A DNA stretch of 55,401 nt, from contig CAVVOP010000010.1 in assembly GCA_963749915.1 (NCBI GenBank), positions 1 through 55,401 of the forward strand, read 5' to 3'. Origin of the DNA: an uncultured cyanobacterium (GTDB taxonomy: Bacteria > Cyanobacteriota > Cyanobacteriia > Cyanobacteriales > Cyanobacteriaceae). Below the pieces are notes generated by a model. That model had not been told where the DNA came from. It did no database searches and saw only the letters and a list, made by a program, of their open reading frames with translations. Made by a program: the position numbers and the translations under genes. Below, piece by piece: positions 1-55,401 of this stretch (position 1 is the first letter of the stretch; each line of letters starts with the position of its first letter).

Positions 1-1
1 T

Positions 2-78
2 GGGGAGAAGCCGAGATACGCGCGAAATCGGACACTCATATCAAGAAACCATGACATTTACAGTTGAAACGCTGATTC
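2..78 (+). repeat. Tn3 terminal inverted repeat (left)
   Basis: Reverse complement of 3436-3512 with few mismatches; begins GGGG. Confidence 0.93.
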
Positions 79-97
79 TGCTTAGATTTCAGTAAAT

Positions 98-3079
98 CTA
101 TTTTTGTAACAAAGAGCCAAGTTGAAATTGCTCTAATGAAGGAGGTACTTCAGCTAGATTAAGAAGATAATCACCAAATCTTTTCACATGACTGGTTAAA
201 TAAGGACTTAGACAAGCTATATCTTTTTTATCGATTAAATAACCTTCTTTTTGTAATTGCTGTAAAATATTAGTTAACTCCACAACATTATGAAAAATAA
301 CAGCATTAGAAACTAAATCATTGTATTTAATTCTTTTTTCCATTTCTTCCCTATCATTGGTAGCAATAATCTTATCTCCCCCAAAAAATAACCATTTAGA
401 AAAACCATTATAAGCCTCAACTTTATTTGTCGCCGCCGTAATTTGTTGCCTTAATTCTAAATCAGAAATATATTCTAGTAAAAAAATAGTTCTAATCACT
501 CTTCCTAATTCTCTAAAGGCTTTATATAATCGATTTTTTCTACTATAATTTCCTAACTTTCTTAATAAACTAACACTGGATATTTTACCCGTATAAATAG
601 ATAAAACTACCTGCATTAAATCTTGCCAATGAGTCTCTATTAACTGCCAATTAATTGTCTCTGTAAATAATGAATCAATATGTTGATAAACAGTATTTTT
701 ATCATGACGATAAAAAACTAAATCTTTCCAATTTCTAATGCGAGGCATTAACTTAATACCTAATAAATAAGATAAGGCAAAAACTGGAGTACTTTGTCCT
801 TGAGTATCGGCATGAATTTGGTTGGGTTTTAGCTCAGATTTATTCTTAAGTAAACCCTCAATAATATATACTGCTTCCCATGTTCCACAAGGTATAAAAT
901 GACTAAATAAGGCAATATATTTATCCGCAACATGATGATAAGCAATGCCACCATAACCACCATATCTAATATGATATTCTGACAATAAATTTTGTTCTCT
1001 TACATCATACTTAGTACCATCAGCCGCCGCTACATTTCCACTACCCCAAAGTTTAGGTAAATCTAATACATTATAGCGATTAATAATATCATTTATTGCC
1101 TTATTTAAACCATCAGTACTTATATGACGGCGATTAATAAAAGAGATTAATTTTGAGGTTAGGATATCTCTCATGTGTTTTTCAGCTTGAGAAGCCCCTA
1201 AATTGCAACCATAAGTAAAAGTAGTTAATAAATAACGTTCAGTGGGGTTATCTATTTTAGGATCACTACCACTAAGAGGTGCAAAATGTCTGGTAAAATT
1301 AGTCCAATAATCTACATTTTTAAGAATATCTATTAAGTTATAATTAGGCATTCTTTCTTCTATAATAGCTTCCAGATTTTTTAGAGTAGGACTAACTTCA
1401 TTTTTCGTCACTTTCTTTAAAATTGGTTCTCCTTCATCATTAATAATTAAAGTAGCATTATTCGGATAGTTTAAATCAACTTTTTCTGCTGTTTGAATTA
1501 AGAGACTTTTTAAATTATTAACAAAAGTTTGAGCGGTTTTAGCAAAGCCTAAATTTTCACAATATTTATCAGCTACTTTTTCACATTCATCCCAACTTAA
1601 TAATTGTGTTCGCCAATCGGCATATTCAGAACTTCCTTTGATACAAATATCCCCTGATTTTAATTCAAACGCTAGGTAAGAAAAAATACAAGTTTCAAAG
1701 TAACGGCGAAAAAATTTTGTGACCAATTCATTCTGATAAATCACTAACTTTTGCCACTGTTGAGAAGCAAAAGAAATATCCACTTCTCCTGACAAATATT
1801 CGCCTTTTTTATGTTGATTTTCTAATAAAAACCTTAAGGCATCTATTAATCTGTTATCAATACTGGTAGATTCTAATTCTAGAATATTAAGCAATCTAAA
1901 AAATGCACTGCGATGACTTTTATAAAAACGCCAAATAAAAGGCAAATAATTATTTCCTTTATAAGCATTTATAGCTTGGTATTCTTCTAACAATTGTTCA
2001 TAACCACCATAAGTTTTCACCACTGAATATATTTGATTAAATAGGATCTCATTTTGATTTTCTGGAGCATCTTTTTCTAAGCCAAATAAGATTAATATTT
2101 CCCCAAAAGCTGAAATTAATTTTTCGGTTATTTCTTGTTGCTTTTCCTTTTGTTTTTGTAATTCCAGTTCAGCTAAGTTCTGGATTTTTTTCATTCTTTT
2201 TAAGAACATTTCTCCCAAATCATCCCAAGTTTTTTCTTGTTTTCGATGAATTAAACATAGTAAAAGTGTCAATCTTTTGGGTTCGTTTATATCCTTTAAT
2301 TCTGAAGCATCTAAAGAATTGGCTACCCTGGCAAAATAGTCAATTAATGATTTGTTTATTTCTGATAAAAACTGTTCTACTTTTCCTAAAGTATTTAACC
2401 ATTTTTGATGTACTAATAAGTCATTTAGATGATTTCTGGTGGCTTTTTTGGTGACTTTTTTTAGCTGATTATAAGGACTTCTTTGTTCTACTGGATGAAT
2501 TAATAGTAAACTGTTTAAGGTTTCTTTATATTCAGGAGATAATTGATTATTCACTTGTTCATAAATTAGAGAATGAACTAATGTTCTGATTCGGGCTATT
2601 TGTCGCTCTAAAAAAGAAAAAGAGGGTAATTCATATCTTTCTTTGACTAATTCTTCAATGGCTACATTAATTAAGTCCGCAGGATTTCCCATTAAATAAG
2701 CCTTTTCTTTTACCTTAATTTCTAAATATTCTTGGGCTTTGTTGTCAAATTTTTTGACTTTTATTTTCTCTCTAATTAAATGTTGATGGCGATGATAAGT
2801 TCTCGGATTTACATAATCAATTGTTGGTTCTTCAGATAAACACAATATTTTTTTTATATGATTTATTATTGATAAGGGAATCTGTTCAAGTTTGGGGAAA
2901 TATCCTAATCTTTGAAAACTTTTTAGTGCAACTAATAAATTCAAATAATTATTATCATTTCTTGTATGTTCTGTGGCGAAAAGTTTCTCTTCTGTGGTTG
3001 GGGTATAAATATTTTTTAGCTCATTTGGGGTATAATAACGTTTGAAGCGGGGATAAGCAGTTCTTTCAATTGATGCCAC
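98..3079 (-). CDS. tnpA: Tn3-family transposase (DUF4158 + DDE_Tnp_Tn3)
   Basis: MASIERTAYPRF start; AADGT, HADTQGQS, PRIRNWKD and NKVEAYNGF motifs. Confidence 0.96.
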   Translation of the reverse strand: MASIERTAYPRFKRYYTPNELKNIYTPTTEEKLFATEHTRNDNNYLNLLVALKSFQRLGYFPKLEQIPLSIINHIKKILCLSEEPTIDYVNPRTYHRHQHLIREKIKVKKFDNKAQEYLEIKVKEKAYLMGNPADLINVAIEELVKERYELPSFSFLERQIARIRTLVHSLIYEQVNNQLSPEYKETLNSLLLIHPVEQRSPYNQLKKVTKKATRNHLNDLLVHQKWLNTLGKVEQFLSEINKSLIDYFARVANSLDASELKDINEPKRLTLLLCLIHRKQEKTWDDLGEMFLKRMKKIQNLAELELQKQKEKQQEITEKLISAFGEILILFGLEKDAPENQNEILFNQIYSVVKTYGGYEQLLEEYQAINAYKGNNYLPFIWRFYKSHRSAFFRLLNILELESTSIDNRLIDALRFLLENQHKKGEYLSGEVDISFASQQWQKLVIYQNELVTKFFRRYFETCIFSYLAFELKSGDICIKGSSEYADWRTQLLSWDECEKVADKYCENLGFAKTAQTFVNNLKSLLIQTAEKVDLNYPNNATLIINDEGEPILKKVTKNEVSPTLKNLEAIIEERMPNYNLIDILKNVDYWTNFTRHFAPLSGSDPKIDNPTERYLLTTFTYGCNLGASQAEKHMRDILTSKLISFINRRHISTDGLNKAINDIINRYNVLDLPKLWGSGNVAAADGTKYDVREQNLLSEYHIRYGGYGGIAYHHVADKYIALFSHFIPCGTWEAVYIIEGLLKNKSELKPNQIHADTQGQSTPVFALSYLLGIKLMPRIRNWKDLVFYRHDKNTVYQHIDSLFTETINWQLIETHWQDLMQVVLSIYTGKISSVSLLRKLGNYSRKNRLYKAFRELGRVIRTIFLLEYISDLELRQQITAATNKVEAYNGFSKWLFFGGDKIIATNDREEMEKRIKYNDLVSNAVIFHNVVELTNILQQLQKEGYLIDKKDIACLSPYLTSHVKRFGDYLLNLAEVPPSLEQFQLGSLLQK

Positions 3080-3134
3080 TTTTTTTGTTTAATTATTAAT
3101 TGGAAAACTCCAATATTATAAACATGACTCGTCA

Positions 3135-3345
3135 CTAATCTTGCCAAAAAGATTCAAATAAATCTAGATAGTCCCATCTTAATGCTACCAATTCGGCTGT
3201 TCTTAGTCCATGACGAAACATCTCAAGAATAATCGTTGAATCTCTGACTCCATGCCTTCCTACTTTTCGTGCTACTTTCATCATGGCGTTAATTTCATCA
3301 AGACGTAAATATTCTCTTTCTCCCTCAGTCTGTAGTTTACTAAGT
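3135..3345 (-). pseudogene. Truncated tyrosine recombinase (FimB/TnpI-like resolvase) fragment
   Basis: Minus-strand frame reads EGEREYLRLDEINAMMKVARKVGRHGVRDSTIILEMFRHGLRTAELVALRWDYLD*. Box I (GLRxxEL) is present; box II is missing. Confidence 0.75.
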
Positions 3346-3435
3346 TATCTAAAGGATTTTATTAAAGTATTCTGTTTATTAAATCAGTTATGTAATATTA
3401 ATTCTTGTTAAAATAGATTTTCGGAAACCTAACTG

Positions 3436-3512
3436 GAATAAGCATTTCAAACGTAAATGTCATGTTTTCTTGATATGAGTGTCCGATTTCGCGCGTATCT
3501 CGGCTTCTCCCC
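3436..3512 (-). repeat. Tn3 terminal inverted repeat (right)
   Basis: Ends ...GTCCGATTTCGCGCGTATCTCGGCTTCTCCCC. Confidence 0.93.
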
Positions 3513-3892
3513 GGTTAAAGTGGGATGCCATCGCTGATGAGGTGCGTGCTTATTTTAATCAAAGACTACGGGAAAATAGTTTGAAATCTAGTCAGTGGAA
3601 AATCGGTGAAAATCCTGTTTCACGCTTATTAGGTAAAGAATTAGTACTTTTGTCTTGGGCGATCGAGGATGCAGATCCCAATTTAATTCCTGTAGCTATC
3701 AAGAATTGGCTGGGATTAAAGCCTGAAGAACGTTGGTGGTTATTTACTATGACTAATGCGGCTACAGGTCATGCTATTTCAGGACGTAACAAAGGTTGGC
3801 GCAAAGCGGTGCGTTATGCCTTAACGGAAAATCCTGTTTCTGGCTATATACCTCAAACTGAGGCGATAGAAATGCCTTTATTTAATTTGTAA
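3513..3892 (+). pseudogene. DUF3780 anti-phage-associated protein, 5'-truncated by the Tn3 insertion
   Basis: FNQRL...W..G.NPV.RLLGKELVLL.WAIE...NWLGL.PEERWWL motifs. The ORF start at 3479 lies inside the transposon IR. Confidence 0.82.
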
Positions 3893-3980
3893 TCTCCTAA
3901 AATTACGGTTTTAATATGATTTCCCGATTTCTTTTGATGTTAAAATTAATTTGATATACAACAAATAATATCAAAAGCAA

Positions 3981-4553
3981 ATGTCTGTTGAATTTAGGTT
4001 TCATTCTAAAAAAGCTGTTGAGGCCGCAGCATTACTGTTAAAGTTGCATGGTAAGCCAATGAGGTATTTGGGCTTACTAAAAATGCTGTATATCGCAGAC
4101 CGTATTGCTTTAGAACGCATGGAACAGCCCATTACTGGGGATGATTTCGTCTCAATGAAGTATGGACCTGTACTAAGTGGCGTTTATGATTTGATCAAAA
4201 ACCAAGAAATAGATGATGCTTTATCTATTTGGCAGAAGTTTATATCTCATGATGATAACGATAAAAACTTTCTTGTTTTATTAGAAGAGCCTGAAATAGA
4301 AGAGCTTTGTGAAGAAGAAGAAGACATAATTAAAGAAGTTTACCAAGAATTTGGACAGATAGATCCTTTTGCTGTAGCAGAATGGACTCATAATTTTGAC
4401 GAGTGGCAAGATCCTAAAATATTTAATAAAAAAGTTATCCCAATTTCTATCAATGACATTCTCAAAAATGTAGGTAAAACTGAGGAAGAAATAGAAATGA
4501 TTCGGCAAGAAGCCCTTCGTGAAGCTTATTTAGATGAGGTTCTGAATGGCTAG
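3981..4553 (+). CDS. Panacea (DUF4065/SocA-like) antitoxin
   Basis: LLKMLYIADR...PITGD...MKYGPV...THxFxEW motifs. Confidence 0.85.
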   Translation: MSVEFRFHSKKAVEAAALLLKLHGKPMRYLGLLKMLYIADRIALERMEQPITGDDFVSMKYGPVLSGVYDLIKNQEIDDALSIWQKFISHDDNDKNFLVLLEEPEIEELCEEEEDIIKEVYQEFGQIDPFAVAEWTHNFDEWQDPKIFNKKVIPISINDILKNVGKTEEEIEMIRQEALREAYLDEVLNG

Positions 4554-4941
4554 TATTGAGATTAATTTAGGAGATGCTTTTTTACTGGATATTCCTGCTA
4601 CTGGTAATGAACATCTTTATATTGCCATTGCCAAAACAACCGATGATAAATATTTATTCGTCAATGTAACAACTCGCAGAAGTAAATCAGACACTACATG
4701 TATTTTAACCCCTGGAACCGATGTTCCCAGTTTTATTAAACATGAATCGGTCATAGCGTACAAATTTGCCCGTGAAATGGATGGAACTCAACTTGCTAAA
4801 CTGATAACTCCAGGTAGTTCCGTTCCTAAAGAATCTTGTTCATCTACTATTTTGAATCAAATACAACAAGGCGGTTTGATTTCTAAACAATTACCGAAAA
4901 AATATAAAAAGGCTTTAAAAAAATTTTTAGGAGTTGAATAA
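4546..4941 (+). CDS. Putative toxin partner of the Panacea antitoxin (possibly PemK/MazF-like fold)
   Basis: Overlaps the panA stop; HLYIAI...VNVTT...D.TCIL.PG...FIKHES pattern. Confidence 0.55.
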   Translation: MASIEINLGDAFLLDIPATGNEHLYIAIAKTTDDKYLFVNVTTRRSKSDTTCILTPGTDVPSFIKHESVIAYKFAREMDGTQLAKLITPGSSVPKESCSSTILNQIQQGGLISKQLPKKYKKALKKFLGVE

Positions 4942-5170
4942 AACTATGAAAATAGAACTTAGCAAAATTGAAGATAATCCCAAAATTTTAGAAGAATTAA
5001 CAGCGGAAATACAAGAACTAATTATTACTAAAAATAATGAACCAATTTATAAATTAACGAGAATTAATCGATCTAGTAAAAAACGTCGTACTCGTGGTAG
5101 TGCAAAAGGTTTGATTACTATGAGTCCTGATTTTGATGAACCATTAAGTGAGTTTGCGGAGTATATGTAA
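4934..5170 (+). CDS. Phd/YefM-DUF2281-type antitoxin
   Basis: LIITKNNEP; C-terminal RGSAKGLITMSPDFDEPL; directly upstream of a PIN toxin. Confidence 0.85.
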   Translation: MNKTMKIELSKIEDNPKILEELTAEIQELIITKNNEPIYKLTRINRSSKKRRTRGSAKGLITMSPDFDEPLSEFAEYM

Positions 5171-5556
5171 TGCAATTTTTGTTGGATACTCATACTTTTC
5201 TTTGGTTTGTCAATGAAAGTGAAGAAATACCTGAATATCTTTTTAATTTATTAGAATCTGATGTTGATTTATTATTAAGTATTGCCAGTCTTTGGGAAAT
5301 AGCTATCAAAGTTAGTATTAATAAGTTGACTTTACCTAAGAATTATCAAGAATTTATGAATGAACAAATCGAGATTAATGATATCCAAATTTTACCTATT
5401 TCTTTATCTCATTTGAGTTTAATTACTACTTTACCATTGCATCACAAAGATCCCTTTGATAGATTAATTATTGCTCAAGCTATAGAAAAAAATATTACTA
5501 TTATTAGTAAAGATTCTGCTTTTAATTCTTACACTGAAATTAAAACCATTTGGTAA
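5170..5556 (+). CDS. vapC: VapC/PIN-domain toxin
   Basis: LLDTHTFLW, SIASLWEIAIK, HKDPFDRLIIAQA motifs. Confidence 0.92.
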   Translation: MQFLLDTHTFLWFVNESEEIPEYLFNLLESDVDLLLSIASLWEIAIKVSINKLTLPKNYQEFMNEQIEINDIQILPISLSHLSLITTLPLHHKDPFDRLIIAQAIEKNITIISKDSAFNSYTEIKTIW

Positions 5557-5621
5557 TCACAATTAACTAATTAACTCAAAATAATGTCAAAATTAGTTTA
5601 ACCAACAAAAATTAATAATTC

Positions 5622-6188
5622 ATGGCAATTCGTCAAAGAAAATTATTAGCTAATCATTATTATCATATTTATAATCGGGGAAATAATCGTCAAAATATAT
5701 TTTTAGAGCAAGAAAACTATTTTTATTTTCTCAGAAAAATTAAATTATATTTTTCGGAAGATGTAGAGATATTATCTTATTGTTTAATGCCAAATCACTA
5801 TCATATTTTGGTTTATTTAAAGAATAATAATTTTTCTCAAATAATGCAAAAATTTACTATTGCTTATACTAAAGCGATTAATAAAAGATTTAATCGAGTT
5901 GGTAGTTTATTTCAGGGAGCATTTAAAGCTATTAATATTTCTACAGATGAATATTTATTGCATTTATCTCGATATATTCATCTTAATCCTGTTAAAGCGA
6001 ATTTAGTTAAACATCCTCAAGATTGGCAATTTTCTAGTTATTTAGAATATATTGGTTCGAGAAAAGGTAATTTACCAAAAACAGATAAAATTCTTAGTTA
6101 TTTTCCCAATCAATTAGATTATCAAAATTTTTGTGAGTCTTATCAATCTGAACAGGATAAAATAATTAAGCATTTAATCTTGGAGTAG
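5622..6188 (+). CDS. REP-associated tyrosine transposase (RAYT, Y1 HUH)
   Basis: YHIYNRGNN, CLMPNHYH (HUH) and YIHLNPVKA...W.FSSY motifs. Confidence 0.9.
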   Translation: MAIRQRKLLANHYYHIYNRGNNRQNIFLEQENYFYFLRKIKLYFSEDVEILSYCLMPNHYHILVYLKNNNFSQIMQKFTIAYTKAINKRFNRVGSLFQGAFKAINISTDEYLLHLSRYIHLNPVKANLVKHPQDWQFSSYLEYIGSRKGNLPKTDKILSYFPNQLDYQNFCESYQSEQDKIIKHLILE

Positions 6189-6190
6189 TC

Positions 6191-6300
6191 AGAAATCGGG
6201 TTTATAAAATAAAAGCCCAAACTCTTTGATAAAACATAAAAAAACCCGATTTCTCTCTCAAAACCCGATTCTTGATAAAATGAGGAGAAATCAGATTTCT
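6191..6300. repeat. REP-like palindromes downstream of RAYT
   Basis: AGAAATCGGGTTT (6191-6203) pairs with AAACCCGATTTCT (6242-6254); further copies at about 6261 and 6286. Confidence 0.7.
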
Positions 6301-6347
6301 TTCTCTGTGGTAAATTCACACTATATTACCTATAATTTTTTACTCAC

Positions 6348-6399
6348 TTCATAATTCATAATTCATAATTCATAACTCATAATTCATAATTCATAATTC
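6348..6399. repeat. Heptamer STRR array (TTCATAA)n
   Basis: About 7 tandem copies directly before the DUF1156 start. Confidence 0.9.
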
Positions 6400-6401
6400 C
6401 T

Positions 6402-8628
6402 ATGCCCTCATTTATCGAAGTACAATTTCCCGTTTCTAAAGTATCCAAAGAAAGCTACAAAGAGCGTAAAGCTGGTGCAGGGCAAACTTTGACGGGGTTG
6501 GGTAAATGGTGGGGGAGAAAGCCCTTAATTTTAGTGAGGGCGACAATTTTAGGGTTATTATTACCTGCTACTGATAACCCTAAAAAAGATAGGGAAATTT
6601 TCCTTAAAATTCTCACCATGGATGAAGAAGGTTTATGGTTAAGAAAGTCTAAATCTATCCCTTTAAAAGTTCTTTATAGTCTCGCTAATAGTCAACAGAA
6701 ACAAGAATATTTTAGTCCTGATTCTACTGAAGAAAAACCTAAATATAAATCTGGTTTAAAAGCAGAAAAAAAGACAGAATTACAGAAATTAATCTTTAAT
6801 CAATTATCTTATGATGAGAAATTAAATTATACCGATCGCCCTGAACAAATAGACAATATTCCTACAGAAACATGGCAAGAAATTAACGAATATTTAGCTA
6901 CAAATGCCACAAATTTATCAGAGTTAATTCAACAACTAGGTGTTAAAAAATTTGGGCATATTCCTAAAGTTGGGGATGCTTTTTGTGGCGGGGGCAGTGT
7001 ACCTTTTGAAGCGGCCAGAATCGGTTGTGAAGCTTACGGTTCAGACTTAAATCCTGTGGCAACTTTATTAACCTGGGCGGCGTTAAATATTGTTGGTGGT
7101 GGTGAAGAAGTGGCGAAAACGGTACGAGAAGCACAGGAAAAGGTATATAACGAGGTAGATAAAATCATCACTGAATGGGGTATTGAACATAATAGTGAAG
7201 GTTGGCGTGCTGATGCTTATTTATACTGTAATGAAACCCGTTGTCCTGAGTGCGGTTGGTTAGTGCCTTTAGCCCCTAGTTGGGTAATTGGTGAAAAGAC
7301 AAAGACGATCGCTCAATTAATTCCAGCCCCCCAGCCCCCAAGTTTGGGGGAGAGTAAAGAGAAAGTCCTTACTATTGGGGATTCAGGTTCTTCTCAGCTC
7401 CCACAAAGTAGCAATGGTATGTCTCTACAAAAGGGGGAAAATATACCAGGATATTTCGACATCATCATTAAATCAGGGGTATCTAAAGAGGAATTAAAAG
7501 AGGCAAAAAATGGTACGGTAAAAAATTCGGCTTTACATTGTCCTCATTGTCAAATGTCCACTCCTATAGTTATGATTCGAGGGGATAGAAAAACTGAAAA
7601 TGGCACAGAGTACGGGTTAAGATTATGGGAAAATGATGATTTAATACCTCGCCCTGATGATGTTTTTCAAGAGCGTTTATATTGCATTCGTTGGGTTGAA
7701 ACTTATATTGATGATAAGGGAAAAGAACAAACAAAACGTTATTATTTAGCCCCTGATAAAGAAGATTTAGAGCGAGAAAAAGAGGTTTTACAATTATTAA
7801 CAGAAAGGTTTAAAATTTGGCAACAAAAAGGTTATTTACCTAGTCGTAAAATTGAATCAGGATATAACACAGATCAACCAATTCGTGAAAGAGGTTGGAC
7901 ACATTGGCATCATTTATTTAATCCGAGACAGTTGTTAACTCATGGTTTATTATTGGCTACGGCAGATAAGTTTGATGTCAAGGGCGATCGCTTGTCGAAA
8001 AAATCGGGCGATGCAGAAAAATCGGCACTTTCTGAGATTGACTCTTTAAATCAAGAAAATTTGAAAAGTGATTTTGGAAGGGGCGATCGCTTGTCGAAAA
8101 AATCGGGCGATGTAGAAAAATTGGAACTTTCTGAGATTGACTCTTTAAATCAAGAAAGTTTGAAAAGTGATTTTGGGGATAAAGCTGAGGACGCTGTAGA
8201 AAAATCGGAACTTTCTGAGATTGACTCTTTAAATCAAGAAGGTTTGAAAAGTTCCGATTTTTGGGATGACGAAAAGGAAAAGGCGATCGCTTTTAACACT
8301 TCATGGCAAAAACTATTAAACTCAAGTATATTACTAATTAAAAACTGCTACTCAATTTGGGACAAAATTACTGAATAAAGAAAGTATTTTTAGTACCTCC
8401 TTAGTCAGAAATGCCTTATTTGCCATTCGGGAAGTGGTGCGGAGTGAGGAAGTTTCATCGGGTAAAAATTGGCTGAGAAACGAGGTTTTAGACTATTGGA
8501 ATCAACGTAAAACTCTGGTGGAAATCCTTAAATATCTGGCGATGGTGGGTAAAACAATTCCCCATTGGGAAAAGGATGCGGATGCCTCTCGATTATTAGC
8601 TGGGGCGGTGGAAAATGATAGCGTTTAA
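6402..8628 (+). pseudogene. DUF1156 adenine methyltransferase of a restriction-like system, internally deleted
   Basis: GLGKWWGRKPL, DAFCGGGS (motif I) and CPECG/CPHC are present, but no DPPY motif. The frame ends after a repeat block at 8378, and a C-terminal remnant resumes at about 8390-8628 (SLVRNALFAIREV...HWEKDADASRLLAGAVEND). Confidence 0.8.
7982..8265 (+). repeat. 99-bp tandem repeat (two copies plus one partial) inside the DUF1156 ORF
   Basis: Units start GGGCGATCGCTTGTCGAAAAAATCGGGCGATG at 7982 and 8081; SEIDSLNQE is encoded three times. Confidence 0.9.
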
Positions 8629-8791
8629 GATAAAAATATCTAATCTATTTTCTTTTTATTGAAAACAACTGAAAAACAATAAAAATAAAGTGGTACGTTT
8701 GAACGCCTTTAAATTCTGTAAAATTTGAGCTAGAAACAGACTTAAGCCTGTATATAATTACTGAATATGTTAATAAAAAAATTTATAACCC

Positions 8792-8992
8792 ATGGCTGTA
8801 AAATCTAGAGCAGAAGAAAAAATTATTGAGTTGCTTCAAACGGAAGGCTCAATGAGCGTTGATGAATTAGTTGATCAACTTTTTGACGATTATCAAATCA
8901 CCGAGCGAGAAGTAAAAGAAACGATTCTCAAATTGAGAGAGGAAGGGCAAATCCAACCAGATCGTCAATGGAAAATGGAGTATGTAGCTTAA
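8792..8992 (+). CDS. Small winged-helix protein upstream of the dGTPase
   Basis: 66 aa; IIELLQTEGSMSVDEL...ILKLREEGQI wHTH pattern. Confidence 0.55.
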   Translation: MAVKSRAEEKIIELLQTEGSMSVDELVDQLFDDYQITEREVKETILKLREEGQIQPDRQWKMEYVA

Positions 8993-8994
8993 AC

Positions 8995-10331
8995 ATGACA
9001 TCTAAACGTCAACAACGTCAGCATAATCAAGATAAAAAAGGAGATCAAAGAAATGAGTTTCAGATAGATCGAGATAGATTGATCTATTCTTTTGCTTTTC
9101 GACGTTTAGCTCAGGTAACACAAGTTGCTAGTGCTAAGGAAGGAAATGTCTTTCATAATCGTCTTACCCATTCTTTAAAAGTTGCACAAGTCGGTAGAAG
9201 ACTCGCTGAATACTTAAAATCTGAAACTGATGATGACTTAGTCAAAGAATTGGTGAATTAGATGCTGATGTTGTTGAAACTGCTTGTCTGGCTCATGATT
9301 TAGGACATCCCCCGTTTGGTCATGTTGCAGAAAAAGAACTGGATCAAGTAGCCAGGAAAGCTGGATTATCTGATGGTTTTGAAGGTAATGCACAAACCTT
9401 TCGTATTTTAACCAGATTAGAACCTTATAAACCAGAATATCCAGGTCTTAATCTGACTAGAGCTACATTAAACGCTACATTAAAATATCCTTGGTTTCGT
9501 GATAAAAATAATCTTCAATCAAAAAAAGGAAAAAAATTTTCGGTTTATGAGCTAGATGAAGAAGTTTTTAATTTTGTGAGAGCTGATGAAACTAATCAGC
9601 AATCGGAGCATCTTACTTTAGAAGCTAGTGTAATGGAATTTGCTGATGATATAACTTATAGCGTTCATGATTTAGAAGATTTTTATTTAGCTGGTTTAAT
9701 TCCTATCAATGTTTTAGTTCAAAAAGAAGAAGAATGGCAAAATTTTCTCCAAAAATGGCTTGAAAGCGATCGCCTTACTGATGAAGATATTATAAATAAA
9801 ATACAAGAACCAGAAGAACAAGAAAGATTAAAAACATTTCTTTCCACATATATACCTCCTAAATACAACCCCGGAACAGCTGACGAAATTACTTATGTCA
9901 GGGCAAACAGTTCTTTGTTAATACAAAGATATATTCACTCTGCTTCCATTTCTCACAATTACGGCAAATATGGTTATTTAGAACGAAAGTTAGACGAAGA
10001 AATAGAACTAGAATTATTACAAAGATTAGTGTGGAAATATGTTATTACTAATCCTCGTTTAGCAACTCAACAACATGGACAAAAAAAAATTATTCGAGAG
10101 TTATTTGAAATTTATCAAGAGGCAATAAAAAATAATAGAATCAATTTAATACCTTCTCGATTTTTAAAAGATGGCTCCATTGAAAAACTACTAAAAGATG
10201 GTGAAGAGTCTCAACAAAAAATAAGATTAGCGGTTGATATAGTTGCTAGTATGAGTGAATCAGAAGCCGTATTAATGTATCGTCGCTTAACAGGTTTAGA
10301 ACAAGGATCAATCATGGATTATATCGGTTAA
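8995..10331 (+). pseudogene. dgt: HD-domain dGTP triphosphohydrolase (one frameshift at about 9250; possibly a sequencing error)
   Basis: FQIDRDR..S.AFRRL, HNRLTHSLKVAQ, then in the shifted frame CLAHDLGHPPFGH, FEGNAQ, KYPW and ADDITYSVHDLED. Confidence 0.88.
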
Positions 10332-10974
10332 TTTTAACGTTTTAAATAAGTCAATAAAAATCTATTTTTAAAAATCAAATCGAAAGATTATTGACAAAAA
10401 TAATTAATATTAAAAATTTATTTCTATGACAATTAATCGATTTTCTTCCCGTCAAACCCCCTTAGATGAATCCTTTTTAAATGCCAGACTCAAAGGAGCA
10501 ACCCAATACGATCGCATTGCGGGTTATTTTAGCTCCTCCATCTTAGAAGTAGCAGGGGAAGCGATCGAAACTATGACGGGAAAAATCAGGATTATCTGTA
10601 ACTCCGATTTAGAAATTAAAGATGTAGAAACTGCTCGTGCCGCTAATTATGCCCTCAGACGGGAATGGTGTGCTTTTGAACCAGAAAAATTAGATCCTCG
10701 TAGTAAACCCAGATTAACCAGACTTTACCAGTTTTTAAGCACAGGGAAAATGGAAGTAAAAGTATTACCCCGTGATAAATTTGGTTTAGTCCATGGTAAA
10801 GCTGGAGTGATTACCTTAGCCGATGGCAGACAAACCAGCTTTTTAGGCAGTACCAACGAAACCTATTCAGCCTGGAAACTCAATTATGAACTACTCTGGG
10901 AAGACGATTCGGCTGAGGCTATTGCCTGGGTGCAAACAGAATTTGACAGTCTCTGGCAAAACCCCTTAGCCGTT

Positions 10975-11529
10975 CTGACTTTTCACGGTATCTTTTCCCT
11001 GAGAAAGGGTTTGGGTGTTAGGGGTTGGGTGATAGGGAAAATTCAGTTTTTGTTTTCGAGGGCACGAATCAATGCTGATAATAATCTTCCGAGGGATTCA
11101 CATCTATTTAAAAGAGAATCAATGACTTTCCCCTCTCCTAACTTTACCCTTTTCGACAATAAAAGATGAGTTTCTAATTCTTTAAGAGAGCCTTGTGCTA
11201 TGTATAAAAACTGTATATATTCTTTTCGGGTTTTTCGACCATGCCCCTCAGCGACATTGGCGGGAATAGAGGCTGATGCTCGACGAATCTGAGAAATTAA
11301 CCCGTAAAGTTCTTCTTTGGGGAAATTGCGAGTAACTAAGTAGCATTCTTCTGCTAAATCCATGCCTGTTTGCCAAACCTTTAAGTCTCTATAGGATTGT
11401 ATTCCCATCAGTTTCTAAGTGTTTTTTTTGACTGTTCAACTATTAAAGCTTATCCTCAATCCCTAATCCTAACACCCAACCCCTAACACCTAACACCTGT
11501 CAACCGAAAAAGATGCCGTGAAAAGTTAG
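10975..11529 (-). mobile_element. Non-autonomous TIR element carrying a four-helix-bundle gene
   Basis: TIRs CTGACTTTTCACGGTATCTTTT / AAAAGATGCCGTGAAAAGTTAG (20/22); perfect 10-bp TSD CTTAGCCGTT at 10965-10974 and 11530-11539. Confidence 0.92.
11043..11408 (-). CDS. Four-helix-bundle protein (23S rRNA IVP / Avd-like family)
   Basis: YRDLKVWQ, FPKEELYGLISQIRRA..SI.AN.AEG and L.IA.GSL.E.ET motifs. Confidence 0.92.
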   Translation of the reverse strand: MGIQSYRDLKVWQTGMDLAEECYLVTRNFPKEELYGLISQIRRASASIPANVAEGHGRKTRKEYIQFLYIAQGSLKELETHLLLSKRVKLGEGKVIDSLLNRCESLGRLLSALIRALENKN

Positions 11530-13811
11530 CTTAGCCGTTAACCTGGCTGATTTTATTATTAAAGATATAGGCAGAATAATAGATCGCCAAGTTATCCCCA
11601 CAGTACAAGTATGGCGAGAATCAGCTAATCCCGCTTCGGTTGTCATCGAAACCCCTGTTTACCGTCAAGAATACGGATTGTGGGAGCATCAAAAATACTT
11701 TGTCAAATTAGCCTTTGAAGCTCATCAAAAACCATCAGGAGCCAGATATTTATTAGCAGATCAAGTGGGATTAGGGAAAACTATGCAATTAGCCATGTCG
11801 GCAATGCTTATGGGTTTATATGGTAATCGTCCGATCTTAATTCTCGTACCCAAACCTCTGTTATGGCAATGGCAAGAGGAAATGAAAAACTTACTAGATA
11901 TGCCTTCAGCCGTTTGGGATGGGAAACGCTGGATTGATGAAAACGGCATTGAATACCCTACTCTTGGTGCTGGGGGAATTAAACAATGTCCTCGGCAAAT
12001 CGGGATCGTATCTCAAGGATTAGTTACTAGTCGCTCGGAAGCTTCCCAATATCTCTTAAAATTATCCTATGAATGTGTAATTGTCGATGAATCTCACCGT
12101 GCTAGACGTAAGAATATTAAACGAGATCAACCTCAAGATGTACCCGAACCGAATAATTTATTAGCTTTTTTGGAACAAATATCTCACCGTACTCATAGTT
12201 TACTACTCGCTACCGCCACTCCCGTACAAATTCACCCCATCGAAGCATGGGATTTATTGAGAATTTTAGATGGCGAGCGAGAATTTATCTTTGGTAAACC
12301 TTGGAGTCATTGGCGTTTCCCTAATTATTCTTTACCTGTGGTTATGGGACAAATAGAATTACCTGACGATGATTTAGAACGCTGGAATTGGATTCGTAAC
12401 CCTTTACCCCCTTCCAATTCAGATCGCTGTTTGCAAATGCTTCGCCGTAGTTTAAAACTAGATGATCATATTCCCGTCGCACCCCCAGAAGCATGGGAAC
12501 AATTACGCCCAGCTGATAAAAGACGAGTCAAAGATTTAGCCAAAACCTTTGGCACCCATCATAATCCTTTTATTCGTCATATTGTTCGCCGTACTAGAGA
12601 ATATCTAGAAACGACGATTAACCCTGAAAGTAATGAACCATTACTACAGCCAGTGAAAGTAGAATTATTAGGAGAAAAACCCGAAGAAGCTATCCGTTTA
12701 CCTCCTTACCTCCAAGACGCTTATGAGGTTGCCGAGGAATTTTGTCAGTTAATCAATTCTCGTTTGAAAACAGGTGGTTTTTTTAAGACATTTTTACTCA
12801 GAAGAGTGGGAAGTACCATTTATGCAGGAAGAATTTCGGCGGAGAAAATGCTTGAAGGTTATGACGAGACCGAACAAGACAACGGCACTCTTTTTACTGG
12901 GGAAGAAGATGAAGCAGAGGATGAGCAAAGACCAGAAAGAGGTTATACTCTGACTTTAGAAGAACAAGAATTACTCAGAGCTTTTATTGACAGACTCAAA
13001 GCTAATCAAGAGCGAGATCCCAAATATGCAATAGTCATAGACTTACTGTTAAAACAAAAATGGTTTCAACAGGGATGTATCATTTTTTCGCAATATTTTG
13101 ATTCCATTTGGTGGTTAGCTCAACAATTAACCGAAACTATACCCGATGAGTCGATCGGGATTTATGCTGGGGGAAATAAATCAGGGATAATGTTCAACGG
13201 GCAGTTTAATCGTTGTGAGCGAGAAACCCTAAAAACTCAGGTTCGCTTGGGAGAATTACGCTTAATTTTAGGTACCGATGCTGCTTCCGAAGGACTTAAT
13301 TTGCAGCGTTTGGGAACACTCATCAACTTAGACTTACCCTGGAATCCTACCCGTTTAGAACAACGTAAAGGACGTATTCAGCGTATTGGACAAATTAGAG
13401 AAACCGTTTTTATCTATAATATGCGTTACCAAGGTTCGGTAGAAGATAGAGTTCATGAGCTTCTCAGCGATCGTCTTGAATCGATTCATGCCATGTTTGG
13501 GCAAATTCCCGATGTTTTAGAAGACGTTTGGATTGACTTAGCCATGGGAGAAATTGAAAAAGCGAAAACTACTATTGATACTGTTCCTCAACAACATCCC
13601 TTTGAATTAAAGTACCACAACATTGAACGAGTTGAATGGGAATCTTGTAGCCAAGTACTAGATGCCGACTGTAAAAGAAAACATCTTTTAAAAGGATGGT
13701 AGTAAATCCAGGGGATAAATTGTTTTTCGTGCCAGTGGGAAAGAATTACTTTGGATAAGGACACTTTGAATAAGTAATTCACTCAAAAAATACAGTCAAA
13801 TATATCTGACG

Positions 13812-13860
13812 TATGATTTGGCGGAAATAGAAGGTTCGTGCAACGAGGGGCAAGTGACAA
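13812..13860 (+). repeat. 49-bp repeat, inverted copy at 24401-24449
   Basis: TATGATTTGGCGGAAATAGAAGGTTCGTGCAACGAGGGGCAAGTGACAA; 45/49 identical to the reverse complement of 24401-24449. Confidence 0.85.
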
Positions 13861-13937
13861 CTTGTATTCCGTAAATTACCTCTTTTTCCGGCTCGATTGA
13901 TAAGAAAAACAAATAATAACTTTTACTTGTTGATATC

Positions 13938-14208
13938 TTACGCTGCGAATGGTTGCGTTAATCTCGAAATCCTCTCATTCATATCCAACTTAAACAGACC
14001 ATAAGGATTGACATGACTAAAAATAAGAGGCGTAATTGCTCGCAAATCAGTAGCCGTCAGCTTTTTCTCCCAATGCTTTTGAGCTAGCACACTCTGAATC
14101 ATCAAAGTATTTATATACACTAAACAAATTTGTAATAAATGCAAAGACAATACCGATAACTCCTGAGTTTCCAAACGATTCGAGGCAAACTCCCCACCCT
14201 TACCATAG
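13938..14208 (-). pseudogene. Tn3 transposase C-terminal remnant
   Basis: [15 protein letters not shown]...TPL.F.HVNPYG.F motif. Confidence 0.85.
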
Positions 14209-14472
14209 AACCCACATTCCGCATCCGCACGTCAATTTGCACTATGTCATGTAATACCTTAACGCCTTGTTTACAAAATATTCTCCAAGTAATAAAACAA
14301 CGAAATTGAGATTAAACAAATATAAATACTGTAAAAATCTGTATATGGCGATGCCAAAGGCACAGCGAAGCTGCCCGCAAAAAACAATAAATATATGTAT
14401 TACCTATAGTAAAGTTGCGTAAAAGTCATTAAAATATGATTGTTTTCTAAAAGAACATGCGGAATGTGGGTT
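14209..14472. mobile_element. MITE-like element with a 16-bp perfect TIR
   Basis: AACCCACATTCCGCAT (14209-14224) and ATGCGGAATGTGGGTT (14457-14472); non-coding interior; no TSD seen. Confidence 0.65.
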
Positions 14473-14524
14473 ATATATTTCAAGAAATCTAATTTTCAAG
14501 TCCAGTCATAGTAAGTATTTCAGC

Positions 14525-14562
14525 CTTAGCGCACGTTTTCGTACGGTTACTACCGATCGCCC
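14525..14562 (-). repeat. 38-bp Tn3-type terminal inverted repeat
   Basis: Reverse complement GGGCGATCGGTAGTAACCGTACGAAAACGTGCGCTAAG ends in the Tn3-like CGCTAAG. Confidence 0.8.
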
Positions 14563-14744
14563 GAATAGCTTTCCACACTCGATATTGTAGAAGGAAAAGG
14601 TTTTTCTGGAGTTGCTTCCAAAGACCAAATAAAGTATCAGGTATTGGTTAAAGTGAATTCTTCGACATATTTAAACCTTTATTCGCTCGTTAATAAATAA
14701 CCAATCCCCCATCCTACAATCCAAAATCCCAAATCTAATATCTG

Positions 14745-16487
14745 TTAATTGATTCGTTGCTTCAATAATTGCACGATCGCTTCCTCCCCATGCTTATTAA
14801 CATACTGCTGTAACAGATTCAGAGTAGTAACAGATAGATTTAAAGGTTTAAGAGTAGGTGCAGTATCTTCTAAATCAAGCAATTTAGTAGGATTATCAGG
14901 ATGAGTTTTTAAGATCCCCTTTTCTACCAAGAATCGGGAAAAAGCACCATTGAGAGTAGGAGTACTCAATCTCTTCTGATATATTTGTAATCCTTTATAG
15001 ACTTCTTCCTCAACCTCAACATACCATTTACAACCTTGTCCTGCTTTATAGTTAAGCCCTTCTTTTATCAGAATTTCTTTCTTCTGAGGTTTTTGTGGTT
15101 TAGATAATGATGGTAAATCTAAATCTTGGAGTCGGATTAACTCTCGTTGGTCATTATCAAAAGCAACCACAAGAGAATGAGGAGAGGGAATCTGGGTAAC
15201 AACTCCTTCCAGTCCACCAAAATAATGATTATCTTTTACTTTGACTCGATCGCCCACTGATAAGGGATTAGTTATTTTCTGTTTTCCTTTACTGGGTTTG
15301 ACGTTGGTAGAATCTATTAATTCAGCATCAGTATTATCATTATCTATTTCCGCCGGTGCATCATCAAGATAGTTATTTTGCTGAAAATCTGTAACTTCTA
15401 TATCTTCCTTAAGTTGTTCAGAAATTATCTGATTATCTTCTGCTGGTGTTAATGATTCTGATGACTTACTTTGACCGATATTTCCGACCCTCATCTTCGC
15501 CTCTATACCATCCTTGGTAATATAAGTTCTTATAACTTCTTTGTTACTTTCCTGATTACCACTGATAATATTATCAGTGAGATTACTATTGTTACTTTCC
15601 TGATTACCACTGATAACGTTATCAGTGAGATTGCTATTGTTAGCGAAAGTATTACGAGCAAGGTTAAAAATATCCTGACGAAGTTTAGAAACAAAAGGCT
15701 GACTAGTCGATGTTTTTCTAGCAATTTCTCGATCGCTCCATTGACTCCATTCTTCATCATTAAGGAGAGTAAAAACAGCTTTTCTTTTGTCCTCATTACT
15801 ACGGCGTAAACCATGAATAGAATTGACACCCAGAGAAAACAATAAAGCTTCTCGGTAAGTACCAGATTTCTCGATAAAGGGTAATTCAGTTATTCCAGCT
15901 TGTTTCGCCGCTTCTACTCGGTGAAAGCCATCAACCAAGTAATAACGGGGAGTGGGCAGTAGAATTTGACTGTGTTCAGTAACCAGAGAGTCGGCAGTGG
16001 AGGTTAATTCAGAATTATGAGAATCAAATAATTGATTATTTTCACTACTCCCTACTTGCTCCCCACTCCCTACTTGCTCCCCACTCCCTACTTGCTCCCC
16101 ACTCCCTTCCTCTCTCCAGACGGTTATAGGAGGAAGTTCGACACCTTCAGAATAAGCATTTTGATAATCATCCACCACAGAATCATTAATCTCTACCCTC
16201 TGCTGTAGGTTGACATCAATGGTAAGTAAAGTTAGCTTAATCTTTCCTGATACTTCCCGAATGCTATCTGAGATCGCCATAGGTTTATTAACCTTCTGAA
16301 GATTGTTAGCCAGTTCGGGGGTAGGAAGATTAGAACTATCCCAATTAACCCAAAACTGCAACATCTTGCCGTTATTAACGTGAATGTCAGTTACTTTGCC
16401 GACATTCCCCCTCGCAAATACCCAATCACCGATTTTGACATTATGGGGATTGAGAGAAAAGTCAGGATAATGTTTAGATTTAAGCAT
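14745..16487 (-). CDS. ParB/Srx-domain HTH protein with a KOW-like C-terminal region
   Basis: LPPITV...YLVDGFHRVEAA, N..HGLRRS..DKRKA and WSDREIAR...S..FV motifs. Confidence 0.8.
   Translation of the reverse strand: MLKSKHYPDFSLNPHNVKIGDWVFARGNVGKVTDIHVNNGKMLQFWVNWDSSNLPTPELANNLQKVNKPMAISDSIREVSGKIKLTLLTIDVNLQQRVEINDSVVDDYQNAYSEGVELPPITVWREEGSGEQVGSGEQVGSGEQVGSSENNQLFDSHNSELTSTADSLVTEHSQILLPTPRYYLVDGFHRVEAAKQAGITELPFIEKSGTYREALLFSLGVNSIHGLRRSNEDKRKAVFTLLNDEEWSQWSDREIARKTSTSQPFVSKLRQDIFNLARNTFANNSNLTDNVISGNQESNNSNLTDNIISGNQESNKEVIRTYITKDGIEAKMRVGNIGQSKSSESLTPAEDNQIISEQLKEDIEVTDFQQNNYLDDAPAEIDNDNTDAELIDSTNVKPSKGKQKITNPLSVGDRVKVKDNHYFGGLEGVVTQIPSPHSLVVAFDNDQRELIRLQDLDLPSLSKPQKPQKKEILIKEGLNYKAGQGCKWYVEVEEEVYKGLQIYQKRLSTPTLNGAFSRFLVEKGILKTHPDNPTKLLDLEDTAPTLKPLNLSVTTLNLLQQYVNKHGEEAIVQLLKQRIN
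15560..15627. promoter_or_regulatory. Two perfect 20-bp palindromes inside the parB-like gene (candidate parS)
   Basis: CACTGATAATATTATCAGTG (15560-15579) and CACTGATAACGTTATCAGTG (15608-15627), within a 48-bp duplication just after the HTH codons. Confidence 0.55.
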
Positions 16488-17937
16488 AGTGTGTTTGACC
16501 TCCTCCCATAGTTTTTAGCCATTGAGCTAAACGATTTTTGAAATTCTCATTAACGGGTATTTCTTCGGCAGATTCCTTGGTATAGGTTTTATACTTTTTC
16601 CCCTCAGCATCAGCAACAGTGGAATTATGAGTTATGAATGATGAATTATGAATTACCTCGTTTTCCTTTTCGTCATTTACTGGCTTTTGATCATTTATTG
16701 ATTGGCTATAAATATTTACGTTGGAGGGAACGGGCAACGGGGAACTGGGAACGGTGTTTTCACTACTCCCTACTCCCTGCTCCCCACTGCCTACTTGCTC
16801 ACTATTCCCTATTCCCTCTTCCCTGTTCCCTTCTTTTACTTGGGGTAATTGACGAATAATGATTTCTTCAATACTGCCTACTTCCTGTTCCCTGTTCCCT
16901 TGAAAAGATACTGATTGTTCTGAATCTAATGGTTTAAGGGCAGAAAGTCGCTCGATCGTCTCCTGTTGTTCTTCTGGGGAAATGGTACAACCATGATCGA
17001 GGCGATCTTTAATGTTCTGAAGTTTAGCGAAATACTCTTCTTGATACTGTTCCCAACGAATAGGCAGTTTAGCAGGATCATTACGGAAATAAGCCAGTAC
17101 ATTCGCCTTAGACTCATAAATATCACAATCTTGATACTTAACCATCCATTTCTTCGCTAACCACTCCTGAAAGGCTGGATCTAATTTGCCGTTAACATTC
17201 CAGGCACCATCTAGCAACCACTGCCAAATCGAATTGCGAGTTCTGGATGATGAATAATGAATATCCTCTTGTTTATTGCTTGTTTTCTGTTCCCTGACAA
17301 CAATACTACTAGCCGAGACATTTTTCTCGACCTTGAAGTTTTGGGGATTAGCTAGTATTTCTGTATTAGATTCTTGGTTAAAAGAACTAATATACTGTTC
17401 TACTTGATTATTTTCTTCTTCTTCTGAAATACTCCAATAATCTGTGTGTGTGTCACAGTCTGGATACGTATGAATAGTTTTATTAGTTTGAATAGTCTGA
17501 GAGAGATTGGAATCTAGTTTTGGCAATGGTTCTGGGCTTTGGTTTTCGCAATTTTGAGAATCTATTCTCATTTTTGAGAGTGGTTTCTCATTTTTGAGAA
17601 TAGTTTCGCAATTTTGAGAATGGCCTCTCATTTTTGCGAATCCTAAGATATTCTTAAATCTCCAACCCTTGTCCTCAGCGTTGATTAATTCGGCTTCCTT
17701 CAGTTTAGACATTGCTCGATAAAAGCTGGCTTGACTTATGGCCAAAAGTTGGCAAATATTCTCAATGTCAGGCAGCTCGCACCAGCGATCCCCAAAGGGA
17801 TCAATTAAACTCAGGAAACTGTAAACCTTCCAATCATTCCCTGATAACTTGGAATTCCATATTTTGAAGATCGCCTCTTTAGATAGTTGGAAGAAAGACT
17901 TAAATGTCTCTTGTTCGATGCTTAATGTCGTCATCAT
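16480..17937 (-). CDS. Putative replication initiator (N-terminal wHTH) with intragenic iterons
   Basis: wHTH ICQLLAISQASFYRAMSKLKEAELI, then a repeat-encoded segment; overlaps the start of the parB-like gene. Confidence 0.6.
   Translation of the reverse strand: MMTTLSIEQETFKSFFQLSKEAIFKIWNSKLSGNDWKVYSFLSLIDPFGDRWCELPDIENICQLLAISQASFYRAMSKLKEAELINAEDKGWRFKNILGFAKMRGHSQNCETILKNEKPLSKMRIDSQNCENQSPEPLPKLDSNLSQTIQTNKTIHTYPDCDTHTDYWSISEEEENNQVEQYISSFNQESNTEILANPQNFKVEKNVSASSIVVREQKTSNKQEDIHYSSSRTRNSIWQWLLDGAWNVNGKLDPAFQEWLAKKWMVKYQDCDIYESKANVLAYFRNDPAKLPIRWEQYQEEYFAKLQNIKDRLDHGCTISPEEQQETIERLSALKPLDSEQSVSFQGNREQEVGSIEEIIIRQLPQVKEGNREEGIGNSEQVGSGEQGVGSSENTVPSSPLPVPSNVNIYSQSINDQKPVNDEKENEVIHNSSFITHNSTVADAEGKKYKTYTKESAEEIPVNENFKNRLAQWLKTMGGGQTHYA
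17541..17640. repeat. Five 20-bp palindromic iteron-like units
   Basis: Core TC(T/G)CA-N4-TG(A/C)GA repeated at an exact 20-bp period. Confidence 0.85.
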
Positions 17938-18086
17938 TACACCTCACCCTGAGCTAAAATTTTGTCAGTCACCAATTTGTTCGTGATTCTTTGAGGATGT
18001 GTTATTTGTATTGTCATAATATTACTTAATAAGATAGTTGACCGAAAGCAAGACCCCATCCCCTGACGAAACGGGGCTTTTTGGGG

Positions 18087-18575
18087 TTAAACTTTTTGGG
18101 TTTGTTGGTTTCCAAAACGGTGTAACCACTCCTGTCTAGTGATTTCACCATTAGCGAATGGTGGGACTTTTGGGAAAGTGGGGGGAGGCTGGGGATTTGA
18201 TTTGTGCTCCTTCTTCCAGAGGATTCTGCCGAGACCGTACTTTGAACAGCATCTTCTCAGGCATTGAGCTTCGACGTTCGTGGCCGGAGTGCCATAGGCA
18301 TCGAGGTCCACATCTTCATCTCCACTGGCTTGACGGGAGATGGAGCGGTCTTCACCGATAATGGTTAATTCCCAAACTTGGGTTAAGCGATTACCGATCT
18401 GTTGTTGATCAACCATCCGCCAACTCCAGCCATCGATGCCCGCACGTGCGTCCAGTAAATCGGCTAAATTTACCCAAGAAATATACTCAATGCGATTGCC
18501 CTTGATCATCTTGTAGCTGATTAGTTTCGGGGGAACAGGCTGCTGCAGACGTTCCAGTATTTCAGTTAGTTTCAT
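18087..18575 (-). CDS. Rad52/Rad22-like single-strand annealing protein
   Basis: IEYISW...LD.....WSW...LTI...SRQASG...NVEAQCLRRCCSKYGLGR.LW pattern. Confidence 0.75.
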   Translation of the reverse strand: MKLTEILERLQQPVPPKLISYKMIKGNRIEYISWVNLADLLDARAGIDGWSWRMVDQQQIGNRLTQVWELTIIGEDRSISRQASGDEDVDLDAYGTPATNVEAQCLRRCCSKYGLGRILWKKEHKSNPQPPPTFPKVPPFANGEITRQEWLHRFGNQQTQKV

Positions 18576-18954
18576 TTTTCTTCTCCTTACTGTAAAAAGA
18601 GAAAGGCAGGATGATTTTCTGTACCGTTGCCCCAGTTAAAAACTTCTCCGGCTAACGCCCCGCAGATGACGACACTCTCACAAAGTTGAGAGGTTTGGTA
18701 TGATGGATAGTCAGAATAATTTAAAATTGTCATTGTAGATCCTCCGGATTTACATAGCGGCGTGTGGTAGGGGTTCAATCTAGTCACACGTCGTAATTGT
18801 ATTTTGCTGAACCTTTGGTTAACTTCTAAGGCTTGAGGTTGGTTCTTTCCTTTTCCTTGTTTCCATTTTACAATTGATAAAAGGAAATGTCAAGAATGTT
18901 TGATCGATTTTTTTTGGGTATAATGGGAACAGGCATATAGACAAAAATTTTTAA

Positions 18955-19197
18955 ATGTACGATAAGATGATGAGCAAGAAAAAATATACAAGAGGTGAAC
19001 ATCCGCATAGTAAGGCAAATCTGTCTTTTAGCGAAGGTCGTCCCTGTCTATATTCTGAGCCCAAAAAAAATAGGACTGTATGTTTGACACAGCGAGGATG
19101 GGATGAGCTAAAGTTACTGGCGAGAAATTTGGGCTATTCTAGTGTTTCTGATTTCATGGAAAAAGTGGCAAGAGGGCAGATCAAAATATCGGCTTAA
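18955..19197 (+). CDS. Small putative DNA-binding protein, divergent from the rad52-rep-parB operon
   Basis: GRP...EPKK.RTVCLT..GWD.L...A..LG.SSVSDFMEKVARG (RHH-like). Confidence 0.5.
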   Translation: MYDKMMSKKKYTRGEHPHSKANLSFSEGRPCLYSEPKKNRTVCLTQRGWDELKLLARNLGYSSVSDFMEKVARGQIKISA

Positions 19198-19663
19198 CAT
19201 AGTTCTTATTGGCAAAAAGCAAGAACGTAGGGATGGACATATCGGGGTTCTTTGTACAACACCACAGATTAAGAAAAACTCTCAAAATAGTACTCCGGAA
19301 GAGTTTTGGCTCTTAAATGACCATATTATCGGTTTTTTGGGTGCGACTATCCAGTACTAGTCAACAGACAACTCCCTACCAACTAATTAAGCACCAAAAA
19401 CGGCAATTTTCCGACTGCTCTCAGCCATTTCCTTAAGCTAAAACGCATTTCCGTTACAACTTCAGATTCAAGATAGCAAGGGTTTCACAGTTTTAAACCG
19501 CAGATTAAATGCTGCTTAGCTTAATAATAATCGCCCTTGCTTGTTTTCTTTCCTTTCCATCTGGGCAGTTCAATCTGCCCCTTCACTTGTCTAAAAAATT
19601 CTTTGACAATCATAAATTAGTTAATTTGGAAGAAAGAAACTACTTTCAATCAAGAAAAAAATA

Positions 19664-19891
19664 ATGCAGATAACCAAAACAGAACTTAAAACTCAATTAG
19701 AGGAACTACTAGAGCGATTAGATGTGGAGAATGAAGACATCATTATTGTGGATGGAGGTAAGCCCGTATTTAAGCTCTCTAAATATGAGGCATCACCTAG
19801 CACAGAAGAATTATTTGCTCCCCTCAGAGGTAAGGTTAAATACTATGAAGACTTAACCACTCCTACGACGGAAGAGTGGAGTGAGCTATGA
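19664..19891 (+). CDS. Phd/YefM antitoxin
   Basis: ELK..L..LLE......IIIVDGGKPVFKL; overlaps the PIN toxin gene. Confidence 0.85.
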   Translation: MQITKTELKTQLEELLERLDVENEDIIIVDGGKPVFKLSKYEASPSTEELFAPLRGKVKYYEDLTTPTTEEWSEL

Positions 19892-20280
19892 AAATAGTTT
19901 TAGATACTTGTGCTTTGATTTGGTGGAGTTTAGATCCAGATTACCTTTCAGCTTCAGCTAAGCATCTTTGTGCCACCATGGAAGAACAAAAAAATGGTTT
20001 AGTCGCTTCCATTTCCTTATGGGAAATTGCACTCAAGGTAAAAAAAGGTAAATTAGATTTGGGAACAGATATAGAGAGATATATATCTACTCTATTTCGT
20101 TCGGATGTCATTCAAATTATTTCCATTGATGTCAGTTTGTGGGTCGATAGTGTTAATTTAGATTGGGAGCATAAAGATCCTGTAGATCGAGTGGTGGTAG
20201 CTCTGGCAGCTCAGTATCAGGCTCAGTTAATAACTAAAGATACTGCTATCAGAGATTTTTATTCTCTGACTATCTGGTAA
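19888..20280 (+). CDS. vapC: VapC/PIN toxin
   Basis: VLDTCALIW, SISLWEIA and HKDPVDR motifs. Confidence 0.9.
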   Translation: MKIVLDTCALIWWSLDPDYLSASAKHLCATMEEQKNGLVASISLWEIALKVKKGKLDLGTDIERYISTLFRSDVIQIISIDVSLWVDSVNLDWEHKDPVDRVVVALAAQYQAQLITKDTAIRDFYSLTIW

Positions 20281-20467
20281 AAAAATTCCTCAGAATTCGA
20301 GCGGTGCAACCGCCTAGGGTCGGAAACAGTAGGCAAAAAGTCATCACCGAAGACAAAAAGAGACTGTCCTCTTGGGGAGGGAGAGATTATGTCTTGATTA
20401 TAGGTTATCCTCAAGGAAGGAACACAACAAAAGGAGACTATCGTTGTAAAACCCTGTCCTTATCGCC

Positions 20468-21322
20468 ATGAATTCCCCTCATCAACCCCTGACCGAAATC
20501 ACTGATGACGCTTCCCTGATTAGGATGTGGCTTACTGGCAAAGGTCTGCCCACTCAAAAACTCTATACCCGAACTGTACGACAGTTTTTTGAGTTTGTCG
20601 GCAAACAGTTGGCGGATGTCCACTTGGAAGATCTACTCCAGTGGATGGAGTCTTTGGTCTATCGGCGTTATGGTAAAAATACTGTCTGCTTGAAGATTTC
20701 GGTGGTTAAGTCCCTATTCAGTTATGGGTCGAAGATTGGCTATCTCAACTTAAATGTGACGGCTGCTCTGAAATCACCTTCTCAGGTAAACGCCATCCAT
20801 GAACGCTTCCTCGAACAAGAGGAGATCAGGAAGTTGATTGTGGCGGCCCAACCGGGACGAGATCACTGTCTGTTAACTATCATCTACAGCACTGGGTTAA
20901 GGGCATCTGAGGCTTTGGGCATTAATTGGCGAGATCTACAGCCTAGAACGAATGGCGGTCAGGTAACGGTCATGGGTAAGGGAGAAAAGATTAGGACTGT
21001 CCTGATTAACCAATCCCTCTGGCAACAGCTGATATCACTGCCACGGAAAGACGGAACAGATGCAGTTTTTGTTACTAAGTTCGGCAATAGGCTAGACCGC
21101 CACCAGCTTCATCGGATTATCAAGGCGGCGGCTGAAAGAGCAGGGGTTAATTCCCATGTCTCCGCTCACTGGTTACGTCATGCCCACGCCTGCCATAGTT
21201 TAGAGAATGGGTGTGATATTGATGTGTTAATGCGAAGTCTGGGTCATAGCTCCCTCACTGTTACATCTAAGTACCTCCACGCTAGACCGAATGAGGGTTC
21301 TTCTCAGTTTATTGATTTGTAG
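20468..21322 (+). CDS. Tyrosine recombinase (XerC/D-like)
   Basis: TGLRASE, GKGEK, HWLRHAHA and LGHSSL..TSKY motifs. Confidence 0.93.
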   Translation: MNSPHQPLTEITDDASLIRMWLTGKGLPTQKLYTRTVRQFFEFVGKQLADVHLEDLLQWMESLVYRRYGKNTVCLKISVVKSLFSYGSKIGYLNLNVTAALKSPSQVNAIHERFLEQEEIRKLIVAAQPGRDHCLLTIIYSTGLRASEALGINWRDLQPRTNGGQVTVMGKGEKIRTVLINQSLWQQLISLPRKDGTDAVFVTKFGNRLDRHQLHRIIKAAAERAGVNSHVSAHWLRHAHACHSLENGCDIDVLMRSLGHSSLTVTSKYLHARPNEGSSQFIDL

Positions 21323-21355
21323 GGGCAATCGATTATAGCAACAGACTCAATGAAG

Positions 21356-21456
21356 TCTGGTTCCCAGACCGATAAATCGAACTATGCCAAAACCCATCAA
21401 AATAGCAATAATGATTGGCATAATGACCACATACTGGGTATGCTGAGGATCTTGCC
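21356..21456 (-). pseudogene. Fragment of a paralogue of the 39411-40112 gene
   Basis: Minus strand reads QDPQHTQYVVIMPIIIAILMGFGIVRFIGLGT. Confidence 0.75.
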
Positions 21457-21484
21457 TTTTCGCTATCCTCACCAGTAAACTTAG

Positions 21485-23218
21485 ATGCGTAAAGTGCTTA
21501 TTTTTATAACTCAATTGTATTCATTCAAATTTAAAGATTCCCCTGCATCATCGGCATTTCGCTCATTTACCATTACCCCCATAGAAAACTATGAAGCGAG
21601 ATTAGCTCTTTATGAACTTAATATTTCCGCCGATTATGATCAATTAGTTTGTTTACCAACTTTAAATCATATTGATAAACATTGGTATCAAATAGAAACA
21701 GCCAAGAAAGTTATTAAACAATTTGGCGGTAGGGCAATGTTAGCCGATGAGGTGGGTTTAGGGAAAACCATTGAAGCTGGTTTAATTTGCTCTGAATATT
21801 TTACCAGAGGTATGATTAAATCGTTATTAGTCTTAACTCCTGCAACTTTGGTTTCTCAATGGCAATCGGAGTTACAAGAAAAATTTAATATTTCTACCAT
21901 TACCACTGACGAAAGAAATAGTACCCCAGAAGAGTTTTGGGTTTTAAATGATTGTATTATTGCTTCTATTAATACTGCTAAACATAAAAGTCATTTTGAA
22001 TATGTGACATCCAGAGAATGGGATTTAGTAATTGTTGACGAAGCCCATCATTTAAAGAATAAAAAAAGTTTAAATTGGCAATTAGTTAATAGTCTGAAAA
22101 AACGTTTTATTTTGATGTTAACGGCTACTCCAGTACAAAATCATTTAGGGGAACTTTTCAACCTTTTAACTTTATTAAAACCAGGTTTATTAAAAACCGA
22201 AACAGAATTTAAAAAGCAATATGTTTCTAGGGATGGAAGAGTGCCAAAAAATCCCGAACAATTAAGAACATTAATGCGAGAAGTAATGATTAGAAATACT
22301 CGTGCAGTAGTAGATGTAAAATTACCCAGTAGATTTGCTAATACTATTACTGTACAACCAACAGCCGAAGAAAAAGACCTATATTTAGCTATTAGTAATT
22401 ATATTCGTCAACATCAATTAGTTAAAGAAAAAGGAATGGATAAATTAACTCTCCATAACTTATTAATGCGTGCAGGAAGTAGCCCAAAAGCATTGATAGA
22501 TTCTTTAAAAAAATTAGATGAAAGATTTGACCATGATGAGTTAAAATTTATCCTTAAAAGGGCATCACAAATCAAACAATGTCAGAAGGCAAAACAGTTA
22601 ATTGATTTATTAAAAAAAGCGACGCAAAAAACTTTAGTATTTATTAATCATCGTGCCACTCAAACTTATCTTTCTAGTAGTTTAGAAAAAGCTGGAATTG
22701 CCCATACTTCTTTTCAAGGTAATATGACATTAAAAGCAAAAGATGCCGCCATTGAGGCTTTTAGAGAAGAAGTGCCAGTGATGTTAGCTTCGGAAACGGG
22801 AGGCGAAGGGAGGAATTTACAGTTTGCCAATGTAATTATTAATTATGATTTGCCTTGGAATCCCATGAAAATTGAGCAAAGAATCGGGCGATTACATCGT
22901 ATTGGGCAAACTCAAGATGTGTTTATTTTTAATTTTTGTATCCTAGGCAGTATTGAAGAATATATCTTAAAAATTCTTCATGATAAAATTAATATGTTTG
23001 AATTAGTAGTAGGAGAAATTGATACTATTTTAGGAAATATGGGGGATGATCTTGATTTTAGTGATACGGTAATGGATTTGTGGCTATCTCATCAAAATGA
23101 ATCAGAATTAGAAAATGTTTTTGATGATTTAGGTAGTAAATTATTAGCCGCTAAACAAGAATATGCCGAAATTAGAGAATATGATGAGCAATTATTTGGG
23201 GAAGATTTTGAAACCTAA
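21485..23218 (+). CDS. SNF2/RapA-like helicase (YqhH-like)
   Basis: LADEVGLGKT, DEAH, TATPVQN, GEGRNLQ and QRIGRLHRIGQ motifs. Confidence 0.9.
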   Translation: MRKVLIFITQLYSFKFKDSPASSAFRSFTITPIENYEARLALYELNISADYDQLVCLPTLNHIDKHWYQIETAKKVIKQFGGRAMLADEVGLGKTIEAGLICSEYFTRGMIKSLLVLTPATLVSQWQSELQEKFNISTITTDERNSTPEEFWVLNDCIIASINTAKHKSHFEYVTSREWDLVIVDEAHHLKNKKSLNWQLVNSLKKRFILMLTATPVQNHLGELFNLLTLLKPGLLKTETEFKKQYVSRDGRVPKNPEQLRTLMREVMIRNTRAVVDVKLPSRFANTITVQPTAEEKDLYLAISNYIRQHQLVKEKGMDKLTLHNLLMRAGSSPKALIDSLKKLDERFDHDELKFILKRASQIKQCQKAKQLIDLLKKATQKTLVFINHRATQTYLSSSLEKAGIAHTSFQGNMTLKAKDAAIEAFREEVPVMLASETGGEGRNLQFANVIINYDLPWNPMKIEQRIGRLHRIGQTQDVFIFNFCILGSIEEYILKILHDKINMFELVVGEIDTILGNMGDDLDFSDTVMDLWLSHQNESELENVFDDLGSKLLAAKQEYAEIREYDEQLFGEDFET

Positions 23219-23247
23219 TTTTATCAATAATTCTAGTAATAATAATA

Positions 23248-24301
23248 TTGGTTTATATGGTAGAAACAAACAGTTTATTAGAGACAATTAATCAAGTTGT
23301 TACTTTAAATGATGGTATTGCTGAATATAGTGATCAACAAATATTAGAAGTACTTTTACCAAAGAAAATAGCAAAAATTTTAGGAGTAGCTGAGGAGGTT
23401 TCTTTTACTACGGTAGCTGATGTTAAAAATAGTTATTTTGTTAGTTATAATTCAGAAATTTTTGAGAGTTTAGAAAGTCTATTACAAGATACGGGTTATC
23501 TAGCAGGTTTAGGAGTTAAATATCATGGACATCTTAAACAATCTGGTTTTGAAAAAATGGTAACGGAAACTTTTTTTCCTCAAAATGGTTTAATTAAGTT
23601 TGTTAAGGCTTATCCAGAAGTTACTCCTTATATTTTGTTTAATGTGGCTTATACTGCTGAAAGTGATGAAACTCGAAAAGGAATAGTCTCTTTTTTTGTC
23701 AATGGAATCACAGGTGTTTCTGGAATTAATATTGGAGATGCTTTATCGTGGAAATCTGATAGAATTGAAATGCCCTCAGAGGAAGAAAAGTTAAGTCTTG
23801 ATTATGAAAAATTATTGAATATTAGTCAGCAAATTGCTTCTGAATATATAGAAGAACAAATTAAACCATGGCGTAATAGTTTAAGTCGAAAATTAAAGCG
23901 GGATTCAGAAAGAATTGAAGATTATTATCAAACTATTATATCGGAAATTATGACAAAAATTAAGAAGAAGAATTTAGAAGGAGATGCACAAAAAAAAAGA
24001 ATTAGATAGAATCAATGCTACTAAAATGGAATTAAAACGTAAGTTGACTGATATTGAACAAAAATATAGTTTAAATATCACTGCTTCTTTACATAGTAGT
24101 TTAATTGTTTGGATAGAAACTGTACATATAGAATGTCAATTGATCAGGAAAAAAAATAAGAGAAATATTATTGCTATTTGGAATCCTTATTCAAAAATAA
24201 TTGAGCCTTTAAGATGCGAAAAATCAAATCTTTCTGTTACTTCTTTTTTTCTATCCGATGATGACAATGTTCAAATTATTTCTTCTCAAAAGCTGAAATG
24301 A
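23248..24301 (+). pseudogene. YqhG-like partner protein, split by a frameshift in the A-run at about 23990
   Basis: ORFs 23248-24009 and 23984-24301 overlap at a poly-A tract; coiled-coil RIEDYY segment; typical position after a YqhH-like helicase. Confidence 0.55.
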
Positions 24302-24400
24302 CGTAAATTGGTTAGCAGGCGATCACGAAGTGGCGCTGCGCGATCGAAAATGATATGGGTAAAAGACAGAGACATTAAAAATTTAATTGAGAAGAACTGT

Positions 24401-24449
24401 TTGTCACTTGCCCCTCGTTGCAAGAACCTTCTATTTTCGCCGACTCATA
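24401..24449 (-). repeat. 49-bp repeat, inverted copy of 13812-13860
   Basis: TTGTCACTTGCCCCTCGTTGCAAGAACCTTCTATTTTCGCCGACTCATA. Confidence 0.85.
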
Positions 24450-24469
24450 GGTTATTCTTCTTATGTCAT

Positions 24470-24802
24470 CTATCTAATTGCAACATCAATTAAAGGTTCT
24501 CCTGTATGATGAGGGGTAATCTGAATCATTATTTTTTGTTCTAGTTTATTCAAAAAACTAAACAAACGACTTTCGGAAAATAGATGATATTTCCCTTTCA
24601 TTAAATTAGAAACTTCTGGTTGTTTAATATTGAGTAAATTAGCTATTTCTTGTTGTTTTAAATTACGATTTTCTAACATCTTCCGGACAGCAAAACCGAG
24701 TTTAGCACGAGTCAGAAGTTCATCTCCATCATCTAAATCCATATCAGCAAAAACATTACCACTACTTTGTGTAAATTCAAAGGACATGATTTCTTCAGTC
24801 AT
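24470..24802 (-). CDS. HigA-like XRE HTH antitoxin
   Basis: SSGNVFADM; LKQQEIANLLNIKQPEVSNLMKGK. Confidence 0.87.
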   Translation of the reverse strand: MTEEIMSFEFTQSSGNVFADMDLDDGDELLTRAKLGFAVRKMLENRNLKQQEIANLLNIKQPEVSNLMKGKYHLFSESRLFSFLNKLEQKIMIQITPHHTGEPLIDVAIR

Positions 24803-25164
24803 TGATTTTTCTCCTTAGATTTTTCTAATGCTTGTTTGTACCGTTTTTTAATTAAATCCACATCTTTTTGGGCAGTTTTAATTCCTTTCGGTGATTTTTT
24901 AACAAAAGCATGAAGAACATAAATACAGTCGCCGATTTGTACAGCATAAACTGTTCTGTAAGTATCAGAATCGAATCTGGTTACAATTTCAAACACTCCA
25001 CTGCCAACTCCCTTAAAAGGTTTGGCATCAGATGGCTTGTCTCTACACTGCGCATCATACAGAGATGAACCAATTTCACGGCGAACAAAATCAGGAAATT
25101 TTTTAACTTGTTCGAGACTATCTCCCATCCAAATAACTGATTTAATTTCACTGGTTTCTGACAA
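24799..25164 (-). CDS. RelE/HigB (Gp49-like) toxin
   Basis: KPFKGVGSGVFEI...YRTVY...YVLHAFVKKS; toxin-first gene order. Confidence 0.88.
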   Translation of the reverse strand: MSETSEIKSVIWMGDSLEQVKKFPDFVRREIGSSLYDAQCRDKPSDAKPFKGVGSGVFEIVTRFDSDTYRTVYAVQIGDCIYVLHAFVKKSPKGIKTAQKDVDLIKKRYKQALEKSKEKNQ

Positions 25165-25349
25165 CTTGCTTCTCCAGATTATAAGTAATTACTTATAATC
25201 TTAACCTATTTCAGTAAGCGAGCGATCGCTATTCAAGTAACAATATATTTTCTATTAAACCTTAATCTAGGTCAAAGCTCGCCTTCTAGCCTTCTCGTCT
25301 TCCGCTTCGCATATTCCGGTTCGTTACAAGTAATAAATAGTTTTTGCCA

Positions 25350-25420
25350 AGTATTTTACTTAGTATTTTACTTAGTATTTTACTTAGTATTTTACTTAGT
25401 ATTTTACTTAGTATTTTACT
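25350..25420. repeat. 12-bp tandem repeat (AGTATTTTACTT) x6
   Basis: Directly visible; each unit is a quasi-palindrome, AGTA-N3-TACT. Confidence 0.92.
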
Positions 25421-25445
25421 AGGGCTATTTAAAGCCCCATATAGT

Positions 25446-28382
25446 TTATCTAATTGATAGATAAGTTGATTTTTCTCCTAGTTCTGCATACTTTAAGGCT
25501 TCTGCATCACCATTAATTACTGCTTCTTTAAGTGCCTTTTTATCTACTTCTATTGTTACCTTCTGGTATTGTTGAGGATAGCTTTTAGCATCTTCTCTGA
25601 GTAAATGTAAGGGAGCTATACTAGCTTTTCTGATGGATACATTAAACTTATTTGTTCTGAACTTAGTTTTACCTATTTTCTCTAAATGTTGTTTAAGATA
25701 TTCTTGTAACCAGTCAATAGTTTTCTCATCCTTTTTAATTAATTTGTTCAGTCTTTCTGCCTCTGCTTTTCTCATTTCCAACCATCTTTTTCTCGACTGT
25801 ATTAAGCATAAAATTGAATCAATTTTATCAATAAATTTATCATTTGTTTCTTCTGCTTCTGCTAATAATTTTAAGTATTCCAAGATTAAAGTAGGAGTAG
25901 CTGTCACCAGCTAAACCTCTCTTCAGAACGGTACGTGAGACTTTCACCGTCATACAGCTCCTCTCAAATATGTCCTTTGTCATAGGTACAAATCAACTGC
26001 CTTTGGTACTTCCATCACTTGCAGTTTTTGTGTCATGACAATGTCGATGTAGATACTTGTAGATTATTATATTCATCTTTGCCCCCTAATGATTTGGGGA
26101 TAACATGGTCGATTTCTACTAAGTCACCATCCTTTAAATATAGTCCACAGTGATTACATTTACCCTTCTGTCTCTTGAGTAATGTTGCCATTCTCGTTGA
26201 TAATTCTGGGTGCTTTCCTAACCTTGCTGACCAGTACAACATATCTCCATCGAAAAGGCTTTTATTCCCTTTGACTTTGACGTGTCTTACAATGGGTGTG
26301 TCTGAGTGTCTAAGAAGTTTTGTGCTATCTGTACTAAAACACCAATTTCTCATTATGACCTTTGAGTAATCGGTGTGCCAGTATTTCTGAGCTACCCAAG
26401 AGTTTGATTTCTTAGGATGTCTTCTTTCAGCCCATCTTTTTAATTGTTGATATAAAATATTGTCACAATAGTTGTATGTTTCTTTGCTACAGACAGTGCT
26501 GTAATAATTACTCCATCCTCTGATGATTGGATTTAATTTGGAAATTAAAGCCTCTTGAGATACACTTCTGTGACTTCTTATAATATCGCCAATCTTTTTG
26601 ATGTGGGCTTTTACTTTACTTTTTGAGGGTTTTATGATAGTTTTAAATCCAAGTTGATTTCCGTGTGCGGATTTTCCACTTTGATATTTCCCAACGGGAT
26701 ATTGTCTGATGTTAAATCCTAGGAAGTCAAAGTCAAATTCTAAATTTCCTTCATGCTCATTGAGTGTATGGGAAATTTTGGTTTTGCTCGGTTTTAATTC
26801 TAGCCCTACTTCTTTTAACCAGTTTTCAATAATTAATTTACATTGTAGGATTATTTCTAAGTCTTTGTGCAGGATAACAAAATCGTCTGCATATCTTATA
26901 AGACTGAGGTTATCCTCATTCTCTTTTTTCCTACCTTTGAGAGTTCTGGCAAATTTCTTGACTTCTAATTCCATACCGTGTAAGGCTATATTTGCCAGCA
27001 ACGGAGATATAACTCCTCCTTGTGGCGTGCCTTTGTCAGTAGTAATTAGGTCTTTGTTTTCCATTACTCCACTCTTTAGCCAAGCCTTGACCTGTCTGTT
27101 TAGTTGGGGGTAAGAATTGAGTTTTGTAAGTAGTTTATTGTGATTGATATTGTCAAAACATCCTGCTATGTCCGCATCAAGTACATATTTAGGTACATAT
27201 CTGATTGCGTTAAATATAGCTCCAATGGCATCGTGACATGACCTTGCTGGTCTAAATCCGTAGGAATTGTCCTCGAAAGTTGATTCCCATTCCGGTTCTA
27301 ATCCTAGTTTGACGAGGGCTTGTAAGGCTCTATCTTTTATGGTAGGTATTCCTAGACCTCGCTTCTCATCATTTGCTTTTGGTATGAAAACTCGGCGTAA
27401 TGGCTTTGCTTTTCTACCTATGCTTAGGTTATTAACAAGTTCAAGTCTTTGATTGGGTGTGAGTGACTTTTTACCATCAACCCCTGCCGTTTTCTTGCCT
27501 TGATTATCTTGGGTCACACGTCTGGTTGCCCAGAGTTTTCCATAATAGGATTTGGTTAGTAATCGCTGTAAACTGTGAACCAATTTGACATCGCCACTTT
27601 GACTTGCTCTGAATATTCTTGTTTGTAACTTAAACGTTGCAATCTCTACGATTTTCCAATCGATTTGATTCCAAGCGTTCCATTTATACTTTACGTTCAT
27701 AACATTTGAATTACTACTAAAAACTATTCAATACATATCTAAGTGTGTACGTCAGCATATCCTTTTCATTACAAAAAGGCATTGGCTTTTTACACAATCT
27801 CTCCTCTTTGGGGCTTACGCTGGTTACTACTTGAGGTTTTCGACCTCCTCAAGAGCCGTTCTGAGGTTATTTCGTTCCTGTCTTCCGTATTTTCTGACTT
27901 TAGATTCTTACTCTCCACCGAGCTCTATATTGATGTTCCCAGTTCAAATCTACAAATTTGCTGGTATGTTAGAGTGTTGCCTTTTGGCTATAGCTTATCA
28001 GCCTTATTTAGCTATTTCTGCTTCACGATGGTTATAACGTAAGTTCCTTGCGTAATCATAATCAGAATTGCTAGATGTGTACCACTTTAGGCTAGTAGTA
28101 GGAACACCATTTAACCCTGCGTTAGCCTATGAGTTACCACCTCAATTGACTAAGGGTTATGCTGTCAACCCAACATCTGGGCGGATGGTTTTGCACCACC
28201 ACGAAAAACAAGTTGTCAAGGTACATATCTGTAAACCTTGCCTAGCTTACGTTTCAGTCAAGGGACTTAGACTTTGGCTAGAACGAATCGCACTGTACAT
28301 CAGCAGGTATATCTACACCCTCCAGATTCTCTATAGTGTCCTCTAATTCCTGTAATTTACTGGTTAATTCATATAGTTTCAT
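25446..28382 (-). CDS. Siphovirus Gp157-family protein, two exons (28382-28294 and 25884-25446)
   Basis: Splicing gives MKLYELTSKLQELEDTIENLEGVDIPADVH-LEYLKLL...KAEAERL...DKKALKEA...YLSIR, 175 aa in frame, with an AGGAG RBS upstream. Confidence 0.82.
25885..28293 (-). mobile_element. Group II intron
   Basis: 5' GTGCGATTCGTT at 28293; domain V GAGCTGTATGACGGTGAAAGTCTCACGTACCGTTC at 25960-25926; domain VI ends ...TTTAAT at 25885. Confidence 0.92.
26033..27700 (-). CDS. ltrA: Group II intron RT/maturase; the HNH tail is frameshifted
   Basis: TAGVDG, PQGGVISPLLANI, YADD, GWSNYY and C..CG...DHVIPK motifs. LHRHCHD lies in another frame at about 26055. Confidence 0.94.
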   Translation of the reverse strand: MNVKYKWNAWNQIDWKIVEIATFKLQTRIFRASQSGDVKLVHSLQRLLTKSYYGKLWATRRVTQDNQGKKTAGVDGKKSLTPNQRLELVNNLSIGRKAKPLRRVFIPKANDEKRGLGIPTIKDRALQALVKLGLEPEWESTFEDNSYGFRPARSCHDAIGAIFNAIRYVPKYVLDADIAGCFDNINHNKLLTKLNSYPQLNRQVKAWLKSGVMENKDLITTDKGTPQGGVISPLLANIALHGMELEVKKFARTLKGRKKENEDNLSLIRYADDFVILHKDLEIILQCKLIIENWLKEVGLELKPSKTKISHTLNEHEGNLEFDFDFLGFNIRQYPVGKYQSGKSAHGNQLGFKTIIKPSKSKVKAHIKKIGDIIRSHRSVSQEALISKLNPIIRGWSNYYSTVCSKETYNYCDNILYQQLKRWAERRHPKKSNSWVAQKYWHTDYSKVIMRNWCFSTDSTKLLRHSDTPIVRHVKVKGNKSLFDGDMLYWSARLGKHPELSTRMATLLKRQKGKCNHCGLYLKDGDLVEIDHVIPKSLGGKDEYNNLQVSTSTLS

Positions 28383-28413
28383 GGTTTTTCTCCTTAATTT
28401 AATGATAATGATG

Positions 28414-28888
28414 GGGAGTGGGGAGTAGGGAGTGGGGAGTAGTGTTAGAGTTTTTCTTTAAGTTTGTTGGTAAGACTAATCAACATTCTGGTAATGCTTA
28501 ATAATTCTTGGTTAATCTCTCTGATAGATTCAACCGTTAAGTAACCAATTCTCTGAGCAATAATTAATTGAGTCTCCAATTCATTACAGCTTCCCTGAGC
28601 TATGTTTAAGAATCTGATATATTCAGCTGTGCTTCTGCGTCCGTAACCTTCAGCTATATTACTACTGATACTTACAGAGCATCGGCGTATCTGACTGGTT
28701 AAACCATAGATTTCTTCTTTGGGAAATGATTTAGTTAATCTGTAACATTGTTCAGCAACATCAATTCCTTTTTGCCAGACTATTAAATCTTTGTAATTAG
28801 TTATTTCATTCATTTTATTTTCTCCTAGAAAGAATAACGGTACGGTAATGGGTTTATCACTACTCCCTACTCCCTACTCCCTACTCCC
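28414..28888. repeat. Inverted (GGGAGTA)n arrays enclosing a four-helix-bundle gene
   Basis: 28414-28444 is the near-perfect reverse complement of 28858-28888. Confidence 0.88.
28445..28813 (-). CDS. Four-helix-bundle protein
   Basis: YKDLIVWQK, FPKEEIYGLTSQIRR, SNIAEGYGR and IAQGSCNELETQ motifs. Confidence 0.92.
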   Translation of the reverse strand: MNEITNYKDLIVWQKGIDVAEQCYRLTKSFPKEEIYGLTSQIRRCSVSISSNIAEGYGRRSTAEYIRFLNIAQGSCNELETQLIIAQRIGYLTVESIREINQELLSITRMLISLTNKLKEKL

Positions 28889-29231
28889 TATTTACCTCCT
28901 TTTTTATTGCTTTTAACTTCTACTTTAGACTTAGGAGATTCTACTTGATTAGCATAGACAAATAGCTTACTTTTTTTCTCTCCTTCTTCTGTTTCCCATG
29001 AATTTTGTTCAATTTTTCCTGATACTATTACATAACTTCCTGAGTGCAAATAATTATTAACAAACATTGCTTGATTTCCCCAACATTCTACAGGTATCCA
29101 TGAGGTTTTTTCCTCTCCTTTTATCACTGTATTTACCGCTATACTGAAAAGCTAACTTTTGTTGAGTTCTCATAAACATTCATGGTAGGTTCTGCACCTA
29201 TATAACCAGCTATTGTTACTGTATTTATCAT
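28888..29231 (-). pseudogene. ssb: Single-stranded DNA-binding protein (frameshift at about 29150)
   Basis: MINTVTIAGYIGAEP, then shifted-frame FSIAVN...TSWIPVECWG.QA......GS.V.VSGKI....W. Confidence 0.85.
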
Positions 29232-29425
29232 TACTATTGTTTCCTTTTTTCTAGTTGTTATACATAACTTTAGGTTTCTATCAAGGCTTTTCTCTCTCTC
29301 TTGATTTCCTTTTCGTTATTTCCCTATTATATCCAATATTTCTAATAATAACAAGGATTTTATCATTAATTACTATATAATAGCATGTTATAATAAAGAA
29401 AAAATATAAAAAGAAGAAGGTATTT

Positions 29426-29938
29426 ATGCAGAATAAATCAGAGATTCAGGTAATAAATGAAGGAAGAGTAAATGTCCCCCTAAAGTTTAATTTACTGGAA
29501 GATGAAGACATCGAACAAGCTAGGATTGTTTTCTCGACAATGCGTACTTATATTAAACGTTATTTAGTAGAAAAAATAGATTATGGTACTATCCCTTATT
29601 GTGGGAATAAAGAGGTTTTATTTAAAGCTGGTGCAGAAAAGCTCCTTCGTCTTTTTCGTTTACGTCCTACATTTGATTTAATTGATAAAATCGTAGATTA
29701 TGAGCAAAATTTATTTCATTATCATTATCGTTGTTCTCTTTATCGTTTTGGGGAATTGGTAGGGCAATGTGACGGATTAGCTAACAGTAAAGAAAAGAAA
29801 TTTATTAAACAGATTAATAATAAAGATTATAGTGTTATTAATACTTTATGTAAGATGTCACAAAAAAGATCTATGGTTGGTGCTGTACTCATTGTTTGTG
29901 GTGCGTCTGAGTACTTCAGTCAAGATTTAGAGGATTAG
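29426..29938 (+). CDS. Phage/plasmid protein, possible single-strand annealing protein
   Basis: DYGTIP..G.K.VLFKAGAEKL...G.ANS.E...NT..KM.QKR..VGAVL.....SE.FSQDLED motif; divergent from ssb. Function is inferred. Confidence 0.5.
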   Translation: MQNKSEIQVINEGRVNVPLKFNLLEDEDIEQARIVFSTMRTYIKRYLVEKIDYGTIPYCGNKEVLFKAGAEKLLRLFRLRPTFDLIDKIVDYEQNLFHYHYRCSLYRFGELVGQCDGLANSKEKKFIKQINNKDYSVINTLCKMSQKRSMVGAVLIVCGASEYFSQDLED

Positions 29939-29951
29939 TTCCGATTATAAT

Positions 29952-29974
29952 AAAAGGGGTTAATCCCCCTTTTT
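29952..29974. terminator. Probable bidirectional intrinsic terminator
   Basis: AAAAGGGGTTAATCCCCCTTTT just after the 29938 stop. Confidence 0.55.
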
Positions 29975-30092
29975 ACAAAAAACTAGAAAAAAGGTTAGCT
30001 TTTATGCTTTTCTTTTTATATTTTTATGATACCATTCTCGACTGCTATTCCTTGTCTTTTGTTATAATTTATATATTATTAATAGTATTATT

Positions 30093-30464
30093 ATGAGTAT
30101 CCGTAAATCTAGTAAAATTTTTCCTGATCAATATAAAGAACGGGCGATCGCTAATGGGATTTCGATTCAAACAGTTTATGCTCGATTACAGAGAGGATGG
30201 GATTTAGAGAAAGCGGTAACAAAAAAACCGGTAACAAATACTTATGCTCATAAGGCACATCGGGAGGATGGATGGATGACAGCCTCAGAACGTCCCCGTT
30301 TAAAACAATGTTTTTCTACCAGTATTTATCAAGATTTAGAACCTATATTTAATAAAGCTCTGGAAGAAAGTGGATTATCAAGAAGTGAATTTATAGCAAA
30401 TGCAATTGAACAATATTTATTAAAATTATGGACTCCAAAGAAAAATCTCAGCAAAATAAAATAA
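30093..30464 (+). CDS. Hypothetical DNA-binding protein (HTH + RHH-like)
   Basis: A..NGIS..TVYARL.RGW..EKA; GLSRSEFIANAIEQYL. Confidence 0.55.
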   Translation: MSIRKSSKIFPDQYKERAIANGISIQTVYARLQRGWDLEKAVTKKPVTNTYAHKAHREDGWMTASERPRLKQCFSTSIYQDLEPIFNKALEESGLSRSEFIANAIEQYLLKLWTPKKNLSKIK

Positions 30465-30768
30465 TTACAGTGGATTTCTCGAATAGGGAAACAGGGAATG
30501 TAGAGATTTACACAGAACAACCTAAGATTATTAATCACCCAATAATTAGAGAAAGACGGAAAAGATTAGGATTAAAGCTAAAAATTAATAAACAATGGTT
30601 TTAGGTTTGGGCGAAAAGCCCTTTTTTTCTGACTCTTATCTAGGAAAGGTGTTAGGATTTATGGTTTTTGTTTACCGTCATTAAAAACCGCTTCGCTAAG
30701 GACTTTTCCATAGAACTAGGCATACAAGGGAACAGGGAACGGGCAACGGTTTCCATTCCCTATTCCTT

Positions 30769-31329
30769 TTACATTCCTCGATGGGCTTCGTAACTAGCCA
30801 CTTCTCGATCTAATCGTTCGTATTCTTCGATGTAATCAAATTCACCATTAATTAAATGGTAATAGTCTTGTTGTTCCTGATGTTCCTGATATTGACGGTT
30901 AATTTTTTCTTCTTCGGTGAACTCTAGGTATTCCTCAAAGCTATTGAATCCTAGATAAGATAAAAGGGCATAACCGTGTTTGCATAAGGCTTTCTCCCCT
31001 TCAAAGACTATCCATTGATTGCCATAATCTGGACAGGTGCAATCAATAAAGCAATCATTAGGGGTTAAGGTGTATTCCGTTCCTTTGATGGTGTTTTTAG
31101 CAGTGTAGGTATTATCTTGATTATCGATAATCTCAATGTCACTGCTACGGGCTGCACGATCGCTTCCCATCAATTTTTTAACTTCTTCTGCCGTTACCTT
31201 AATTTGTTCTCCTGTTTTTAGGGTAACTGTGCAATATTTGTTACTGCTAACCTTGATCATCTTTATATCTTTGCGATCAATCCATGCAACCTTTTCTATG
31301 TTGCTGAAATTAAATAATATATGTGACAT
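30769..31329 (-). CDS. SWIM zinc-finger protein
   Basis: CTCPD...LCKH motif. Confidence 0.75.
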   Translation of the reverse strand: MSHILFNFSNIEKVAWIDRKDIKMIKVSSNKYCTVTLKTGEQIKVTAEEVKKLMGSDRAARSSDIEIIDNQDNTYTAKNTIKGTEYTLTPNDCFIDCTCPDYGNQWIVFEGEKALCKHGYALLSYLGFNSFEEYLEFTEEEKINRQYQEHQEQQDYYHLINGEFDYIEEYERLDREVASYEAHRGM

Positions 31330-31729
31330 GACGCTATCCTTTTTCTAGTTTATACACTTATTATAGCACATATTCCCAATAATTAATTATAAAATCTCAC
31401 TAATTATTAGGAATATTTGTTATAATAGATATAACAAAACTAGAAAAAAGGAAAAAAATGTTTTACTTAACTTCTTAAAGACAATGAGGAAAATTTAGAC
31501 AGTTGTTTTATCAGATTTGGAACACGCTTTAGTTATCCTTGATGAGGTTTCGGATAAGTTTCGTTCCACTCCTTCAGAATTAGCACGAATTGAAGGGGAT
31601 TTATTACGATTAATCGAATCTATTGATTGTGAGATTCAAGATAATGAATTTCAAGGTCTGGGTAACGTCGCTTAATTTATTCGGGGGGGCTTCGGCTCTC
31701 CTTTTTTCCCCTGATTCACCATCGAGATT

Positions 31730-31957
31730 ATGAAACTAAGAGATTTTTTAAGAAATAATCCAGATCTACAATTTGCTTATTTTCCCCATTCCCGCCAAAA
31801 AGAGTTTAATCAAAAGATATTAATTCGTTTTGACAATAAAGATAAGACAAACAGAGACAAAGAACTTTCAACACTTCTAAGGAATTTAAAACTTCCGTAT
31901 TATATTCGTTCTTTAAATTCTTGTTTCTTCTTTGTAATTTTGCCTAACTTTTATTAA
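31730..31957 (+). CDS. Hypothetical protein
   Basis: 75-aa ATG-started ORF with AT-rich codon usage; no recognised motif. Confidence 0.4.
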   Translation: MKLRDFLRNNPDLQFAYFPHSRQKEFNQKILIRFDNKDKTNRDKELSTLLRNLKLPYYIRSLNSCFFFVILPNFY

Positions 31958-32446
31958 AAACCTACGGGGCGTAGTTGCCCCCAACAGCCACCACTGGCTA
32001 TGACCAAAACAAAACTAGGGGGCGAGGAGTGAAGCGTGGGGAGGAAGTGGAGCGAGTGGAGCGACTGACGAAGGAGGGAGACGGAACGAACGCAACGCAG
32101 CGAGACGGCGAAACGACGAAGCACTCCCCCACCGCACGAATGGTAAACAATAATGGGTGGGAGAAAATAACAAATGGAGCGGTAACTAAGCACGTGAACG
32201 ATGATTCCTTATCAGAAAACCAGCGACACAACAGGGTGGGCTATTTTAGAGCCTAGGTAAGAATTATGAAACAAAATAATTACTATTCTCATCAAAAAAC
32301 CATCCTTTACCTTCTGGGTCTTTTGATTTCGTCCATTCTATATATTCTTCTTTCGTTATCTTATTATCTCTAAATTTCTTTTTATATTGATTTATTGCAC
32401 CTCTGGAGACATTAAATCTTTTAGCTAATTCTGTTGTACTTTAATT

Positions 32447-32785
32447 CTATTGCTCAAGGTTATCTGTAAGATTGCTTTCTAATTCTATATTTTCAGATGA
32501 TTTTTTCTGTTTCTTTTCAGGTATGCTACTTGATAGTTTACTAAGTGTATTAACTAATTCTTTTAATTCTTGTACTTCTTTTTTAAGCTGTTCAAATTCA
32601 ACTAAAGTAACACCACCAATCCAAGTTTTTTTAATAAGTAAAGTTTCTTCAAGCCCAAAATATTCAGCAATAATCACGTTTAATGCTCTTGAGCAACTAA
32701 GATTATTTTCCTGACAAAATTGGTCAAAGCGATCGTAAAGTTCAGGAATTATATATCCTGCTACCCTTTCATTTTCAGTAGTCAT
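32447..32785 (-). CDS. RHH/CopG-like protein with a coiled coil
   Basis: RVAGYI.PELY..F..FC....LS.S.AL..IIAEYFG pattern. Confidence 0.6.
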   Translation of the reverse strand: MTTENERVAGYIIPELYDRFDQFCQENNLSCSRALNVIIAEYFGLEETLLIKKTWIGGVTLVEFEQLKKEVQELKELVNTLSKLSSSIPEKKQKKSSENIELESNLTDNLEQ

Positions 32786-32888
32786 AATCAGTAATATACT
32801 TGGTATGCTAAAAATATATCATAATATCAGTGAGATAAAAGAGAAGATAGAGAGTAGGATAGGGATTCCTTGTAAAGTAAATTATTTA

Positions 32889-33420
32889 TTATTTCTTCTC
32901 CATTCCCAAGGCTTTTACTAGATTCTTGCTGTAAATATTGAGCCGATTATTTTTAGCGATCGCTTCAGCTTTTTCAATATCATTCCAAATAGGACAATCA
33001 GACTTATATTGAGGATAAGGATAAACCCAACCATTCTTAACCTGCTTAACTTGAACAGCTTCACCATTAAGAAGATATAAAACAGCTACACTTCTACCAT
33101 ATCTATCAGTATTAGTAATATCGAGATTAACTTTATTTCCATTTGATTGTAAAAGCGATCTCAAATAATCACGAGATTCAATGCCATATTCTTGGTCTTT
33201 TTCTGGAGCTATCGATACAGGCAAATCTTATTTTTAATTCTTCATTATCACTAGATATTACACGAAGTGTGTCACCATCATAAATGCTTCCTTCTTTTAT
33301 TTGATATACTTGTTGTTGTCACTTTTTGTATTACTAATTGCTTGATTATTATTATTTTGAAAGTAAACCCAGAGAAGGAATAAGCCTATAATTAAAGGTA
33401 ATTTATTGAATCCATTTCAT
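32889..33420 (-). pseudogene. Thermonuclease (SNase-like), frameshifted
   Basis: YDGDTLRV, KIRFACID/APE and DRYGR motifs spread over shifted frames. Confidence 0.78.
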
Positions 33421-33449
33421 AATTTTTAATTTGGAAGAATAATAATATC

Positions 33450-34533
33450 ATGATGGCGATAACCCATGCTGTAATTAGTAGTTCAGTAACATCATTAGTT
33501 TTGGGAAAAACGGATACATTAACATTAGGATTATCGATTATTGGAAGTCAATTACCAGATCTTGATTCTAGTAAATCAATTATTGGTCAAATATTTTTTC
33601 CCATCTCCCGTTACTTAGAAAATCACTTTCCTCATCGCTCAATTACTCACTCATTCATAGCTACAGCTATCATTACTGCGATTGCCTTCCTCATGGGATA
33701 TTATTACTTTAATGATATTTATAAGTTAATTGCGTTACCAGTAGGTCACTTAGTGAGCTGTTTTTCTGATACCTTTACCAAACAAGGGGTACAGTTATTT
33801 TATCCTAATCCAGTATGGGCAATATCAGTAAGTAACCCACATCGTAGGTTACGAACTGGCTCACCTTCGGAATATTATGTTTTAGTTAGCTTTCTCAATA
33901 TTGCTATTCCTCAACTTTTCTCTCATTAATAATACTGGGGGAATAACCAATGCTATTTCTATCAATTTAGGTTTAAGAGATGAGATAGTTAAAATGTATA
34001 ATCAGGATGCCAATACTCATTTATTTAAAGCGTCTATTAAAGGTTATCACCAGAGCGATCGCACTCCTATTAATGATGAGTTTATGGTAATCAATAATAT
34101 AGATAAAGAGTTTATTGTTACTGATGGTGAAAGGATATATAAGACTGGTGAAAATATAATAGTAGAAAATATAGAGTTAATTAAAGATAAGAAGATTATC
34201 AATAAAATTGAATCGATTACTCTTGATGATGAAGATATTAATAGTAAACTAAATAAGTATGCTACTAAGTCTGATACTAGGTACGATACTAGTGGGATAC
34301 TGAAAATAATACTGAGTTTGATACTCAAGTACGATACTATTTATATCACTGGGAGCATAGTAGTGGACTACCCAGAAGATATTGAGTTACCAAGTTTCAT
34401 TAATGAGTATGAATATATAAAAATGACTGGTGCTACGATTAATTTAGATTATTGTCCGTTGGAGAAGGCGATCGACATCTTAGAAAATCAATTTGGAACT
34501 GGAAAGGTAAGAATTATGAGTTATGAATTATGA
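33450..34533 (+). pseudogene. YdjM-like metal-dependent hydrolase with a C-terminal extension (frameshift at about 33900)
   Basis: ITHA, GSQLPDLD, HRSITHS and D.FTKQGV motifs; two overlapping ORFs. Confidence 0.75.
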
Positions 34534-35024
34534 ATTATGAATGATTAAGAGGTAATTAATTTTGGCAAAATAGTAACAATAATAATTAGAAGATTAGGGG
34601 TAAAATGAATGAGAAAAATATAGTAGAAAGAACTTTTAAATTTAGTGTAAGAATAGTTAAATTATGTGATTATTTAGCAAAGAATGGAGGTTCTGGTTAT
34701 CAATTAAGTAAACAATTGATACGTTCAGGTACAAGTATCGGAGCGAATGTATGTGAGGCACAGTCAGCCGAAAGCAAAGCCGACTTTATTCATAAAATGA
34801 GCATTGCCCAGCAAGAAGCGAGAGAAACAAACTATTGGTTAAAATTACTAATCGCAACACAAGAAAATATAGAACAAAGACTATTACCACTTTTGAATGA
34901 ATCTAATGAATTAACAGCAATTATTACTAAAATAATAGTCTCTACAAAAAAGAATAATTAATAACTCTTACTTTCATAACTCATAATTCATAATTCATAA
35001 TTCACAACTCCTAATTCATCATTC
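34511..35024. repeat. Inverted (GAATTAT)n / (ATAATTC)n arrays enclosing a four-helix-bundle gene
   Basis: 34511-34560 versus 34957-35024, including inner TAAGAG/CTCTTA pairing. Confidence 0.85.
34605..34961 (+). CDS. Four-helix-bundle protein
   Basis: KQLIRSGTSIGANV.EAQ.AESKADFIHK..IA..EARET.YWL motif. Confidence 0.92.
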   Translation: MNEKNIVERTFKFSVRIVKLCDYLAKNGGSGYQLSKQLIRSGTSIGANVCEAQSAESKADFIHKMSIAQQEARETNYWLKLLIATQENIEQRLLPLLNESNELTAIITKIIVSTKKNN

Positions 35025-35029
35025 TTGCC

Positions 35030-35965
35030 ATGAATATAAGAAATAATATAATAAGTTCATTTTTAATAACTTTAGGAATCATATTATTAATCCAGCCATT
35101 AACAGAAACTAAGGCTGATAATGATAATGATAATGATAATAAGAATAATATAATTGTTAATCAAGAAGAAGTAATTAAACCCATTCGACTAAATATTAAT
35201 CTGGCAATCGATTCTCCTGAAGATCTCAAAGTCAATGAAGGTGACGAGATTAAAAAAGGACAAATTATAGCAACTAGAGAGAGAAAAAAAAGAGAATTAG
35301 ATAATAATTTATCCCGCTTAAAATTATCATTAGAAAAAATCAAAACTCTACAACCTTTACCTCCTAATCCTCCCCTAGAAATTCCACCATTATCAGTTTT
35401 ACCGCCTATATCTTACTTAGAATATGAAGCAGAAATAGAAAAGAAAAAGATAGATATTGATTTTATTAATGATGAGATTAAAGTTAAACAAGAAGAGATA
35501 GATTATTTATCACAATTGCCTGAATTAGATGAAAAAGTTATTAATCATGAGAAGGCTAAATTAAATAAATTAAGACAGACATTGACAATCGCTTCTAAAG
35601 AATATCAATTAGCAAAAGGTAAATATGAGTCAGCTAAAAGTGAAAGAAAATACAAAGAATATCAAGCTCAAATTGATAAGGTAAAAAGAATAGAAAATAT
35701 TAATCAACAAAGACAAAGTTATGAAAGAGAATTAGCTTTATATCAACAGAGAAAATCAGAACATGAAATCAAAATTAATGAGCTTAATAATCAAATTAGT
35801 TTAGCCCATGAAAAATTACAAAGCCTCAGTAATTCAACTAGCCCTTATTCTGGCATCGTCCGTCGGATTAAATTACTCAGCCAAAGCCCAGACGGAACAA
35901 TTAACGCCGAGCTCTCCCTCATGGTTAGAAACCACAATTCAGAACTCGGAACTCAGAACGAATGA
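35030..35965 (+). CDS. Secreted coiled-coil protein, HlyD/membrane-fusion-like
   Basis: N-terminal hydrophobic signal; LKV.EGD.IKKGQ.IA lipoyl half-motif; SPYSGIV. Confidence 0.55.
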   Translation: MNIRNNIISSFLITLGIILLIQPLTETKADNDNDNDNKNNIIVNQEEVIKPIRLNINLAIDSPEDLKVNEGDEIKKGQIIATRERKKRELDNNLSRLKLSLEKIKTLQPLPPNPPLEIPPLSVLPPISYLEYEAEIEKKKIDIDFINDEIKVKQEEIDYLSQLPELDEKVINHEKAKLNKLRQTLTIASKEYQLAKGKYESAKSERKYKEYQAQIDKVKRIENINQQRQSYERELALYQQRKSEHEIKINELNNQISLAHEKLQSLSNSTSPYSGIVRRIKLLSQSPDGTINAELSLMVRNHNSELGTQNE

Positions 35966-36075
35966 GAATTCACAAAATGATTCCTCATTCATAACTCATA
36001 ATTCATCATTCATAATTCCCCCATCATTCATAATTCCCCCATCATTAATCTGTCCTACCCCGGTACTTAACTGCA

Positions 36076-36624
36076 GTGATTATCTTGACCCAGAGGGCGA
36101 TCGCTTCCAGTGTTTTAATTGCTAATCTGGAGGATAAAATTACGAACACAGGAGAACAGATAAACTACTTAGAGGAGAAGATTGGATATTATCAATCACG
36201 GAACTGGACTAATTTTATTACTTTAGAACCAGTGAAGTTAATTCAGAATCTTTTTGGTGGTGGTGATGTGCAAAGAAATCAATTAACTATTACTGATATT
36301 GAGGTCAAAATAAACAGTTTAAAAGCCAATAAAAATAGTTTAGAAAATCAATTAATTGTTGAGAAAGATAAGCTTAAAAATGAGATTGCGATCGCTCTCT
36401 TAAACATTGAAGAAAGTAGAGAAAGGATTAAATTAATTAATCAGAAAAAGAAAAAAGTTAATTTACAGTCTCAAGTATTTCTCATCAAATATAGTAATGG
36501 AGAAGGAACGACAAATCAGTATTTAAACTATCAGGAAAATATTGATAAACTTGATTTTGATTTACTTCAAGCTACTAATGATTATCGGCAAAATTTATCT
36601 AAATTGATGTTGTTAGTTGAGTAA
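36076..36624 (+). CDS. Coiled-coil protein, TolC-like (start uncertain or frameshifted)
   Basis: NLFGGG and Y..GEGT..QYL helical pattern; follows the MFP-like gene. Confidence 0.4.
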   Translation: MIILTQRAIASSVLIANLEDKITNTGEQINYLEEKIGYYQSRNWTNFITLEPVKLIQNLFGGGDVQRNQLTITDIEVKINSLKANKNSLENQLIVEKDKLKNEIAIALLNIEESRERIKLINQKKKKVNLQSQVFLIKYSNGEGTTNQYLNYQENIDKLDFDLLQATNDYRQNLSKLMLLVE

Positions 36625-37490
36625 GCGATCGCAATATTAAAAACTTAACATTATTAACATTATTAAAACTTAGTATTACATCCTTTTCAGCATTAAGCTA
36701 AATACTCAGCGAATAGTAATAGTGGATATGTTCTAGATTTAATAGACATGTTCTTGATAACTGTTTGCTCTGCGAGATACTTGCTTAGATTGGGATAACG
36801 GACCGAAATGATGTCATAATTATACTGATTCAGTTCCAAACCATTCGGCTATATTCTTGATGAAATTCTGGTAGTATCATTATATTACCTATTTTTGGGC
36901 TGAGATAGAGTGTCATCATATAGAAATGAGTTGACCGTTTCCAGCAGTGTATTGGACTTGGTTCAAGGTTCTGGATAAGTACTGATCTTTATAATGAAAA
37001 TATATTCGCTCGATCAGATAATAAGACTAGAAAGTCATAAATAATTTCCAACATAACCGAATAACTTCCAAACAACCTTTGTAATAATTATATGCCTAAC
37101 TGCTTGGATAGATATTTTGAAAGAGGAAATCAAATCCGACTAGAAACATTTCAATTTTGTAGATTAATCGAGAAAATGATTAATTGCCGGACTATAGATG
37201 CAGTGACAGATGGACCGATGTAAGAGACTTTAGTAATTCATCAAAGATGTAAAGTGAGTTTTAATAATTCACAAAAATCATAAGCAGAATATAGAGTAAA
37301 GCAGCACAGTCAAATATAGAGGAATGAGTTATCCAGTAACCATACTTTTATTTAAGAAGACTTTTTTGACTTAGGTATCTTCATTAAAAATTTATATACA
37401 GTTTAAGTATTAATATCGTGGTTATAATTTCTCATTGCTTAAATAATTATTAGTATTAGAACAATAAATGAAGAAAACGTTAATAAAAAT

Positions 37491-37748
37491 ATGTTTTTAA
37501 ACCTATTTGACCTAGCCATTAAAAATCCACTTAATAAAAAGGCAAGAGTAGAGCATGATGCCAAGCCTGAATCTAATTTTTTTGAAGATAAGCCGAATAA
37601 GCTTTTTGACTTTTTTAACAGAGATGGAAAAATAACTTTTGGTCAAGCTAAAAGATTAGGTGAAGCTCTAGGAGAAGAAATGGAAAAATATGATTACCCT
37701 AGTCAATTAAAAGAAGCCCTTATTGACTTTTGTAAAGGAATTGGGTAA
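37491..37748 (+). CDS. Hypothetical protein, probably a fragment of a decayed gene
   Basis: 85-aa ORF; coding-like sequence continues downstream with stops. Confidence 0.35.
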   Translation: MFLNLFDLAIKNPLNKKARVEHDAKPESNFFEDKPNKLFDFFNRDGKITFGQAKRLGEALGEEMEKYDYPSQLKEALIDFCKGIG

Positions 37749-38697
37749 AGATCATCGTTTGTTATCCTGATATGGATACAGTTGATATTTGGTATACCGA
37801 TTACTATGATCTTAATACAGTGTGCTGAAGAATTTAGGTAGAAGGAGACTCCTCGTCTTCCACATTGGCCCGAAGAACCTAATGTTCATTATCGATATTT
37901 AGAATTATCTAAAAATGAGCTAGTTAGTATGCTTACCATTGTTACGAATGCCATTCTTGATAGAGATGAAACAGCTAATTACTCTTCATTCTCTATTGAT
38001 TGGGATAATGAAATTAAAAAATTTACAAAAAAGTCGACTGAAGTCAAACAAGATAAGAATAGTTTGCCACATTTGAGTTTATAGATATATTAAGAGGAAC
38101 TAATTAGGCATATAAGGCGGAAACGTAGTCAGAAAGAATATTCTAGCGATCGCCCCTATCATCTACTTCGCTTGAATACCGCCATTGCTACGCAAAGGCT
38201 ATGTGTTAAAACTATTATACTACTTTAATAAATTACTAAAGATTACTTATACACCGCCCCGCTACGCAAGGCTATGGGTGATTTTTCTCGATCGCATTAA
38301 TATAAGTGGCTTTGTCTGGGTTGTTTCCATGACCGTTGCCCGTTAACTTTTTCTCGTTGGGGGTTTGCCCCTTTTTTTTATCTTTCTAATAAGTGTATTA
38401 AACTTTACTTTACTCGTAAAATACTGTAATTTTGGTATTAGTAACTTACTTAGTAAATCATTTTAAGAATACTAATTAATGTACTTAGTATTATATCTAG
38501 CAAATAAAACGTCGGTATCCCTTAATTAATGATGCTCAGACTTTTGTTTTTAGCTTGTCTTATTAAGTAATAAGTTCAATCTAATTTTGTAAATTTGATT
38601 ACTTAATAAAACTATATAATTAATAATTTAATACCAAAACGTTTCCGCACTTATAATAATTTAGTAAGGAAGTGCGGAAGTTGAGGAAGTACATATT

Positions 38698-39300
38698 ATG
38701 ACTAACATAGAAACAAAAAAAAATAATGCTTAAGGTGTGGAAGTAGGTGCGGAAGTAAGTGCGGAAACACATAAAAGAACTGCGGAACTAGAACAGCTTC
38801 TCGGAGTTAAAAGTACAACTTTTTATAAAGATATAGAGTTTTTAAATATAGAAGTAATTAAGGATGATGAGAAATTGTGATGGATTAGCAATAAAGATTT
38901 TGAGCGAATAAAACTATTAAGAAAATATATCGAAGATAACGGAAAAAGAACAGGATTTGAAGACTTAAATGAGGGTGAATTAGTAACAGTAGAAGAGAAA
39001 ACTATTACTACTAATAAAAAAGGAGAAATAAGTAACCAAGAAATCTATGTTACTCCTGAAGATCCCAAGGATAATATGGATTTAGATAATATTGTTCGTA
39101 AGGGTGCGGAACTAAAGGCTCGTGAAATTGCGATGCCTCATTTAGTTGTCAGGGCGATCGCTGATAAATTAGAAGAACATGAATTACCTGAAGATTTACA
39201 GGAAAAGATTGAGGATGCGAGGGAAGCAAGTAACCCAAAGTTTACGCCGTCGGAGGTGGCGGATTCAATCTTGATGAGTTATCGTCAAAACTTAGCTTAA
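38698..39300 (+). pseudogene. HTH protein with a frameshift and an in-frame TGA (38878)
   Basis: TAELEQLLGVKSTTFYKDIEFL...KL*WISNKDF reads on in frame into ORF 39076-39300. Confidence 0.55.
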
Positions 39301-39410
39301 ATGATGAGCAGTTAAACAAGATAGTTAACATCCTTAAGAACAGAACAAGTTTACTGATAATTGCGGAAACGGGAAGTACTGAATACTTACCAGAATATTT
39401 ATTCTGTTCT

Positions 39411-40112
39411 TTGGCTGATTCTTACTCCTGTGCCATCGCCACCTATAAAGGCAGTGCTAAAAAGTTTATTGAGAAGGTAGCGTTTGATTTAAGCATTGAT
39501 ACCACAGAACCTAAATTTAACAATAAGGGTGATTGTACTGGTGAGCGACGACTTACTGTGGATGAATTGAAGGAGGCGATCGCCGAGTCATGTGATGAGG
39601 ATACTACGATAATTATTCCTTTTGCTAATCGTTTACCAACATCAATTAGATATTGGTTGGAGGATTTGATGAACATTGGAGTAACTATTTGTGCTGTAGC
39701 TAATAATAATCCTTGTAAAGATATTTTCCTAGAAATGCTGGAGCTGGAGTTAGATTTACCTAAAGATAAACAGATTAGGGAAATAATGAAGGATGAAGCC
39801 CAGAGGTTGGGGTTGCAAGTGAGCGATCGTAAATTAGCTGAGTTGCAAAGTTATGTAGGGAAAAATCCTATGCTTGCAAGGAAGGCTATTCAAAATGAGT
39901 ATCTGGGGCTGAATAAACAAAATCCTCAGCATACACAATATGTGGTGATTATGCCGATAATAATTGCTATTCTGATGGGTTTTGGAATTGTCAGATTTGT
40001 TGGTCTGGGAACAGGTAATAAGTCACTTTATATCTTTGGTGGTGTCACACTTGTGGCAGGGATGACTTTGAGGCAACTAGGGAAAGTTAGTGGACCGAAG
40101 AAAAAGCTGTAA
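39411..40112 (+). CDS. Hypothetical protein with two C-terminal TM helices (start uncertain)
   Basis: 233-aa ORF with hydrophobic C-terminus; partial paralogues at 45750 and 21356. Confidence 0.6.
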   Translation: MADSYSCAIATYKGSAKKFIEKVAFDLSIDTTEPKFNNKGDCTGERRLTVDELKEAIAESCDEDTTIIIPFANRLPTSIRYWLEDLMNIGVTICAVANNNPCKDIFLEMLELELDLPKDKQIREIMKDEAQRLGLQVSDRKLAELQSYVGKNPMLARKAIQNEYLGLNKQNPQHTQYVVIMPIIIAILMGFGIVRFVGLGTGNKSLYIFGGVTLVAGMTLRQLGKVSGPKKKL

Positions 40113-40348
40113 ATATTTACGTGCGACCTGAACTGGTCATTTGAATTGCTACACCCATATAGCCTAGTGATTTCTACCACTAGCTCTTACGGAAAGCACT
40201 TCACCCGAAGTGCGGTCACATCTAAAGTAAGTAACGTTAAGCTTTATTAAAGATTGAACTTGCGCTGGCTCATGTAATCTATAATTTAATTTATAGGTCT
40301 AAAGATAACAGAATTTTACAATTATTTGATTATTAAGGAGTTTAAATT

Positions 40349-40756
40349 ATGACACTAACCGTAGAAAAGGCCAAAAAGTTTTTCGGCTCCCTCTATGAGA
40401 GTTCCTCATATATTCCCGACCTAGGGAGTTTTGAAGCTGCAGCTATAAGGCTTGTTGCATCAGTCGGTGACGAAGCCGTAGCGACTAAAGAATTAGCGGC
40501 TGGGGATAAGGCACTTGCAGTTTTGATGCTCAATCATGTAATGTCAGCAAGAGATATTGATAACCCTAATAAGGCTGCACTTACTGCAGCCGCTTTGCTC
40601 AACATCAAGGCGGAGATGGTCGGTCGCTTTGTGGATCTCTTCCCCGACATGACTATTGAAGAACTGACTAAAGCCGCCAGGGAAGCTGGTTATCACATCG
40701 AAATTCTCTCGCCCGATACTGCTGAGCGTACTCCGCGTTCGGTTGTCGGCCGGTAA
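40349..40756 (+). CDS. Small protein; candidate precursor/scaffold with Nif11-like segments
   Basis: AAGGAG RBS; TVEKAKKFF and TIEELTKAAREAGYHI segments; polar tail SPDTAERTPRSVVGR. Confidence 0.6.
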   Translation: MTLTVEKAKKFFGSLYESSSYIPDLGSFEAAAIRLVASVGDEAVATKELAAGDKALAVLMLNHVMSARDIDNPNKAALTAAALLNIKAEMVGRFVDLFPDMTIEELTKAAREAGYHIEILSPDTAERTPRSVVGR

Positions 40757-40788
40757 GCGAAGGTCTGTGCAGGTTAAAGTAACGATTT

Positions 40789-42093
40789 ATGAATCATCAA
40801 CATCTTGGAATTGAGGGGCTGTGTTGGGAGTCAACATCTTCAATTGAGAACGGGGGCGGCTCGGTTGTTGTTCCATTCCCGACTACCGACTTGGTTCATC
40901 TCGTGTATCATGGTGACGAACCATTTTCTCATGGTCGCTATGGTTTGCATCGAGGACTCGAAGATCATTTGACCTTTCTTGGCCCCTCTACTAAGAAGGC
41001 ACAAGGTTTCTTCGTCGATCGTCGCCGCCACTCCCCAACTCTCCATCGTCGAATAACTCTAGAGTTCGTTCCGAGTTCGCGGCGTACCTTAATTATCCCC
41101 TGCGGTGTAGCGCACGGCTTCAAGGGGGTTGAGGGAATTTATACTCTCAATTCGTTTAGAGCTTATTTGCCTCCTCCGGATCATCTCCTTACCAATCAGA
41201 ATCCGTGGGCAACAGGTGCTGATATTTACAACTTCTCATACGATACACCTGATTTCGAGCTTCCAGTCGTAGATACCAATCCGTATCCTGCCTCCCCTGT
41301 GTTCTACGAAATTCTGAGCGAGATGCAGAAGGCTACACTCGGAACTATCGAATACGAGTATCCTCATACTGAAGATGTTGTCGAATCTGATGGCAACGTT
41401 GTCACACTAATGATTAAGAAGCGCCTATCGATCGGACAGCAGTTACAAGAGTGGGAACCCATCGAAGGTATCGAGGGTGTCGGCTGGCGTAAACATCTCT
41501 TAGTATGGTCGAGCCCAATCGCTGGTTATGCAGCTTTTACCGATGCTGCTCCCATCCAAATAATCGATCACGGCGAGAATTCCTACTCAACAGATGCATA
41601 TGGTATCCATTTAGAGTGGGAAGACCGACTGACATTCGTTGGACCGTCTGATCGGACTGTACGAATCAAGTTGATCGACTGTAGGCGATTTACGCCTACG
41701 CAAGGCAGTGAAGTATGTTATGAGTTCAAACCGTCGCCTTTGAGAATGCTTGTAATTCCTCCCGGAGTTGCGCATGCGTTTGAGTCTCTAGAACACGTGT
41801 TTACTATTAACCGTCCCTGTCGCCGTGCAGGCGATCCAGAAGTCTTCGAGCCTGGGAATGATGTTATTGATTGGCCTTTAGGAAAACGCCCCGCACCATT
41901 GTTCGATATCAAAACGCGTGAGTTTCCATTTTCATACTATCGACAGTTGGTGCGACACCAGAAGGATTACCTTGCTGCCAGAAATGACAATCTTTCGACC
42001 CCGGCTGTTTTGCTTGTTGATGACGGCAGAGGTCGTCAGGTGCGGGTAGCGATAAGACGAGATGCTAAATTCAATGACACACTCAAGAAATGA
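40789..42093 (+). CDS. Tandem RmlC-like (dTDP-sugar epimerase-like) double cupin
   Basis: Two repeats of YG(L/I)H...ED.LTF.GP...D.RR..PT...L.IP.GVAH(G/A)F. Confidence 0.8.
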   Translation: MNHQHLGIEGLCWESTSSIENGGGSVVVPFPTTDLVHLVYHGDEPFSHGRYGLHRGLEDHLTFLGPSTKKAQGFFVDRRRHSPTLHRRITLEFVPSSRRTLIIPCGVAHGFKGVEGIYTLNSFRAYLPPPDHLLTNQNPWATGADIYNFSYDTPDFELPVVDTNPYPASPVFYEILSEMQKATLGTIEYEYPHTEDVVESDGNVVTLMIKKRLSIGQQLQEWEPIEGIEGVGWRKHLLVWSSPIAGYAAFTDAAPIQIIDHGENSYSTDAYGIHLEWEDRLTFVGPSDRTVRIKLIDCRRFTPTQGSEVCYEFKPSPLRMLVIPPGVAHAFESLEHVFTINRPCRRAGDPEVFEPGNDVIDWPLGKRPAPLFDIKTREFPFSYYRQLVRHQKDYLAARNDNLSTPAVLLVDDGRGRQVRVAIRRDAKFNDTLKK

Positions 42094-43363
42094 CTTTCCG
42101 ACAGGGAAAAATTACCGTCGTGTACTACTCGCTGATGTAAATGACCTGCTCGATGAAGATGGTCGTCCGATTGGTGAGATTCGTGCAAGTGAGTCTGTTC
42201 GCCGCAACGTTAGAACTGCGTATGTACTATGTCCCTATTCTGGTAGCAGGAGTCGTGCCCTGCGCCTGATGAATTCGAGTGCCCTAGACCAAGTGCTCTC
42301 GAATTGGCCGAGTGTCCTGGGTCTTCTGGAGTACGTGAGAACAGGCTGTATTTCTGAATCTTCGCATCCCTCTCCGCTTATTGAGCTCGCTCGTACAGCA
42401 GCCGTAGCGCTTGCGGTTCCCGCCTATCTTCTATATAGAGAGCCGTGCCGGCTACCATCTCTCTCTATCCCGAGCTCTGTCGCTGCAGCGCACAAGATGT
42501 GCGCTGGGCTCTTTGGCATCTGCAAGAATCGACTCCTGTCTCAAGTTGCTCAAGGCAGCAAATACGAAGAAGTAACAGAATCCACTGCTTCTTTGTATCG
42601 CTATGCTGAAGAAAGCGGAGCTCTATTAAGTAGAACAGGGGTGGAAGCATGTGCTGGCCCACCACATCTTATGATTGAGGCGTTAGATCTTCTCGTTGTT
42701 GGTAACTGCCGGAGTAAAACGGATATTCGGGTAGCTGAAAATCTTGTCGGTGACCGGGAGTTATTGCTTAAGTACGCTTATGCAGTTATCGACTTGACAC
42801 TTTGGCTGAACGTATTTGCAATTTACTGTCAAGACGCTGTAGCCAATCTGCATTTGCGTATAGAAAAGCTCAGTAGTGTGTATGATCCAGAGTTAGTCAA
42901 CCAAACACACTCTGCCGCCAAAGATTACAAGCTTAAAGGATTTTCCGACCCCACACTATCTGGACTCTTCCAATTTCCGGAAGTTGTTCGCTCTCAGTAT
43001 GCAACTGGCGCAGCGTCACTTTTGCGATATCCTGATCCCCATCGGATTCGCATGATGCTCGGATATGAAGCTCACTGTGCTTCGGACGAGTCTTTCGAGA
43101 CCTTCAAGCAGTCTTTCATTACATCCATGCAGAGCCGGATGCCAGACGAAAGTGCAAGCTTTCTAGCCGAAGGTGTGTTTCGGACGCTGGTGCTGGAACG
43201 TGAGGGTGTGCAAATCTTCTTCGATTTGCAGTGCAAGCTGCACGAAGCTCTGAATTGGATGCCGCCGTCTCGGGCCGACGCACCCGGAGTTCTCGCCTCT
43301 GTTTTCGGTTTGCTTCCCAGCGATTATATAACGAGGGTGTTCGGAAGTGGAATAAAGACCTAG
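42062..43363 (+). CDS. Uncharacterised ~430-aa protein with Cys motifs
   Basis: Overlaps the cupin gene; CPYSGSR, MNSSALDQ and EACAGPP segments. Confidence 0.75.
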   Translation: MLNSMTHSRNDFPTGKNYRRVLLADVNDLLDEDGRPIGEIRASESVRRNVRTAYVLCPYSGSRSRALRLMNSSALDQVLSNWPSVLGLLEYVRTGCISESSHPSPLIELARTAAVALAVPAYLLYREPCRLPSLSIPSSVAAAHKMCAGLFGICKNRLLSQVAQGSKYEEVTESTASLYRYAEESGALLSRTGVEACAGPPHLMIEALDLLVVGNCRSKTDIRVAENLVGDRELLLKYAYAVIDLTLWLNVFAIYCQDAVANLHLRIEKLSSVYDPELVNQTHSAAKDYKLKGFSDPTLSGLFQFPEVVRSQYATGAASLLRYPDPHRIRMMLGYEAHCASDESFETFKQSFITSMQSRMPDESASFLAEGVFRTLVLEREGVQIFFDLQCKLHEALNWMPPSRADAPGVLASVFGLLPSDYITRVFGSGIKT

Positions 43364-43566
43364 CAGAGAGACAAGGGGTTTTAGTCGAGATTGGTGTTTG
43401 TATAGCAGAAGAGAAAAAATGGTCGGTCAGGGATTTTCTGATACTATACTAGCGAAGGTCATAATTTGATGTTACAGAAATAAAGCTTTAAAATGACAAA
43501 GAAATTGGAAAAAAGAAAAAATTAATGCGACATCACTTTACTGAAGAAGAGAAAAATCAGTTCTAT

Positions 43567-45747
43567 CTCATCGTTCGCTTAAATAAAATCAGATAACTGA
43601 CAAAAAAAGGTTAAAATCTGGACTGGATAAAGCATTAAGCAACATGGAGTCAAAAGATTATTCCACAAATCCAGTCAGAACGAGTAGATGATTTACCATT
43701 AATTATCTATTGGCTAACGCAAATGAATATTGCCGCAATCATCGATGAAAATTTATTGACACCTCATGGTAATCGCAAAGGATTAAGTTATGGTCAACTA
43801 GCTGTATTATTACTCACGTATATTATCAGTGAAGCAGACCATCGCCTTTGTTGTCTAGAAAAATGGGTTAATGACCATCATCACAGTCTTTCAGCCATAA
43901 CAGGATGGAACATAGCCGAAAAAGATGCTACAGATGACCGTTGCGGAGACTTGTTAAAAACCATTGGAATTAGTGGTGAGCAAAGCATTCCTACGATGGA
44001 AACATCCCTATCGAAGCATTTAATCAAAGCTTATGAATTACCAACCCAAAAAGCCCGAAGTGATACTACAAGTTTTGCGGTATATCATCAAACATCAGAA
44101 ACAGAGCAAGAATCATCTTTGATAAAATTCGGTTACAGTAAAGATAAACGACCAGATTTACAACAATATCGTCAAATGTTGGGTACATTAGATCCCTGTG
44201 GAATGCCATTAGTGGGTGCGACTTTAGCTGGTAATGGCACAGACGAGGCTGATTATGTTTCCACTTGGAGACAAATGAAGGAAATGATCGGTAATCCAGA
44301 TTTCTTATATTTAGCTGATTCCAAAGCATCAACATGGCACAATCGGGCAAAAATCAATGAAGAGGGAGGAATCTATTGTTTCCCGTTGGCAATGAGTCAA
44401 CCACGTCCAAAACTACTGTCAGATTGGGTAAATAATCCAGTTACAGAAATAATTAAATTTTGGCAACAAGAGGAGAAAGAATCAGAACCAAAAGAAATAG
44501 GACTTGGTTTTGAAGTACCCCTTGGGAGTATATGGGTGGAACCAGAAACGAAAAAAAGCCATCAATGGGAAGAAAGATGGTTAGTAGTAAAATCAAATGC
44601 CTTAGCATCTCGTCAAATTAAGGGTTTACACAGTCGTTTACTCAAAGGGGAAAAAGCTTTAGCTACCTTAGCACAGCGACCTGGAAATGAGGAGCAAGTA
44701 TTATGTAGGAAAGTAGAAGAGATACTAAAAAGCAATCGGATCTCAAAATATATGGAATATTCAATCGAAAAAAAGATGAGTTATGACAAGGTGTATCAAG
44801 GATTTGGAAATCGTTCTCAATCGTCATCTTATCGCCGAGTACGCAAGACTACTTTGACCCTCGGCTATCAACGTTGTCAAGGAGAAATTAATGAAATGGA
44901 GAAACTAGCAGGTTGGCGTTTATATGTAACAAATGCCTCGAAGGATAGATTAACGTTGACAGAAGCAGTAGAATCCTACAAAGAACAATGGCAACCAGAA
45001 CAGGGGTTTCACCGCTTTAAAAAAGGTCGTTTATCCGCTTTACCCATTTATTTCAGGGATGAAGACAAAATTAGAGGATTGATGTTTTTGTTAACCATTG
45101 CTTTGAGGGTGTTTACCCTGATGGAATTTGTAGTTCGCCGTGAATTACATCAATCTCAATCAAGTTTAGCAGGTCTTTATGATGGTAATCCTAAACGCAG
45201 TACTAATCGTCCCACCGCCGAAAAATTATTACGGGCTTTCTGTAACATAAATTTATATAGACATCGAGATGGTTCGCAAGAAATATCGGCATTGAATATG
45301 TTGCAAAAACAGATATTAAGTTTGATGAAAGTACCAGAGTATATTTATACTAACTTAGCCAGTGATTCGGGTTAAACTACAGTGAAATAGGCAGATGGGC
45401 AATCAAAGAGGAAATGATTAGCGTATTTTAGACAATAATAAAAAAGGGAAAAATAATTAAATTGGAGGAAAATCCCAATACATTTCTCCTGCCCACAAAA
45501 AAACTTCATGTTGAGTCAATCAATCTCCTTTTATTATAGTATTGATTACACTAACTGATTTTTGTGGTGTAGCCCAAGTCTGATAATTTTTATTTTTGAG
45601 AGTAAGTTATAGTATCAAAATCGCTAACAAAAATCATCTCCCCTACCTTCTATACTTCGTTGCTACTTTTTTGGCTAAAATCCTTATCTATTAAACATTT
45701 GAAGTTATTTTTCAAATTTTTACTTTTTCAAATAAGCGAACAATGAG
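43567..45747 (+). mobile_element. IS1634-family insertion sequence
   Basis: TIR CTCATCGTTCGCTTA at 43567 and TAAGCGAACAATGAG ending at 45747; no TSD seen. Confidence 0.8.
43723..45375 (+). CDS. IS1634 transposase (true start probably ATG 43644 with a 1-bp frameshift)
   Basis: Upstream in-frame SERVDDLPLII; DTTS, FGYSKDKRPDL.Q, ADSK and E.GF.RFK motifs. Confidence 0.88.
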   Translation: MNIAAIIDENLLTPHGNRKGLSYGQLAVLLLTYIISEADHRLCCLEKWVNDHHHSLSAITGWNIAEKDATDDRCGDLLKTIGISGEQSIPTMETSLSKHLIKAYELPTQKARSDTTSFAVYHQTSETEQESSLIKFGYSKDKRPDLQQYRQMLGTLDPCGMPLVGATLAGNGTDEADYVSTWRQMKEMIGNPDFLYLADSKASTWHNRAKINEEGGIYCFPLAMSQPRPKLLSDWVNNPVTEIIKFWQQEEKESEPKEIGLGFEVPLGSIWVEPETKKSHQWEERWLVVKSNALASRQIKGLHSRLLKGEKALATLAQRPGNEEQVLCRKVEEILKSNRISKYMEYSIEKKMSYDKVYQGFGNRSQSSSYRRVRKTTLTLGYQRCQGEINEMEKLAGWRLYVTNASKDRLTLTEAVESYKEQWQPEQGFHRFKKGRLSALPIYFRDEDKIRGLMFLLTIALRVFTLMEFVVRRELHQSQSSLAGLYDGNPKRSTNRPTAEKLLRAFCNINLYRHRDGSQEISALNMLQKQILSLMKVPEYIYTNLASDSG

Positions 45748-45749
45748 TC

Positions 45750-46085
45750 GGGAAATAATGAAGGATGAAGCCCAAAGGTTGGGGTTGGAGGTTAGCGATC
45801 GCAAACTAGCTGAATTACAATCTTACGTGGGGAAAAATCCTATGCTTGCAAGGAAGGCTATTCAGAATGAGTATCTAGGACTGAAACAAACAAAATCCTC
45901 AGCATACACAATATGTGGTGATTATGCCGATAATAATTGCTATTCTGATGGGTTTTGGAATTGTCAGATTTGTTGGTCTGGGAACAGGTAATAAGTCACT
46001 TTATATCTTTGGTGGTGTCACACTTGTGGCAGGAATGACTTTAAGGCAGTTAGGTAAAGTTTCAGGAGCGAGGAAGAAACTATAG
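45750..46085 (+). pseudogene. 3' half of a second copy of the 39411-40112 gene
   Basis: Highly similar to 39778-40112; cut by the IS1634 end and frameshifted at about 45885. Confidence 0.85.
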
Positions 46086-46188
46086 GGAGATCAATGATGA
46101 TTTAATAGTATGATTATTTTCTTATTATTTAGAATGGATTTCAGCCATCAGCTTTTCTCTTAGCCCCTCATGACAAGAACCCTATGTT

Positions 46189-46448
46189 TACGCCGAAGGG
46201 TAGCGACTCAACTCTGATGTGTCGTTCATAATCGACAAATTATGGTTGAAGTTTCCATTAATTCCACTACCCCGAAGGGTAGCGACGCTGATGCTAGCAA
46301 CATACGTAAAGTTCAGCGCCTTCGTGTTTCCATTAATTCCACTACCCCGAAGGGTAGCGACGACTACAGAGAGAGGAAAGACTCCCTGATAGATTAAGAG
46401 AACCTATTCAATGTTTCCATTAATTCCACTACCCCGAAGGGTAGCGAC
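46189..46448 (-). CRISPR. Orphan mini-CRISPR array: three full 36-bp repeats, one partial repeat, three spacers
   Basis: GTTTCCATTAATTCCACTACCCCGAAGGGTAGCGAC at 46251, 46326 and 46413; partial copy ending at 46207; spacers of 43, 39 and 51 bp. Confidence 0.92.
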
Positions 46449-46630
46449 CCCCTCATTGTAAGCCCTTACCCTGTCTAGTGTCTAGGAGGGGTTTGCGAGG
46501 CTCATCAAAAAATCTTCGTGATTGCGTTTGTTTGATTCTGCTTACATAGCTAAAACCCATACCCTGTATATTGCCGAGGCTCAGAACGAATTTAGTGGAT
46601 TTGAGGTTATTTTCCTTTTGCTTCGCAGTT
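46449..46630 (-). promoter_or_regulatory. Probable CRISPR leader
   Basis: Non-coding region on the side opposite the degenerate repeat; the repeat ends GAAAC on the minus strand. Confidence 0.55.
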
Positions 46631-46633
46631 AAA

Positions 46634-46693
46634 GGGCGATCGGTAGTAATGGAACCAAATCGTACGTTTTCGTACGGTTACTACCGATCGCCC
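46634..46693. mobile_element. 60-bp fused Tn3-IR remnant (mini-MITE)
   Basis: GGGCGATCGGTAGTAA...TTACTACCGATCGCCC, matching the IR at 14525-14562. Confidence 0.75.
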
Positions 46694-47009
46694 AATGATG
46701 ATTTGATAGTATGATTATTTTCTTATCTACTATAACTTTTAGACGGTAAATCAATGGTTTTTATATCTTCTAAATCATCTGTAAATAAATAACTAGAAAT
46801 AAAAAAAAAAGGCTTATTAATATCAGTTAGAATAGATGTTGTATAATCATTATCTAATGATATTTTAGCCTCATAATAAACAGCAATAATTTTCTTTTTT
46901 GTAGAAAGATTATTATAATAATTATAACTAAAATATTAATGATAATGAAAGATATTATTACTGGTTTAAACGGCAAAAAACCCCATTATCGAGTCACGAA
47001 TCATTAATT

Positions 47010-47723
47010 ATGAAAAAGTTATATTACAGAATACTGAGCAATAGAGAAAGCGGCTTATCTTTAACAGAATTATTAGTGGCTTTGGTTATGACTGGCATTG
47101 TCTTAACAGCGGCGACGAGTGGTTTTATCAATCTCTTACGGGTGAATAAAGAGGTTGAATCTAAAACTGTTCTCAGTAGTACTGTTAGTTGGGCATCAAG
47201 CTATATAGTAGAGGAGATCAAAGAGGCGAGTTCTATTACTTCAGAAGCAGCCGGAAGTACTAATTGTCCTTCAGCAGAGGTTGACTCGGATGAGTGTTTA
47301 GTTCTGACCTATCCCGATGGTTCGACAGTTTATTATGGCTATCAAGATATTACTAGCGGCTCTCAGATCTGGTTAAAACCGGGTATCCTGAAGCGGCAAG
47401 CCTTTGATGATACCGGAAATGCGGTCTTAGAAACAGGACAAGCCAATGCTTGGGAAAAGGAATATACCGTGATTGCTGATGGATTATTAGGCAGTGTTAA
47501 TGAAGCAGATCCTAATCCAGTTTGTAATCAAGGTTCGGTTAACTGGACGGGTGAAACTACAGTTTATGGGGACGATAATACTAAAGGTGGTTTTCGCTTT
47601 TGCCTCAATGATTCTACTGCTACCAACCGCTTAGTTAGGGTCTTTCTTTATGGGCATATAGTGGTTGGCAATGACAATAACAGGATCTTGGTTAATACCG
47701 TAACTTTTGCTCGAGCCGATTAG
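47010..47723 (+). CDS. Prepilin-type N-terminal cleavage/methylation protein (minor pilin-like)
   Basis: ESG|LSLTELLVALVMTGIVL type IV pilin signal; Cys pairs. Confidence 0.85.
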   Translation: MKKLYYRILSNRESGLSLTELLVALVMTGIVLTAATSGFINLLRVNKEVESKTVLSSTVSWASSYIVEEIKEASSITSEAAGSTNCPSAEVDSDECLVLTYPDGSTVYYGYQDITSGSQIWLKPGILKRQAFDDTGNAVLETGQANAWEKEYTVIADGLLGSVNEADPNPVCNQGSVNWTGETTVYGDDNTKGGFRFCLNDSTATNRLVRVFLYGHIVVGNDNNRILVNTVTFARAD

Positions 47724-47984
47724 GAAGAATACTGAAGTATTTTTTGTAATTATTCCCCTGAGCTAAATAAATAGCCAATAACTTCACTATGAGTTTTGAA
47801 GTTTAATTGTCTTCTCAGTAGTTCTAGTTGAAAGTAGATTTCTGGACTGACTGGTACATGGTAAACATTTTTGATTTGTTTACCATCAAACTTTTGGGTA
47901 ACAAAAACTGTTTCGTTATTTTCCATATTTTATTTCTCCTTGATGATTTTGTTGAAAATATCTGGGTCTGATTCAATTAATTGT

Positions 47985-49563
47985 TTAGCTAAACAACAAT
48001 CTTTGTTGTTGATTCAGATAACTAATTTTACTACTTAAATTAATCAGTAAATCATCAGTTTTAATCGGTGATTTTTCCTGTTTTTGCCCCTCTACAGCTC
48101 TGACTAAACAGGAGCGAATAGTGGGAGCATTAACTTGTCTTTGATATTCTTGAAAGAGACGATAATCTTCTTCCTCAACCTCAACATACCATTTACAACC
48201 TTGTCCTGCTTTATAGTTAAGCCCTTCTTTAATCAGAATTTCTTTCTTCTGAGGTTTTTGTGGTTGAGATAATGATGGTAAATCTAAGTCTTGGAGTCGG
48301 ATTAACTCTCGTTGGTCATTATCAAAAGCAACCACAAGAGAACTAGGAGAACTAATCTGGGTAACAACTCCTTCATTTCCACCAAAATAATGATTATCTT
48401 TGATTCTGACTCGGTCACCTACGGTGCAGCTTCGCTGAGCGCCAATGGATAAGGGATTAGTTATTTTCTGTTTTCCTTTAGTGGGTTTAGTAGGATTTGC
48501 AGGCTCTATTCTTCATTATCGGTGAAGCTATCAGGTTTCAGCTCACAGGGCTTTCAGGTAATGCGAATTCGTTAATTGCTTCTTCATTAAATGAAGTTGT
48601 TCGGAGATTGATTGGATTTATCTTTACCGATGAATGATTCCGACCATCATCTTTACCCTATTACTCCATCCTTTATATTCTCCTTACACCATCCTTGGTG
48701 ATTAAGTTCTTGCTACAACTGGCAACGTTTCCAGTTACATTATCTTGATTGCAGTAAAGAGTTACTAACTGTCAACGATTTACAGTTGAGTGACTGTTGT
48801 CTGATACTTGATTACGTAATTTGGCAACAAAAGTATGCGAAACTTTACACTGTTTAGCTATTACTCGATCGCTCCACTGACTCCATTCAGAATCTTGCAG
48901 TAGAGTCATTACCGCTTTTCGTTTATCAGCATTACTACGGCGAAGTCCATGAGTAGAATTAACACTCAGAGAAAACAATAAAGCCTCTCGATAAGTACCA
49001 GATTTCTCGATAAAGGGTAATTCAGTTATTCCTGCTTGTTTCGCCGCTTCTACTCGGTGAAAACCATCTACCAAATAATAACGGGCAGTGGGCAATGGGC
49101 AGTGGACAGTGGTTAATTCAGAATGATGAGAATCAAATAATTGATTATTGTCACTATTCCCTATTCCCTCTTCCCTTTTCCCTTCTTCTCTCCAGACAGT
49201 AATGGGAGGAAGTTCTGTACCTTCAGAATAAGCATTAGCATAATCATCCACCACAGAATTATTAATCTCTACCCTCTGCTGTAGGTTGACATCAATGGTA
49301 AGTAAAGTCAGCTTAATCCTTCCTGATACTTCCTGAATACTATCTGAGATCGCCATAGGTTTATTAACCTTCTGGAGACTGTTAGCCAGTTCGGGGCTAG
49401 GAACATTAGAACTATCCCAATTAACCCAAAACTGCAACATCTTGCCGTTATTAACATGAATATCAGTTACTTTGCCGACATTCCCCCTGGCAAATACCCA
49501 ATCGCCGATTCCAATATTATTAGGATTGAGAGAAAAGTCAGGATAATTTTTAGATTTAAGCAT
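47985..49563 (-). pseudogene. Second ParB-like protein, frameshifted into pieces
   Basis: N-terminal and KOW-like regions are near-identical to 14745-16487; premature stop at 48772. Confidence 0.8.
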
Positions 49564-50848
49564 AGTGACCTCCTCCCATAATTTGCCGGAAAGCATTTAT
49601 CAAACCTAGTGCTTGAGGATTTTCTGGTATTGTTGTTTCTGATTGTTTAACATAATACTGTTCGTACCATCGATAAAATACTGTCCTTAAATTTCTGGTA
49701 TAACCTAAGCTATTATCATCAGTAAAGATGTAATCAACACGGCAATTTTTAGCCCTGGTCAACCATAAATCAAAACAAGGTAGTTTATCCTTCCAGGAGA
49801 TTTTCTCCCATGCTATTTGTTCTAGGCTTCGGCTTTTAACTCGGTACTCGTCAATGAGGTTATCAAAATATTCTGACCCCGTGGAGTTGGGGTTATTCTT
49901 TCCTGTTTTCCATTGCTGATACTCTAACCATAATCTTTCGAGGATGCGATTGCCCGTTGTTTTATCATTAGTGAGGAGGTATCGCTTAATATCTCTCGCT
50001 TTTGGCAATTTGCCCTGACAATATTTGATAAACTCCTCATTTTCTAATCTCTCATCTTCTTCTGAGGGAGTAGGTAGTAGGGAGTAGGGAGTAGTATTTT
50101 CTCTCAACACCCCTTCACTGTTCCCCGTTCCCAGTTCCCCGTTCTCCGTTCTCCGTTCCCCGTTCCCTGTTCCCCATTCCCCGTTCCCTTGAATTGTTAT
50201 TCTCTCTTCTTGTATATCTTGTATATCTTGTAAGTCTTCCATCTTTCTATCATCTTTCAATCTTTCTGATTGATCTGATAAGTCTGAATTAGTCTGGATA
50301 GTCTGAGAGAGATTAGAATCAAGTTCTGGCAATGGTTCTGGCGATCGATTTTCTCGGATCTGAGAATTTTTTGCCGGATCTGATAATTTATTCTCGGATC
50401 TGAGAATTTTTTGCCGGATCTGATAATTTATTCTCGGATCTGATAATTCAGTTTCAGGACTATTAATGGGGGCTGGTTCTGATAATGTTTGCCCAGATTT
50501 GGAGATCCATTCAATCAGCAGTTTGCCTGATTTAATCAAAATCAACCCTAATTTCTTGAGTTGAGCGACTGCTTTATAAATACTGCTCTCTGGTATATTC
50601 CAAGAAAGGGCGAATTCTTTGGGATTAACTTCTACTGGGCGGTCACAAAATGGATTTTCATACCGCAGTGCTAGGTGGACAAAAGCAGTATTGTTGATGA
50701 GCTTGGCTTTTCGCAGAGCAATTAACTCATCTTTTTGTAAAGGATAAAATTCTCCTTGTAGTTTGTTATTGCTTCTTTGAGGGGTGGGAATATTAAATGT
50801 CATAATTACACCTCCTCTTCTGCGGTAATAAGAGCCAAGGCGATGCAA
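49556..50848 (-). CDS. Second putative replication initiator (wHTH) with intragenic iterons
   Basis: FALSWNIPESSIYKAVAQLKKLGLI wHTH; shares SPEPLP.LDSNLSQTIQT and the C-terminal MGGG..HYA with 16480-17937. Confidence 0.6.
   Translation of the reverse strand: MHRLGSYYRRRGGVIMTFNIPTPQRSNNKLQGEFYPLQKDELIALRKAKLINNTAFVHLALRYENPFCDRPVEVNPKEFALSWNIPESSIYKAVAQLKKLGLILIKSGKLLIEWISKSGQTLSEPAPINSPETELSDPRINYQIRQKILRSENKLSDPAKNSQIRENRSPEPLPELDSNLSQTIQTNSDLSDQSERLKDDRKMEDLQDIQDIQEERITIQGNGEWGTGNGERRTENGELGTGNSEGVLRENTTPYSLLPTPSEEDERLENEEFIKYCQGKLPKARDIKRYLLTNDKTTGNRILERLWLEYQQWKTGKNNPNSTGSEYFDNLIDEYRVKSRSLEQIAWEKISWKDKLPCFDLWLTRAKNCRVDYIFTDDNSLGYTRNLRTVFYRWYEQYYVKQSETTIPENPQALGLINAFRQIMGGGHYA
50351..50450. 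repeat. Five 20-bp palindromic iteron-like units
   Basis: TT(CT/GC)CGGATCTGA(G/T)AATT.. at an exact 20-bp period. Confidence 0.87.
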
Positions 50849-51251
50849 TTTTGTTGATTGGCAATGTTAACCTTTTCCCATAGTGGTTCGGTTAACATGA
50901 AAAATTTTTGGTTCATGATATAATGGACTCCTTGAAAGGAGTTAATAAATTTTAAGTGGATTTAATGAATTCCTTGATAAAGCCCTTCATGTGCTAAACA
51001 TGAAAAACTCGACTTTGTAACTAATGTTTTGACGATACTTAGTTACTTAAGTTAATAACAAGAAATCGAAAGACTCCTTCGGGGGTCTTTTTGATATTTA
51101 ACTTTTTTTCAGACAAGGATTTTTGCCAGTTTTTACTATTTAGTTAATTTTACCTCGTATCATTATGATTTTATATCATATCATTATAGTTTAATTTGTT
51201 TATTTTTCCAAGTAGAAGAAATAAAATCATTGAGTTAGTATAAGTTACTCA

Positions 51252-51593
51252 ATGGATAAAAGAGAAAGAAATTTATCAAATCTTTTACTTAGATTGAAAG
51301 ATAATGAGAGTGAGAGAAAATTAGCTCAGAATATTGGAGTAAGCCAATATGCTATTAATTGTTGGTTAAATAATAAGCATTTTCCTGATACTAAGAATCT
51401 GAAAAAAATAGCTGATTACATGGATATATCCATCGATCAATTATTATCTCAATTAAATGAAGAAGAAGCCTATAAATTAGAAGAGATAAAGACTGCACAA
51501 GGAATATTCAATTCTATTATTCTAAATCTGTCTCTTAAAGAAAAGCTCATCTTAATTAAACTTATAGCTAATAACCTTGGAGAAAATCTGTAA
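51252..51593 (+). CDS. XRE-family HTH regulator, divergent from the rep2 operon
   Basis: SERKLAQNIGVSQYAINCWLNNKHFP...LKKIADYMDISIDQL. Confidence 0.85.
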   Translation: MDKRERNLSNLLLRLKDNESERKLAQNIGVSQYAINCWLNNKHFPDTKNLKKIADYMDISIDQLLSQLNEEEAYKLEEIKTAQGIFNSIILNLSLKEKLILIKLIANNLGENL

Positions 51594-51620
51594 TTTTTTA
51601 CACTTTTCATACTAATAATT

Positions 51621-51971
51621 ATGAAACAATTATCTAAAGTATCAGAATTAATAAAAGATTTATGGTGGTGTAGTGAAATTGATGAGTGTTGGAAGCTGGA
51701 AATTGGGGATAATTTAGAGCAAATAAAGTTAGATAATGCTAAAACTGTTGATGTAGATAAGTTCTTTAGTAAAGCTACTCAATCTAAATCATGGTATGGA
51801 GAAGAAGAAAATAAAGAGGTAGAGCAATATCGAGCATTAGTGCAATGGCTTAAAACTAACTTAACTGATTTGATAGTTTATCTAATAGGTCAGATAACAA
51901 TAGATATTTATGTTGTTGGTCAATTTGATGATAAATGGATTATTTTAAAAACTAAAGCAGTTGAAACTTAA
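51621..51971 (+). CDS. nuiA: Nuclease A inhibitor
   Basis: L.W.SE.D, FF......WYGEEE, L...L..NL.D..VY..G....DIYVVG and C-terminal TKAVET. Confidence 0.85.
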
Positions 51972-52918
51972 TATCCTTCATATATTTGACTCTCAATTTT
52001 ATTTTGGACATTTACTGAAATTTCTGAGAAAAAATCATATCTTGTCATAGCTTCAATTTTATCGACTGAAACTAAATAGTCTTGCCAATCAGTTCCAGCT
52101 ACTTGTTCATTATTAGGAATAAGAACAGCAATAGTATTTTCGGCATTATCTGATTTATCTAACACTAAGATTACTTTCCAAGTATATTTGGGTACGATAA
52201 TTTGACCATCAGTGATTGCCTTCTCTTTTCCTTCTCCTCCAGCAACTATATATAATTCTTTACCTTGACTAACTAAATCTCGACTATATTCTTCTAGTTC
52301 TCGCCATACTTCCCTATTGTTAGCTGGAGACTGGGGAATTATATTAGTCATTAAGAAAGTAGCACTATTATCTATTTGATTTGATGTGCGATCGCCCGAA
52401 GGTGTTAAATGTCCGCGATCATATCCACTCCGCCGATAATCGTTGGGATGTACAGCATAACAATCATTAGGTAAATCAGGGTCTGGACGGAAATCATCCG
52501 AACGTTCTACACTTCCTAACCAGCTATGATTAAGTTGCCAACTAACCCAATTAGCAGTACCAGTTTGGCAGTTATAAGACAAAGCGTACTGTGGTTTTTC
52601 TAGTAAATAATTATTAATATCTTTAGAGTTAGCATTACTGGGATTACCATATTTGAGATGGATATTAGCATTTGCTTTCGCTTTGGGAGTAGTAGTAGTT
52701 TTCTTGCCTCTAGGTAATAACTCACAAGCAATACCATTACCGTCACCATCAAGTCTGTAGCGATCATCTGGAAAAGCCTCTAACACCGCCTGAGCTTCTT
52801 CTTGAGTAGTAAAATCAGAGCAATCACAGTCAGTTGTTGTACAAGTAGGTAGTTCTGAGCTTGTGAATTGACAACCACTTATCAACAATAAAAGAATGAT
52901 GAGTAAAAGTTTATTCAT
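51968..52918 (-). CDS. nucA: DNA/RNA non-specific endonuclease (NucA-like) with an N-terminal lipoprotein signal and excalibur-like domain
   Basis: ISGC lipobox; DCSDF...D.D..G.ACE; DRGH and TN..PQ motifs. Confidence 0.88.
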
Positions 52919-53279
52919 AAGAAGTACCACACTCTGGACAATCCCAGAATAAAGGTTTTCTCGGATATTCATAACCACAATTATGACAGCTTCCTGTAAA
53001 TGCTGGGTGATTATCTAAAAGCCAGAGCTGTCTTTCCTGGGGGAAACGCAGAATTCGGACAAAATAGTACGCTAAGGCTGAAAGCCTCTTCCTGAGTGGC
53101 TTTCAAAGAAATATCCTGAAAACAGGAAAAGAGTCATAATCTGTCAGATTGGGGTGTACCCTAACCTGATGTCATGCTCAACCACTAAAACCTGTCAGAA
53201 TAGAGTGGTTTTATTATTTAATTGACAGATGTCTCGATAAGTCATAGACTTATTCCTGACACATTTGGCTTTATACATC

Positions 53280-53579
53280 TTGAAGGGTCAACGGATCGGC
53301 TATGTCAGGGTCAGTAGTTTCAACCAGAATCCAGAACGACAACTGGATCGAATCGAATTGGACAAAGTATTCACCGATAAAGCCTCTGGCAAAGATACTC
53401 TCCGACCAGAACTAGATGCACTACAATCCTTCGTGCGGGAGGGAGATACTGTTGTAGTACATACCATGGATCGGCTAGCACGAAATCTTGATGACCTTCG
53501 CCATCTCGTGCAGCAACTCACCAAGCGTGATGTCTGCATTCGTGAAACCTTGTACCAATATCTAAAAACGGACGACTAA
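53280..53579 (+). pseudogene. tnpR: Serine resolvase with a large internal deletion
   Basis: GYVRVSS..QN.ERQL...GDTVVVH.MDRLARN is joined directly to the C-terminal RETLYQYL. Confidence 0.87.
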
Positions 53580-53581
53580 GC

Positions 53582-55401
53582 ATGCCACGTCGTTCAATTC
53601 TCTCTACTACGGAGCAAATGAGTCTGCTGGCATTACCTGACAGCCAAAATGACCTGATCTGTTACTACACATTCAACGAGACAGACTTATCATTGATTCG
53701 ACAACGCCGTGGCGATGCCAATCGACTTGGCTTCGCAATACAGCTTTGTCTGCTCCGCTATCCAGGCTCAATGCTTGGAAGTGACCTGATAGTCACTGAG
53801 TCGTTAATTCAGTGGGTTGCCAGTCAAATTAGGGTAGATGCAGCCGCTTGGAGCAAATATGGTCAACGGGATGAAACTAGGCGCGAACACTTCCAGGAAT
53901 TACGCTCTTATCTTGGTTTGTCGCCATTTAGTCTGGCTGATTTTCGGCTCTTAATCAATGGTCTAACAGATCTGGCGATGCAAACTGACAAAGGCTTGGT
54001 AATTGCAGTACAAGCGACGAAATTGTTAAGACAACGGCAGGTGATTCTACCTGCATTAAAGGTCATTGACCGAGCCTGTGCCGAAGCGATTACCATTGCT
54101 ACCCGCCGTATTTACAAAACGCTCATCGAGCCATTAACAGCAGAACACAAGCAGCGTTTAGACGATCTGCTCAAGGTTAAACCTGAAAGCGGTATTACTT
54201 GGCTGGTATGGCTGCGGCAGTCGCCAGTTAAACCGAATTCTAGACACATGCTAGAACAGATCGATCGCCTCAAAACATTCCAGAAATTGGCTTTGCCAGC
54301 AGAAATCGGGCAGTCTATTCACCAGAATCGGCTATTAAAAATGGCACGTGAAGGGGGACGGATGACCCCACAAGACTTAGCCAAGTTCGAGACCAAGCGA
54401 CGTTACGCCACCTTGGTGGCACTGGCTTTAGAGGGCACTGCTACTGTCACAGATCAGCTTATCGATCTGCACGACCGGATTTTGGGAAAAATATTTAGTA
54501 CTGCTAAACACAAGCATCAGCAAGAATTTCAGGACAAGGGTAAAGCAATCAATGACAAGGTGCGGCTCTATTCAAAAGTCGGTCATGCGCTATTGGATGC
54601 CAAAGAGTCAGGCAGTGACCCATTTGTGGCCATTGAAAAGGTGATTTCTTGGGAGGATTTTATATTGAGTATTACTGAAGCCGACGAACTCAGTCAACCC
54701 GAATCCTTTGACCATTTACAGTTGGTGACTGAGAGTTTTAATATGCTCCGACGGTATACACCAGAGTTTCTAAATGTACTCAAACTTAATGCTGCTCCAG
54801 CCGCCCAACGGGTATTAGATGCCATTACTGTACTCAGGGGGATGAATGCCCGTGGCTCTCGCAAGATGCCAGAAGATGCACCAACTACATTTGTTAAACC
54901 GCGCTGGAAGCCGCTGGTAATTGTCAATGGCAGTATCGACCCTCGCTTCTATGAAATTTGTGCTCTCTCAGAGTTGAAAAATTCACTGCGTGCGGGGGAT
55001 ATCTGGGTGAGTGGTTCCCGCCAGTTCCGCAACTTTGATGAATACCTATTGCCAAGTGAAAAGTTCGCACAGATTAAACAGTCAAATGAATTACCAATTG
55101 CCATCGATTCTAACTGTGATGAATACCTCAAGCAACGATTAGATCGACTCGAACAACAATTGGCTAAAGTCAGTGAGCTAGCACTGGCCAATGAGCTACC
55201 GAATGTCATCATTACTGATACTCGATTAAAGATTACACCATTGGAAACGATCGTACCGGATGGGGCGCAACGACTCATCGACCAAACCTCTGTGCTACTT
55301 CCACGCATCAAAATCACCGAGTTGTTGATGGAAGTGGATGACTGGACTGGTTTTACTCGTCATTTTGTTCATCTCAAAGATGGACAACCCGCACCAGACC
55401 G
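53582..55401 (+). CDS. tnpA: Tn3-family transposase, partial at the window end
   Basis: MPRRSILS...[21 protein letters not shown]...[14 protein letters not shown]; open to the end of the window. Confidence 0.92.

Follow-up and report, generated by a model that had tools for sequence, protein, structure and literature searches.

The window analysed here (55,401 nt of an uncultured cyanobacterium, contig CAVVOP010000010.1) contains three small genes, each lying between inverted arrays of a different heptamer. The question is whether gene and repeats form a unit, what moves that unit, and what the repeats mean to the protein. An earlier note, made from the sequence alone, had described the genes as four-helix-bundle genes, and profile searches bore this out. 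Genes A (11043..11408, − strand, 121 aa; PF05635 E 1e-38, TIGR02436 126 bits), B (28445..28813, − strand, 122 aa; PF05635 E 9e-43) and C (34605..34961, + strand, 118 aa; PF05635 E 7e-22) all pass the cut-offs of both PF05635 and TIGR02436. Neighbours are in sense for B and C, and C has a second copy on contig C15. On the + strand, the G-rich and C-rich arms of cassette A are at 11007..11037 (degenerate GGTGTTA type) and 11457..11498 (TAACACC type), and those of cassette B at 28412..28442 and 28860..28890. Cassette C has a G-containing arm at 34511..34542 (+ strand, GAATTAT type) and its complement at 34974..35024 (+ strand, ATAATTC type). On the gene strand, the 28860..28890 arm of B has as its first bases the stop codon of ssb, the gene upstream; the first arm of C includes the stop of ORF 33901-34533. 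The left arm of B is a mixture of two unit variants. Cassette A failed our strict array-pair test, its G-arm being degenerate, yet its stem score was 64. The arms of A, B and C were paired in predicted minimum-free-energy folds, and the inner non-repeat pairings that had also been pointed out (AGTG/CACT and TAAGAG/CTCTTA) are present and lengthen the stems in these folds.

Ordinary genes were not enclosed equally often. A strict inverted array pair was found for 56 of 81 non-redundant relatives from the phylum, against 4 of 1,378 other ORFs of the same size in the own genome. The strict test was failed by 25 of the 81, while 71 reached a stem score of at least 30 and 10 had no good stem. Direct (non-inverted) array pairs occurred in 5/81, and a control with swapped arm partners gave 3%. 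Among own-genome ORFs of 90–200 aa, 7 of 1,381 had an inverted pair, three of the seven being genes A, B and C; all 4,120 ORFs together yielded 11 inverted versus 13 direct pairs. Neighbouring genes were enclosed in 1 of 52 cases. Relatives outside cyanobacteria passed in 20/59 (strict) or 36/59 (by stem). These counts support a recurring module of gene plus inverted arms. A quick tree of the relatives served for viewing clades only. The polarity shared by the three cassettes proved non-random (53 of 56 pairs from phylum relatives and 26/26 from a further set lead with the G-rich arm), but its supposed tie to gene direction fell away. An inverted pair reads G-arm-first on either strand, so polarity is a property of the pair, independent of gene direction.

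Cassette A is not bounded by its heptamers. Its outer boundary, missed in the earlier note, is a 22-bp terminal inverted repeat (10975..10996 on the + strand at the left; 11508..11529 on the − strand at the right) plus a 10-bp target-site duplication (10965..10974 and 11530..11539, both + strand). These delimit element A, a non-autonomous IS4-ended mini-transposon of 555 bp (10975..11529) with no transposase inside. It splits a host PLD-helicase anti-phage gene (10426..13702, + strand) that matches model NF042964 at 1–182 on the left and 229–895 on the right. With the element and one duplication removed, the host gene reads through 904 codons with no stop inside the frame. The gene is uninterrupted in the related genomes G154 and G168, and the empty junction in G154 has a single copy of the duplicated sequence. 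Because copy A lies antisense within this gene, its host is not spared by loop-out.

Twelve copies of element A were found in the own genome (10 identical, one with a single difference and one of 558 bp). A 9–10-bp target duplication, a length covered by the range for IS4 (PMC2266710 Table 1), was present in 8 of the 12, and 4 had no matching duplication. The DNA runs showed raised contig depth over element A, a value that is not a copy number. The same element, with a 10-bp duplication, is in MAG CAVRWR01. By its ends, its duplication, its several copies at unrelated sites, some with known empty sites, and its lack of a transposase, element A is an IS4-type MITE or mobile insertion cassette. 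The first 14 bases of its terminal repeat are common to an end of an IS4-family element on contig C20 (G000:C20:161811-163312), the only IS of the own genome with matching ends. The C20 transposase was missed by Pfam and found via NCBIfam (NF033590, 335 bits) and PDB (Tn5, E 1e-36); the element is frameshifted near the N-terminus and has no duplication. A second IS4 ORF, on contig C19, is 29% identical, and no ends of the element A type were seen in its flanks. An IS related to the C20 element occurred in 1 of 60 relatives. The nearest relatives of cassette A (79–86% aa) have the arms and lack the element A ends, so capture of the cassette by the IS-ended element came later. With element A, one real way for cassettes to spread is documented, as is the recent inactivation of an anti-phage gene.

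Empty or cassette-less alleles, which the earlier note had proposed looking for, exist for A, B and C. Alignments with the cassette-less alleles of B and C, and genome motif scans, revealed no terminal inverted repeats or target duplications outside the arms. Duplicates of B and C include flanking genes, and a junction orthologous to that of C was not found among relatives. Three different IS-end families, that of element A and two others, carry such cassettes in one genome. The heptamer stem itself, put forward earlier as the disperser, is unsupported in that role: movement was shown solely for copies within IS-ended mini-transposons.

The suggestion that cassettes seed the solo arrays (STRR) fared unevenly. 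The fit to the arm motif was 3.72 for the 575 arrays (versus 2.77±0.07), and close array pairs were G-first by 28:3, both in its favour. Against it, the units of close pairs were complementary within one mismatch in only 1 of 59, and 61 of the 575 arrays have an IS-type end just outside them. Close solo pairs were accordingly rejected as gene-less cassettes.

The repeat unit tracks the protein. For 17 disjoint pairs at 60–85% aa identity, units matched at 5.82 of 7 positions, compared with 3.86±0.22 in a neutral simulation (maximum 4.71 in 5,000), and four-fold sites in those pairs were near saturation (0.447 identical, expected 0.321). A scaffold common to 37 units scored 4.52 versus 3.91±0.14 when shuffled. 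This conservation of repeat together with protein makes it likely, judging from sequence comparison, that the protein recognises its own repeat. Both arms had changed together at one site, in B here versus genome G159, and again among five rimP-nusA cassettes with different 8-mers. Units do drift: loci L093 and L100 match at 3/7 positions at 73% aa, and C-type cassettes have four unit variants. The median arm is ∼4.4 units long. Re-templating between the arms is a possible source of unit conservation in place of binding.

As a rule, a cassette starts at the stop codon of a host gene and runs in the same sense. In two sets, 22/27 and 38/61 loci were in sense on both sides, against 604/1,376 small ORFs of the own genome, and the 5′ arm started at most 25 nt from the upstream stop at 17/21 and 15/18 loci. 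Their neighbours are protein genes and not 23S rRNA, and an Rfam scan of the window returned nothing but a group II intron piece, with no rRNA. An RNA-strand-specific stem should favour G-U over A-C; the counts were 167 versus 133 (loci 30:22, p=0.33), not a significant excess and hence no demonstration that an RNA stem is under selection. Arms serving as stop codons in all frames were considered and rejected as too weak: units with a stop numbered 45/75, against 38.9 after shuffling and 19 for the other arm.

The family link made in the earlier note, to intervening sequences (IVS) of 23S rRNA and to the DGR protein Avd, holds in that the genes belong to the IVS family and are Avd-like in fold. 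Our model of protein B (pLDDT 96.8) matches 2GSC (Xcc0516; TM 0.89, rmsd 0.9) and Avd 4DWL (TM 0.78, 13% identity); 2GSC and 2RLD have five chains each. Cut-offs for Avd itself were not reached (PF22296, bAvd, best 33 < 40 bits; NF033474, 24 < 80 bits). No DGR context was seen, the nearby reverse transcriptase (RT) having group II intron domains.

We give about even chances to the reading that these are IVS-like operon passengers, each with an Avd-like protein that probably binds the arms of its own cassette, with A spread as IS4-ended cargo. Read-through from host promoters would likely transcribe the cassette, and the RNA would fold into a long stem with the gene looped out as in 23S rRNA IVS, where RNase III-type excision could follow. 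Proteins A, B and C may form pentamers and, by analogy with Avd, may bind their own arms, preferably as RNA. In Avd, RNA bases are flipped out and held between protomers (10.1101/2023.10.23.563531, in the part considered). An IS4 transposase acting in trans would mobilise element A.

Alternatively, the protein could bind the inverted arms in DNA form, whether double-stranded or extruded, in operator-like autoregulation or end-bridging, with the RNA stem incidental. Strand-symmetric architecture and polarity, the missing sense-strand G-U excess and the unit constraint all agree with this, as does the placement of arrays, which resembles that of subterminal binding sites: of 181 IS-type ends, 67 have arrays within 80 nt on the inner side, versus 5 on the outer. 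We nonetheless think it unlikely, since RNA is what Avd binds, and no other relative has a known ligand, and since the preference for sense orientation after stop codons speaks for transcripts, though that may reflect just the need for a host promoter.

Very unlikely, in our judgement, is a self-mobilising cassette whose protein recruits a host RT or recombinase to looped-out RNA or ssDNA, inserts at gene ends and seeds solo arrays. In its favour, Avd works as an accessory of an RT, B has a group II intron RT 0.75 kb away, the arm motif is matched by solo arrays, cassette-less alleles exist for B and C, and the junctions at which cassettes sit are unrelated to one another (rimP-nusA, upstream of groEL, amid a pair of sugar-epimerase genes, behind ssb). 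Yet cassettes without IS ends showed no clean junction, no duplication and no recent burst at several sites, every burst seen was IS-ended, the duplicates of B and C carry flanking genes along, and close solo pairs are seldom complementary. A passive origin, with arrays arising by slippage, complementarity kept by template switching and the gene a passenger that does not read them, fits the abundance of period-7 arrays here (500 versus at most 63 for any other period), the lack of an RNA-strand signal and the G-first pairs that occur without the gene, also in Xanthomonas (PMC4692102, in the part considered). It seems quite improbable to us, because ordinary and neighbouring genes are almost never enclosed even in this array-rich genome, enclosure holds in other phyla, and units are conserved beyond synonymous saturation.

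A broader proposal, which we regard as rather doubtful, is that PF05635 proteins are sequence-specific rings reading their own 7–9-base repeat (∼one unit per pentamer subunit), a widespread mobile protein-plus-repeat module whose shed arms, carried further by mini-transposons, are a main source of the unexplained bacterial heptamer repeats (STRR). A cheap test becomes available for a protein family that is very common and whose function is unknown, the candidate ligand being written beside each gene, and the window offers three protein/repeat pairs for cognate versus non-cognate comparison. Three questions are linked: the origin of ORF-bearing rRNA IVS, the excess of bacterial 7-base repeats, which is called little studied in the part of PMC4692102 considered, and the ancestry of Avd.

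Among known systems, ORF-bearing 23S rRNA IVS (S23p/PF05635) have the family in common with the cassettes, as well as a long terminal stem, predicted here, whose loop holds the gene, and their gene is sense to the host transcript as in B and C. The cassettes differ in their location, which is not in rRNA: they sit at mRNA gene junctions or in mini-transposons. In the Coxiella burnetii IVS, tandem heptamers sit at the 5′ end in an RNase III-cut stem; as described in the relevant part of PMC4990558 they are on the 5′ side only and in one species, whereas here each of the two arms is an array, and its unit is specific to the cassette. These one-sided heptamers were all that the literature search turned up. 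Avd (4DWL, 8UB7) has the fold of the B model and, in its own system, forms pentamers and binds RNA; its descriptions, in the parts considered, report no repeat arms, unlike the cassettes here. Cyanobacterial STRR and bacterial heptameric repeats are, as here, 7-base tandem, mostly intergenic and sometimes in convergent pairs; the parts of these papers considered (PMC4692102, PMC4679880) draw no link to four-helix-bundle genes and leave the origin open. Two-sided heptamer arms around the PF05635 family, or the family as MITE cargo, were not found in a literature search that covered few subscription journals. Mobile insertion cassettes and MITEs on IS4-family ends are known, MIC231 being an example. 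Like IS4-ended mobile insertion cassettes, element A has terminal inverted repeats, no transposase, one passenger gene and many copies; unlike them, it carries as cargo a whole heptamer-armed cassette.

Inverted heptamer arrays enclose the four-helix-bundle genes A (11043–11408, minus strand), B (28445–28813, minus) and C (34605–34961, plus), as the earlier note described, and all three ORFs scored above the PF05635 and TIGR02436 cut-offs in profile searches. The inner non-repeat bases (AGTG/CACT, TAAGAG/CTCTTA) paired, like the arms, in predicted folds; the G-arm of cassette A is degenerate. The note also read a common polarity, with the G-arm 5' of the gene. The G-arm does come first, but this order is identical on either strand, so that polarity is a property of the pair rather than of the gene.

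Period-7 arrays prevail in the genome, with 500 instances vs at most 63 for any other period. The enclosure is nonetheless real and far above chance. Among 151 genomes from the phylum, 71 had PF05635 matches; 120 loci were examined, of which 115 had a match, 92 were intact, and 81 were retained (<90% identical, with flanks). A strict inverted pair, one passing the array-pair test, was found in 56 of the 81 (37 7-mers, 16 8-mers and 3 9-mers), and direct pairs in 5. Ordinary genes are not flanked equally often: a pair was found at 1 of 52 neighbouring ORFs, and in the window's own genome around 7 of 1,381 ORFs of 90–200 aa, three of these seven being genes A, B and C. All 4,120 own-genome ORFs yielded 11 inverted and 13 direct pairs. 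The stem score, a looser measure of pairing between flanks, was at least 30 in 71 of the 81 relatives, a level reached by 3% of pairings with swapped partners. Relatives of A taken from species genomes numbered 80, of which 9 (broken or short-flanked) were dropped; the 71 scored gave 26 strict pairs and 44 by stem (non-cyanobacterial relatives, 20/59 and 36/59), all relative sets being best HMM or BLAST matches rather than random samples, with kin not independent. Cassettes lay in sense within operons at 22/27 and 38/61 loci with enough flank, vs 604/1,376 own small ORFs, and no more than 25 nt separated the start of the 5' arm from the upstream stop at 17/21 and 15/18 loci. The rimP–nusA junction (five genomes) is among the named sites.

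Cassette A is cargo of element A (10975–11529, 555 bp), which is almost certainly an IS4-ended cassette. The genome encodes protein A 12 times, within element copies whose common sharp ends lie outside the heptamers and carry terminal inverted repeats of 22 bp. Of the 12, ten are identical, one has a single-base difference and one is 558 bp; target duplications of 9–10 bp were present at 8 of the 12 and absent at 4 (IS4 duplication lengths are given in PMC2266710, Table 1). The same ends bound an IS4-family element on contig C20, its transposase frameshifted, and MAG CAVRWR01 carries the same element as A with a 10-bp duplication. Among the next relatives (79–86% aa; Moorena, Rivularia, Hormoscilla, Pleurocapsa), arms are present and element-A ends absent within 150–170 nt of flank, indicating that capture by the element came later than the origin of the cassette.

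Empty or cassette-less alleles were found for all three cassettes; the note had proposed looking for empty-site orthologous loci. Element A interrupts a PLD-helicase anti-phage gene (NF042964) that is unbroken in two other genomes, G154 and G168. One contig of DNA run X5 omits 565 bases, the combined length of element A and a single duplication; its likeness is 85%, and a related organism may be the source. Cassette B, which starts at the ssb stop codon, is absent from paralogous sites on C12, C13 and C15 and from the G151 site; at the G159 site it is present with both arms switched to a different unit. Cassette C has a second copy on C15, flanking genes included. An allele of C on C9 is without the gene; it retains the left array, and its right arrays are different. 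Neither B nor C showed terminal repeats or duplications. A YdjM-like gene at 33450–34533 is in two ORFs, through frameshift or assembly error, and is a single 352–358-aa ORF on C9 and C15. A group II intron with an RT/maturase/HNH ORF (25885–27700) lies 0.75 kb from cassette B.

Two further end families carry cassettes. One occurs at C27 and also in G164, where 8 of the 9 loci fetched (L049–L057) have it at one end or at both and most copies hold a broken four-helix gene with repeat-rich inserts nested inside; the other occurs at C8 and C9, with a 10-bp duplication at C9. At C21:151383–152903 a four-helix gene within a CAATACTGC-ended element is itself split by ~1 kb of other DNA. Gene-less MITEs of 125–189 bp with element A's IS4-type ends were noted at C21:57850–58015, C25:47738–47903, C8:789405–789593 and C8:260338–260462, one with a 10-bp duplication. 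Element A copies at C19:102035 and C25:21731 have an identical left flank, with a matching right duplication only at C25, which suggests later rearrangement through the element.

The note's idea that cassettes could seed the solo arrays had partial support. The 575 own-genome arrays (cassette arms included) fit the motif of other genomes' arms (3.72 vs 2.77±0.07), and 59 close array pairs were G-first by 28:3, but only 1 of the 59 was complementary. Of 181 IS-type ends, 67 (12 of them element A copies) had an array immediately internal to them, vs 5 with an array outside. A shared origin of solo arrays and cassette arms is plausible. Arrays also lie within long ORFs at 16622–16900 (ORF 16480–17937), 49083–49184 (48772–49596) and 50065–50188 (49556–50848), mostly in pairs, G-first then C-second, whose units do not match, the open frame running through them; C1, C9, C13 and C15 have comparable pairs. 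A solo TTCATAA array (6348–6399) adjoins the DUF1156 start in a defence/mobile island (98–13702) with Tn3 transposase, DUF3780, Panacea antitoxin, PIN, IS200-like transposase, DUF1156 and PLD-helicase genes.

Clades in a quick tree have unit and period in common. In 17 disjoint pairs of 60–85% aa identity, four-fold sites were 0.447 identical vs 0.321 expected, while units matched at 5.82 of 7 positions, vs 3.86±0.22 in neutral simulation and 3.87 for random partners. A scaffold is common to 37 distinct units, beyond shuffles. The predicted structure of protein B resembles Xcc0516 (TM 0.89) and the DGR accessory protein Avd (TM 0.78), described as a pentamer in which RNA bases are flipped out and held between protomers (10.1101/2023.10.23.563531). 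Together with a median arm of 4.4 units, this conservation and likeness suggest that a protein ring may bind its own arms. Against such binding, some close proteins have units matching at only 3/7, re-templating between arms could slow unit change, and a wobble test for a signal on the RNA strand was not significant (G-U 167 vs A-C 133; 30:22 loci, p=0.33). We consider the proposed mechanism as a whole evenly poised between right and wrong.

No account of the two-armed design was found in the literature searched, and the searched parts of two heptamer-repeat papers (PMC4692102, PMC4679880) draw no link to a four-helix gene. The gene is also known from within cas loci, and a resemblance to Avd is noted (PMC3936711, PMC10053308). 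In the Coxiella 23S rRNA intervening sequence (IVS), which RNase III cleaves, the 5' arm contains heptamers, and the IVS-encoded protein is probably not expressed (PMC4990558). The heptamer-armed module would work like such an IVS but lies outside rRNA, and for that reason is not itself an IVS; it is a variation on the ORF-bearing IVS design.
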